Below are positions 1 through 64,000 of a DNA stretch of 64,000 nucleotides, piece by piece. The notes beneath the pieces are model-generated. The model made no database searches and was not told where the DNA came from. It saw only the letters and a list, made by a program, of their open reading frames with translations. The stretch is from an uncultured delta proteobacterium (GTDB lineage: Bacteria; Myxococcota_A; Polyangia; Haliangiales; Haliangiaceae), in NCBI GenBank assembly GCA_963848295.1, contig CAWKDB010000010.1, positions 1,856,001 to 1,920,000 on the forward strand, written 5' to 3'. The position numbers were made by a program, and so were the translations under genes. Each line of letters opens with the position of its first letter. The stretch's first letter is position 1.

Positions 1-155
1 AGATCAAGCCGGAACCGCCCGTAAAGCCGGTCGGGATGGGCAAGGCCACTCGGGGCGTTGAGCCGGCATCTGTGGACGATCTCGACGAACGCCAAGCGAC
101 CTCGTGGATGAAACAAGCCGCCGCCATTCCCTTCTTCGGCGCGAAGAAGCGATAA
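1..155 (+). CDS. 3' end of DUF1801/YdhG-like protein (partial)
   Basis: Frame from base 3 reads IKPEPPVKPVGMGKATRGVEPASVDDLDERQATSWMKQAAAIP...KKR-TAA(153-155), resembling DUF1801 C-termini; not in the ORF track. Confidence 0.6.
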   Translation, partial: IKPEPPVKPVGMGKATRGVEPASVDDLDERQATSWMKQAAAIPFFGAKKR

Positions 156-367
156 GCCACCCTCGGCCTCGCGGACCGTAGGATGTGTAGCGCGCGCCGC
201 CGCGCGCCGGATCGGCGGCGACATGCGCTGCTCGAGCCAGGGCAACCGGAGGTTCCCCCACGCTCACGACGATGTGCCGGTCGCGCAGGTCGCGCAACCG
301 TGACAGCGTCGTTAACACGCGCTGCGCCGGCCCCGTGGCGGCTGCCGCCGCGCTACTACTGCCAGCC

Positions 368-1570
368 ATGGCGTTTGACTTCATCATCGCGCTCGACGGT
401 CACGGCCTGAACGGCTTCGAAGGGTTCGCCGGCATCGCCCGGCTCGCGTGCGAGCCCGACGCCGATCGCTGGCAGCCCGAGGTGAAGTTCTTCGACGGCG
501 TCGCGGGCGGACATGCGGTGCAACTCTCGCCGCGCGGCACCGTCGGGTTTCTTGGCAACCTGTCGCAGCAGCTGGTGTTCTTCGACCCACTCACCCTCGA
601 GGAACGCGCGCGCTGCTCGACGTTGCGGTTCGGCGCGCCGTCGTGCTTCTACGAGAGCCAGACCCACGTAGCGTGGCTCGACGAAGACGCGTTCGTGGCC
701 GCGATCGGCGGCCAGTTCTGGCGGTTCTCGCTCGCCGACCTCGAGCACCCACGCGCGCTCGGGCCGCATGGCGTGACCCTGCCGCACGCGATGAAGCGCA
801 CCGCGAGCGGCCGGTACCTCGTGTACGGCGCGATGGACATCGCGGGACAGTTCGCGAACCAGCTCGGGATCTTCGATCTCGAGACCGCCACCGCCCGCGT
901 CGTCGCGCTGCCGGCGACGGTGTGGCACCTCGGCGTGCATCCGACGCGCGACCTCTGCTACGCGCCGACCCAGCGCTGCATCCCGCAGGACGGGGACTTC
1001 ACCGAGTACGCGATCGCGCACTTCAAGAACTACCTGTTCGAGGTCGACGTCGCCGGTGCGCGCGTGACTCGTCATCTCGCGGTCGCGAAGGACCAGCCCG
1101 GCGCACTGACGTCGGACGTCGTCGTCACCGAGGACGAGGTGCTCTACAACGGCCCCGCCGCGAGCGTGCTCGCCCGCGTGCGGCTCGACGACTTCACGCA
1201 CGTGGAGTGGATCAGCGAGCGAGCGCGACCGCGCGATCAGCTGCGCGGGTGGCGCGCCGGCGTCGGTAACCTGGTCGAGGTCGCGTCGCGCATCAACCTG
1301 CCGAACGCGACGCATTGGTTGATCAAGGCGATCCGGATCGCAGGCGGGAGCATGCTCGACGGCAGCTATGGCCTCGGCATGTCGCCCGACCATCGGTTCT
1401 TGCTGTCCGCGCATCGCGGGCTCAACGAGGTGATCGTCTATCGCTACCCCGAGCTCGAGGTCCATCGCCGCGTCGCGTTCCCGCCGATGCGCGAGTTCTG
1501 CAAGCAGCTCGGCCGGTTCGCCGACACCCGCCTCGGCTTCCATCACTCGACGATCCGCGCGGTGACTTAA
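368..1570 (+). CDS. Hypothetical protein, probably beta-propeller-like
   Basis: 400 aa from ATG 368; protein-like composition, repeated short beta-strand/His-containing segments. Confidence 0.6.
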   Translation: MAFDFIIALDGHGLNGFEGFAGIARLACEPDADRWQPEVKFFDGVAGGHAVQLSPRGTVGFLGNLSQQLVFFDPLTLEERARCSTLRFGAPSCFYESQTHVAWLDEDAFVAAIGGQFWRFSLADLEHPRALGPHGVTLPHAMKRTASGRYLVYGAMDIAGQFANQLGIFDLETATARVVALPATVWHLGVHPTRDLCYAPTQRCIPQDGDFTEYAIAHFKNYLFEVDVAGARVTRHLAVAKDQPGALTSDVVVTEDEVLYNGPAASVLARVRLDDFTHVEWISERARPRDQLRGWRAGVGNLVEVASRINLPNATHWLIKAIRIAGGSMLDGSYGLGMSPDHRFLLSAHRGLNEVIVYRYPELEVHRRVAFPPMREFCKQLGRFADTRLGFHHSTIRAVT

Positions 1571-3039
1571 CCGGGCCGCAGCTCGTACGGCGCACGATCG
1601 AAGCGACGGAGCCGGCGGCGCAGATCGATCGTAGTCCACGGATAGATCGAGCTGTTGCGGCCGTTCTCGTCGACGTAGTAACTGGCGCAGCCGGTGTTGA
1701 ACACGGTCCCGGCGAGCGCGGCCTGGACCCGGTCGTTCCACGCGTCCTGTGCGCTGGCGCGGATCTCCAGCACGTCGATCGCGTCGCGCTTCGCGGTCGC
1801 GATCGCGTCGGCGACATAGCGCGCCTGCGCCTCGATCACGATCAGCGCCGAACCATGCCCGTTGCCGGTGTTCGGGCCGAACATCAGGAACGCGTTCGGA
1901 AAGCCATGGCACGTCGTACCGATATAGGCCTGCGGGCTGCCCGCCCAGAAGTCGCCGAGGCTCGTGCCGTCGCGGCCGACCACCGTCTTCGACATCGCCG
2001 TGTTCGTGACGAAGAAGCCGGTGCCGAAGATGATCGTATCGACCTTGCGCTCGATGCCGTCGGCGCCGACGATCCCATCGCGGGTGACCTCGGTCGCGGC
2101 GCGGGGAACGAGCTCGGCGTTGGGCGCCTGCACCGCCGCGTACCACGTGTTCGAGAACAGCATGCGCTTGCACGCGAGCGTGAACTTCGGAGTGAGCGCG
2201 CGGCGCAGCGCCGGATCCCGGACCTGGCGCTCGAGATAGGCGACACCGATGCGTTGGAGCTGTCGCATCGTCGCCGGGCTGCGCTGGGCGAGCTGCAACG
2301 TCTCGGTGAAGCCGTAGATCGCGCTGCGCACCGCCTGCTGAAACCCCGGCACGTGCTTGAGCAGCCACTGCTCGCGCCGGGTCAGTGCGCGGTCCAGCCG
2401 CGGCAGCACCCACGGCGCCGAGCGCTGGAACACGACGACGCGTTCGACCAGCGGCTGGATCTTCGGCACGAACTGGATCGCCGACGATCCGGTGCCGAGC
2501 ACCGCGACTCGCCGGCCGCGCAGGTCGTGGTCGTGCCGCCAGCGCGCGGAGTGAAAGGTCGTGCCGGCGAACGTCTCGAGCCCCGGCAACTCGGGGATCT
2601 GGGTCTCGTGCAGCGGCCCCTGGCCGAGCACCAGGAACTTCGCCACGTAGTGCCCGCGCGGCGTCTCGATGACCCAGCTACGGCTGGCGTCGTCCCACTT
2701 CGACGTCTTCGCCTCGGTGTCGAAGTGAATGTGGGGCGTGACCTCGTAGCGCTTCGCGACGTCGAGCAGGTACGCCTGGATCTCGGGCTGCTCGGCGAAC
2801 ACGCGGCTCCAGTTCGCCTTGCGCGCGAACGAGTACGAGTACAGCAGCGACGGCACGTCGCACGCGCAGCCGGGGTAGGTGTTCTCGCGCCACGTGCCGC
2901 CGAGCTGACTCGCCTTCTCGAGCAGGATGAAGTCGCGCACGCCTCGCTTGAGCAGGTGGATCGCGACCGCGAGCCCGGAAAACCCGGCGCCGATGATCAC
3001 GACACGGGTATGGGTGGTCTCCATGAGCGTGACACCCAT
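1567..3039 (-). CDS. Flavin-containing (Baeyer-Villiger type) monooxygenase
   Basis: GAGFSG, GGTWRENTYPGCACD, FHSARW fingerprint, second GTGSS motif. Confidence 0.93.
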   Translation of the reverse strand: MGVTLMETTHTRVVIIGAGFSGLAVAIHLLKRGVRDFILLEKASQLGGTWRENTYPGCACDVPSLLYSYSFARKANWSRVFAEQPEIQAYLLDVAKRYEVTPHIHFDTEAKTSKWDDASRSWVIETPRGHYVAKFLVLGQGPLHETQIPELPGLETFAGTTFHSARWRHDHDLRGRRVAVLGTGSSAIQFVPKIQPLVERVVVFQRSAPWVLPRLDRALTRREQWLLKHVPGFQQAVRSAIYGFTETLQLAQRSPATMRQLQRIGVAYLERQVRDPALRRALTPKFTLACKRMLFSNTWYAAVQAPNAELVPRAATEVTRDGIVGADGIERKVDTIIFGTGFFVTNTAMSKTVVGRDGTSLGDFWAGSPQAYIGTTCHGFPNAFLMFGPNTGNGHGSALIVIEAQARYVADAIATAKRDAIDVLEIRASAQDAWNDRVQAALAGTVFNTGCASYYVDENGRNSSIYPWTTIDLRRRLRRFDRAPYELRPG

Positions 3040-3092
3040 GGCGTTTCATGTTTGGGGCTGCGAGGCCAGCCGAAACCACCGGGGTCTCGCCA

Positions 3093-3106
3093 GACATGGC
3101 AATGTC
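3093..3106. promoter_or_regulatory. Palindrome GACAT-GGCA-ATGTC between divergent BVMO and SDR genes; possible repressor operator
   Basis: Inverted repeat in a 78 bp divergent intergenic region. Confidence 0.35.
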
Positions 3107-3117
3107 ACAACCTCGCG

Positions 3118-3885
3118 ATGGACTACAGGACGGCTTTCATCACCGGCGCCGCCGGTGGGCTTGGCTCCGCGCTGGCTCGCGAGCTGGCGGACTCCGGCGT
3201 CGCGGTCGCGCTCTCCGACCGCCGGCCCGAGGAGCTCGAAGCGGTCGCGCACGCGATCCGCGCCGCCGGCGGAGCCGTCCGGACCTACGTGCTCGATGTC
3301 GCGCAGCCCGACGCGGTGCGCACGACGATCGAGCGTGCCGACGACGAGATGGGCGGGATCGATGTCGTCATCGCGAACGCCGGCACGAACGTCGAGTGCT
3401 GGTCGGGTGACCTCACGTTCGAGGACTTTCGCGCCGGAACCGCGGTCAACCTCGACGGCGCGGTCGCGACCCTGCTCGCGATCCTGCCGCGCATGTGCGA
3501 GCGCAGGCGCGGCCATCTCGTCGGCATCTCGAGCCTCGCGCAGTACCGCGGGCTGCCAGGCAACGCGATGTACTCCGCGACGAAGGCGTTCCTGAGCACG
3601 TTCCTCGAGAGCCTGCGCGCCGACCTCCACAGCGTGGGCGTCTCGGTGACCGACGTGCGCCCGGGATTCGTGAACACGCCGATGTCGGACGCCGCGAGCG
3701 GCCCACATCCATTCCTGGTCGAGAGCGATCGCGCAGCCGAGATCATCGTGCGAGAGGTCGCCAAGCGACGAGCGGTGGTCGCGTTCCCGTGGCAGCTCGC
3801 GGCGATCACGCGCTGTGGCATGTTGCTGCCCGCTTCACTCTATGACCGGATCGTGAACGCGGCGCGAAAGGACCCCAAACCATGA
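3118..3885 (+). CDS. Short-chain dehydrogenase/reductase
   Basis: TGAAGGLG, NAG, YSATK; C-terminal part of ORF 1315..3885, start ATG 3118. Confidence 0.92.
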   Translation: MDYRTAFITGAAGGLGSALARELADSGVAVALSDRRPEELEAVAHAIRAAGGAVRTYVLDVAQPDAVRTTIERADDEMGGIDVVIANAGTNVECWSGDLTFEDFRAGTAVNLDGAVATLLAILPRMCERRRGHLVGISSLAQYRGLPGNAMYSATKAFLSTFLESLRADLHSVGVSVTDVRPGFVNTPMSDAASGPHPFLVESDRAAEIIVREVAKRRAVVAFPWQLAAITRCGMLLPASLYDRIVNAARKDPKP

Positions 3886-4901
3886 AGGCACTCGTCCTCA
3901 CCGGCCACGGCGCACCCGAGGTGCTGAAGGTGCGCGAGCAGCCCGAGCCGGTCGCGAGTCGCGGCCAGATCCGCATTGGCGTGCGCGCTGCCGGCGTGAA
4001 CTTCGCCGACATCATGGCCCGCCAGGGCTTGTATCCCGACGCACCCAAGCCGCCGGCCGTGCTCGGCTACGAAATCGCGGGCACCGTCGAGTCGGTCGGC
4101 GACGGAGTGACGCGGTGGAAGGTCGGCGACCGCGTCATCGCCGGGACCCGGTTCAAGGGCTTCGCGGAGCTCGCGGTAGTGGGCGAACACGACGCGCTTG
4201 TCCTGCCCGATGCGCTCGGCTTCGAAGAGGGCGCCGCGATCCCCGTGGCTTACGGCACCGCGTACGCGGCGGTGGTGCGCCTCGGAAACGTCCAGCCAGG
4301 GGACTGGATCCTGATCCATGCCGTCGCCGGCGGAGTCGGCATCGCGGCGACGCAGCTCGCGCACCGGCTCGGCGCGCGGATCTTCGGCACCGCGTCGAAG
4401 AGCAAGCGCCCCGCTGCGCAAGCGCAGGGCGTCGAGCGCGTGATCGACTACCACACCGAGGACGTGCCGCGCGCGGTTCGCGAGATCACCGGCGGGCGCG
4501 GGCTCGACGTCATCCTCGACGCACGCGGCGGGCGCGACTTCAAGGAGAGCTACGAGCTCTTGCGCCCTGGCGGCCGCCTCGTCATGTACGGGGCGAGCTC
4601 GGCCGTCACCGACGACCGGCGGAATCTGTGGTCGGCGCTGAAGATGATCGTCGGGATGCCGCGCTTCGGCTCGATGAACTTGATGGAACACAACAAGGCT
4701 GTGCTCGGGCTCAACCTGCTACGGCTGTGGGACGATCGCGGATCGTTCGAGGAGATCGCGCGGCCGCTCACCGCCCTGCTAGCCGAAGGCGCAATCAAGC
4801 CCGTGGTCGGGCGCGTGTTTCCGTTGGACCAGGCGGCCAAAGCGCACCGGTTCGTGCAGGACCGCCAGAACATAGGTAAGGTCGTGCTGCGCGTCTCATG
4901 A
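3882..4901 (+). CDS. Medium-chain dehydrogenase/reductase (VAT-1/quinone oxidoreductase-like)
   Basis: GVNFAD, GYEIAG, AGGVG, C-terminal GKVVL; ATGA coupling to the SDR. Confidence 0.92.
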   Translation: MKALVLTGHGAPEVLKVREQPEPVASRGQIRIGVRAAGVNFADIMARQGLYPDAPKPPAVLGYEIAGTVESVGDGVTRWKVGDRVIAGTRFKGFAELAVVGEHDALVLPDALGFEEGAAIPVAYGTAYAAVVRLGNVQPGDWILIHAVAGGVGIAATQLAHRLGARIFGTASKSKRPAAQAQGVERVIDYHTEDVPRAVREITGGRGLDVILDARGGRDFKESYELLRPGGRLVMYGASSAVTDDRRNLWSALKMIVGMPRFGSMNLMEHNKAVLGLNLLRLWDDRGSFEEIARPLTALLAEGAIKPVVGRVFPLDQAAKAHRFVQDRQNIGKVVLRVS

Positions 4902-4905
4902 GTGG

Positions 4906-5511
4906 TCACCGTCCCGCAATCGGTCGTTCGGCGCCTGCTTCGCCTTCAGCAAGCGTGTCGTGAAGGCGTTCCTGTGTCGTCCCGAGCGCACTCGACAACT
5001 TGCTCGAGCCGTGCGGATTGGAAGCGGCGATCGAGTCGTGCTGAACCAGGTCGGGCGTTGACTCGCTGATCGGATGTTCGCTGCCAGCCCGTCCCGAGGC
5101 GATGCTGCGCGAGCGCGGCTGTTCGGCGTGCCGAACGAGCTCGGGAGTCGGAGGAGCAAGCAGCCGCGCGAGCGCTGGTGGTAGCGCGGCGCAGAGAGCA
5201 CTCCTGGCCTCCTCGGATAGATCTTCGGCGAGGACCAGACATACGCTCGCGACGAGCTCGTGGGCGTGTCCGAGCGTGATCCCCGGCGCGAGGATGCGCT
5301 CTTCGATGGGAACCGCGCTCGAGCCACCTCGTCGCAGCGCGTCGGCCAGAGTCTCGGGAAGCTCGCTCGAGACGAGATCGCGGATCGTAGGCGACAGATA
5401 CGGCGCGATCCCCGATAGCACGTTCGCCGTCAGTACCGCCGCGCGCTCGGTCGTGATGCCCGCGTGCGCGGCGACGTGCGACAGCAGCTCCTCGGTGCGG
5501 ATCGCTGTCAT
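4906..5511 (-). CDS. DUF2267-family protein with C-terminal extension
   Basis: ATG 5511 coupled to the SDR stop; duplicated helical unit typical of DUF2267. Confidence 0.65.
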   Translation of the reverse strand: MTAIRTEELLSHVAAHAGITTERAAVLTANVLSGIAPYLSPTIRDLVSSELPETLADALRRGGSSAVPIEERILAPGITLGHAHELVASVCLVLAEDLSEEARSALCAALPPALARLLAPPTPELVRHAEQPRSRSIASGRAGSEHPISESTPDLVQHDSIAASNPHGSSKLSSALGTTQERLHDTLAEGEAGAERPIAGR

Positions 5512-6266
5512 TGCGCGACCCATCCGCCATCGACCGCGATCGGCTGACCCGTCACGAACGAGGCCGCGTCCGAGCACAGCCAGACCACCGCCTCGGCGAC
5601 CTCTTCTGGCTTGCCGAGCCGGCCGATCGGCTCGCCGGCAACGAGCTGCTGCTGGATCTGCGCTTCGCCGTGTGCGAACCGGTCGATCATCGGTGTCTTG
5701 ATCACGCCCGGACACACCGCGTTGACGCGGATATTAGACTTCGCGAGCTCGATTGCTCCGGTCTTCGTCAAGCCGACGACGCCGTGCTTCGCCGCGACAT
5801 AGGCCGGGATGCCGACGAAGCCGACCAGCCCGGCGACCGACGCGCAATTCACGATCGCCCCAGCGCCTTGCTTCAGCATCTGCGGGATCTCGTGCTTCAT
5901 GCACAACCAGATGCCCTTCAGGTTGATGCCGAGCACGCGGTCCCAGTTCGCTTCGCTGCACCCGGAGATCGAGCTTTGTTCGCCTTCGATGCCCGCGTTG
6001 TTGAAGGCGCAATCGATCCGGCCGAAGGTCTCGATCGTCTTGCCGAGTGCGGACCGCACGTCGCTGTCCTTCGAGACGTCGCACGAAACATAGAGTGCGC
6101 GCGCGCCGCGAGCTTCGACGAGACGTGCGGTCTCGCGTCCGCCGTCGGCGAGCACATCGGCGATTGCGACATTGGCTCCCTCGCGCGCGAACGCGAGGGC
6201 GGTAGCGCGACCGATTCCAGAAGACGCGCCGGTGATGAAGACGACCTTGTTTGACATGATGTTCAT
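5508..6266 (-). CDS. SDR family oxidoreductase (glucose 1-dehydrogenase-like)
   Basis: TGASSGIG, NNAG, YVAAK, VDGG. Confidence 0.93.
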   Translation of the reverse strand: MNIMSNKVVFITGASSGIGRATALAFAREGANVAIADVLADGGRETARLVEARGARALYVSCDVSKDSDVRSALGKTIETFGRIDCAFNNAGIEGEQSSISGCSEANWDRVLGINLKGIWLCMKHEIPQMLKQGAGAIVNCASVAGLVGFVGIPAYVAAKHGVVGLTKTGAIELAKSNIRVNAVCPGVIKTPMIDRFAHGEAQIQQQLVAGEPIGRLGKPEEVAEAVVWLCSDAASFVTGQPIAVDGGWVAQ

Positions 6267-6278
6267 GACGATCGGGTC

Positions 6279-6294
6279 AGCAACGACCGTGCCG
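6279..6294 (-). promoter_or_regulatory. sigma54 -24/-12 promoter (SDR-DUF2267)
   Basis: CGGCACGGTCGTTGCT; ATG 6266 is 14 nt after the -12 C. Confidence 0.85.
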
Positions 6295-6313
6295 CCGTTG
6301 TTCTCGCAAAACG

Positions 6314-6326
6314 CGCAGATCGTGCG
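6314..6326. promoter_or_regulatory. CGCA-N5-TGCG palindrome
   Basis: CGCAGATCGTGCG, 20 nt from the promoter. Confidence 0.6.
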
Positions 6327-6329
6327 GCA

Positions 6330-6387
6330 TCGGAAGACCGCCGTGACCTCGGCGAGATCGGCTCAGCTCCACGGCCGGGTCTTCCGA
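6330..6387. repeat. Imperfect inverted repeat / stem-loop
   Basis: TCGGAAGACC-G-CCGTG ... CACGG-CCG-GGTCTTCCGA. Confidence 0.5.
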
Positions 6388-6390
6388 GAC

Positions 6391-6591
6391 ATGGAGTCGA
6401 CGTTCGACCTCGCACGAGGTCGTGCTCGAGCGGTCGCACCAACGTCAGCACCGTATGTCGCGATTCGCGCTGCGTTTCGTGCGGCGCGGCGTCAGTTACA
6501 GGAGAGCGCGCATCGTTTGCGCGGCGACGTCAAGAATGAAGTAATCGCTGCGCGCGCGGCACGAGATTTCGCCCGCGTGAGCACTCCGTAG
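6391..6591 (+). pseudogene. Remnant of HPF/RaiA-family ribosome-associated protein
   Basis: PYVAIRAAFRAARRQLQESAHRLRGDVK resembles the last helix of HPF/RaiA(-cold shock domain) proteins; the rest is missing. Confidence 0.55.
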
Positions 6592-6675
6592 CGAACCGCG
6601 ATCGAGCAAGTCGGTCGCGGATCTCGAGATGGCAAGGCGCGCAGATCGCCAGAAGATTGCCGTAAGCGCGCTCGT

Positions 6676-6691
6676 TGGAACGTGGGATGCA
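6676..6691 (+). promoter_or_regulatory. sigma54 promoter (USP)
   Basis: TGGAACGTGGGATGCA; ATG 6704 at 14 nt. Confidence 0.8.
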
Positions 6692-6703
6692 GCGGTAGCG
6701 GGC

Positions 6704-7588
6704 ATGTTCAAGAAGATCTTGTGCCCGATCGACTTCTCGATCGATTCCAAGACTGCCTTGCAGGTCGCGGTTCGAATGGCGGTGGACGCTGATGCCGAGT
6801 TGGAGCTCGTGCACGTATGGAATCTACCCGTCATGCCTTCGAGCCGGTTTCCACTGCCGGTCGACGCGGTCGAGCTCGTGATGAACGAACAAGAACGCGA
6901 GCTCGCGTCGGCAGCGCGCGATGCGTCGCGATTGGGTGCGAAGAACGTGACCACCAAGCTCATCAACGGAGCGGCGTGGGATCGGATCGTCCACGCGGCC
7001 GCCGATGCGGTCGATCTCGTGGTGATCGGAACGCGTGGACGAACGGGGATCGCACGCGTGCTACTCGGATCGGTCGCCGAGAAGGTCGTCCGTCATGCTG
7101 CGTGCTCGGTGCTCGTGGCGCGGCCTCGGGGCGACGCGAAGGCATTCGAGCGCGTGCTATGTCCGGTCGATTTCTCCGATAGCTCGAAGCAGGCGGTCGA
7201 GCTTGCTGCACAGCTCGCCGCGCCGCGCGGGGCAGGTATCACGCTGTTCCACGCCATCGAGATCCCGGCCATCTATTACGACGAGGCGTTGCCGCCGGAC
7301 TTTCTCGGAGACGTCGAGAAGCAGACGACGCACCTGATCGAGCAGTGGGCGGCCGATCTGAGGACGAAGACGTCGGTTCCGGTCACCACGGAGCTCCAGA
7401 CCGGCGGGGCCGGAGCGCGGATCCTCGATAGGCTCGATGGCGCCACGTATGACCTCGTGGTCGTCGGTAGTCACGGACGGACCGGACTCCAGCGGGTACT
7501 GCTGGGTTCCACCGCCGAGAAGGTCGTTCGCCACGCGCCGTGCTCGGTGCTCGTGGCGAGGGCTCGCACTACTCCAGGGCCACGATGA
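6704..7588 (+). CDS. Tandem-domain universal stress protein
   Basis: Two Usp domains: LCP(I/V)DFS ... G(T/S)xGRTG...LLGSxAEKVVRHAxCSVLV. Confidence 0.95.
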   Translation: MFKKILCPIDFSIDSKTALQVAVRMAVDADAELELVHVWNLPVMPSSRFPLPVDAVELVMNEQERELASAARDASRLGAKNVTTKLINGAAWDRIVHAAADAVDLVVIGTRGRTGIARVLLGSVAEKVVRHAACSVLVARPRGDAKAFERVLCPVDFSDSSKQAVELAAQLAAPRGAGITLFHAIEIPAIYYDEALPPDFLGDVEKQTTHLIEQWAADLRTKTSVPVTTELQTGGAGARILDRLDGATYDLVVVGSHGRTGLQRVLLGSTAEKVVRHAPCSVLVARARTTPGPR

Positions 7589-7797
7589 TGACCACTTCAT
7601 ATCACCTGCATCGGATGGGCGCGATGGAAGCGAACGCCGCCAAGCGCAGCACCGACCTCGAGCCATCCGCACCCGAGCCCGATGTGCCGCGGTGCGAACA
7701 ATGCGGTGAGGCGCTCGATCCCAAACGACATCGGAGTCGTCCGATCCGCGAACGCTGTGTCGACTGCGCGTTCGATACGCTGCCCTGCACCGATTGA
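7585..7797 (+). CDS. Small protein with TraR/DksA-type C4 zinc finger only
   Basis: CEQCGEALDPKRHRSRPIRERCVDC; ATGA overlap with the USP stop; no DksA coiled coil. Confidence 0.55.
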   Translation: MMTTSYHLHRMGAMEANAAKRSTDLEPSAPEPDVPRCEQCGEALDPKRHRSRPIRERCVDCAFDTLPCTD

Positions 7798-7891
7798 GCG
7801 GCATCAGCGCCGCCTGCACCAGCGCGGGCGTCGGTCACCCTCGGCGATGACCAGGCCGCGCGCGGCGAGGATGAGCCATGTGATGGTCACG

Positions 7892-8197
7892 TCACGTTCT
7901 CGCGATCTCGCGCTCGTCGTCGCGCTGTTCTGCATCTTCGAGCACAAGCTGTTCGAGGATGGCGCGAACTTCCGCTTCACGCGCAGACGGCGGCTCGTGA
8001 CGGGACTCTCCGAACGTGTCCTCGTCTTCAATCGCTGCGACCGCCGCGGTCACTTCATCCAGGGTCGCGCCGGTGACGAGCAGCTGCTCGATCGCGAGCG
8101 GCTCGAGCTCTCCCAAAACGGCGATCAGCTCGGCGGCAGTAGCGGGTCGATCAGCCGAGCGATCATGAACGCTCGTGGTGGTCCTGGGTTCGATCAT
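7892..8197 (-). CDS. Small acidic hypothetical protein (101 aa)
   Basis: Protein-like from ATG 8197; has its own sigma54 promoter. Confidence 0.65.
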   Translation of the reverse strand: MIEPRTTTSVHDRSADRPATAAELIAVLGELEPLAIEQLLVTGATLDEVTAAVAAIEDEDTFGESRHEPPSAREAEVRAILEQLVLEDAEQRDDEREIART

Positions 8198-8209
8198 AGC
8201 TATGAGCGC

Positions 8210-8225
8210 TGCACGCGTCGTGCCG
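8210..8225 (-). promoter_or_regulatory. sigma54 promoter
   Basis: CGGCACGACGCGTGCA; ATG 8197 at 14 nt. Confidence 0.8.
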
Positions 8226-8267
8226 CTCGGGGTCGGGCCCAGCCGATCCGGCTCGCTGCGCAAACAG

Positions 8268-11976
<3,709 letters not shown>

Positions 11977-11990
11977 TCACCATGTCCTGC

Positions 11991-12006
11991 AGCAAGTGAC
12001 GTGCCG
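11991..12006 (-). promoter_or_regulatory. sigma54 promoter (small ORF-ligA-polX)
   Basis: CGGCACGTCACTTGCT. Confidence 0.85.
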
Positions 12007-12038
12007 CTGCGAAAGAGCGCCACTACGAACACGAGGGC

Positions 12039-12054
12039 TGGCTCGGCCCTTGCT
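12039..12054 (+). promoter_or_regulatory. sigma54 promoter (CBS protein)
   Basis: TGGCTCGGCCCTTGCT; ATG 12067 at 14 nt. Confidence 0.85.
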
Positions 12055-12066
12055 CGACTGCCGAGC

Positions 12067-12609
12067 ATGAAGACTTCCCTGCCCACATCACGCGCACGCG
12101 ATCTCATGGAGCGCGACGTCATCACGGTCACGCCGGAGACGCGCATCCTCGATCTCCACCGGTTACTCGTCGAAGAAGAGATCCATGGCGCGCCGGTCGT
12201 CGGAGACGACGGTCGCGTCCGCGGGGTCGTCTCGGCGCTCGATCTCCTGCGCGTCGTTCGCGACGAGCTGGAGCCCGGGGCCGGCGCCACCGCCACGACG
12301 TACTTTCGCGACGAGCTTCCCTATTCTGGCCCGGACTGGCTGGCGATGCCGGAGGACTTTCAAGATCGCATGCAAGACCTCACGGCCGAAGACGCGATGA
12401 CGAAAGCGCTCGTGACCGTTGGACCGGACGCGGCCGTCGATGACATCGCACGCACGATGCTCGAGCATCGCGTGCACCGCGTTCTCGTGTGCGACGACGA
12501 GGCGCTGCTCGGCGTGATCAGCGCGTTCGATCTGCTGCGGGTGTTGTGTCGAATTCCGGCGACCCGGCCGCTGGATTCAGCGACCCGCCACACCGGCTAT
12601 AGTCGCTGA
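12067..12609 (+). CDS. CBS-domain pair protein
   Basis: ARDLM...VITVTPET, GAPVV, GVVSALDLL, plus a second CBS repeat. Confidence 0.92.
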   Translation: MKTSLPTSRARDLMERDVITVTPETRILDLHRLLVEEEIHGAPVVGDDGRVRGVVSALDLLRVVRDELEPGAGATATTYFRDELPYSGPDWLAMPEDFQDRMQDLTAEDAMTKALVTVGPDAAVDDIARTMLEHRVHRVLVCDDEALLGVISAFDLLRVLCRIPATRPLDSATRHTGYSR

Positions 12610-12709
12610 TCGTCGAGACCGCGAACCAGCGCCGACGAGGACCAACCGCCGGCGGTGCGCGAGCCGCGCGTCTTTGGTCTCACGTCAGCGCGTCGCCGGC
12701 CGTTGCGAG

Positions 12710-13402
12710 TCACGATGTTCGTGGGCGCGGGGCTCGGACTCCGGTCACCCGGATCGTCGCGAAGAACACGCACAGGTACAGCGAGAGCGCCGCCGCGAAG
12801 AAACACCAGACGGACGCGAACGCATAGTCGAAGAACACCCGCGTCGCCGCGGCCGAGACGATGACGGCCACGCCCGCATGAACCATCTTATGGATCGACG
12901 AGACGAACAGCGGCGTCGACACGACGATCAGATAGAGCGCTTGCCATAGGACCCCGGGGAAGAAGGTGAACACCGGCGACTCGCCGATGTTGTAGTGGAT
13001 CGAATGGCGGCTGACCTCGAGAGCCAGCCATCCGGGACCCGTGACCAGCGGGATCATCAGGGCGAGCCCGATCCCGACGCCGAGCGCGGTCATCGCGCGC
13101 AGGAAGAACCGGGTTCTTCGAGAGCGCTCGACCAAGAGCATCGTGTACGGGATCCACACCGGCCAGAAGAACAGCGCGAAGAACAGGAACGACAGCGCGG
13201 CGACCTTGGTGAGCCCGGGGTCGCCTCGCTCGATGCCGGTCCACACCCAGCCCTCACAGAACTGCTGGACGCCGAACACGATCGGGATCATCGCCAACGG
13301 AACGTAGGCGCGATCCGTGCGCATAGCTTTGTAGACGCAATAGCTGCCGCCCGCCGCGAGCGTACCTGCGAGCGAGAAGCTCACCTCTGCGGAGACGCAC
13401 AT
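12710..13402 (-). CDS. Integral membrane protein (DUF6629-like)
   Basis: MCxSAExSF, FGVQQFCEG, SVWCFFAA; several TM helices. Confidence 0.75.
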   Translation of the reverse strand: MCVSAEVSFSLAGTLAAGGSYCVYKAMRTDRAYVPLAMIPIVFGVQQFCEGWVWTGIERGDPGLTKVAALSFLFFALFFWPVWIPYTMLLVERSRRTRFFLRAMTALGVGIGLALMIPLVTGPGWLALEVSRHSIHYNIGESPVFTFFPGVLWQALYLIVVSTPLFVSSIHKMVHAGVAVIVSAAATRVFFDYAFASVWCFFAAALSLYLCVFFATIRVTGVRAPRPRTS

Positions 13403-13551
13403 GTTCCGGCCTTTCGTGTGCGCCACGGGCGCGAGCTCGGTTCGCCGGACCTGTTCGGCATGATGTCAGCGGTGCGCGGGACGCTGAACGTCCGGCGCAT
13501 CGATCTCGTCGAGCATGCGCTCGAAGGTCTCACGGCGCGTCCGCATCAAGC

Positions 13552-14019
13552 TCACGCGGGTCGCTTGCGCTTCTGATACGTAGCCACCAGCGTTGCTTCG
13601 GCCAGGATGTGACCAGCCATCGCGCGCTCGAGCTCGACCTTCGTCGGGCGTGCGAGCTCGAGGATGCGGTCGAGCGCGTAGAGCTTGAACACGTACCGGT
13701 GGCGACCGATCGGCGGACACGGACCGCCCCACGCCGCGCGTTTCCAGTCATTCAGACCGACGTGTCCGTTTGCGAGCTTTCCGATGCTCTCGTGGAGACC
13801 CTGACGGGTAGGTGGCAGATCGACGATCACCCAATGCACCCACGTCGTGGTCGGTGCTTCGGGATCGGGAGCATCTGGATCGTCGACGATCAGCGCCAGG
13901 CTGCGCGCCTGCGACGGCACGTCGATCCAATCCAGAGGTGGCGATACGTCGATGCCGTCGCAGGTGTACTTCGTCGGGATCTCGCCGCCGTCGCGAAACG
14001 CTGGAGACGTGAGCTTCAT
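13552..14019 (-). CDS. YbhB/YbcL Raf kinase inhibitor-like (PEBP) protein
   Basis: DDPDAP, WVHW, GPCPP, HRYVF. Confidence 0.95.
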   Translation of the reverse strand: MKLTSPAFRDGGEIPTKYTCDGIDVSPPLDWIDVPSQARSLALIVDDPDAPDPEAPTTTWVHWVIVDLPPTRQGLHESIGKLANGHVGLNDWKRAAWGGPCPPIGRHRYVFKLYALDRILELARPTKVELERAMAGHILAEATLVATYQKRKRPA

Positions 14020-14031
14020 GGCGCTTCCGGC

Positions 14032-14047
14032 TGCACGGGTCGGGCCA
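14032..14047 (-). promoter_or_regulatory. sigma54 promoter (YbhB)
   Basis: TGGCCCGACCCGTGCA; ATG 14019 at 14 nt. Confidence 0.8.
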
Positions 14048-14090
14048 GCGCATCGTCACGCAAGTTTGGCGCGGTCTTGATGAAACCATG

Positions 14091-16352
<2,262 letters not shown>

Positions 16353-17408
16353 TCAAGCAGCGGCTCCAGCCCCTGGCTGGGACAACGACAAGAAGCTATG
16401 CGGTTCGAGCGCGGTCGCGAGCATCACGTCGTTGATGTCCTCGTGAGCGCGGTACGCGTCCGAGCGTCGATGTACCGCATCGGTCCAGAACGACATGATC
16501 GCACGGCGCAGATCCGCATAGCGCGCGAGGTCGCGCGCGTTCATTTCGTCCGCCGCGGCGAGGCCGATCGCGAGCCCGAGCTCGCGGAATGCGAGCCGGT
16601 GGCTCGCCGACAGGCGCAGATCGGGCTGCACGACGTAGCGCTCGAGACCGATGCGCGCTCCGTTCACGAGGGCATCGCGAAGGTCGCGATCCCGATCGAG
16701 CTGTGCGAGGCGATAGGCATCGACGAGTAGACCGCCGATGCCCAAGGGATCGGCGGTCGCGAGCGCCGATCTATCGATCAGGGCCCGGAAGTCCGCACCG
16801 GCTCCTCGGAGGTCGGGTGCGCGAACCGCGAGGGCTTCGGCGGTCGCGTCGACCTCGAGACACGTGACGAAGCCATCGACGGGATCGTGCTGTCCCATCG
16901 ACGCGACCTGCGGTCGTGTCAGATCGACGCTCATCTTCCAGTGCATTCGCCGCCGGCCGCGCGCCTCGTAGACGAAGCGCCGGTGCGCGACGTCGGCGAG
17001 CTCGCACGCCCATGCCGCGAGCTTCGCGTTCCCGGTCATGCTCGCCGCACGAGCGAGTGCGTGCATCCACTTCGTGAGGTAGTGGAAATACTGGCCGTCG
17101 CGATCCCACTCGAGCCGGTCGTCGATCGGCTCGCCCGGGCCGCGCTCGGCGAGCGGCTTGCCGATGCGAAGGCCGCCGATGGTCGGATGCATCGCAGCTT
17201 CCGCGTCGGCGAGTCCGCTGATCCAGCCGCGGCGATCGCCGTCCGCACGATGGCGGCCGAGCTCGCGATGTACGAGATCGACGAGCCGGAGCGCGAGGTC
17301 GCTCCGCCCGAGACCGAGGAAGTTGCAGACCGCAAACGCGTCGGTCCAGAGATAGCGACGTTGCGACGCCGATCCCGTGAGCCCTGTTCGCTCGGCGAAG
17401 CTCGTCAT
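16353..17408 (-). CDS. Conserved hypothetical protein (RRYLWTDAFAV / DGQYFHYLTKW family); start uncertain (17408-17501)
   Basis: Recognisable conserved motifs, helical, function unknown. Confidence 0.75.
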   Translation of the reverse strand: MTSFAERTGLTGSASQRRYLWTDAFAVCNFLGLGRSDLALRLVDLVHRELGRHRADGDRRGWISGLADAEAAMHPTIGGLRIGKPLAERGPGEPIDDRLEWDRDGQYFHYLTKWMHALARAASMTGNAKLAAWACELADVAHRRFVYEARGRRRMHWKMSVDLTRPQVASMGQHDPVDGFVTCLEVDATAEALAVRAPDLRGAGADFRALIDRSALATADPLGIGGLLVDAYRLAQLDRDRDLRDALVNGARIGLERYVVQPDLRLSASHRLAFRELGLAIGLAAADEMNARDLARYADLRRAIMSFWTDAVHRRSDAYRAHEDINDVMLATALEPHSFLSLSQPGAGAAA

Positions 17409-17465
17409 CAGATCGATCGCGGTCACCACATCGCCAACATGGCTGCGAATCACGCCGATGCAACT

Positions 17466-17508
17466 CGCAGAATCTGCGTGGTCGGATTGCGGTCGCGCCA
17501 ACGTTGCG
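17466..17508. promoter_or_regulatory. Paired CGCA-N5-TGCG sites
   Basis: CGCAGAATCTGCG at 17466 and CGCCAACGTTGCG at 17496 (30 bp apart). Confidence 0.6.
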
Positions 17509-17541
17509 CGGGTGCCGGACTGGCGCCTGCTCCTTCGGGCA

Positions 17542-17557
17542 CGGCACGTCGCATGCT
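17542..17557 (+). promoter_or_regulatory. sigma54 promoter (PCM-Ere)
   Basis: CGGCACGTCGCATGCT; ATG 17570 at 14 nt. Confidence 0.85.
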
Positions 17558-17569
17558 CTTGGCTGCCGT

Positions 17570-21986
<4,417 letters not shown>

Positions 21987-22012
21987 CTGGTGCTCGCGTG
22001 CGCGACCGATCG

Positions 22013-22099
22013 CGCATTCCGCGCGGTCAAATGACCGGCGCCGCAAGCGCTGCGCGATCGGCCATCCGCTGCGGTCGCACGGCTGGCGATGTTCCTGCA
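22013..22099 (+). promoter_or_regulatory. Paired palindromes plus sigma54 promoter
   Basis: CGCATTCCGCGCG 22013, CGCAAGCGCTGCG 22042; TGGCGATGTTCCTGCA 22084-22099; ATG 22112 at 14 nt. Confidence 0.75.
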
Positions 22100-22111
22100 T
22101 CGAGTCGTTCC

Positions 22112-22810
22112 ATGTCGGAGCGCAAGTGCCTCACGTGTCCGCTCACCGCCCGGCTCACCCAGATCGATCTCGACCGGACGCGGCTCGGAATTGTGATCGA
22201 GGCCTGTGACCGCTTCGAGCCTCGCACCGCGATCGCGTGCAGCCGCGAGTGCGCGCGCCGGATGGATCGGCGCGAGCGAGCCGAGGGCGGCGGTCCCCGA
22301 GAACGAGTCCTTGTCGTCTTTTCGGGCCGCGACGGCCGGAGCGAGGTGGTCGCGCGTGTCCTATCGGAGACCTTCGTTGGCGACGGTTTCGACGTCGAGC
22401 TCGGGAACGCCGACACGGGTGCGGCGCCTCCTGCCGATTACGACGCGATCGTCATCGGCTTGGCGCTCCGTTTCGGCGTCCGCGCGCCGAACGCCATCGA
22501 CTACATCATGCGTCATCGCGACGTCCTCGGAACGATGCCCGCATTCGTGTTCTTCGTCGCGCACGACCTCGTCGCGCGCGGTACAGACGAGTACCTCCGC
22601 AGGTTGACCCGGCGCACGCGCTGGCAACCTACCGACGCGGCGACGTTCACGCCCCCGCACGTCGAGCACGGTGCGCTCTGGGGCTGGCTAGCGTGGTTTC
22701 GCGATCACTCGAGAGCAGCATCCACGCGGGTGCTGGTCGATTGGTCGCTGCCGGTCCGGGCTTGGGCGCTGCAGATCGCGGACGCCGTTCCGACCAGCGC
22801 CGGCGCATGA
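22112..22810 (+). CDS. Flavodoxin-like (HemG-type) domain with Cys-rich N-terminal extension
   Basis: RVLVVFSGRDGRSEVVA ... DYDAIVIG; N-terminal CxxC...C...CxxxC. Confidence 0.65.
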   Translation: MSERKCLTCPLTARLTQIDLDRTRLGIVIEACDRFEPRTAIACSRECARRMDRRERAEGGGPRERVLVVFSGRDGRSEVVARVLSETFVGDGFDVELGNADTGAAPPADYDAIVIGLALRFGVRAPNAIDYIMRHRDVLGTMPAFVFFVAHDLVARGTDEYLRRLTRRTRWQPTDAATFTPPHVEHGALWGWLAWFRDHSRAASTRVLVDWSLPVRAWALQIADAVPTSAGA

Positions 22811-23738
22811 GCCGCGGCGCGAGTTCGCCCGGACGACTCCTCCGGATCCAACCGATCGCGGTCGAATAGTCGACTTCGGGGCTCTCGGACTCGTGAATCG
22901 ACGTCCACAGCCACACGACGGTCCACCGAGCACTGGCCGTGCCGGGAACTCTCCGGTATCCGCGGACGCGAGCGCGAGTGCGGGGACTACTACGACGTAG
23001 TACCGGCGGCGCCGACCGAGAGCCGGGTAGCGTGAGGTGATCCGCAGGGGCTCGATGAGGGAACCGGATCGCTCGAACATCCGCCACGCGGCGCGCATCG
23101 TCACCGCAACGGAAGCGCGCGAGTGGGTCGCCGAGGGCGCGCAACGTCTTGCCGTCCCAGCGAGCGCATCCGTGCGAAGGGATGCCGTACACCTCGGCCT
23201 CGTCACCGGATCGGCGCGCCAGCTCGGCGAGCTCGCTCCAGCCGTCGGCCTCGCCGTGGGTGTCGAACGACGCCGGCACGACGCCGAGGCACGCGAACAC
23301 CTCGGGCTCGCGACGCGCCGGAAACCGGATCCAGTGCCGACCGAGCAAGATCGCGCCGGCCGAGATGCCTTCCATCGGTTTGCCAGCCAGGGCGAGCTCG
23401 CGAACATAGGGCGCCAGGTCGCGGTCGTCGATCAACGCCATGCCGCGCTCGACATCACCGCCGGTGAAGAACACGAGGTCCGCGTCGGCGAGCTGGGTGC
23501 GGATCGCGCTCGTGGTCCGACTCCGCTTCGAGAGCTCGATCGGGACGATCCTCACGCGCGTGCCGAATACGAGCCGTTCGATCCGCACCGCGAAGCTTGG
23601 ATCGTCGTTCGCCGCGGCCCCGACGAACGCGATCATAGGCCGCGCAACGCCGATCGCGGCGATACATTCGCGGTGATAACGAACGGACTGCCGTGAAGTC
23701 TCGGGACCAGCCCCTGCGATCAGATATGCACTCGACAC
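22647..23738 (-). CDS. Peptidase S51 (dipeptidase E/cyanophycinase-like); last ~130 aa look like read-through
   Basis: ADLVFFTGGD, GISAGA nucleophile elbow, FDTH; homology appears to end near 23100. Confidence 0.65.
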   Translation of the reverse strand: MSSAYLIAGAGPETSRQSVRYHRECIAAIGVARPMIAFVGAAANDDPSFAVRIERLVFGTRVRIVPIELSKRSRTTSAIRTQLADADLVFFTGGDVERGMALIDDRDLAPYVRELALAGKPMEGISAGAILLGRHWIRFPARREPEVFACLGVVPASFDTHGEADGWSELAELARRSGDEAEVYGIPSHGCARWDGKTLRALGDPLARFRCGDDARRVADVRAIRFPHRAPADHLTLPGSRSAPPVLRRSSPRTRARVRGYRRVPGTASARWTVVWLWTSIHESESPEVDYSTAIGWIRRSRPGELAPRLMRRRWSERRPRSAAPKPGPAATNRPAPAWMLLSSDRETTLASPRAHRARRAGA

Positions 23739-25021
23739 CGCCCGCCAGCGTAGCATTCGCGAACGATCCGGCGCGCAGCCTCGCCGAGCTCGAGCGCGGC
23801 CTCCGCGAGGTCCAGGCATACGCCGCATGGCGTGCGTTCGATCCCGGACGCGCCACGGCGATCGACGAACGCTACGCGGCCTTGCCGACGACGACCAAGG
23901 AGCTGACGATCGCGCACGCGCCGCGCGGGTTCGTCCCGCAGTCTGCCGATCTCGATGCCGCGCTCGCGGCCCGTGATGCCGAGCTCGTGCGGACGAGCGG
24001 AACCACCGGGCCACCGGTAACGCTGGTCTGGAGTCAGGCATGGTGGGACGAGTCGGAGCGTCTGAGCTCCGCGCTGAACGCGTACATCGCCGCGGTCGCG
24101 GCCGGCGATCGCGAGGCCGTGCTCGCATCGGCTCGTTGCGTCGGCCCGGGACAGCGCGACCGCCCGCGTTCGGTAGCCGAGCGCACGCTCGGGCGCCTGC
24201 TGTTTCCCAACGAGCACGCCGATGTCGCGCGCTGGACCGACGAGGACGTGCGTCGGATGGCAGGCGAGCTCGTCGACTTCGAGCCCGCGCTGCTCGAAGC
24301 CGAGCCAGCCTACCTCGCGGCGTTCTGTGCGCGCGCCGAGCGGCTCGCGATTCGCTTGCCACGCCCGCGTGTGGTCACGCTCAGCTACACGAACCCGTCA
24401 CGGGTTGAACGCGTGCGGATCGCGCGCGTGTTCGGCGCACCGATCGCGAGCTCGTACGGATCGACCGAGACCGGCACGGTGCTCGTCGAGTGCGAGCGCG
24501 GTCGCATGCACCACAACGCCGCGTCGTGTCGAATCGATTTCGTGCCGCTGCGCGATTCGCCCGCGATCGGGAAGCTGCTGGTGACGCCGTTCGGTCATCC
24601 GTTCGCATGCTTTTTGCGGTTCGACGTCGGTGACCTCGCGCGTCTCGCGACCGAGCCGTGCCCGTGCGGGCGCCCAGGCGGCGCGATCGAACGCATCGAG
24701 GGTCGCGTTCAAGAAGCCACAGTCGCGAGCGATGGGCGGATCATCACGGTCGCCGCGCTCGACGATGTTGTCGCGAGCGTGCCGACCTGCGAGCGCATCA
24801 TCTCGTACCAGCTCGAGCAGCGCGCCGAGGGCGTACGCCTGCACGCGACTGCGACAGCCGCGTTCGATGTCGCGCAGCTGGCCGACACTCTCGGCGCACT
24901 CTACGGACGGTTGCCGATCGCGGTCGAGCGAGTTGCCTCGCTGGAGCCCGAGCCATCCGGCAAGTACGCGCGCGTTCGGCAGCGGATCGTGCTCGAGCAG
25001 GCGACCTGGTTCGCGAGCTGA
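23726..25021 (+). CDS. Phenylacetate-CoA ligase/CapK-like adenylate-forming protein (start uncertain)
   Basis: TSGTTG, YGSTE, RFDVGD, CPCGR, IEGR, SGK. Confidence 0.8.
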   Translation: MHSTPPASVAFANDPARSLAELERGLREVQAYAAWRAFDPGRATAIDERYAALPTTTKELTIAHAPRGFVPQSADLDAALAARDAELVRTSGTTGPPVTLVWSQAWWDESERLSSALNAYIAAVAAGDREAVLASARCVGPGQRDRPRSVAERTLGRLLFPNEHADVARWTDEDVRRMAGELVDFEPALLEAEPAYLAAFCARAERLAIRLPRPRVVTLSYTNPSRVERVRIARVFGAPIASSYGSTETGTVLVECERGRMHHNAASCRIDFVPLRDSPAIGKLLVTPFGHPFACFLRFDVGDLARLATEPCPCGRPGGAIERIEGRVQEATVASDGRIITVAALDDVVASVPTCERIISYQLEQRAEGVRLHATATAAFDVAQLADTLGALYGRLPIAVERVASLEPEPSGKYARVRQRIVLEQATWFAS

Positions 25022-25053
25022 ATTTCTCATCCGACGCTCGAACGGCGATCGAG

Positions 25054-25141
25054 CGCAGGGTTTGCGCCGGTCGCGCGCTGCACCGCAAGGTCCGCGCGCA
25101 TCTCGAGCGAACGGGGGCGACATCATGGAATGCGCCATGCA
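25054..25141 (+). promoter_or_regulatory. Paired palindromes plus sigma54 promoter (BON-pfk)
   Basis: CGCAGGGTTTGCG 25054, CGCAAGGTCCGCG 25084; TGGAATGCGCCATGCA 25126-25141; ATG 25155 at 15 nt. Confidence 0.75.
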
Positions 25142-25154
25142 ACCTGCCTCCGTC

Positions 25155-25814
25155 ATGAAGCCAGACTCCGACCTTCAGAAGACGGTGATGCAGGCTCTCG
25201 CTCTCGATCCCCACGTCGACGAGTCGGCGATCGGGGTCTCGGTGCGGCACGGAATCGTCACGCTCGATGGGATCGTCCCCACGTATGCCGAACGCGACGC
25301 GGCGGCTTCAGTCGCTCATCACGTGCTCAGCGTCCAGGACGTTGCCAACGAGATCAGCGTGCGGCCCGGCTGGCACACGACACCGAGCGACTCGGAGGTC
25401 GCCGAAGCGGTCAGGAACGCGCTCGCGGAGACATCGACGGTCCCGCACGAACGGATCCAGACCACGGTGAGCGGCCGCGGCCACGTCATCTTGAGCGGCA
25501 TGGTGTCGACGCTCCAGCAGCGCGACGATGCGGAGGCGGCTGTCCGCGCGTTGTATGGCGTCGAGATCGTCACCAACTTGCTCGAGATCGCGGCACCGGC
25601 GACCTCGACGTCCGTCTTACGCGATGCGGTCGAACATGCGCTCGAACGTCACATCGAACGGGACGCCGGTCGGGTCGGCATCGAGGTTCGAGGCGAGACC
25701 ATCGTCGTGACGGGCTCCGTGGAGTCATCCGCACAACGTCGGGCCGTCGTCGGAGCCATCAAGGGCACCGCCGGCGTCAAGCGCGTCGACGATCGACTGC
25801 GCGTGGCGAGCTGA
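25155..25814 (+). CDS. Triple BON-domain protein, no signal peptide
   Basis: Three repeats of I.V.V..G.V.L.G.V ... GV..V.N.L.V. Confidence 0.9.
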   Translation: MKPDSDLQKTVMQALALDPHVDESAIGVSVRHGIVTLDGIVPTYAERDAAASVAHHVLSVQDVANEISVRPGWHTTPSDSEVAEAVRNALAETSTVPHERIQTTVSGRGHVILSGMVSTLQQRDDAEAAVRALYGVEIVTNLLEIAAPATSTSVLRDAVEHALERHIERDAGRVGIEVRGETIVVTGSVESSAQRRAVVGAIKGTAGVKRVDDRLRVAS

Positions 25815-25820
25815 GGTCCC

Positions 25821-27095
25821 GTGGCGAGGACCTACGTTGCACCCCAAGTGCTTGTCCCGCGATTTCCGTCTCCCTTGTCAGGTCCGTTCGTGGCCGACGA
25901 CGCGCGCACGCTGGCCGCGATCGAATCGCACTCGGGCCTGTCGGTCGACCTCGACGCGGCGTTCGAGAAGGCCGGCGCGCGTCCCACCATCGCCTTCGAC
26001 CCACGCAGCACTCGCGCAGCGATCGTCACCGCGGGAGGTCTGTGCCCCGGGACGAACAACGTCATCCGCGCGATCGTCCTCGAGCTTCACCATCGCTACG
26101 GGATCCGCGACGTCTTGGGATTTCGTTACGGCTTCGAAGGCATGGCCGCCGCGAACGACCTCCCGCCGCTCCCCCTGTCCTTGCAGCAAGTTCGCCACGT
26201 CCATCGGCTCGGCGGCACGATGCTCGGCACGTCGCGAGTGCGACAAACTGCGACCACGATGGTGGACGCGCTGCAGCGGGATCGGATCGATGTCCTGTTC
26301 GCGATCGGGGGCAACGGGACCTTGCACGCGGCCGCCGAGATCGTCGGCGAGATCGACCGCCGCCGAATCCCGGTCGCCGTCGTCGCCATCCCCAAGACGA
26401 TCGACGATGACATCGCGTACGTCGACAAGACGTTTGGCTTCGAGACCGCCGTCGAACATGCGCGTGCCGCGATCGACGCCGCGCACGCCGAAGCCCTCGC
26501 AGCGCGGAACGGAGTCGGCATCGTCAAGCTGATGGGCCGCGATGCCGGGTTCGTGGCCGCGCATGCCACGATCGCGAGCGCCGAGGCAAACTTCTGCTTG
26601 TTACCCGAGTATTCCTTCGCTCTCGGCGGAGCTGGCGGACTGCTCGCCTCACTCGAGCGACGTCTCGCGGCGCGAGGCCACGCGGTCATCGTCATTGCGG
26701 AGGGCTGCGGGAAGAGTCTCGCGACCCCGGACGCCGAACGCGATGCGTCCGGCAATCTTCGTTACGCGAGTGCTGCGCTCGATATCGGTCCTCATCTCTG
26801 CGAGGCGGTGAAGCACCACTTCGCGGCCATCGCTGTACCGATCGCCCTCAAGTACATCGACCCGAGCTACACGATCCGCGCGGCGCCGGCCAACGCCTCC
26901 GATGCGTTCTACTGTGCGGAGCTCGGCCGCTATGCCGTGCACGCCGTGCTGGCCGGCCGAACCGGCGTGCTCGTCGGGCGTTGTCACGGGGTCTACGCGC
27001 ACGTTCCGATCGCGCTTGCGATCCAACAGGCGCCGCGCGTCGATGACGAGCTCTGGCAAGCCGTGCGCGAGGTGACCGGTCAGCCGCCGCTCTGA
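25821..27095 (+). CDS. pfkA: 6-phosphofructokinase (group X, ATP-dependent type)
   Basis: GGLCPG, GGNGT, PKTIDDD, LMGR, KYIDPSY. Confidence 0.92.
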   Translation: MARTYVAPQVLVPRFPSPLSGPFVADDARTLAAIESHSGLSVDLDAAFEKAGARPTIAFDPRSTRAAIVTAGGLCPGTNNVIRAIVLELHHRYGIRDVLGFRYGFEGMAAANDLPPLPLSLQQVRHVHRLGGTMLGTSRVRQTATTMVDALQRDRIDVLFAIGGNGTLHAAAEIVGEIDRRRIPVAVVAIPKTIDDDIAYVDKTFGFETAVEHARAAIDAAHAEALAARNGVGIVKLMGRDAGFVAAHATIASAEANFCLLPEYSFALGGAGGLLASLERRLAARGHAVIVIAEGCGKSLATPDAERDASGNLRYASAALDIGPHLCEAVKHHFAAIAVPIALKYIDPSYTIRAAPANASDAFYCAELGRYAVHAVLAGRTGVLVGRCHGVYAHVPIALAIQQAPRVDDELWQAVREVTGQPPL

Positions 27096-28093
27096 CTCGC
27101 CTGGTGTCGCCAGCTCTGGAGGATGCGCATGTAGTTACCGCGCTCGAGCGCGGCCGGGTCCGGGCAGCGGACGAGGTTCATGCAGCCTTGCGCCTCGCGC
27201 AGCGATCGGTACTCGTGCTCCTCGAGCCAGGTCGCGAGTCCGTCGCGAACCGCGGACAGGTGCGAGGGACCGTGCTTGAGCAGCGCGGACACCATTTGAA
27301 CGGCGTCCGCGCCCGCCATCACCGCCTTCACGGCATCGATCGGCGTGTGGACTCCGCCCGATGCCGCCAGCGACGCGTCGATCCGCCCGGACAAGATCGC
27401 GAGCCAGTGGAGCCTGAGCAGGAGCTCCGAGGAGTCCGACAGGTGGAGCACGGGCGCGTACTCGAGCGTCTCGGGATCGACGTCCGGTTGATAGAACCGA
27501 TTGAACATCACGAGCCCGCGCGCTCCCGCGTGCACGATCTCCCGCGCCAGATGCGCCAGCGAGCTGTAGAACGGAGACAGTTTCACCGCGATCGGGATCT
27601 CGACCGCGGTCGTCGCGGCGCGGACGGTCTCGAGCAACCGGCGCTCGACGGATTCGCCCGTCCGATCTGGATCGATCGCCACCTCGTAGACGTTTAGCTC
27701 GAGCGCGTCGGCTCCAGCTTGCTCGATGAGGCCGGCGTAGCGCAGCCAGCCCGATGGCGTCGTCCCATTGAGCGACGCGATCACCGGGACATCGACCGCG
27801 GCCTTGATCGCGCGGATGCGCTCGAGGTAGGCGTCCGGCCCCAAGGCGAACTCCGACCGGGCCGGAAAGTACGTCGTCGCCTCTCCGAAACTCTCGGCGA
27901 CCGCGTCGTGGTGTCCGAACGTCGCCTGGCGCTCAGCGTCGATCTGTTCCTCGAACAGCGAGTGCAGGACGATCGCGGCGGCGCCCGCGTCCTCGAGACG
28001 CCGCACCATGTCGAGGTCATCGACCAGCGGAGAAGCTCCAGCCATAAGTGGATGGGAGAGCTCGAAACCGAGGTAGGTGGTCGAGAGATCCAT
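27080..28093 (-). CDS. Dihydroorotate dehydrogenase-like FMN protein
   Basis: SLFEEQI, ALELN, VKLSP, FNRFYQPD, SGGVH. Confidence 0.9.
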   Translation of the reverse strand: MDLSTTYLGFELSHPLMAGASPLVDDLDMVRRLEDAGAAAIVLHSLFEEQIDAERQATFGHHDAVAESFGEATTYFPARSEFALGPDAYLERIRAIKAAVDVPVIASLNGTTPSGWLRYAGLIEQAGADALELNVYEVAIDPDRTGESVERRLLETVRAATTAVEIPIAVKLSPFYSSLAHLAREIVHAGARGLVMFNRFYQPDVDPETLEYAPVLHLSDSSELLLRLHWLAILSGRIDASLAASGGVHTPIDAVKAVMAGADAVQMVSALLKHGPSHLSAVRDGLATWLEEHEYRSLREAQGCMNLVRCPDPAALERGNYMRILQSWRHQASQSGG

Positions 28094-28099
28094 GCTCGC

Positions 28100-31717
<3,618 letters not shown>

Positions 31718-31744
31718 CGACCGGTGCCTCGGCGCGCCATGGCG

Positions 31745-34156
31745 CTAGCGCCGCGCCTTTTCGGCTTCGAGGATCGTCACGGTCGTCTTCATGACCGCGT
31801 CGGGGTTGAGCGAGATGCTGTCGATCCCCTGCTCGACGAGAAAGCGCGCGAACTCGGGGTAGTCGCTCGGGGCTTGCCCGCAGATGCCGACCTTGCGACC
31901 GGCCGCCTTCGACGCCTCGATGACCGAGGCGATGAGCGTCTTCACCGCGTCGTTCCGCTCGTCGAAGATGTGGGCGACGATCGCCGAGTCGCGGTCGACG
32001 CCGAGCGTGAGCTGGGTGAGGTCGTTCGATCCGATCGAGAAGCCGTCGAAGATCTGCGCGAATTGCTTCGCCAGGATCACGTTGCTCGGGATCTCGCACA
32101 TCACGTAGAGCTCGAGCCCGTTCTTGCCGCGCTCGAGGCCGTGCTTGGCCATCTCCACCGCGACGGCGCGGCCTTCCGCGACCGTCCGGCAGAACGGGAT
32201 CATGAGCTTCACGTTGGTGAGCCCCATGTCGTCACGCACCTTCTTCATGGCCCGGCACTCGAGCGCAAAGCCGGCCTGATAGCGCGGGTCGTAGTAGCGC
32301 GACGCCCCGCGGAACCCGATCATCGGGTTCTCCTCCACCGGCTCGTACGCTTTGCCGCCGACGAGGTTCGCGTACTCGTTCGACTTGAAGTCGCTCATCC
32401 GGACGATCACGTCCTTGGGGTAGAACGCGGCCGCGATCATCGCGACGCCCTGGGCGAGTTTGTCGACGAAGAAACCGGGCTTGTCGGCGTAACCGGCGGT
32501 CAGTCGATCGATCTCGGCCTTGACGCCCGCGTCATCGAGTCGGTCGTAGTCCAGCAGTGCCAGCGGATGGACCTTGATGTAATTGCTGATGATGAACTCT
32601 TCGCGCGCGAGGCCGACACCATCGTTGGGAATGAACGAGAGCGCGAATGCGTCCTCCGGGTTGCCGACGTTCATCATCACCTTCGTGTGCGGCCGCGCGA
32701 GCGCCTTCAGGTCGGTACGCTCGATCTCGAACGCAAGCTTCCCCTCATAGACGACGCCCTCGTCACCCCCGGCGCACGACACGGTGACGATCTGTCCATC
32801 CTTGAGGACCTCCGTACCCTGCTCGGTGCCGACCACGGCGGGAAGCCCGAGCTCGCGGCTCACGATCGCCGCATGGCACGTGCGGCCGCCGCGGTTCGTC
32901 ACGATCGCGGCGGCCTTCTTCATGATCGGCTCCCAATCGGGGTCGGTCTTGTCGGTGACCAGGACCTCGCCGTCCTTGAACTGCTGGAGGAACTGCGCGC
33001 TCTTGATCACGCGCACGGGACCGCTCGCGATCTTCTCGCCGACGCTCCGGCCCGTGACGAGGCTCTTTCCCTGCTCTTTTAGCTGGTAGGTCTCGAGGAC
33101 GTCTTGCGCCTTCCTCGACTCGACCGTCTCCGGTCGAGCCTGGACGACGAACAGCTCCCCGGTGCGCCCGTCCTTGGCCCACTCGATGTCCATCGGGCTC
33201 TCGTGGCCCTTCTTGTTCGAGTAGTGATCCTCGATCTCGCAGCCCCAGCGCGCGAGCGTGAGGATCTCGTCGTCGGCAAGCGCGAACCGAGCGCGGTCCT
33301 CGGGCGCTACCGGGATGTTCTTGACCATCTTGCCGCCGCCGACGTCGTAGACGAGCTTGAACTCCTTGTTGCCGAGGCTCTTCTGCAAGATGGGGCGGCT
33401 GCCGGTCTTGAGCGTCGGCTTGAACACGTAATACTCGTCGGGGTTCACCGAGCCCTGGACGACGTTCTCGCCGAGTCCGTACGAGGCGTTGATGAGGACC
33501 ACGTCCCGGAAGCCCGACTCGGTATCGATCGTGAACATCACGCCGGCGGCGGCGAGATCCGAGCGCACCATGCGCTGGATGCCGATGGACAGCGCGACCT
33601 TCGTATGGTCGAAGCCCTTGTCGGCGCGGTACGAGATCGCGCGGTCCGTAAACAGCGACGCGAAACACCGCTTGCAGCTCTCGATCAGCTCGCGATGACC
33701 CCGGACGTTGAGGTAGGTCTCCTGCTGTCCAGCAAAGCTCGCGTCGGGGAGATCCTCCGCGGTCGCGCTGCTTCGAACGGCGACGTCGACCGGCTCCGAG
33801 CTCTTGTCGCCGAGTCGATCGTACGCCTCGATGATCGCGCGCTCGAGCGCGTCCGGGAGCTCGGCCGCGAGGATCGCCTGCCGGACTTTGAGGCCGCGCG
33901 CGCGAAGATCGGCGAGGTCTCGCGTCTTCAAGCCGGCGAGGATGTCCTCGAGCTTGCGATCGAGCTCGGTCTCGCGAAGGAACTGGCGGTAGGCATCCGC
34001 CGTCGTCGCGAAGCCGTTCGGGACCTTGACGCCCCTCGGAGTGAGCTGCCGATACATCTCACCGAGCGAGGCGTTCTTGCCACCCACGTCCGGGACGTCC
34101 TCGATGCCGATCTCGCTGAACCAACGAACGAGCGCTGTCTTGCCGGTCTTCGTCAC
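31745..34156 (-). CDS. ppsA: Phosphoenolpyruvate synthase
   Basis: GGKNASLGE, RSSATAED, GGRTCHAAI, SIGSNDLTQ. Confidence 0.97.
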   Translation of the reverse strand: MTKTGKTALVRWFSEIGIEDVPDVGGKNASLGEMYRQLTPRGVKVPNGFATTADAYRQFLRETELDRKLEDILAGLKTRDLADLRARGLKVRQAILAAELPDALERAIIEAYDRLGDKSSEPVDVAVRSSATAEDLPDASFAGQQETYLNVRGHRELIESCKRCFASLFTDRAISYRADKGFDHTKVALSIGIQRMVRSDLAAAGVMFTIDTESGFRDVVLINASYGLGENVVQGSVNPDEYYVFKPTLKTGSRPILQKSLGNKEFKLVYDVGGGKMVKNIPVAPEDRARFALADDEILTLARWGCEIEDHYSNKKGHESPMDIEWAKDGRTGELFVVQARPETVESRKAQDVLETYQLKEQGKSLVTGRSVGEKIASGPVRVIKSAQFLQQFKDGEVLVTDKTDPDWEPIMKKAAAIVTNRGGRTCHAAIVSRELGLPAVVGTEQGTEVLKDGQIVTVSCAGGDEGVVYEGKLAFEIERTDLKALARPHTKVMMNVGNPEDAFALSFIPNDGVGLAREEFIISNYIKVHPLALLDYDRLDDAGVKAEIDRLTAGYADKPGFFVDKLAQGVAMIAAAFYPKDVIVRMSDFKSNEYANLVGGKAYEPVEENPMIGFRGASRYYDPRYQAGFALECRAMKKVRDDMGLTNVKLMIPFCRTVAEGRAVAVEMAKHGLERGKNGLELYVMCEIPSNVILAKQFAQIFDGFSIGSNDLTQLTLGVDRDSAIVAHIFDERNDAVKTLIASVIEASKAAGRKVGICGQAPSDYPEFARFLVEQGIDSISLNPDAVMKTTVTILEAEKARR

Positions 34157-34223
34157 GATGCGACCTCACGGTGAGCTGGATGAAGCGGCATCGATGACCG
34201 AGTCCGCTGACGCGATCACGAGT

Positions 34224-34239
34224 TGCAACGGCCGTGCCT
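34224..34239 (-). promoter_or_regulatory. sigma54 promoter (ppsA-nifJ-DHOD-like)
   Basis: AGGCACGGCCGTTGCA. Confidence 0.85.
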
Positions 34240-34308
34240 CGTATCTGGCCGGACCCGCTAGGTGACTACGAAAGCAACGGTTCGCTCATGGGACCGTGGC
34301 GCCTGGCG

Positions 34309-35250
34309 CTATGCGCTCGTTATCGCGATCTCGTTGTAGATCGCGGCAAGGGGTATCTGGTTCTCCAGGCACGCGCGCAAGCGCGTCTCGCTCGGCTTGC
34401 CACGCAGGCTCGCGAGCACTCGCGCCGGAGTCCCCCAGTCGTTCCATCCGACGTCGATCATCGTGACGAGCGCGAGCTCCGTCGCCAGCTGCAACAGGTC
34501 GCGGCTAAAATCTGCGGACGCCAGGCCGTCAAACGCCTCGCGGATCGACCCGCCGCCCGAGGCCCACGCAGCGAACCGCTCGGCATGCACCGGCAGGTGG
34601 GAACGGACGAGCTGATCGAGCGACGCGATCGGCGCCGCGAACACGAAGGTGTTCCATAGCCCACCGTCGCGCTGTAGGCGTGCTGCGAGCTCGCGGTCCG
34701 GCTTCTCGACGAAACCGTCGACCGTCATGACGCCCGGCCCGATCGCGGTGCCGGGGACGATCCATCCGTAGTCCGGATCGGGCGCATCGGGCGTGGTCCC
34801 GACCAACACGACGCGATCGAGCTGCCGGCTCGCCGAGGCCGCGGCTCGCGCGGCGTTCAGGAAGCCGCATTCGTCAGCGACATAGTGGTCGCTCGGGAAC
34901 ACCAGGACGTTGCCCGCGTGATCGTGAGCTCGGATCCACGCGACGCCGTAAAGGATCGCGACGGCGGTGCCGAGGCTGGCAGGCTGAATCAGCAGCGTGA
35001 CCCCGTCGAACGCTTCGAGTTGCGCGCGCGCGAGCGCGGTGTGTTTCGGGCCGACCACCACGACGATGCGGTCGCGCGGCACGATCTGCTCGACGCGTGC
35101 GACGGTCTCCTGGAGCATCGAGCGGGCGCCGTCGAGCGCAGCGAACTGCTTGGGCATCGGCTGCCCGTAGAGCGCGGAAGTAAGGGAGGCCAGCCGCGTT
35201 CCCTCGCCGCCTGCAAGGATCACTGCCCAGGTTCGCTCGTCGTTCGTCAT
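34309..35250 (-). CDS. Sugar-phosphate nucleotidyltransferase (mannose-1-P guanylyltransferase-like)
   Basis: LAGGEGTRL, PKQF, PSDH, YGWI, FVEKP, WNDWG. Confidence 0.9.
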   Translation of the reverse strand: MTNDERTWAVILAGGEGTRLASLTSALYGQPMPKQFAALDGARSMLQETVARVEQIVPRDRIVVVVGPKHTALARAQLEAFDGVTLLIQPASLGTAVAILYGVAWIRAHDHAGNVLVFPSDHYVADECGFLNAARAAASASRQLDRVVLVGTTPDAPDPDYGWIVPGTAIGPGVMTVDGFVEKPDRELAARLQRDGGLWNTFVFAAPIASLDQLVRSHLPVHAERFAAWASGGGSIREAFDGLASADFSRDLLQLATELALVTMIDVGWNDWGTPARVLASLRGKPSETRLRACLENQIPLAAIYNEIAITSA

Positions 35251-35269
35251 CGGTGCTTGCTCGGAACAC

Positions 35270-35358
35270 AGCAAGCCGCGATCCAGCGTGTATCTCGTCA
35301 GCCGGATCGTTCACGCGCAAATCTAGCGGGCGGGGTACTCTAGCCCGCGGCGATTGCG
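35270..35358 (-). promoter_or_regulatory. sigma54 promoter plus paired near-palindromes
   Basis: TGGATCGCGGCTTGCT 35270-35285; CGCAAATCTAGCG 35316 and CGCGGCGATTGCG 35346. Confidence 0.7.
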
Positions 35359-35419
35359 CGCTCCCGGCGACACGCAAACCGATCACGCCGAACCCTAGGT
35401 CAAACGTGCCGCGTTGCGC

Positions 35420-35435
35420 GGGCACGACACCTGCA
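35420..35435 (+). promoter_or_regulatory. sigma54 promoter (glgP)
   Basis: GGGCACGACACCTGCA. Confidence 0.7.
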
Positions 35436-35482
35436 CTTCACACGTCGCCGCCGGCACGTGCAGATCGCCGTTCGAGCAAGCC

Positions 35483-38032
35483 ATGCTTCACGCTCACACG
35501 CGCGTCGGCCACCCGATCTACAATCTCCTGCCCACGCACATCGAGGGCTTCGATTCACTGGCGGACCTCGCCCTGGACCTGCGCTGGTCGTGGAGTCACG
35601 CCACCGACGAAGTCTGGCGGCAGCTCGATCACGAGCTGTGGGAGCGCACGCACAATCCGTGGGTCGTCCTGCAAACCGTCTCGCGCGATCGAATCGAGCG
35701 TGTGCTGGCTGACCCGATGTTCCGCAAGCAGGTCGATAGTCTCGTCGAAGCGACTCGTCAGGCGGCCGAAGCGCCGGCCTGGTTTCAGCGGGCTCATGCG
35801 AACTCCCCGCTGACGTGCACTGCGTATTTCAGCATGGAGTTCATGTTGAGCGATGCGCTGCCGGTCTACGCCGGTGGGCTCGGCAACGTGGCCGGTGATC
35901 AACTCAAAGCCGCCAGCGATCTCGGCGTGCCGGTGGTCGGCGTCGGCCTGCTGTATCAGCAAGGCTACTTCCGACAGGTGATCGACAAGAATGGAGAGCA
36001 ACGGGCCCTGTTCCCGTACAACGATCCCGGACAGCTTCCGATCACGCCATTGCGCCAGCCCAACGGCGAGTGGTTGCGACTAGAGATCGCCCTCCCTGGA
36101 TACTCGGTGTGGCTGCGCGCCTGGCAGGTCCAAGTCGGCAGAGTGAAGCTGTATCTGCTCGACACCAATGACGCGACGAATTTTCCGGCGCATCGGGGAA
36201 TCACGAGCGCGCTCTACGGCGATGGACAGGAGTTGCGTCTCGCGCAGGAGCTGCTCCTCGGGATCGGTGGATGGCGACTACTCCGCACGCTCGGGCTCAG
36301 ACCAGAGGTCTGTCATCTCAATGAAGGGCATGCGGCGTTCGTGGTGGTGGAGCGTGCCCGCACGTTCATGGAGGATACAGGGCAGCCGTTCGACGTCGCG
36401 CTGGCCGTTACTCGAGCGGGGAACCTGTTCACGACCCACACCGCGGTGGCCGCTGGGTTCGACCGTTTCGCTCCAGACATGATCGAGCGATATCTCGGTC
36501 GTTATGCGGAGCAGAGGCTCGGCATCACATGCCACGAGCTGCTGGCCCTGGGCCGCCAGAATCCGAACGACTCGTCGGAGAGCTTCAACATGGCCTATCT
36601 GTCGATTCGCGGCAGCGGGGCCGTGAACGCCGTGAGTCGGCTCCACGGGAACGTCAGCCGACAGCTGTTCGAGCCGTTGTTCCCTCGATGGCCGATCGAC
36701 GAAGTGCCCGTCGGGCACGTGACCAACGGGGTTCACGTGCCGACCTGGGACTCGGTGGCAGCCGACGATCTCTGGACGCGAGCCTGTGGCAAACACCGCT
36801 GGTTGGAGCCCACGGATCCCCTCGAGCAAAAGATTCGCGGCCTTTCCAATGCCGCGCTCTGGCAATCGCGCACCGCCGCCCGCGAGACTCTGATCGTGTA
36901 CGCGCGCGAGCGGTTAGCGAGACAACTCGCGGCGTCCGGCGCATCGCGCGACGAGCTCGACCAGGTGAAGCAGTTGTTCGATCCCCGTGCGTTGACGCTG
37001 GGCTTCGCGCGCCGCTTCGCGACCTACAAGCGACCGAACCTGCTGCTGCATGACCGGCAGCGACTGCTGCGTTTGTTGGCCGACTCCCAGCGCCCCGTTC
37101 AGCTCATCATCGCCGGTAAGGCGCATCCCGCGGATCAGGCGGGGCAGGATCTGATCCGGGAATGGATCCACTTCATCCGCCAACCCGAGACGCGCCCCCA
37201 CGTGATCTTCCTCGGTGACTACGACATGCTCGTGTCCGAGCACCTCGTTCAAGGCGTGGACGTCTGGATCAATACGCCGCGCCGGCCGTGGGAAGCGTGT
37301 GGAACCAGCGGCATGAAGGTGCTCGTCAACGGGGGCTTGAACTTGTCGGAGCTGGACGGCTGGTGGGCGGAGGCGTATGCGCCCGACATCGGGTGGGCGT
37401 TGGGGGACGGCCGCGAACACGGTGAGGATCCCGCATGGGATGCCGCCGAGGCAGACGCGCTGTACGGCCTGCTCGAGCGAGAGGTGATTCCCGAGTTCTA
37501 TACCCGCGACGCACAGGACATCCCCACGGCCTGGGTCGCCCGGATGAGGGAGAGCATGGCGCGGTTGACTCCGCAATTCTCGACGAACCGGGTGGTCCGC
37601 GAATACGCCGAGCAACACTATCTGCCGGCGGCAACCGAGTACCGAGCGCGCGCGGCCGACAACGGCGCAGGTGGCAGAGCCATCGTCAGCTGGGAGCGTA
37701 CGTTGAAGGACAAGTGGAGCGGGCTACGTTTCGGCGGGGTCACGGTCGAGACGACCTCGACGCAGCACCTCTTCGAGGTGGAAGTGTCCCTGGGCGATAT
37801 CGATCCGAGCATCGTGCGAGTCGAGCTGTATGCCGACGGGATCGACGGCAGCGGTCCGATCCGGCAGGAGATGACCCACGTCCCGGAGCCGGCCCGCGAA
37901 CGAGTCGGGCGGGTCTATCGAGCGTCGGTTTCGGCGACCCGCTTCGCAACTGACTATACGCCGCGCATCATCCCGCATTACCCCGGCGTAGCGGTACCGC
38001 TGGAGGTCGCTCCCATTCTCTGGCGGCAGTGA
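35483..38032 (+). CDS. glgP: Alpha-glucan (glycogen) phosphorylase
   Basis: YFSMEF, GGLG, HLNEGH, ARRFATYKR, EACGTSGMK. Confidence 0.96.
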   Translation: MLHAHTRVGHPIYNLLPTHIEGFDSLADLALDLRWSWSHATDEVWRQLDHELWERTHNPWVVLQTVSRDRIERVLADPMFRKQVDSLVEATRQAAEAPAWFQRAHANSPLTCTAYFSMEFMLSDALPVYAGGLGNVAGDQLKAASDLGVPVVGVGLLYQQGYFRQVIDKNGEQRALFPYNDPGQLPITPLRQPNGEWLRLEIALPGYSVWLRAWQVQVGRVKLYLLDTNDATNFPAHRGITSALYGDGQELRLAQELLLGIGGWRLLRTLGLRPEVCHLNEGHAAFVVVERARTFMEDTGQPFDVALAVTRAGNLFTTHTAVAAGFDRFAPDMIERYLGRYAEQRLGITCHELLALGRQNPNDSSESFNMAYLSIRGSGAVNAVSRLHGNVSRQLFEPLFPRWPIDEVPVGHVTNGVHVPTWDSVAADDLWTRACGKHRWLEPTDPLEQKIRGLSNAALWQSRTAARETLIVYARERLARQLAASGASRDELDQVKQLFDPRALTLGFARRFATYKRPNLLLHDRQRLLRLLADSQRPVQLIIAGKAHPADQAGQDLIREWIHFIRQPETRPHVIFLGDYDMLVSEHLVQGVDVWINTPRRPWEACGTSGMKVLVNGGLNLSELDGWWAEAYAPDIGWALGDGREHGEDPAWDAAEADALYGLLEREVIPEFYTRDAQDIPTAWVARMRESMARLTPQFSTNRVVREYAEQHYLPAATEYRARAADNGAGGRAIVSWERTLKDKWSGLRFGGVTVETTSTQHLFEVEVSLGDIDPSIVRVELYADGIDGSGPIRQEMTHVPEPARERVGRVYRASVSATRFATDYTPRIIPHYPGVAVPLEVAPILWRQ

Positions 38033-38120
38033 TCGCGCACACGGTTCGAGCGACATCGTCGATCTTTTGAACTCTCGCCGTCACGGCCCAGAGCCGCTGC
38101 CCGGAGCAGCGACATGCGCA

Positions 38121-38136
38121 CGGCATGGTCGATGCA
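38121..38136 (+). promoter_or_regulatory. sigma54 promoter (N-ATPase operon)
   Basis: CGGCATGGTCGATGCA; ATG 38149 at 14 nt. Confidence 0.8.
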
Positions 38137-38148
38137 AGCGATGCTCTT

Positions 38149-40147
<1,999 letters not shown>

Positions 40148-40155
<8 letters not shown>

Positions 40156-40474
40156 CGAACCGACCAAGCAACCCGCGAAGAGCGCGCCGACGCTCGCCGA
40201 GCAGGTCGGCGCGAAGGCGGCGCGCAAGCTCAAGGCGCGGCGGAACACGCACGGCGTCTGGTTCGGCCTGGGCATGATGGGCCTCATCGGCTGGTCGGTC
40301 GCGCTCCCGACGCTGCTCGGCGCGGCGCTCGGATACTGGCTGGATCGCCGCCACGCCGGCGAGCATTCGTGGACGCTGGCGCTGCTGGTGGCCGGGCTCG
40401 TGCTCGGCTGTTTCAATGCGTGGCATTGGATCGCCAAAGAAGACAAGGCGATGGGGGAGGATGACGATGAGTGA
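40148..40474 (+). CDS. atpQ: N-ATPase AtpQ (AtpZ/AtpI-like)
   Basis: GLGMMGLIGWSV, two TM helices; operon position. Confidence 0.85.
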
Positions 40475-40763
40475 ACCGGTGGCGCTCGTGCTCGCGTGGG
40501 CGGCTGGAAGCGGGCTCGGTGCGATCTTCTTCGGCGGCCTCTGGTGGACGGTTCGCAAGGGCGTTACGGCCAACCAGCCCGCGCTGTGGTTCTTCGGCAG
40601 CTTGCTCGTACGGATGGGCGTTGCCCTGGCCGGCTTCTACGTCGTCTCCGGAGGCCATCTGGATCGGTTGCTCGCGTGTCTCTTTGGATTTGTCGTGGCA
40701 CGCCCGGTCGTGACATGGCTGACGCGAACGCGACCGGCACCGGAGGCGGGCCATGCACCTTAG
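40467..40763 (+). CDS. atpR: N-ATPase AtpR
   Basis: FFGGLWWTV, SLLVR, GFVVAR. Confidence 0.85.
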   Translation: MSEPVALVLAWAAGSGLGAIFFGGLWWTVRKGVTANQPALWFFGSLLVRMGVALAGFYVVSGGHLDRLLACLFGFVVARPVVTWLTRTRPAPEAGHAP

Positions 40764-41442
40764 TGCCGATCAGATGATCTTCTGGCACCACGGGGTCCTG
40801 AAGCTCAATGGAACGATCGTGTTCACGTGGGGACTGATGTTCGTGCTGGTCGTCGGCTCGAAGCTCATCACACGCAGGTTATCCACGGAGCTAGAGCGTT
40901 CTCGCTGGCAGAACCTGCTGGAGATGATCGTCATCAACATCGAGACGCAGATCGAAGAGGTCGGCCTCCCCCATCCCGAGAAGTATCTCGGCTTTCTGGG
41001 CACGCTCCTGTTGTTCCTCGCCACGGCCAACCTGTTCACCGTCATCCCCGGCTACCAGCCGCCGACCGGCTCGCTCTCGACCACCGCCGCACTCGCGCTG
41101 TGCGTGTTCGTCGCCGTGCCTTGGTTCGGCATCAAGGAGCAGGGGCTCGGCGACTACCTCAAGTCGTACGTCGAGCCGACGTTCATCATGCTTCCGTTCA
41201 ACATCATCAGCGAGGTCTCCCGCACCCTGGCTCTGGCCGTGCGCCTGTTCGGCAACATGATGAGCGGCGTGATGATCATCGGCATTCTGCTCACCATCAC
41301 TCCATTCATCTTCCCGATCGTCATGACGACGCTCGGTCTGCTGACTGGCATGGTGCAGGCTTACATCTTCAGCATCCTCGCGGCGGTCTACATCGCCGCC
41401 GCGACAAGCGCGCGCAGACCGAAGCGTGCCGTCAAGACGTGA
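40753..41442 (+). CDS. atpB: Fo subunit a
   Basis: SRTLALAVRLFGN, QAYIF. Confidence 0.95.
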   Translation: MHLSADQMIFWHHGVLKLNGTIVFTWGLMFVLVVGSKLITRRLSTELERSRWQNLLEMIVINIETQIEEVGLPHPEKYLGFLGTLLLFLATANLFTVIPGYQPPTGSLSTTAALALCVFVAVPWFGIKEQGLGDYLKSYVEPTFIMLPFNIISEVSRTLALAVRLFGNMMSGVMIIGILLTITPFIFPIVMTTLGLLTGMVQAYIFSILAAVYIAAATSARRPKRAVKT

Positions 41443-41471
41443 ACCGACACGAGTGACCGAGAGGACAAACC

Positions 41472-41753
41472 ATGGACAACATGACAATCATCGCGGTGGC
41501 ATCCATTGTCATCGCCGGCATGACGATCGCGGTCGGCAGTCTCGGGCCCGCGCTGGCGGAAGGCAGGGCGGTCGCGACGGCGTTGAGCTCGCTCGCCCAG
41601 CAGCCGGATGCGTCCAAGACGATCACGCGGACCTTGTTCGTGGGTCTAGCGATGATCGAGTCGCTGGCCATCTATTGCTTTGTGGTCGCGATGATCCTGA
41701 TCTTTGCCAATCCGTTCTGGAATCACGTCATCTCCCAGACTGCGCCGAAGTGA
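41472..41753 (+). CDS. atpE: Fo subunit c (N-type, two Glu)
   Basis: PALAEG, QQP loop, IESLAIY. Confidence 0.95.
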   Translation: MDNMTIIAVASIVIAGMTIAVGSLGPALAEGRAVATALSSLAQQPDASKTITRTLFVGLAMIESLAIYCFVVAMILIFANPFWNHVISQTAPK

Positions 41754-41756
41754 CTC

Positions 41757-42563
41757 GTGCTGATCGACTGGTACACCGTCGGCGCGCAGGCGCTCAACTT
41801 CGTCATCCTCGTGTGGTTGATGAAGCACTTCCTGTACAAGCCCGTGCTCCGCGCCATCGACACGCGCGAGAAGCTGATCGCCACCGAGCTCGCAGATGCC
41901 GCCGCGAAGGAGGCCGAGGCCCATAAGGAGCGTGACGAATTCCAGCACAAGAACGAGGAGCTCGACCGGCAGCGCGTGGCGCTGTTGAAGAAGGCGTCCG
42001 ACGATGCCAACGCGGAACGCCACCGGCTTCTCGACCATGCCCGCCGGGCAGCCGACGCGCTGAGAGCGAAGCAACAGGCCGCGCTGCGGGACGACGCCAG
42101 GAGCCTCCAAGAAGCCATCCAGCGCCGGACGCAGCACGAGGTCTTTGCCATCGCACGAAAGGCGCTGACAGATCTCGCCGCGACGGGTCTCGAGGAACGG
42201 TTCGCCGCCGTATTCACTCGCCGGTTGCGAGAGCTGGACGGCGCGACGAAAACCGATCTCGCCAAGGGCATCAAGGCGGCGTCCGACTCCGCGCTCGTTC
42301 GCAGCGCGTTCGAGCTGCCCGCCGATCAGCGCGCGGTGATCCAGAACGCGCTCAACGAGACGTTCTCCGCCGATATCCATGTCCGGTTCGAGACCGCGCC
42401 GGATCTCGTCAGCGGGATCGAGCTCGCCACGAATGGCCAGAAAGTCGGCTGGACCATCGCCGAGTACCTTGGTTCGCTCGAACGGGGCGTGGACGAGCTC
42501 TTGAAGGAGAACGCGAAGACCGAGATCAAAGCCGAGCCCACGCCGGAAGCCAAGAGCGAATGA
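41757..42563 (+). CDS. atpF: Fo subunit b with delta-like C-terminus
   Basis: [16 protein letters not shown], coiled coil, PDLVSGIEL; no separate atpH. Confidence 0.92.
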
Positions 42564-43781
42564 ACAGCACGCCTGACAGCTTGCAGAGCGTCTTCGACCG
42601 CGCGTTCGCCGAGATCGCGGAGGTGCGCCACGCCTTCACGCCGCAGCTGACGCCACGCGAGGTGGGCAGGATCACCAGCATCGCAACCGGGATCGCGAAG
42701 GTCTCCGGCCTTCCCGGCGTGGGCTTCGAGGAGCTCGTGAAGTTTTCCGGCGGCGTGTTCGGGATCGCGTTCAACGTGGACGAGGACGAGATCGGCGTCG
42801 TCCTGCTTGGCGACTACTGGCATCTACACGCCGGCGACGAGGTCGAGCGCACCGGCCGGGTCATGGACGTGGCCGTCGGCAATGGCTTGGTGGGACGCGT
42901 CATCGACCCGCTCGGTCGGCCACTCGATGGCAAGGGACCGGTGGTTTCCAGCAAGCGCCTGCCGATCGAACGCCCGGCGGCCCACATCATGGATCGCGCG
43001 CCGGTCACGGTGCCGCTTCAGAGCGGCTTGAAGGTCATCGACGCCCTTATTCCGATCGGGCGCGGCCAGCGCGAGCTGATCCTGGGTGACCGGCAGACGG
43101 GCAAGACTGCCATCGCGATCGACACGATTCTGAACCAGCGTGGCCGGGACGTCGCGTGCGTTTACTGCGCCATTGGTCAGCGCGCTGCCGCCGTGGCGAA
43201 AGTCGTGGCGATGCTGCGGGAGAAGGGCGCGATGGATTACACGGTCGTGGTCGTGACCGAGGGCAACGACCCGCCGGGTCTCGCATACATCGCTCCATAC
43301 GCCGCGACGAGCATCGCGGAGCATTTCATGGAAGCGGGACGCGACGTGCTGATCGTCTACGACGACCTCACGCAGCACGCCCGGGCGTACCGCGAGCTCT
43401 CCCTCCTGCTCCGCCGTCCACCGGGGCGCGAGGCGTTCCCCGGCGACATCTTCTACATCCACTCGCGCCTGCTCGAACGCGCCACTTGTCTCTGTCCGGA
43501 GCTCGGTGGTGGCTCGCTGACCGCGCTGCCGATCATCGAGACCGAAGCGCAGAACATCTCCGCGTACATTCCGACCAACCTGATCTCCATCACGGACGGG
43601 CAGATCTACCTGTCACCCTCGCTGTTCGAGCTTGGAGTCCTGCCCGCGGTCGATGTCGCCAAGTCCGTCTCGCGCGTCGGCGGCAAGGCACAGCGAGCGG
43701 CGTACCGCGCCGTCGCGGGCGACCTAAAGCTCGCCTACGCGCAGTTCGAGGAGCTCGAGACGTTCGCGCGGTTCGGCGCCC
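42560..43781 (+). pseudogene. atpA: atpA 5' part, interrupted by IS
   Basis: [18 protein letters not shown]; homology stops at FARFGA. Confidence 0.93.
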
Positions 43782-46075
43782 AGACTTCGGGACGCTGATC
43801 TCATTGGAGTTGGGTTTCGAAGCGTAGGGGAAGGCGCTTGTGATCACTCGGCAGGATCAGGCCGCGCTGGGTAAGATGACCGAGCAGATGATGAATCGCG
43901 TCGAGCTCGGATCGATTGGCTGCGGGCGCGAGGCGGACGATGATGGCGTGTTCGGTGATTGCCACCTTTGCCGGCGCGGCGAACAGGTTCGCGACGAGCT
44001 TCTTCGCCTCTCGGGGCCGGCTCATGTGCGGTGCGGCGATCGCGGCCAGCTCGGACTCGGCGTTGGCGCAGACGACGCGGATGACGTCGATGACAGTCTT
44101 GAGCTTGCCCGTGTGGCGGACGAGCTTGCCGGCGAGCTCGGTCTCTTCGACGGCGGCGTGCTTCGGAAACAGCGGGCGGAGCGCCTCGAGCTGCCGCTGC
44201 CATTCGAGCGACTCTGCGAGCTCGCGTTCGACACGCTCGCGTCGCTTGTCGTCCGCGGCCAGCCGCGCCAGCTCGCGGCGTGCGTCGCCCTCGGCGGTGC
44301 GCCAGACCCGCAGCGCGCGCTCGAGCTTTCGACGTGCCGGGTTCGGGATGATCGTCCCGGGTGGATACGGTTCGACGCGCCGGCCGTCGAGCTGGTTGAT
44401 GCCCCAGCGCTCGACCCCGTGCTTGAAGCCGTTCTCCTGGCGCCAGCGGAGCCACAGGATCTCGACGAGCCGCTCCGCGGGCAGCTTCGAGGCGGCGAGC
44501 AAGCTCACCTGTCGACCATCTTCGGTGCAGACCATGATGCGACGAAGGCGCCCGCGACCCTCGCCGAGATTTCGCAATCGGCTCTCGTGCAGCCCGACCT
44601 GTTCGCCCGCGATCGTCGCCGCTGTAAACGCCGTCGCCGGCAGCTCGGCGTAGGGCTTTCGCTCGTACGTGACGAAGTCGAAGTGGGCCTCGCGCAGCGC
44701 CGCGAGTTGCGCGGCAAACGCACCACCGCGATCGAAGGCGAGCAGGATCGTCTCGTCGGGGCCGAGCGCTTTGCGCAGGCGCTGGCCCAGGGGCAGCAGC
44801 CACTCGGTCAGGTGATCGTGCGACGGCACCGGCACGCGAAACATCGGCCGGCCGTCCTCGTCGTGGACGTAGTAGTCGGTCGTCCCGGGCAGCACGCGCT
44901 TGGCCTGCATCCGCCAGCCCTTTCGCACGACATGCTTGCCCGTATACGGCCGTAGATGGTTGTCGACGTAGAAGATCGCCGGGGCGCCGTCGCTCGCTGC
45001 GGTTGCGATCAGCCGCTCGGCCATCCGTGCCTCCAGCGCGGCGCCGGCGTCGGTCTGTGCGAGCAATCGACCGAGGATCTTGCGGACCCCGCTGGCCGTG
45101 GGCACGCGCTCGGCGCGCAGCAGCGTCGCGCCGGTCGGTGTCGCGAGTCGGCGCACACCCTCGACGACGAATTGCTTGAGCGCGAGCGCACAGATCACCG
45201 CGTCGAGCGCGATCCGCAGCCCATCGGGATGCCGGCCCTCGAACGCGCGCTGCGCCTCTTCGTGCAGCCCCATCTCGCCGGCAAGCGCGAGCAAGATCCA
45301 GCAGCCGGCGTGCTGCACGAGCTTTCCGCCGCGGACCGGCTGCGCCGTCATCGGCACCTGATCCTTGTCGTCGAATTCGTCGGCCGTGACCGGATCGTCG
45401 CCGAGGTCGACATCGCGATCCGGTCCGGCGATCAGCAGTGCGAGCTGCCCGGCGATCGCGGTCGGCGCGGCCTGCCGTGCCGCCTCGACAGGGCTCCCGG
45501 CGGCGCGCTCACGACGCCAGTCGTCCCAAACGCGCCACACCGTCGAATACACGAGGCGCTGTTTGCGCGGCTGTTCGCGGTGCGCGTCGATCGGCATTCG
45601 CCCCGCGTCGAACATCGCGTACCAAACAGTTCGCAACTCCCGCGTTACCTTCGTAACTCCTCCGCGTCGCGGTCCCAGCACCGCAGCAAACCCCGCGGCT
45701 TCTTCCTTCCGCCGCAGGCGCCGCAAATGTTCGTCCGTGATCCCGAATGCTGTTGCCAGTCGCCCGAGGTGGAACTGATCGGTTTTCGCGAGCGTCACTG
45801 CCAGTACGTTGCGAGGGCCGCGGTCATCGTCGTCCAGATCGAACCCGCCGATCAGCGTCCCGCCGATGTACACGCTCGCGATCGTGTCCCGGACGATCAC
45901 CACCCCGTCCGACGAGAAACGCCGGATTTCGTGGGCGGGCTTTGGCGACGGCTCAGGCAAGGCGAGGTCGAGAGCTTCCATCGTTGCCAAGACAACCGCC
46001 AGCGATCCGAAATTCCCACAATCCATCGATCTAATCGAATTCTCGTAAACCTGCGTCATTCGATCAGTTCAAAAT
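43782..46075 (-). mobile_element. Compact ~2.3 kb insertion sequence flanked by GGCGCC(C) direct repeats
   Basis: GGCGCCC at 43775-43781 and 46076-46082; removing the element plus one copy restores atpA in frame (FGA-RVDED). Confidence 0.9.
43801..46059 (-). CDS. Large transposase (N-terminal HTH plus DDE-like domain)
   Basis: FYVDNHLRPY, AFDRGG, RWRQENGF acidic motifs; fills the element. Confidence 0.85.
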   Translation of the reverse strand: MTQVYENSIRSMDCGNFGSLAVVLATMEALDLALPEPSPKPAHEIRRFSSDGVVIVRDTIASVYIGGTLIGGFDLDDDDRGPRNVLAVTLAKTDQFHLGRLATAFGITDEHLRRLRRKEEAAGFAAVLGPRRGGVTKVTRELRTVWYAMFDAGRMPIDAHREQPRKQRLVYSTVWRVWDDWRRERAAGSPVEAARQAAPTAIAGQLALLIAGPDRDVDLGDDPVTADEFDDKDQVPMTAQPVRGGKLVQHAGCWILLALAGEMGLHEEAQRAFEGRHPDGLRIALDAVICALALKQFVVEGVRRLATPTGATLLRAERVPTASGVRKILGRLLAQTDAGAALEARMAERLIATAASDGAPAIFYVDNHLRPYTGKHVVRKGWRMQAKRVLPGTTDYYVHDEDGRPMFRVPVPSHDHLTEWLLPLGQRLRKALGPDETILLAFDRGGAFAAQLAALREAHFDFVTYERKPYAELPATAFTAATIAGEQVGLHESRLRNLGEGRGRLRRIMVCTEDGRQVSLLAASKLPAERLVEILWLRWRQENGFKHGVERWGINQLDGRRVEPYPPGTIIPNPARRKLERALRVWRTAEGDARRELARLAADDKRRERVERELAESLEWQRQLEALRPLFPKHAAVEETELAGKLVRHTGKLKTVIDVIRVVCANAESELAAIAAPHMSRPREAKKLVANLFAAPAKVAITEHAIIVRLAPAANRSELDAIHHLLGHLTQRGLILPSDHKRLPLRFETQLQ

Positions 46076-46082
46076 GGCGCCC

Positions 46083-46492
46083 GCGTGGATGAGGACACCC
46101 GCAAGAGCATCGACCACGGACGGCGAATTCGCGCTTGCCTCGAGCAGCCCGAATTCGATCCGGTGTCCGTGCCCGCGCAGATCGCGATCCTGCTCGCGCT
46201 GACCGCGAAGCTCTTCGATCCGGTGCCGCTCGACCAAATGACCGCCGCCGAGCAGGCCGTGCGTGAGGCGGCGGCGGGCATCCCGGCGGAGGTGAGCGCT
46301 GGATTCGAAACGGCCTCAGCCTTGAGCGCCGAGGATCGCAAGTCGATCGTCGAGCTCGCCCGCCGAGCGCTCGCGCCGTTCTATCCGAAGCCTGAGGCCG
46401 CGCCGAAGCTCGAAGTCAAGGCTGGGCCGAAGCTCGAAACCGAGCCGAAGCCGAAGGTCTCGGCGGAGGCGGCACCTGTGGAGAAGTCATGA
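46083..46492 (+). pseudogene. atpA: atpA 3' part
   Basis: DEDTRKSIDHGRRIRACLEQPE continues the alpha subunit C-terminal domain. Confidence 0.9.
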
Positions 46493-47385
46493 GCGACACC
46501 ACGGCGAGCCTGCGCCGAAAGATCGCGACTGCGGGTGATCTGCAATCCGTCGTCCGCACGATGAAAGCCTTGGCCGCTTCGAGTATCGGACAGTATGAAA
46601 GGTCGGTGCGCGCACTGGCCGACTACTATCGAACCGTCGAGCTGGGGTTGGGCGCCTGCTTCCGGAAGAGCGAGGCCGCGACGTTCACGGGCAACAGAAG
46701 ACGTCGGGCCGGTGCGCGCGTGATCGGCGCCGTCGTGTTCGGTTCGGACCAGGGGCTGGTGGGGCAGTTCAACGAGGTCGTGGTCGAGCACGCGATCGTG
46801 ACGCTCGCCGCTCTGCCCGGTACACACCGCGTCTGGGCCGTCGGCGAGCGCGTTCACGCCCGCCTCGCGGGCGCCGGTCTACAACCGACCGAACTCTTCA
46901 CCGTGCCTAACTCCGTCCAGGCCATTACCCCGCTGGTCCGGCAGATCCTCGTGGACAGCGAGACGCGTCATCGCCAGGATGAAGTGACCGAGCTCTACCT
47001 CTTTTACAACCGCCCCACTGCCGGAGCGGTCTATGTTCCGATCTCTCAGCGATTGCTACCGCTGGACGAAACCTGGCGCCGCAAGCTCGCCGAGCTTCCA
47101 TGGCCGACGGGAACGCTGCCGGAGGTCCTCGGGAGCGGCACGGCGACGCTGCGCGCACTCGTCCACGAATACCTCTTCATTTCGCTCTTCCGGGCGTGCG
47201 CCGAATCTCTCGCGAGTGAGAACGCGAGCCGCCTCGCGGCGATGGAACGCGCCGAGCAGAACATCGACGAGTTGCTCGAGACTCTCCACGGCACGTTCCA
47301 GCGTCTGCGGCAGGCAAGCATCGACGAAGAGCTATTCGACGTGGTTTCTGGTTTCGAGGCGCAAGTCGAACCGACGTTGCATTAG
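46489..47385 (+). CDS. atpG: N-ATPase gamma subunit
   Basis: VVRTMKALA, GSDQGLVGQFN, SENASRLAAM, RQASI. Confidence 0.95.
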   Translation: MSDTTASLRRKIATAGDLQSVVRTMKALAASSIGQYERSVRALADYYRTVELGLGACFRKSEAATFTGNRRRRAGARVIGAVVFGSDQGLVGQFNEVVVEHAIVTLAALPGTHRVWAVGERVHARLAGAGLQPTELFTVPNSVQAITPLVRQILVDSETRHRQDEVTELYLFYNRPTAGAVYVPISQRLLPLDETWRRKLAELPWPTGTLPEVLGSGTATLRALVHEYLFISLFRACAESLASENASRLAAMERAEQNIDELLETLHGTFQRLRQASIDEELFDVVSGFEAQVEPTLH

Positions 47386-47411
47386 CGCGTTGCGCGACGC
47401 GCTCGACGAGC

Positions 47412-49460
47412 TCAAGATCGATTCGAGCGAACGAGCACGACGACCGACCGCGTACGAACGACGTACGATGCATGGGGCAGCGCTACCGCCGCGGCGATGT
47501 CGATGTCCTCCGGGCTCGCGCTTGCCGTATCGACGGCGAGCCGCCAGGGGCGCTCCTCGACATCCTGGATCACGAAGCACGCGTCATCTGGACCGCCGTT
47601 GACCATGATGTAGAGGTCGTCGTCCCTTTGCGACGAGCCGCGCAGGCACAGCGCGATCTCGTGCGACGACTGAGACAGGTCGACGACGCCGCGCGGACCA
47701 AACCACCGGACGTCCTCGCGCCAGAACCGACTGCGCGCGAGCGACGGATGCCGCTTGCGAAATGCGATCATCTGCCGGACGAATCGGAAGAAGTCCCGAT
47801 TGCGGTCGAGGCACGACCAATCCAGCCAGCTGGTCTTGTTATCCTGGTTGTACGGATTGTTGTTGCCGCCCTGCGAGAACAAGAACTCGTCACCGGCTCG
47901 TAGCATCGGTGTGCCATTCGATAGCAGCAGCAACGCGATCAGATTCTTGGCCTGGCGCTCGCGCAGCGCGGCGACGTCGGCCGGCGCGTTCGCGTCGCCC
48001 TCCCAACCGCAGTTCGTGCTGAAATTCTCGGCCGGTCCGTCGAGGTTGCCGTGGCCGTTCGCCTCGTTGTGCTTGTGCTCGTAGGCGAGCAGATCGTAGA
48101 GCGTGAAGCCGTCGTGACAGGTGACGTGGTTGACGCTCTGATAGGCGTGGTACGCGTCGATCACGTCGTCGGGAAACAAGTCGTCACTTCCGTAAAGCCG
48201 CTGCATGACGGCCCCGACCATTCCGTTGTCGCCGCGCACGAAGCGGCGCATGTCGTCGCGGAATCGGCTGTTCCACTGTTGCCACGTCGTCCCCGGAAAG
48301 CCGCGTCCGAGCTCGTAGGCACCGGCGGCATCCCAGGGCTCCGCAATCATCCGCATCCGGTCGAAGGACGGGTCCGACGAGATGTCGCCGAAGATCGGCG
48401 GGTCGTCGAAGTTGAGCGAGCCGTCCGGGCCGCGTGTGAACACGGAGGCGAGATCGAAGCGAAAGCCATCGATGCGCATCTCGTCCACCCAGTAGCGCAT
48501 GCTGTCGAGGATCATCGAGCGGACGTAGCGGTTGTTCGCGTTCAGGCTGTTGCCACACCCGGAGTAGTCCGCGTAGTCGGTCGGCGCTTGGTACTTCATC
48601 AAGTAGTACGTGCTGTTGTCGAGGCCCTTGAAGCTATAGATCGGGCCTCCCGCGCCACCCTCCGTCGTGTGGTTGTAGACGGAGTCGAGGACAACTTCGA
48701 TGTCGGCGGCGTGGAGCGCGTCGACCATCTCGCGAAACTCACGCACGGCGTCGTCGTGTGCGTAGCCGGCATGCGGCGCGAAGAAGCTCATCGGCATGTA
48801 GCCCCAGTAGTCGCCGGCCTGCGGATCGAACTGGAAGACCGGCATCAACTCGACGATGGTGACGCCGAGCTCGCGGAGATACGGGATCTTCTCGATCACG
48901 CCGGCGAACGTCCCGCGAGCAGCCTCGGACACACCGGAGCTCGCGTCGCGCGTGAAGCCGCGCACGTGGAGCTCGTAGATGACGGCGTCGGCTTCGTGGC
49001 GCGTCGGCCTGTGATCGCGCCACGGGAACGTCGGCACTCGCACATCGAGCACGCCGAGCGGTGCGCGACCGAGATTCTTCACTCCATCGAGCGCTGCAGC
49101 GCGATCGAATGCCGGCGGGAAGTGAATGCTGCGCGCGTAGGGATCGAGCAGCAGCTTCTCGGGATGGAACGCGTGCGCCTCGAACGGTCCGGTGGCTTCT
49201 GGCCCGTCCACGACATAGCCGTAGAATCGCGCCCCGTGCAGCGCGTCGGCCGCCACACGGCAGTGCCACACACGACCCGACTTATTGAGGAGCGGGTCGA
49301 GCACGTGCTCGTACATCGCATGCTCGACGTCGTCGCCGAAGACGAGCAAGCGGACGGTCGTCGCGTGCTTCGAGTAGACCGCGAAGTTATGCGCTTGATC
49401 GTCGGCGGACCAGGATACGCCGAGCGGATACGGCAATCCTTCGTCGCGTTCCCAGGTCAT
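47412..49460 (-). CDS. glgX: Glycogen debranching enzyme/isoamylase (GH13)
   Basis: IYELHVRGF, YWGY, DGFRFDLA, AEPWD, CHDGF; ATG 49460. Confidence 0.93.
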   Translation of the reverse strand: MTWERDEGLPYPLGVSWSADDQAHNFAVYSKHATTVRLLVFGDDVEHAMYEHVLDPLLNKSGRVWHCRVAADALHGARFYGYVVDGPEATGPFEAHAFHPEKLLLDPYARSIHFPPAFDRAAALDGVKNLGRAPLGVLDVRVPTFPWRDHRPTRHEADAVIYELHVRGFTRDASSGVSEAARGTFAGVIEKIPYLRELGVTIVELMPVFQFDPQAGDYWGYMPMSFFAPHAGYAHDDAVREFREMVDALHAADIEVVLDSVYNHTTEGGAGGPIYSFKGLDNSTYYLMKYQAPTDYADYSGCGNSLNANNRYVRSMILDSMRYWVDEMRIDGFRFDLASVFTRGPDGSLNFDDPPIFGDISSDPSFDRMRMIAEPWDAAGAYELGRGFPGTTWQQWNSRFRDDMRRFVRGDNGMVGAVMQRLYGSDDLFPDDVIDAYHAYQSVNHVTCHDGFTLYDLLAYEHKHNEANGHGNLDGPAENFSTNCGWEGDANAPADVAALRERQAKNLIALLLLSNGTPMLRAGDEFLFSQGGNNNPYNQDNKTSWLDWSCLDRNRDFFRFVRQMIAFRKRHPSLARSRFWREDVRWFGPRGVVDLSQSSHEIALCLRGSSQRDDDLYIMVNGGPDDACFVIQDVEERPWRLAVDTASASPEDIDIAAAVALPHASYVVRTRSVVVLVRSNRS

Positions 49461-50041
49461 CGCAGAGTCCGCAGCAACTCGCGGATGCGCGGCCACTCGT
49501 CGGCCGCGTGACTCGGCTCCGCCGCGCACAGGTCGGCGAACGCCACCAGCTCGCAATGCACGGGCTCGCGCACGGTTTCTGAGAGCCCGCGCACGAGCTC
49601 GCCGAGCGTCGCGAGCTCGCCATGGACCCAGGCCCAATCGCCACCGATGGTGAGCTCGCCGATCACGGTCTTGGCCCACGGTGATCCGTCGCGCTCCGCG
49701 AGGATGGCGGCGAGGTGGGCATGCGCAGCGAGCAGCGCGCCGTAAGCCGTAGCCACTTCTCGATCAGCGATGGCGTCGGGGTCGATCGCCCGAGAGCCGC
49801 GCCGAGGCCACGGAATCGACGTGAGCATGAACAGCCCGCCGATCGCGGCTCCGAGACTCCAGAGCGACGTTAGAGGTAGCGATGCGATCAGGCAGGCGAA
49901 TGCGAGCAGAGCCGCAACGCCGGATCCGAATACGAACGGCGCCGGCATGCGATCCGCCAACGATCGTCGGCAACAGCTCGCGTCGTGCACCGGGACGAGT
50001 GCCACGCTGCGCTCATCGAGTGAGTGAGATGTCGAGTCCAT
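49457..50041 (-). CDS. Hypothetical membrane protein
   Basis: Two hydrophobic segments; coupled to glgX; has its own sigma54 promoter. Confidence 0.6.
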   Translation of the reverse strand: MDSTSHSLDERSVALVPVHDASCCRRSLADRMPAPFVFGSGVAALLAFACLIASLPLTSLWSLGAAIGGLFMLTSIPWPRRGSRAIDPDAIADREVATAYGALLAAHAHLAAILAERDGSPWAKTVIGELTIGGDWAWVHGELATLGELVRGLSETVREPVHCELVAFADLCAAEPSHAADEWPRIRELLRTLR

Positions 50042-50053
50042 GGCTCGAGCGTT

Positions 50054-50069
50054 TGCAGGGACCGCGCCA
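50054..50069 (-). promoter_or_regulatory. sigma54 promoter (hypothetical-glgX)
   Basis: TGGCGCGGTCCCTGCA; ATG 50041 at 14 nt. Confidence 0.8.
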
Positions 50070-50078
50070 CGCCCGGCC

Positions 50079-50210
50079 TCAAGCGCGCTTCGAGCGCGGT
50101 ACCCAGACGCCGCCTGGAACGCGAGCATAGCGCCGCTTGACCGCGGCCCAGGCGATGCGGTGGGCGATCGGTTCGCGTGCGGGCAGATCGGTGGTCTTGG
50201 CGTAGGGCAT
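50079..50210 (-). pseudogene. chaB: ChaB-family protein with internal in-frame deletion (43 aa)
   Basis: MPYAKTTDLP joined directly to AHRIAWAAVKRRY...W; central helix absent. Confidence 0.6.
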
Positions 50211-50212
50211 GG

Positions 50213-50707
50213 CTAGCTCTCGATGCGTTTGGTGATCGCGGCCACCGCGACCTCGTCTTCGCCGCCGTGCGCGATCACATCCGGCGCCAGCGGTGGTTCG
50301 TAAGCCGCGCCGGCGCCTGGCAACGTCGGAATTTCGCCGCGGCGAGCCGCTGCATAGAGTCCCTTCGTGTCGCGCCGTGTACACTCGTCGAGCGGCGTAT
50401 CGACGAACACCTCCACGAACTGCGATGCGAACGTCCGCGCGAGCTCGCGGTGGGCACGCAATGGCGCCGTCGCGGCGACGATCACGGTCGGGCCCTGGCG
50501 CGCGATCAACGCGGCGAGCTCTGCGAGCGCGCGGTAAAAGTAGTCGCGCGCGGCGTTCTGATAGCTATGGATCCCTAGCGCGCGACGGACATCGTCTCCG
50601 TCGAGCACCACGGCGCTGCGCTGACCGGCGATCAACCGCTCGCGGAGCCGCTCGGCGAGTGTCGACTTGCCGGACGACGGAAGGCCCGTGATCCACACGA
50701 TCGTCAT
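50213..50707 (-). CDS. Adenylyl-sulfate kinase-like P-loop kinase
   Basis: TGLPSSGKST, LDGD, RDTKGLY, YEPP. Confidence 0.88.
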   Translation of the reverse strand: MTIVWITGLPSSGKSTLAERLRERLIAGQRSAVVLDGDDVRRALGIHSYQNAARDYFYRALAELAALIARQGPTVIVAATAPLRAHRELARTFASQFVEVFVDTPLDECTRRDTKGLYAAARRGEIPTLPGAGAAYEPPLAPDVIAHGGEDEVAVAAITKRIES

Positions 50708-51783
50708 TCGAACAACGCTTCCGCCGCATCCGGGTCGAGACGCCCCGCGTCGAGGACATGTTCGGCGAGCCCGAGCAGCGCTTCGCGACCGGCGGTCGAC
50801 AACTTTGGGTAGAAGCGTGGGTTACACACGACCAGCGTGCGCCACGCGAAGAACGGCGGCGCCACGGCAAGCAGCTCCGGATCGGGGCGATGCTCGGCGC
50901 AGCGCGACCACCACCGCCGCCACAGGACACCGAGACCGCCGGCCCATGTCTCGCGTGCGTCGATGGCGAACAGGACGAAGTTGATCGCGAGGGCGGTCAA
51001 ATCATCGGCCGGATCGCCGCACGCACCTCGGCTCGCGTCGAGCAGCGACGGCATGAGGCGCTCGAATACGATGTTGAACGGATGGAAGTCGCCGTGCGTC
51101 CGCGCGAGTCGATCGCCCCGATCGCGAAGACGCCATCGCCATGACGCGCATCGCTCTTCGATCGCGCGCAGCCGGCTCGGCGGCGCACCGGGAACGTCGT
51201 CCGGATAACCGTCGATGATGCCGAAGATGCCTTCGCCGTGACCGATGAGGTCGCGGAGCGCGCGTCGGTAGCGATGGTGGCCATTCGCGATCGGCAGGTG
51301 GAGGTCCGCCAGATACGCGGCGAGCGTATCGAGTCGCTCGAGATCTTGATCCGCGAGCGGTTCACCTGCGGCGAGTCGCCGGAGGTCGTTCGCATAGATC
51401 GTGCCCCGTGCGTAGGTGGTGATCAGATAATACTCGCCCGCATCTCGCAGCGACACGAGCTGACCGTCGCGACGCACGGCCCCGACATCCAACGGTGCGA
51501 CGTGGGCTGGAACTTCGGTGAAGTCGTCGTACGCGAGCAGCGTCTCCGCCGCACGGTCGGAGCGGCGATCGTGGCCGAACTCGTTCGGCGCTGCGACTCG
51601 CCAGACCAAGTCGCGACGACGGCCACCATCGTCGATCACGAGGTGTGCCGGTTCGCCGTAGCCGGCGACCTTTGCCGTCGAGCTCATGGTCGCCCCCGCG
51701 TCCGGCGCGAGCGGTTTGACCGCCAGCAACTTCGCGCCGGGGAACAGCCGCGCGACATGCTCGTGAAGCTTCGGAGCTGTCAT
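50704..51783 (-). CDS. Aminoglycoside phosphotransferase-like kinase
   Basis: HGDFHPFN, LLD, GDPADD. Confidence 0.82.
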   Translation of the reverse strand: MTAPKLHEHVARLFPGAKLLAVKPLAPDAGATMSSTAKVAGYGEPAHLVIDDGGRRRDLVWRVAAPNEFGHDRRSDRAAETLLAYDDFTEVPAHVAPLDVGAVRRDGQLVSLRDAGEYYLITTYARGTIYANDLRRLAAGEPLADQDLERLDTLAAYLADLHLPIANGHHRYRRALRDLIGHGEGIFGIIDGYPDDVPGAPPSRLRAIEERCASWRWRLRDRGDRLARTHGDFHPFNIVFERLMPSLLDASRGACGDPADDLTALAINFVLFAIDARETWAGGLGVLWRRWWSRCAEHRPDPELLAVAPPFFAWRTLVVCNPRFYPKLSTAGREALLGLAEHVLDAGRLDPDAAEALFE

Positions 51784-52928
51784 GACGCCAGCGGGGGGGC
51801 GAGATGCGTGGGGTAGCCGCGCACCGCGCGGAGCTCGAGCGTTCGCGCGATGTCGCGCGGTCCGACTAGCCCTGTCACCGTTGCGGGTGGGTCAACCGCG
51901 ACGACGTAGCTCGCGCCCTCCTCGGCCGCTGCGCGGAGTGCTTCATTGGCACCCGCGGTTTCCGAAACGATCACGTATCGCGCATGAAGATGAGCTGTGA
52001 GCGATCCTATCGGCGCGGTGGGACGCAGGCGCGAGAGTCGCGATACGTCGTCGGCCTCGATCACCGCGATCGGCCGACGCCGATCGACCACGACAAGCTC
52101 GAGCCGATCGAGCTCTGACATCCGGCGAAGTGCGTCGTCGAGATATTCGTCGCTTCCGATCACCGGTGGTTGTTTGCGACTCGGAAGGAAGTCCGTAACC
52201 CGGAGATCGCTCAGACGCTGGCTGATGCGCTCGCTAGCACCCTCCGCCGTGGCGCCGGAGTAGATGAACAGTGCGATCAAACCGAGCAACAGGTTGACTT
52301 GAAGGATGGCCAGGACACCCAGTCCGATCGCGAACAGCCTACCGATCGCGGTCGCGATCGCCGTTGCACGGCCCAGACCGAGCCGGGCGGCGAGCACGGC
52401 GCGGAAGATGCGACCGCCGTCCATGGGGAACGCCGGCAGCAAGTTGAAGAGACCGAGCGTCATGTTCATCGCCGCTACGTAGAACAGGGCCATCTGGAGG
52501 TCGGCGCGACCACCGAACACCGCGTAGCCGACGAAGCTCAGTGCGCCGATCGCAAAGCTTGCTGCCGGACCGGCCGCGGCCATGAGCGCTTGGTGCAGCG
52601 GTCGAGTCGGGGCTCGCGAGATCTGAGACACGCCGCCGATCAACATCAGCGTTATCGAGCGAACGCGACCGCCATAACGTAGGGCGAGCATCGTGTGCGC
52701 GAGCTCGTGCAGCGCGACGGATGCAAACAACGCCGCTGCGAGCAACGCACCCCAGACGATGGGTGGCAACGTCAGCCGTGTTTGCTCGACCCCAGCAAGA
52801 TCCGCGATCGAACCGAACTGATACGACAGTGCGACCGCGAGGTATGGAATGACGAGCAGTAACGTCCAGTGCGCCCGTACCGGGACGCCGCGAACGCGAA
52901 ACAACGTGAGCGAGCCGTCGCGAATCAT
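51780..52928 (-). CDS. Site-2 protease (M50) with degenerate CBS domains
   Basis: HELAH, AGP, FNLLPAFPMDGG; ATG 52928. Confidence 0.93.
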   Translation of the reverse strand: MIRDGSLTLFRVRGVPVRAHWTLLLVIPYLAVALSYQFGSIADLAGVEQTRLTLPPIVWGALLAAALFASVALHELAHTMLALRYGGRVRSITLMLIGGVSQISRAPTRPLHQALMAAAGPAASFAIGALSFVGYAVFGGRADLQMALFYVAAMNMTLGLFNLLPAFPMDGGRIFRAVLAARLGLGRATAIATAIGRLFAIGLGVLAILQVNLLLGLIALFIYSGATAEGASERISQRLSDLRVTDFLPSRKQPPVIGSDEYLDDALRRMSELDRLELVVVDRRRPIAVIEADDVSRLSRLRPTAPIGSLTAHLHARYVIVSETAGANEALRAAAEEGASYVVAVDPPATVTGLVGPRDIARTLELRAVRGYPTHLAPPLAS

Positions 52929-52940
52929 GGGACCTCGCGT

Positions 52941-52956
52941 TGCATCGTGCGTGCCG
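52941..52956 (-). promoter_or_regulatory. sigma54 promoter (S2P operon)
   Basis: CGGCACGCACGATGCA; ATG 52928 at 14 nt. Confidence 0.85.
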
Positions 52957-53073
52957 CGGTATGGAACGTTCGCGAGCCTCTGCACGAGCGCGAGGCGCGG
53001 CAATTGCGTGATGCCGGAGAGCTCGCACGTTGCGATGCCCGGGTGGCGCCAACTCGACCGCGGGTATCGCGAG

Positions 53074-53844
53074 CTACGGAAGCTTCGCGTGCGTCGACGC
53101 ATGGCATGCCGCGCAAGTCACGAGCATCTCGCCATAGGCGGTTCCTCGCTCGTCGAGCAGCGTCGTGGTTCGGTTCGCGAGCTGCGCGCGCGCCTTGGCC
53201 TGGAGATCGATCGCGAGTTGCGGTGGATCGCCGGTCGGGGGAAACGGCAGCGGCGTCGCCGCGAGGACCTCGAGCCCGCGCGTCCATCGCACGTCATCGG
53301 CGCCGACCAGGCTTTCCCACAGCCGATCGACGGCCCACACGTGGCGGGCCATTCGGTCCTGCCGGCGTGGTCCATCGGGTGGCGGCGCCGAGACCGGACC
53401 GAATCGGGGCCAGTTCTGCGATGCGACGTGGCAGCCAGCGCATTCAACTGCGAGCTGGGCCTCGCGCCGCAGCGCATCGTCAAGGCCCGGTGCGTGAACG
53501 AGCCTATCCGCGGCGTCAGCTACACGGTTCACGTGAAGGGACCATGGCTCGAGCCCCGGCTCGTCCGGTTGGCCGACGAGCAGCTGAGCTAGTGTGAGCC
53601 CCTCATCGAGCTTTCCCGCGATCAGCAGCTCCTCGATCATGCGCAGATCATCGAAGTGCTGCCTCATGTGGTAGCGCGCTGCGGCCAGGTCACGAAACCG
53701 CGCGGGCGGCAGCGGGTCCGGAAGCGGCTCGTACCACGGCGCGCGCGGAGGCACGTAGGTCGTCTCCGGATCGATGTAGTCGCGACAAACATCGCTGCTG
53801 CACGATGCCGCGACGACGGTGAACAGCGCGAGTCCGGCTCTCAT
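53074..53844 (-). CDS. Diheme c-type cytochrome lipoprotein, paralog A
   Basis: Lipobox-like VAASC; CAGCH and CAACH. Confidence 0.8.
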   Translation of the reverse strand: MRAGLALFTVVAASCSSDVCRDYIDPETTYVPPRAPWYEPLPDPLPPARFRDLAAARYHMRQHFDDLRMIEELLIAGKLDEGLTLAQLLVGQPDEPGLEPWSLHVNRVADAADRLVHAPGLDDALRREAQLAVECAGCHVASQNWPRFGPVSAPPPDGPRRQDRMARHVWAVDRLWESLVGADDVRWTRGLEVLAATPLPFPPTGDPPQLAIDLQAKARAQLANRTTTLLDERGTAYGEMLVTCAACHASTHAKLP

Positions 53845-54449
53845 CGCTTCCACGCCCAGATCAACGGCTCGCGGCGCGTGGTCGGCTGCGCCGGAGCGGC
53901 GGGCACGCCGACGATGATCGGCGCGAACGTCGTCACGTCCGGTGGAATGCCGAGCTCGGCCTTCGTCGCCGGGTCACCGAGCGCGATCACCGCTAACCCG
54001 ATCGGACAGGTCGCGAGGCCCATCGCCGTCGCAGCGATCATCAGGTTCTCCGCGGCGAGCCAGCAGTCCGCGGTAACGAACGAGCTGCCCGGCCGTCCGC
54101 AGATCACGATCAGCGTGCCCGCGTTGTAGAAGATGTTGAACGCGGGATTACCGAACATCGCTGGTCGCCGCGGCGCCGAGGGCTCGCGCGCGAGCTCGCG
54201 ATGAGCCGCACCCTGCGGTGCGGCAACGAGCTCCTTCGCCCGGTCGGAGATCCGCCGGAGTAGTGCGGCGTCTTGGACGACGACGAACGCCCACGGCTCG
54301 ACATGCATCGCAGTGGGAGCGTGGACCGCCGCGGAGAGCAGCTCGCGAATCGCAGGCTCGGTGGCCAGATCGGGCGTGAAAGCACGCGTCGCGTGACGTG
54401 CGTAGATCGCATCGAGTGCGGACATCGTGGCGCGAGGAGACGTGATCAT
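53841..54449 (-). CDS. Nitroreductase family protein
   Basis: RHATRAF, APTA...PWAF, AAENLMIAA. Confidence 0.88.
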   Translation of the reverse strand: MITSPRATMSALDAIYARHATRAFTPDLATEPAIRELLSAAVHAPTAMHVEPWAFVVVQDAALLRRISDRAKELVAAPQGAAHRELAREPSAPRRPAMFGNPAFNIFYNAGTLIVICGRPGSSFVTADCWLAAENLMIAATAMGLATCPIGLAVIALGDPATKAELGIPPDVTTFAPIIVGVPAAPAQPTTRREPLIWAWKR

Positions 54450-54461
54450 GACGACCACCGG

Positions 54462-54583
54462 TGCACACCGCGTACCTTGTGGTTCGCGTGCTTTGCCGCC
54501 GGGGCGCGCAAGTCGTGCGCGTCGTCGCCAGCGCCCGCAAGGTGTGCGCGGAATTCGTTCGCCGCGCGGGCCTTGCGTTTGCA
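54462..54583. promoter_or_regulatory. Divergent sigma54 promoters sharing two perfect palindromes
   Basis: (-) AGGTACGCGGTGTGCA 54462-54477 (ATG 54449 at 14 nt); CGCAAGTCGTGCG 54507; CGCAAGGTGTGCG 54536; (+) GGGCCTTGCGTTTGCA 54568-54583 (GTG 54597 at 15 nt). Confidence 0.8.
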
Positions 54584-54596
54584 CTTCGGCCGACGG

Positions 54597-55709
54597 GTGA
54601 CCGTGTGGCACATCGATACGAGCCCGGGCCGGATCTCGCTGGCCGGCGCGTTCGGCACAGCGGAGGCCGCCGCGATATGGGCGGTGCTGCAGCGCCACGC
54701 CCGCGAGCTTCCCCGTGCCTGCGGCGTCGACCTCGAGCTCGCGAAGGCAACGACGATCGACGGGACCGTGATGGCTTTGCTCGTCGATCTCCGCGCGTCT
54801 CTTGCGCGCCGCGGCATCGCCGCGCGGATCACCGGCGCGAACGAGTCACTCGGCAGGCTTGTCCACCTCTACGGCGGTGATCGCGCGCCGAGCGAGGCAT
54901 CGACAGAGCACCGCGAGCCGGTGATCGCCCGCGTCGGCGGCGCGATCGCTGCTACGGCGCGGCGTGGCCGCGGTCTCGTCGAATTCGCCGGCGAGCTCGT
55001 GCACGGCGCGGTTGCGGTCATTCGGCAGCCCTCGATCGCTGGCTGGCGCGAGCTCGGCCCACTGGTCGCGCGCACGGGCGCAGACGGCATCGCGATCGTG
55101 CTCGTGCTCGATTTCTTGGTCGGCTTTGTCATGGCGTACCAGTCGACGCGTCAGCTACAGACGTATGGCGCGAACCTCTACGTCGCAGACATCGTCGGGA
55201 TTTCGATGCTACGCGAGCTCGCCCCGTTGATCACCGCGATCATCATCGCCGGCCGATCCGGTGCCGGCTTCGCCGCCGAGCTCGGCACGATGCGCGTCTC
55301 CGAAGAGATCGACGCGCTGCGTACGATGGGCATCGCGCCGGTGCCGTATCTCGTCGTTCCGCGCATCGTGGCGCTCGCGATCGCGGCGCCGGTGCTCGTG
55401 CTCGTCGGCGACCTCGCCGGGGTCATGGGTGGGCTCGTGGTCGGCGCGATGACCCTCGACGTCCATCCCCACGCATACCTGACCGAGCTGCGCGAGGTGA
55501 CCGTCGCGTCGGACCTGTGGACCGGCCTGGTCAAGAGCATCGCGTTCGGGATCGCGATCGCGATCATCGGCTGTCAGCAGGGCCTGACCACGCGCGGCGC
55601 GGCATCAGGCGTTGGCCGCAGTACGACGACGACCGTCGTCGCGTGCCTATTCATGCTGGTCGCGATCGATACCGGGCTGACCATGCTGTTCAGGGGAATC
55701 GGCGCATGA
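54597..55709 (+). CDS. mlaE: STAS-MlaE permease
   Basis: RELAP, AGRSG, ELGTM..SEEIDAL, GVGRSTT. Confidence 0.92.
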   Translation: MTVWHIDTSPGRISLAGAFGTAEAAAIWAVLQRHARELPRACGVDLELAKATTIDGTVMALLVDLRASLARRGIAARITGANESLGRLVHLYGGDRAPSEASTEHREPVIARVGGAIAATARRGRGLVEFAGELVHGAVAVIRQPSIAGWRELGPLVARTGADGIAIVLVLDFLVGFVMAYQSTRQLQTYGANLYVADIVGISMLRELAPLITAIIIAGRSGAGFAAELGTMRVSEEIDALRTMGIAPVPYLVVPRIVALAIAAPVLVLVGDLAGVMGGLVVGAMTLDVHPHAYLTELREVTVASDLWTGLVKSIAFGIAIAIIGCQQGLTTRGAASGVGRSTTTTVVACLFMLVAIDTGLTMLFRGIGA

Positions 55710-56449
55710 CCGCCGCGCCCATGATCGTCGCGCGCGACCTGTCGATCGGCTGGTCAGAGGACGCCGTGCTACTCGAGCACGCGAGCTTCGACGTCCGGTG
55801 CGGTGAAATATTCGGCATCCTCGGACGCAGCGCGTGCGGTAAGTCGACGCTGCTGCGTGCGCTGATCGGCCTCGAGCCAGTGCTCGGTGGAGCGATCGAG
55901 ATCGCGGGCGTCGGTGCGCCTCAACTGACCTCGCGCCGCCCGGCGTTCGGCGTGATGTTCCAGCAGGGCGCGCTGTTCGGCTCGATGACGCTCGGAGAGA
56001 ACCTCGCCTTGCCGCTCGAGCGCTGGACCGACTTGCCGCGCGACGCGATCCGCGCTGTCGTACGCGCGAAGCTCGACCTGGTCGGGCTCGGTGGCGCCGA
56101 GCACGCAGCACCGTCGACCCTGTCCGGCGGCATGCGCAAGCGCGCCGCGATCGCCCGCGCGCTCGCCCTCGAGCCGCCGTTGGTGTTTCTCGACGAGCCA
56201 TCATCGGGGCTCGACCCGATCACGTCGGCCGAGATCGATCGGTTGATCGTGACGCTCGCCCGCACGCTCGGCCTCACGATCGTGTTGGTCACGCACGAGC
56301 TCGGCAGCATCGACGCGATCGTCGACTCCTGCATCCTGCTCGACCGCGGGTCCCGCAGCATCCTCGCTCGCGGCGCACCGCGCGAGCTGCGTGCGAGCGA
56401 CGTACCCGGCGTCCAGCACTTCTTCCGCCGTATCCCCGAGGCCGCATGA
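55706..56449 (+). CDS. mlaF: MlaF-type ABC ATPase
   Basis: GRSACGKS, FQQGALF, LSGGM, DEP. Confidence 0.92.
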   Translation: MTAAPMIVARDLSIGWSEDAVLLEHASFDVRCGEIFGILGRSACGKSTLLRALIGLEPVLGGAIEIAGVGAPQLTSRRPAFGVMFQQGALFGSMTLGENLALPLERWTDLPRDAIRAVVRAKLDLVGLGGAEHAAPSTLSGGMRKRAAIARALALEPPLVFLDEPSSGLDPITSAEIDRLIVTLARTLGLTIVLVTHELGSIDAIVDSCILLDRGSRSILARGAPRELRASDVPGVQHFFRRIPEAA

Positions 56450-57378
56450 CACTCGCCACGAATTTCAAGCTCGGGTTGTTCACGCTCGCCGGCGTCGGCG
56501 GGCTGGCAGCGGCCGCAGTGGTCCTCGGCCTACACGTTCGGAAGACGCCGACCACCGAGTACCACACGCTGTTCGACGAGTCGGTACAGGGCCTCGACCT
56601 CGGCGCGCCGGTCAAGTACCGAGGCGTCGAGATCGGCAGCGTCGCCGCAATCGCGGTCGCGACTGACCGCCGCCATATCGACGTCGCGATGGCCATCGAT
56701 AGTCGCCACAGTAGCCAGCTGGACCTCGCCGCAGCCCCGCCGGCGCTGCACGCACATCTCGCGAGCCAGGGACTAACGGGCGTGAAGTTCGTCGATCTCG
56801 ACTTTGCCAGCGCGGACGAGTCCACAGAGACAATCATCGCGCCGCAGGCCAACGGAGTCGTTTATCTTCCGTCGCAGCCCTCGCTTGCCGCGCGGCTCGA
56901 AGACGAAGGTTTGCGGCTGGGTCGCTCGCTGCCGGTGCTTGCCGACGATGCGATCGCTACGCTGCACCGACTCGACGGAATGCTCGACGACATCCGCGGC
57001 CAGCGCGTGCCGGAGCGCGTCGCGACGCTGCTCGACCATGCGCGCGCCGCGATCGATGACGTTCGCCGGCTGACCCCGAGCGCCGCCGCGCTATTCCAGC
57101 ACCTCGATGTGCTCGCAGCCGACTCCGACGCAACGGTCGGCGGCGTGCGTCAGCTCGTCGGGCATATCGACGCCCGTGACGGGCTCGCCGTGAGTGCGCA
57201 ACGCGCCACCGATGCACTCGGTGAGCTCGGCCACCGCGGGCTCGAGTCGACCCGTGATCTGCAACATACGATCGATGACGTCGGCCAAGCAGCGCGCGCG
57301 CTCCGCGCGTTCGTCGACGAGCTCGAACGCGATCCCGACATGCTCGTCAAGGGCCACGCCCGATCGAGGCGACCGTGA
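56446..57378 (+). CDS. mlaD: MCE/MlaD protein
   Basis: N-terminal TM, SVQGL..GAPVKYRGV, helical tail. Confidence 0.9.
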   Translation: MTLATNFKLGLFTLAGVGGLAAAAVVLGLHVRKTPTTEYHTLFDESVQGLDLGAPVKYRGVEIGSVAAIAVATDRRHIDVAMAIDSRHSSQLDLAAAPPALHAHLASQGLTGVKFVDLDFASADESTETIIAPQANGVVYLPSQPSLAARLEDEGLRLGRSLPVLADDAIATLHRLDGMLDDIRGQRVPERVATLLDHARAAIDDVRRLTPSAAALFQHLDVLAADSDATVGGVRQLVGHIDARDGLAVSAQRATDALGELGHRGLESTRDLQHTIDDVGQAARALRAFVDELERDPDMLVKGHARSRRP

Positions 57379-57950
57379 TCCGCGGGTTCTCGATCGGGTT
57401 GCTGGCGCTGTCGGCATGCGCCCTGACGTCGAAGGCGGAGCCGCGCGAATTGCGCTTCTTCGCGCCTGAGCTCGCAGAGGTTACGCCGGCGGTCGGCGAG
57501 CCATGTGCGCGCGTCCGACTCGATCGAGTGACAGCGGGTTCCGAGCTCCGACTCGCGATCGAGCGCCGCGTTTCCAACGTGGAGCTCGAGCCCTACGAGA
57601 CTTTGAGGTGGATCGAGGCTCCGGACGCATACGCGCGACGCGCGGTCGCGCGCGCATTGTTCGCGCGCCCACTCGCCGAGGCGATCACCGGACCGAGCCT
57701 CGTGCTCGACATCGACGTGACGGCGTTCGAGGAGCTCGCGCATGCCGGTCATCACGCCGGGGTCGTGGCGTTGCACTACGAGCTGCGAGACGACCGCGAG
57801 GTCATCGCTCGTGGCGACGTGCGCGATGAGCGCCCTGCGGCCGACGCGTCGATCGAAGCTGTCGTCCGTGCAATCGGTGAGGCATTGATTGCGTCAGGGG
57901 ACGATCTCGCAGGCCGCATCGTCGCGGCAGCCTGCCCCGCCCGACCGTGA
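57375..57950 (+). CDS. PqiC-like ABC auxiliary lipoprotein
   Basis: Lipobox LSAC; RW..P; operon position. Confidence 0.75.
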   Translation: MIRGFSIGLLALSACALTSKAEPRELRFFAPELAEVTPAVGEPCARVRLDRVTAGSELRLAIERRVSNVELEPYETLRWIEAPDAYARRAVARALFARPLAEAITGPSLVLDIDVTAFEELAHAGHHAGVVALHYELRDDREVIARGDVRDERPAADASIEAVVRAIGEALIASGDDLAGRIVAAACPARP

Positions 57951-57962
57951 AGCCGCGGCGAG

Positions 57963-58886
57963 CTAGTGACGCGCCACGACTGCCGAATGCCAGCGCTCGG
58001 TCGGCGCTGCGGTCGAGAACATCGGGATCCGGCCGGTGCTCGCAGGTTCGACCTCGGGCGTCGCGGCCGAGATCGCCCGTGCGAACTGTGGAGCGCTGCG
58101 AAAGCGTGCGACCGGTGCCTTCTCGAGAGCGCGCAGAATGACACGCTCGATCGCGACGGGGATCGTGCGGTCTGGACAGCGCAGGCTTGGTGGGACGACA
58201 TCGTCCTCGAGGTGGCGCATCAGGATCTCGCGTGACGCACCACCGGCGAACGGCGTCGTGCCCGTGAGCAGCTCGTACAGCAGCGCGCCGACCGAGTAGA
58301 GATCCGACTCGAGCACGGCCCCCTCGCCGCGGATCACTTCCGGCGCCATGTAGTCGGGCGTCCCGGACGCCAAGCCGTCGCGTGCTGGCGCAACCTCTGA
58401 ACGCGACCGCATCAGCCCGAGATCGATCAGCGTCACGCGATCGCCGTCGTCGATCAGGACGTTCTCGGCCTTGACGTCGCCGTGAACGAAGCCTGCAGCG
58501 TGAATCGCGTGTAGACCCGCGAGCACCTGCCGAATGATCGCGGAGATGCGGCCGAGTGCGAGCGGTGCTTGCTCGACGAGGACGTCGCGCAGCGAGCGAC
58601 CGGGCGCCAGCTCCATCACGAGATACGGCTCGCGACCGGGCGTAGTCCCCCACGCCCTGACCGCGACGACGTTGCTGTGCGAGATCCGGCCGATCGCGCG
58701 CGACTCGCCCCGCAGGTCGCTGCGGGCGACCGGGTCCGACAGGAGCTCGGACCGCAGGACCTTGACCGCGACATCGCAGCCGCGCTCGAGATCGCGGGCC
58801 CGATAAACCACGCCCATCCCACCGGCGCCGATCAGCGGGCCGACCTGATAGCGACCCGCGAGTAGGCTCGTAGTCTCCTCCGGCAC
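57963..58886 (-). CDS. Hanks-type Ser/Thr protein kinase (non-RD)
   Basis: GAGGMG, VAVK, HGDVKAEN, DLG, YMAPE; GTG 58886. Confidence 0.92.
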   Translation of the reverse strand: MPEETTSLLAGRYQVGPLIGAGGMGVVYRARDLERGCDVAVKVLRSELLSDPVARSDLRGESRAIGRISHSNVVAVRAWGTTPGREPYLVMELAPGRSLRDVLVEQAPLALGRISAIIRQVLAGLHAIHAAGFVHGDVKAENVLIDDGDRVTLIDLGLMRSRSEVAPARDGLASGTPDYMAPEVIRGEGAVLESDLYSVGALLYELLTGTTPFAGGASREILMRHLEDDVVPPSLRCPDRTIPVAIERVILRALEKAPVARFRSAPQFARAISAATPEVEPASTGRIPMFSTAAPTERWHSAVVARH

Positions 58887-58898
58887 GCGGGGAGTCAG

Positions 58899-58914
58899 AG
58901 CATGCAACGTGCCG
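58899..58914 (-). promoter_or_regulatory. sigma54 promoter (kinase)
   Basis: CGGCACGTTGCATGCT; GTG 58886 at 14 nt. Confidence 0.8.
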
Positions 58915-59031
58915 GGTTGGTCATCGCGAGGTTGTCACATCGGTATATCGATTATTCGCGAACGCTTTGCAGTGCCGACGCCGCGCTTTGCAGTTCCCGC
59001 GCGATCGACCGCGCGCCACCTCACGGCTCAC

Positions 59032-59047
59032 CGGCACGACCGATGCA
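59032..59047 (+). promoter_or_regulatory. sigma54 promoter (CBS protein)
   Basis: CGGCACGACCGATGCA; ATG 59063 at 17 nt. Confidence 0.8.
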
Positions 59048-59062
59048 GCCTCCGTAACTGCC

Positions 59063-59452
59063 ATGTTGATCCCACCGATCTCGCGCTATATGACTCCGAC
59101 TCCGTTCGTCATCGAAGAACGGATGCGTTTGACCGAGGCCGGTGAGCTGATGCGCGAGCACCGCGTAGGTCACCTTCCCGTGGTCGACCATGGCCGACTT
59201 GTCGGGCTTGTCTGCAAGCACGACCTGCTGCGTATCCATAGTCCAGATGACGTCGTGCAGGATGCGATGTCTCCGGCGACGACCGTCGGTGCGGCCACGC
59301 CGATCGATGAGGTCGTCGCGCTGATGGAGACCAAGCAAGCCGGTTCGGTCGTTGTCGTCCAGGATGCCGACGTCACCGGTATCTTCACTCGCACCGATGC
59401 CATGCGCGCGCTCGTCGATCTACTCCGCCACACCGGCGAGAGCGAGCGGTAA
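59063..59452 (+). CDS. CBS-domain pair protein
   Basis: YMTPTP, HLPVV, GIFTRTD. Confidence 0.9.
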   Translation: MLIPPISRYMTPTPFVIEERMRLTEAGELMREHRVGHLPVVDHGRLVGLVCKHDLLRIHSPDDVVQDAMSPATTVGAATPIDEVVALMETKQAGSVVVVQDADVTGIFTRTDAMRALVDLLRHTGESER

Positions 59453-59467
59453 CCCCGGCCGTCGCGC

Positions 59468-59515
59468 CGCGGTGACCTGATCGAGCTCGCATCCGGAGAC
59501 CTCGTCCCCGCCGAT
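59468..59515 (+). pseudogene. Scar of a P-type ATPase actuator domain
   Basis: Reads RGDLIELASGDLVPAD, matching the GD-x7-GD-x-VPAD motif. Confidence 0.5.
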
Positions 59516-59519
59516 GATC

Positions 59520-59747
59520 CTAGCGCCGTCGCAACGCGCGCACCGCGAGCATGCCTATGCCGATCGCGACGAGGATCGCGACTGTCGGGTGGTCCGCAAC
59601 CGCATTTACGAGCTTGCGGCCAGGGGCTGGTTCGCGGCGGTCTCTGCGAAAGTCCGCGACCTCGCCGGCGATCGCGTCATAGAAGCCGGTGAGATCGGTG
59701 GCGAGTCTATCGAGACGGGTGCCCAACGTGACATTCGATTCCATCAT
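59520..59747 (-). CDS. Small tail-anchored protein (ElaB/DUF883-like C-terminus)
   Basis: VADHPTVAILVAIGIGMLAVRALRRR. Confidence 0.65.
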   Translation of the reverse strand: MMESNVTLGTRLDRLATDLTGFYDAIAGEVADFRRDRREPAPGRKLVNAVADHPTVAILVAIGIGMLAVRALRRR

Positions 59748-59760
59748 GTAAACCCGTCCA

Positions 59761-59776
59761 AGCACGGCCCGTGCCG
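59761..59776 (-). promoter_or_regulatory. sigma54 promoter
   Basis: CGGCACGGGCCGTGCT; ATG 59747 at 15 nt. Confidence 0.8.
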
Positions 59777-59813
59777 GAGCGCGTCGTGTGCTCGACAACG
59801 AGCCCGCGGGCGA

Positions 59814-60521
59814 TCATCTGTCTCTCAACATGGAGTGACAGTGCGCGCACGTAATAAGGATCCGACCGAACAATTCCGCACGAGCGTCCTGCGTTGGCGT
59901 GTCGAGCGCGCGGTTCGCGTACAGCTTGATGCGAGCGACGTCGTCGATATCGTCGTCGGGTGAACGCGTCGACCGCTGAGCGAGGATGCTCGCGGGCATC
60001 TTCGTCAGACCCGAGGCGCCGGTCTGCCACAGATCATCGGCGGGTCCGATCACTCCCTGCCACATCTGGAGTGCCGACCATTGATGACCCGCCATGTCGC
60101 TTGCGAGCGTGTCACGGACAATCGGTGGACGCGCGGCGGGGAAAGTGACGTGCGCCCCGGTCGCCTCGTGGCATTGGCCGCAAGCACGTCCGAGGGCAGC
60201 CGCACTCTCCGCCGCGGAGTCGAGACCCGTAGCGATCGCAATGCGATGTGCGTCGGTACGGACTACTTGAAGATACGGTTGCCACTGCGCGAGGATCTCG
60301 GGTTCGTCGAAGTCGAGCGTGTGCGCGTCCGCGCGAGCCGTATAGAGATCGCTGTGGGCGATCGCCTTCTCCATCTCCATCGCTGCGCTGTACCGAAGGT
60401 GCATCTCCTGCTCGGCGGCAAGGATGCTCGACGCGAGGGAAGGATCGCGCGTCGCAGGCACCAAGTCGTGGGTCTCGCACGCCGCTAGACACGCAACGCA
60501 GACTGAGATCGACCGGATCAT
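59814..60521 (-). CDS. Diheme c-type cytochrome lipoprotein, paralog B
   Basis: Lipobox LAAC; CGQCH and CAHCH. Confidence 0.8.
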   Translation of the reverse strand: MIRSISVCVACLAACETHDLVPATRDPSLASSILAAEQEMHLRYSAAMEMEKAIAHSDLYTARADAHTLDFDEPEILAQWQPYLQVVRTDAHRIAIATGLDSAAESAAALGRACGQCHEATGAHVTFPAARPPIVRDTLASDMAGHQWSALQMWQGVIGPADDLWQTGASGLTKMPASILAQRSTRSPDDDIDDVARIKLYANRALDTPTQDARAELFGRILITCAHCHSMLRDR

Positions 60522-60533
60522 GCCTCGCGCTAC

Positions 60534-60621
60534 AGCACGCGACGTGCCGACCGGAACGCGAGGATCCGACCGCGTTTGCGCAATCGCTGCTGCACGATCC
60601 TGCCATCGCGCAAGCCGTGCG
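60534..60621 (-). promoter_or_regulatory. sigma54 promoter plus paired palindromes
   Basis: CGGCACGTCGCGTGCT 60534-60549 (ATG 60521 at 14 nt); CGCAATCGCTGCT 60579, CGCAAGCCGTGCG 60609. Confidence 0.8.
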
Positions 60622-60750
60622 GACCTTCATCGCTACTCGACCCCTCCGGTTTCGTAGCGGGACTCGAGCCGCGATCGCGCACATCTCGCGTGGCGCCGAA
60701 CAAGGAACGTGATTCGTTCGCGATGTGCGTGCACTGCGGCCCTCACTCAC

Positions 60751-60766
60751 TGGCGCGCACCTTGCT
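60751..60766 (+). promoter_or_regulatory. sigma54 promoter (small ORF-BON)
   Basis: TGGCGCGCACCTTGCT. Confidence 0.85.
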
Positions 60767-60801
60767 CTTGGCTCGTTCACACCCTTCAAGGAGCAATCGA
60801 G

Positions 60802-60891
60802 ATGACCGACATCGTAAAGAAGGCGAGGCGCCCAGGCCAAGAAAATCGCGATCTCGACCGGCACTTCAAAGTCGTAGGGAGGACACCGTGA
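60802..60891 (+). CDS. 29-aa small ORF coupled to the BON gene
   Basis: AAGGAG SD; MTDIVKKARRPGQENRDLDRHFKVVGRTP; GTGA overlap. Confidence 0.5.
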   Translation: MTDIVKKARRPGQENRDLDRHFKVVGRTP

Positions 60892-61544
60892 AAACCGATA
60901 GCCAGATCCAGCAAGATGTTCTGAACGAGCTCAAGTGGGATACCCGCGTCGCGCCGAACGAAGTCGGCGTCGAAGTCGGCAACGGCATCGTCACGCTGAC
61001 CGGGACTGTTTCGAGCTATGCAAAGAAGCTCGCGGCAGAGGAGGCAGCGCACCACGTTCTCGGCGTCTTGGACGTCGCGAACGATCTCGCCGTGAAGCTC
61101 GCGCCCGATGCGAAGCCTGACGATACGGAGATCGCCGCAGCGGTTCGCCAGGCCCTCCAATGGGACGTATTCGTACCGGATGACAAGATCCAGACGACGG
61201 TCGCCCACGGGTTCGTCACGCTGCAAGGCACGGTCGAGTACGCGTCGCAGCGTCACGATGCGGCGCGAGCGGTCCAGAACCTCGCCGGCGTATGTGCGAT
61301 CGACAACCTGATCAAGGTCAAACGAGTCGACGTCCAGAAGCCGATGCTCAAGACCGCGATCCACGATGCGCTAGAACGCCGGGCGGAACGAGACGCGGAC
61401 CGAATCCAGCTCCAGATCGACGCGGGTCACGTCACCCTGTCGGGCACCGTGCACTCCTGGAGCGAGCGCCAAGCGGTCGTGGGCGCGGCGTGGGGCACGC
61501 GCGGCGTCGAGATGGTCACGGACGAGTTGCACATCTCGCCGTAG
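60888..61544 (+). CDS. Triple BON-domain protein, no signal peptide
   Basis: Three BON repeats; GGAGG SD before GTG. Confidence 0.92.
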   Translation: MKTDSQIQQDVLNELKWDTRVAPNEVGVEVGNGIVTLTGTVSSYAKKLAAEEAAHHVLGVLDVANDLAVKLAPDAKPDDTEIAAAVRQALQWDVFVPDDKIQTTVAHGFVTLQGTVEYASQRHDAARAVQNLAGVCAIDNLIKVKRVDVQKPMLKTAIHDALERRAERDADRIQLQIDAGHVTLSGTVHSWSERQAVVGAAWGTRGVEMVTDELHISP

Positions 61545-61645
61545 TTCAAGCGTCGGTCCGCCGACCCACGATCCTGTGGCTGTCGCTCAGCTCCCATCGC
61601 GGCCTGGCGCCGATGTCGATCCAAACCCGGGTCCGGGCGACTCGG

Positions 61646-62353
61646 CTAATCGCGCTTCTGCTTGTCGGCAACGGCGTGGCAGCCCGCGCAGGTGACGAGC
61701 AGCTCGCCGTAGGCAGTCGCCCGGTCGGCTGCAGTATCGGTTGACCCTCGCTTGCGTGCGCGGTCTGCAACGTCGTGGATTCGACGAGCGAGGAGCGAGC
61801 GGTCGGCGTCGTCGGCCGGCCATGGAAGCGGTGCCTGTGCGAGCACGTCGAGCCCAGCCCGCCACGGATCATCGACAGCGCCGATCACGCCTTCGCGGAC
61901 GCGCTCGACGGCCCAGAGGTGGCGCATCATGCGGGCTTCAACGGTCGGTCGGTCCGGCGGCAGCTCGGGCGGGATGCGAAACTCGGGCACCGCGTTCGTA
62001 TCGACGTGGCAATTCGCGCAGGCCTCGGCCAACCTCGCCGTTCGGCGGCACGCCTCGTCGACGCTGGTCGCATTCGCGAGCGCGGTTGCACGGTCCCGAA
62101 CGAGCGCAGCTTGAGTCGCCCACGCCGACAGTCCGGCTTCATCAGGCGCGATACCGATCGAGCGTGCGAGATCGCGAGCTTCGTCGAGCTTGCCGTGAAC
62201 CAGGAGATGCTCGATCGCCCCGAACATCGAGTAGCTCTCGTGCATGTGAAAGCGCGCCATCATATCGTGCTCGAACTGCTTGCTCGGCGGTTGGTCGGCG
62301 TAGCTCGTACCACAGGCGATCAGCGCGAGCATGAGGAGTGGGCTTGGGCGCAT
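61646..62353 (-). CDS. Diheme c-type cytochrome lipoprotein, paralog C
   Basis: Lipobox LIAC; CANCH and CAGCH. Confidence 0.8.
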   Translation of the reverse strand: MRPSPLLMLALIACGTSYADQPPSKQFEHDMMARFHMHESYSMFGAIEHLLVHGKLDEARDLARSIGIAPDEAGLSAWATQAALVRDRATALANATSVDEACRRTARLAEACANCHVDTNAVPEFRIPPELPPDRPTVEARMMRHLWAVERVREGVIGAVDDPWRAGLDVLAQAPLPWPADDADRSLLARRIHDVADRARKRGSTDTAADRATAYGELLVTCAGCHAVADKQKRD

Positions 62354-62365
62354 GTTCGTACCTCG

Positions 62366-62442
62366 TGCACGCTCCGTTCCCGCTGGTGCCGGCCCAAGCG
62401 CGCAATCCTTGCGTCTCTGCGGTTCGCTCCGCAGTCAATGCG
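62366..62442 (-). promoter_or_regulatory. sigma54 promoter plus two perfect palindromes
   Basis: GGGAACGGAGCGTGCA 62366-62381 (ATG 62353 at 14 nt); CGCAATCCTTGCG 62401, CGCAGTCAATGCG 62430. Confidence 0.8.
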
Positions 62443-62451
62443 CGAAGGTCG

Positions 62452-63162
62452 TTACGCGAACCGGTTACGGGAGATAAACGCCGCTGGATCGCGCCGCACT
62501 CTCGGACCGGTCGAACACCCGATCGCGTGACCGATGCGGATCGCATAAGCAACGCGCCATGGGGCGGGAATACCGAGCACGCGCTTGACGGCGGGTTCGG
62601 CGCCTTCACCGCTGAACGCGCTCACGACCTGAACGTCGAGACGCGCCGCTTGCGCGGCGAGCCACATGTTCTCGAGGACGCAGCCGAGGCTGATCGTTCC
62701 AAGCACGTCGCCTTCGGATGCCGGTGCTCGGATGCTCGGGTCGAACACGACGACGATCACCATCGGCGCACCCGCGATGGTCTCGCCGAGCAAGCGCGAT
62801 AGGTTTGTGGGAACGCGCTGCAGATCGCCCGTACGCCAGGCCGGCGGAAACGTACTTCCGAGAATGCCAACCCGGCGCGCGGCGAGCTCTTCCGGGGACC
62901 ATGACAACTGCCGGAAGTTCTCGACGATGAACGCCGGTGATACCGGAGCGCGGATCCGGCCGAGCTCGTCGAGCTTGGCTCGGTCGTCGACGACGACCAG
63001 ACGAAAGTTCTGCATGTTGTGCGCGGTCGGCGACCAGCGCGCCGCGTCGATGATGTCCGCAAGCTCGAGCTCGGTCACGGTGCGCGCCGGATCGAACGGC
63101 ACGCGCGAGGAGTGGCGCTGCTCGATCAACCATCGCATTCGGCAGGCGTTGTCAGGATCCAT
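62452..63162 (-). CDS. Nitroreductase family protein
   Basis: RHSSR, SPTAHNMQ, LENMWLAA. Confidence 0.88.
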   Translation of the reverse strand: MDPDNACRMRWLIEQRHSSRVPFDPARTVTELELADIIDAARWSPTAHNMQNFRLVVVDDRAKLDELGRIRAPVSPAFIVENFRQLSWSPEELAARRVGILGSTFPPAWRTGDLQRVPTNLSRLLGETIAGAPMVIVVVFDPSIRAPASEGDVLGTISLGCVLENMWLAAQAARLDVQVVSAFSGEGAEPAVKRVLGIPAPWRVAYAIRIGHAIGCSTGPRVRRDPAAFISRNRFA

Positions 63163-63174
63163 GATCAGCGACCG

Positions 63175-63190
63175 TGCACCCGGCGTGCCT
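63175..63190 (-). promoter_or_regulatory. sigma54 promoter (nitroreductase)
   Basis: AGGCACGCCGGGTGCA; ATG 63162 at 14 nt. Confidence 0.8.
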
Positions 63191-63336
63191 CATCGGCGCG
63201 CGATGCACCTAGTGAATTTTCAGCAGCGCGTGCGCGAGCTCGCGAGGCGTCAAGTGGCGCGACACGAGTGTCACGGTACGACGAAAGACTGAGGCGAGGG
63301 ACGAGCCAACCCCGCGCGACCAATCGCGGCGTGCGA

Positions 63337-63352
63337 TGGCATTCTCCTTGCT
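63337..63352 (+). promoter_or_regulatory. sigma54 promoter (lipoprotein)
   Basis: TGGCATTCTCCTTGCT; ATG 63365 at 14 nt. Confidence 0.85.
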
Positions 63353-63364
63353 GCCCGACGGCGC

Positions 63365-63718
63365 ATGAGGATCATCGCGGTCGTGCTCGCAGCGATCGGT
63401 TGCACGTCGCCCGCGCCGGACTATCCAAACTGTCCCGATACGCCGCCGCCGGCCTCGTGTCCGGGGATGTTCCCATGCGGCGCTGGTGGTCTGTTCTGCG
63501 ACGAGACCACGCAGTTCTGCGATCTCACCGCGGCGCCGAGGTGTGTGATCGCCAGCCTGAGCTCGGGCGAAGCGTGCCTGAGCAACGGCGACGTATCGCG
63601 CGTGATAGCGAGCACGCAGGAATGCGATGACTCCGGCGGCGGGCCGTCCGGGCCCTTCACCGACCCGGTGTGCTCGCGCGCGCAAGGCGGCATCGAGGTG
63701 TACTGCAACGGACCGTAA
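63365..63718 (+). CDS. Small Cys-rich lipoprotein
   Basis: Lipobox AIGC followed by about 10 Cys in 117 aa. Confidence 0.75.
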   Translation: MRIIAVVLAAIGCTSPAPDYPNCPDTPPPASCPGMFPCGAGGLFCDETTQFCDLTAAPRCVIASLSSGEACLSNGDVSRVIASTQECDDSGGGPSGPFTDPVCSRAQGGIEVYCNGP

Positions 63719-64000
63719 TCAGGAGTTGCACTTCGACTGTTGCTGCGCTTGAATGCGACCGGCTCGACGATCTGCGTCAGTCGCCCAGTGCGGACCGTCG
63801 ACAGCTCCTTAGCTCGGCGGGCGGCCCGCAGCGTTTCGCCGCCGTCAGGCATGCAGCTAGCGCGGGCGACAGGCGAGCGCGAGCGTCGCACACGAAACGG
63901 AGACCCCGACGGCCGGTCCGGGCGAGCCGGTCGCCGGCACGAAGTCACGCTCGTCGATGTCGACACACGCCCAGTCCGTGCCTGCCCGTCGCAGTCGCAC

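Follow-up and report, generated by a model that had tools for sequence, protein, structure and literature searches.

A sigma54 motif stands at a fixed spacing from start codons in the genome of an uncultured soil myxobacterium, in intergenic DNA before operon-first genes and to the exclusion of Shine-Dalgarno (SD) motifs, and the spacing is kept in relatives. It is very probable, judged from sequence, that about 160 genes have a sigma54 site 14–15 nt before the start, almost never an SD, and an mRNA that likely starts on the AUG or a few bases away from it and takes up ribosomes at its 5' end. These genes are densest in the window (the whole 64,000 nt stretch analysed; GCA_963848295.1, CAWKDB010000010.1:1,856,001-1,920,000). 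Two known mechanisms, sigma54 promoters and leaderless mRNAs, would thereby be combined, with approximately four in ten consensus sites of this genome and its relatives lying 14–15 nt before a start.

Genome and scoring

The genome is Kofleriaceae-like and 85 % complete (GTDB lineage of the source: Myxococcota_A; Polyangia; Haliangiales; Haliangiaceae), and the best matches of its RpoN are from Kofleriaceae. It contains one rpoN copy and about 60 full-length enhancer-binding proteins among 77 Sigma54_activat matches. Spacing (d) was measured in nt from the -12 C of GG-N10-GC to the start codon. Sites were scored in bits with a sigma54 matrix built without reference to start codons, using cut-offs of at least 9 bits in the window and at least 11 or 16 bits genome-wide. 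Controls were 100 Markov-3 simulations for the window and the reversed motif for the strict motif, while genes were called with our own hexamer model. A set of 27 plausible window promoters was compiled; seven motifs of the first-pass annotation lacked coordinates.

Spacing of sigma54 sites and start codons

Genome-wide, an ATG was located at d=14 in 35 of 94 strict sigma54 motifs and at d=15 in six, with 0, 1 and 1 at d=11, 12 and 13. For sites of at least 16 bits (n=111), a start was found at d=14 in 42 and at d=15 in 12, with 0, 0 and 1 at d=11–13. At 11 bits or more, 181 sites had ATG or GTG at d=14–15 compared to 62 summed over the six positions d=8–13, indicating that about 160 are genuine. 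The raw strict motif count was not above the reversed control genome-wide (94 vs 121), nor was the bare motif count in many other genomes. Intergenic location, however, applied to 84 of the 94 real sites and only 13 of the 121 reversed ones. GG-N10-GC sites of the spacing class fit a TGGCAC-N5-TTGC consensus, are intergenic and point toward operon-first genes (37+18 operon-first genes with the motif, 2+0 operon-internal).

The window contained 28 sites of at least 9 bits, compared to 13.6 +/- 3.4 in simulations (maximum 23), and 15 sites with ATG or GTG at d=14, compared to 0.41 (maximum 3). The peak at 14 nt sought by matrix scan and distance histogram was present. GG-N10-GC was located exactly at d=14 for all 16 starts assigned this spacing by the first-pass annotation, and the spacings of 25155 and 59747 (d=15) and 59063 (d=17) were verified. 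The start at 54597 has the expected d=15 geometry but a matrix score of 0.4 bits. Thirteen of the 16 scored at least 9 bits, and the three weak sites, at 22112 (-0.1), 62353 (6.5) and 54449 (7.8), each have a phased enhancer box upstream (Table 1). Upstream of 6.2 kb, the window held two weak sites alone (8.0 and 8.2 bits), each within an ORF. Among 119 bins of 64 kb, the window was the densest, with 17 sites against a mean of 2.0, followed by an island on contig C4 with Usp, CBS and BON genes (15 sites). The dense pattern is thus real, but the fixed spacing is a lineage-wide rule and not a property of the island.

Table 1. Predicted sigma54 promoters and enhancer boxes of the window; scores are in bits, and distances in bp are from box centre to sigma54 site.
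Feature	Position	Strand	Associated gene
Site 18.5, ATG 6266 d=14	6264..6294	-	SDR dehydrogenase 5508-6266
NmpR-type box, 1 mismatch	6313..6327		Centre 26 bp upstream of 6294 site
Site 14.0, ATG 6704 d=14	6676..6706	+	Tandem Usp 6704-7588, Pfam match from residue 1
Site 16.4, ATG 8197 d=14	8195..8225	-	101-aa ORF, no family
Site 18.5, long leader	11991..12006	-	Before ligA-polX
Site 13.9, ATG 12067 d=14	12039..12069	+	CBS-pair protein
Site 12.5, ATG 14019 d=14	14017..14047	-	YbhB/YbcL protein, then DUF6629
Weak site 7.9, d=34	16281..16331	-	katG with SD
Site 20.8, ATG 17570 d=14	17542..17572	+	PCMT-erythromycin esterase fusion
Site 8.4, d=25; perfect NmpR-type box 19598-19612 (36 bp)	19598..19682	+	gap-pgk fusion with SD
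Very weak site -0.1, ATG 22112 d=14; NmpR-type box (36 bp)	22041..22114	+	Flavodoxin-like protein
Site 15.9, GTG 22916 d=14	22914..22944	-	Doubtful 89-codon frame
Site 9.5, ATG 25155 d=15; perfect NmpR-type box (66 bp)	25053..25157	+	BON protein, then pfk
Site 15.4, d=69	34154..34239	-	Operon: PEP synthase, pyruvate:ferredoxin oxidoreductase, DHODH-like
Site 11.2, d=21	35248..35285	-	Nucleotidyltransferase
Site 14.7, d=49	35420..35485	+	Alpha-glucan phosphorylase
Site 12.7, ATG 38149 d=14	38121..38295	+	48-codon ORF, then alternate F1F0 (N-type) ATPase operon from atpD 38292
Site 11.6, ATG 50041 d=14	50039..50069	-	194-aa protein upstream of glgX-like gene
Site 14.9, ATG 52928 d=14	52926..52956	-	M50 peptidase-CBS, then APH-like and AAA_33 kinases
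Site 7.8, ATG 54449 d=14; NmpR-type boxes 54506-54520, 54535-54549 (14-nt gap; 36, 65 bp)	54447..54549	-	Nitroreductase
Very weak GG-N10-GC site 0.4, GTG 54597 d=15	54568..54599	+	mlaE-type ABC operon; box pair common with 54449
Site 20.0, GTG 58886 d=14	58884..58914	-	Ser/Thr kinase
Site 17.7, ATG 59063 d=17	59032..59065	+	CBS-pair protein
Site 16.4, ATG 59747 d=15	59745..59776	-	75-aa protein, hydrophobic C-terminus
Site 19.8, ATG 60521 d=14; NmpR-type boxes (36, 66 bp)	60519..60622	-	Lipoprotein, two CxxCH motifs
Site 15.8	60751..60890	+	SD-led 29-codon ORF at 60802 overlaps SD-led BON start GTG 60888
Weak site 6.5, ATG 62353 d=14; NmpR-type boxes 62400-62414, 62429-62443 (14-nt gap; 26, 55 bp)	62351..62443	-	Lipoprotein, two CxxCH motifs
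Site 14.5, ATG 63162 d=14	63160..63190	-	Nitroreductase
Site 9.4, ATG 63365 d=14	63337..63367	+	Cys-rich lipoprotein

Repetition in related genomes, as the first-pass annotation had suggested, recovered the 14–15 nt peak across 47 other genomes, with 697 ATGs at 14–15 nt and 53 at 12–13 nt. The spacing class comprised 287 of 758 strict sites in eight Kofleriaceae-like genomes and 3 of 156 in four Desulfobacterota-like genomes, the related genomes in these counts not being independent samples. Homologues of the gene at 17570 (n=27) had d=14 in 12 cases and d=15 in six, with unrelated spacer sequences, and one had switched to d=27 with GGAGG.

Start codons and Shine-Dalgarno motifs

An SD-like motif preceded the start in 3 of 86 genes at d=14, 2 of 40 at d=15 and 1 of 28 at d=16–19 (6 of 154 in total), compared to 33 of 72 long-leader genes (d=20–150; P=6e-14). 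AUG was used by 105 of 126 genes at d=14–15 and 47 of 72 long-leader genes (P=0.005), with GTG still accounting for 21 of the 126. As the SD is missing and the site lies 14–15 nt before the start, the 5' end of these mRNAs is likely the AUG itself or close to it. Enhancer-activated sigma54 polymerase would start the mRNA on the AUG or a few bases before it, and ribosomes, possibly of the 70S type, would load at the 5' end by analogy with leaderless mRNAs elsewhere.

The codon adjacent to the promoter was supported as the true start by the coding-score step, signal peptides, Pfam starts and homologue alignment. The earlier proposal that the spacing rule picks better starts than longest-ORF calls was borne out: upstream in-frame extensions had a non-coding score in 82 of 95 cases, lipoprotein signal peptides start at the picked ATG, a lipobox accompanied 53 of 166 picked starts and 3 of 47 controls, and 111 of 150 such ORFs had a misleading longer in-frame start. 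The SDs reported for longer-leader genes were present before katG (16283) and gap-pgk (19680). An SD was also present at 60802, but this start opens the short ORF listed in Table 1 and not the BON gene. Two entries were revised: the stop of the ORF opened by 38149 overlaps the atpD ATG, and a strong site at 22944 was added. Some d=14 starts (22916, 38149 and 8197) open doubtful ORFs.

A fixed AUG distance and SD exclusion would also be expected of a ribosome-recruiting element, so that the motif could be a non-SD translation signal in the RNA of longer transcripts; in a variant, sigma54 is bound there only as a repressor, and E. coli sigma54 does bind many sites not known as promoters (PMC4591121). 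This reading is very improbable: operon-internal genes almost never have the motif (2, against 55 operon-first genes), the motif is also found at longer, variable spacings along with an SD, the spacer is conserved in length but not in sequence, and activator boxes are placed at helical-phase distances.

Predicted leaderless initiation at sigma70 promoters

Before ATG, a sigma70 -10 peak was found at spacers of 6 and 7 (291 and 279, compared to a background of about 25), larger than the sigma54 peak. TGC(T) could then be part of a sigma70 leaderless promoter, namely its extended -10 (TGnTAnnnT), with the GG there by chance: TGCTAnnnT plus 6–7 nt would put TGCT at an equal distance, and TGCW alone has a shoulder at d=13. 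However, TGnTAnnnT matched only 2 of 86 d=14 and 1 of 40 d=15 sites, TAnnnT lay 5–8 nt before the start in 3 of 86, GGCAC on its own peaks at the sigma54 position, and phased enhancer boxes lie upstream. The reading is largely refuted and scarcely credible. The sigma54 pattern probably reflects a translation system that is leaderless in general and acts on transcripts from sigma70 promoters as well.

The first-pass annotation had regarded leaderless initiation as the translation route of a stress regulon. The two densest bins are stress islands, and leaderless genes of C. jejuni are linked to stress (PMC3847290). Nevertheless, 152 of the 181 promoters at d=14–15 lie outside the islands, which are also the richest in sigma54 sites overall (window 28, C4 21), and several of their stress and energy genes (katG, gap-pgk, ppsA, glgP) are preceded by long leaders. 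Leaderless-type genes also number in the hundreds among those with sigma70 promoters, so leaderless initiation is not stress-specific, and leaderless mRNAs of Caulobacter are translated normally in unstressed growth (PMC4117421). A stress-specific route is thus improbable.

Position of the transcription start

In 66 long-leader promoters, there were 13 pyrimidine-A steps at each of d=14 and d=15, against 1–4 at each of d=10–13; this is a modest signal (13 of 66 at either position, among 18 positions examined; uncorrected P=9e-4 for each). The base preceding the start was C in 70 of 86 d=14 sites. These initiator-type steps, together with the abrupt 5' limit of the spacing peak, suggest that +1 lies at d=14, sometimes 15, in place of the textbook value of about 12 nt after the C adopted by the first-pass annotation. 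The d=14 class would then be truly leaderless.

Alternatively, the same promoters may start at the textbook d=12–13, adding 1–3 5' bases, which stays within a 0–3 nt range and alters the geometry alone. This agrees with the -24/-12 naming and with the d=12 assumed in PMC4591121. Mapped rhizobial sigma54 starts in supplement rows lie at d=11, 13, 13, 14 and 14 (PMC3616915) and at d=12 (four), 13 (two) and 14 (three) (PMC4842269); being mostly at d=11–13 (9 of 14), they would give leaders of 1–3 nt, not zero. However, the best-translated class, with AUG at +1, would be expected at d=12–13 and is nearly empty (3 of 306; 53 vs 697 in the 47 other genomes), the first spacer of the sigma70 peak is the canonical 6 nt, and initiator-type steps peak at 14–15. 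A start at d=12–13 is therefore possible but rather unlikely. The pyrimidine-A peak together with the rhizobial starts at 11–14 suggests leaders of 0–3 nt, and the earlier proposal of such short leaders at sigma54-type promoters is supported.

A wider reading has about an even chance: in Kofleriaceae and related Polyangia, sigma54 +1 would lie 14 nt past the -12 C (-26/-14 geometry), on the A of the AUG at about 40 % of promoters. Such genes would form an enhancer-controlled class that is strictly leaderless throughout the lineage, and an oxygen-sensing NmpR-like dormancy programme without a 5' leader for post-transcriptional control would belong to it.

Comparison with known systems

Literature searches found no description of sigma54 promoters paired with leaderless mRNAs. 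The sites resemble canonical RpoN -24/-12 promoters (PMC4591121; rhizobial dctA, glnB and glnK, PMC3616915) in YGGCAC(G/A)-N5-TGC(A/T) and GG-N10-GC, and the genome likewise has rpoN and many enhancer-binding proteins. In E. coli, by contrast, none of 41 intergenic sites gives a coding leader shorter than 18 nt, the minimum recorded (PMC4591121, Table 1), whereas in this genome about 40 % of consensus sites directly adjoin a start that lacks an SD, and +1 probably lies at d=14–15. Excerpts of other reports describe leaderless genes with a -10 box adjoining the ORF in C. jejuni (PMC3847290), Caulobacter (PMC4117421), Deinococcus-Thermus (PMC12340547) and, for pexR, myxobacteria (PMC12754779). 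These share the fixed promoter-start distance, AUG preference and lack of SD, and this genome has the sigma70 class too, but the promoters in those excerpts are of sigma70/sigmaA type, while those here appear sigma54-type and activator-dependent.

Leaderless mRNAs have been described from sigma70-type promoters, and in model bacteria the leaders of sigma54 transcripts contain an SD. Soil myxobacteria, if this is confirmed, would combine sigma54 promoters and leaderless mRNAs at scale, sigma54 initiation would tolerate AUG as the first transcribed bases, and these genes would have lost leader-based control. Hundreds of natural markers of the real sigma54 start position would become available, start-codon calls would be corrected, and a -24/-12 class would have to be added to the start-site models of these genomes.

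Enhancer boxes and a possible link to oxygen sensing

The window is a low-oxygen/dormancy-type island. Its gene content is similar to that of the mycobacterial DosR dormancy set, with Usp, CBS, M50-CBS peptidase, nitroreductases, erythromycin-esterase fusion, APH/AAA kinase and pfk; DosR acts with sigma70-family polymerase, whereas the window promoters are sigma54-type.

NmpR-type boxes are phased at 36–37 and 65–67 bp from sigma54 sites. Eight of the 27 window promoters carry one, compared to 0 in control slots, as do 10 of the 15 promoters of the C4 island. This is the one identifiable box type, found upstream of 17 of 181 d=14–15 promoters genome-wide, and with just 8 of 27 window promoters carrying it, the single regulon proposed earlier is unsupported. 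Pairs of GCGCA-N5-TGCGC with a 14-nt gap occur at 54506/54535 and 62400/62429, and the box-promoter-ATG unit was counted 39 times, with 26 of the 61 genus genomes containing it, compared to 2 reversed.

Such pairs, with the 14-nt gap and ahead of sigma54 sites, are also described in excerpts of the report on NmpRSTU, the oxygen-utilisation regulon of Myxococcus xanthus (PMC11841059), as are protoglobin sensor kinases beside NtrC-like activators and Usp and CBS targets; leader lengths are not given in those excerpts. Relative to that description, only part of the window carries the box and the target set is larger here (N-type ATPase, glycogen and pyruvate enzymes, cytochrome lipoproteins). The boxes suggest a tie between part of the island and oxygen sensing; an NmpR-like activator, its gene lying outside the island, probably drives this part. 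Two loci of the genome, C4:57-58 kb and C10:4.211-4.213 Mb, have a protoglobin histidine kinase adjoining an NtrC-like activator, the kinase at C4 being spread over two frames.

Spacing between sigma54 sites and start codons

The first-pass annotation had placed 20 start codons in the window at distances (d) of 14, 15 or 17 nt from the -12 C of a sigma54 GG-N10-GC site, and a site was present at the claimed distance for all 20. When scored with a matrix trained blind to start codons, 13 of the 16 starts at d=14 had a site of at least 9 bits, while those at 22112, 62353 and 54449 were weak, as was the site of 54597. At d=14, a matrix scan gave 15 window sites (≥9 bits, ATG or GTG) versus 0.41 in a simulated background (100 simulations), and the window was the densest of 119 bins. 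The start at 38149 has its site at the claimed distance but opens a 48-codon ORF overlapping the atpD start. Position 60802, taken for the start of a longer-leader gene, belongs to an ORF of only 29 codons; the start of the BON gene is at 60888. The stop-start overlaps that follow these two short ORFs (Table) may reflect translational coupling, in the first case from a leaderless start.

The spacing is a rule across the whole genome (7.78 Mb, 68 % GC, 85 % complete). For 94 strict motifs, matching the sigma54 consensus, an ATG was found at d=14 in 35 and at d=15 in six, with counts of 0, 1 and 1 at d=11, 12 and 13. For intergenic sites scoring 11 bits or more (306 in all), the next called start was at d=14 for 86, d=15 for 40, d=16–19 for 28, d=20–150 for 72 and d=12–13 for three, with none for 77. 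Strict motifs were not more numerous than in the reversed control (94 vs 121), and this raw count was rejected as an uninformative test; the proportion in intergenic positions was 84 of 94 for real motifs versus 13 of 121 for reversed ones.

The motif preceded 55 operon-first genes versus two inner genes. The starts picked at d=14–15 look real: in-frame extensions upstream of them had a non-coding score in 82 of 95 cases. A lipobox (loose pattern) was present at 53 of 166 N-termini, compared with 3 of 47 controls, 60 of 433 Shine-Dalgarno (SD)-led genes and 138 of 568 sigma70-leaderless genes. SD-like motifs were found in 6 of 154 cases at d=14–19 versus 33 of 72 long ones (d=20–150); the 16S 3′ end, sought for an anti-SD check, was not found in this incomplete assembly.

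Position of the transcription start

The peak in d rises abruptly at 14 on its 5′ side and then tails off, resembling the sigma70 peak, which begins at the canonical spacer. Mimicry of the sigma54 peak by extended -10 elements was rejected, with only 2 of 86 d=14 sites matching. Pyrimidine-A steps provide modest evidence on the start site: across 66 long-leader promoters, a set in which no AUG biases the count, d=14 and d=15 had 13 such steps each, versus 1–4 at d=10–13 (P=9e-4 each, uncorrected).

In two rhizobia, consensus promoters have mapped starts at d=11–14, as computed from supplements (PMC3616915, four 'virtual' rows left out; PMC4842269, one of ten rows left out), with d=14 in 5 of 14 rows. 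A case can be made on these data that transcription begins before the AUG at d=14–15, giving a short leader, since most of the 14 mapped starts are at d<14. Under either placement of +1, the predicted leader at d=14–15 is 0–3 nt, within a 5-nt definition of leaderless (PMC12754779). Among 35 rows of Table S10 for S. meliloti, whose search window may limit d to ≤14, one leaderless start is assigned to RpoN, that of SMa1828, with a -24 box that lacks the GG. In part 1 of 11 of the M. xanthus Cappable-seq Table S2, which gives coordinates only, MXAN_1525 has a start at -1 (PMC8844925).

The pattern is real, well above chance and conserved, and is very probably best read from these sequence data as leaderless or near-leaderless mRNAs made by sigma54. 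Most likely, an activator would open the sigma54 complex, the transcript would start on or next to the AUG, and the mRNA 5′ end would be where ribosomes load, a step that we infer here from leaderless initiation as described for 70S ribosomes (PMC4117421).

A sigma70-type leaderless signal in the same genome was larger than the sigma54 one, with TAnnnT at 6 and 7 nt before ATG in 291 and 279 cases versus a background of approximately 25. At operon-first genes of this myxobacterial relative, the sigma70-type signal also exceeded the SD signal. Ribosomes of the lineage evidently handle leaderless mRNAs routinely, and sigma54 promoters could therefore lose their leaders. Leaderless initiation had first been read as the specific route of a single stress regulon. 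This is less likely, since 152 of the 181 promoters with short spacing map outside both the window and a second Usp/CBS/BON island on contig C4, and the larger sigma70 class is leaderless-type too. A sigma54 leaderless class would be a new, unproven combination of known parts; among the papers examined in a full-text literature search, in which subscription papers and single cases in supplementary tables could be missed, none describes such genes as a class.

Conservation of the spacing

RpoN is single copy and aligns along its entire length with records bearing the title Kofleriaceae, at up to 93 % identity. Across 47 genomes found via RpoN matches (47 of 80 loci, picked for spread), ATG was at d=14–15 in 697 cases versus 53 at d=12–13; the genomes in this and the following counts are related and are not independent tests. 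Strict sites with ATG at d=14–15 made up 287 of 758 for eight Kofleriaceae-like genomes, 43 of 799 (with nine at d=12–13) for 18 large genomes from Myxococcales, the order that includes an Anaeromyxobacteraceae record, and 3 of 156 for four that are Desulfobacterota-like. When 80 genomes from this order were taken, the counts came to 216 versus 46. A draw from the phylum gave 531 sites in 150 genomes, mostly of the same class, and is only indicative, being counted without the d=12–13 control.

Among 27 homologues of the gene at 17570 (two more at contig edges were left out), an in-frame ATG was found at d=14 in 12, d=15 in six, d=16 in one and d=18 in one; the others comprised one out-of-frame ATG at d=14, one SD-led start at d=27 and five with no site. 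The spacers shared length and not sequence, and 3 of the 12 d=14 sites scored below 7 bits. For 41 intergenic sigma54 sites in E. coli, coding leaders measure 18 nt at the shortest (PMC4591121, Table 1).

Gene content and putative regulation of the window

Genes from 5.5 kb onward in the window include katG, pfk, gap-pgk and those for nitroreductases, Usp, CBS and BON proteins, a PCMT-esterase fusion and an M50-CBS peptidase; also encoded are glycogen enzymes, PEP synthase, pyruvate:ferredoxin oxidoreductase, lipoproteins with haem motifs and an alternate F1F0 ATPase. We read this content as a gene set for low oxygen or dormancy, one that probably resembles DosR targets. No tRNA was found in the window when island borders were checked; a tRNA-Val/Asp pair lies approximately 1.1 kb before it. 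The codon score was lower (0.34 vs 0.49), and a foreign origin was not established. The genome encodes approximately 60 sigma54 activators, none inside the window and the nearest approximately 32 kb upstream.

M. xanthus NmpR binds pairs of GCGCA-N5-TGCGC 14–15 nt apart and controls oxygen-use genes along with Usp and CBS proteins (PMC11841059). Box sequence and Usp/CBS targets are alike here. NmpR-type boxes showed distance peaks at 36–37 and 65–67 bp upstream of sigma54 sites. In phased slots, defined after these peaks were seen, boxes occurred at 8 of 27 window promoters (control slots, 0), at 10 of 15 short-distance promoters of the C4 island and at 4 of 152 elsewhere. A count of the box-promoter-ATG unit across 61 genus genomes gave 39 occurrences, in 26 of them, versus two for the reversed form. 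Two genomes flagged as unpublished enter denominators only. Five of the eight box-bearing window promoters have a weak sigma54 match, and several doubtful sites of the first-pass annotation are thereby rescued. No common enhancer was found for the whole window, and no known activator for 19 of its promoters. Two protoglobin kinases adjoin NtrC-like activators, one within the C4 island; its split gene (Table) is either broken or an assembly error. The overlapping frames in the window (Table) are possibly frameshifted.

Table. Coordinates of further features in the window and elsewhere in the genome
Location	Feature	Remarks
Window 8268-11655	Extra NAD-dependent ligase and PolX pair	Strong long-leader sigma54 site in front
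Window 19680-21986	GAPDH fused to phosphoglycerate kinase	Single ORF
Window 22647-25021	Long frames overlapping on opposite strands	Peptidase S51-like (minus), CoA-ligase-like (plus)
Window 22944	Strong sigma54 site	No clear gene
Window 38149-38295	Short ORF, 48 codons	Stop overlaps next start (ATGA)
Window 43791-46083	Multicopy insertion sequence, 752-aa transposase (43801-46059, minus)	Interrupts atpA of the alternate F1F0 ATPase; 7 further genome copies, >98 % identical
Window 53074-53853	Predicted lipoprotein, CxxCH haem motif	Related-looking to the next two lipoproteins; no Pfam family above cut-off
Window 59814-60521	Predicted lipoprotein, two CxxCH haem motifs	No Pfam family above cut-off
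Window 61646-62353	Predicted lipoprotein, two CxxCH haem motifs	No Pfam family above cut-off
Window 60802-60891	Short ORF, 29 codons	Stop overlaps next start (GTGA)
C10:3744364	Further atpD-like gene	
C4:1-66000	Second Usp/CBS/BON-type island	8 perfect NmpR-type boxes
L084 (extracted locus, C4 island) 12331-14925	NtrC-like gene, then protoglobin kinase	Kinase split across two frames
L085 (extracted locus, C10) 990-16538	Second protoglobin kinase/NtrC-like pair	Neighbours PAS hybrid kinase, Usp and CBS genes; also encodes multihaem MtrC-like cytochrome and complex I-like subunits
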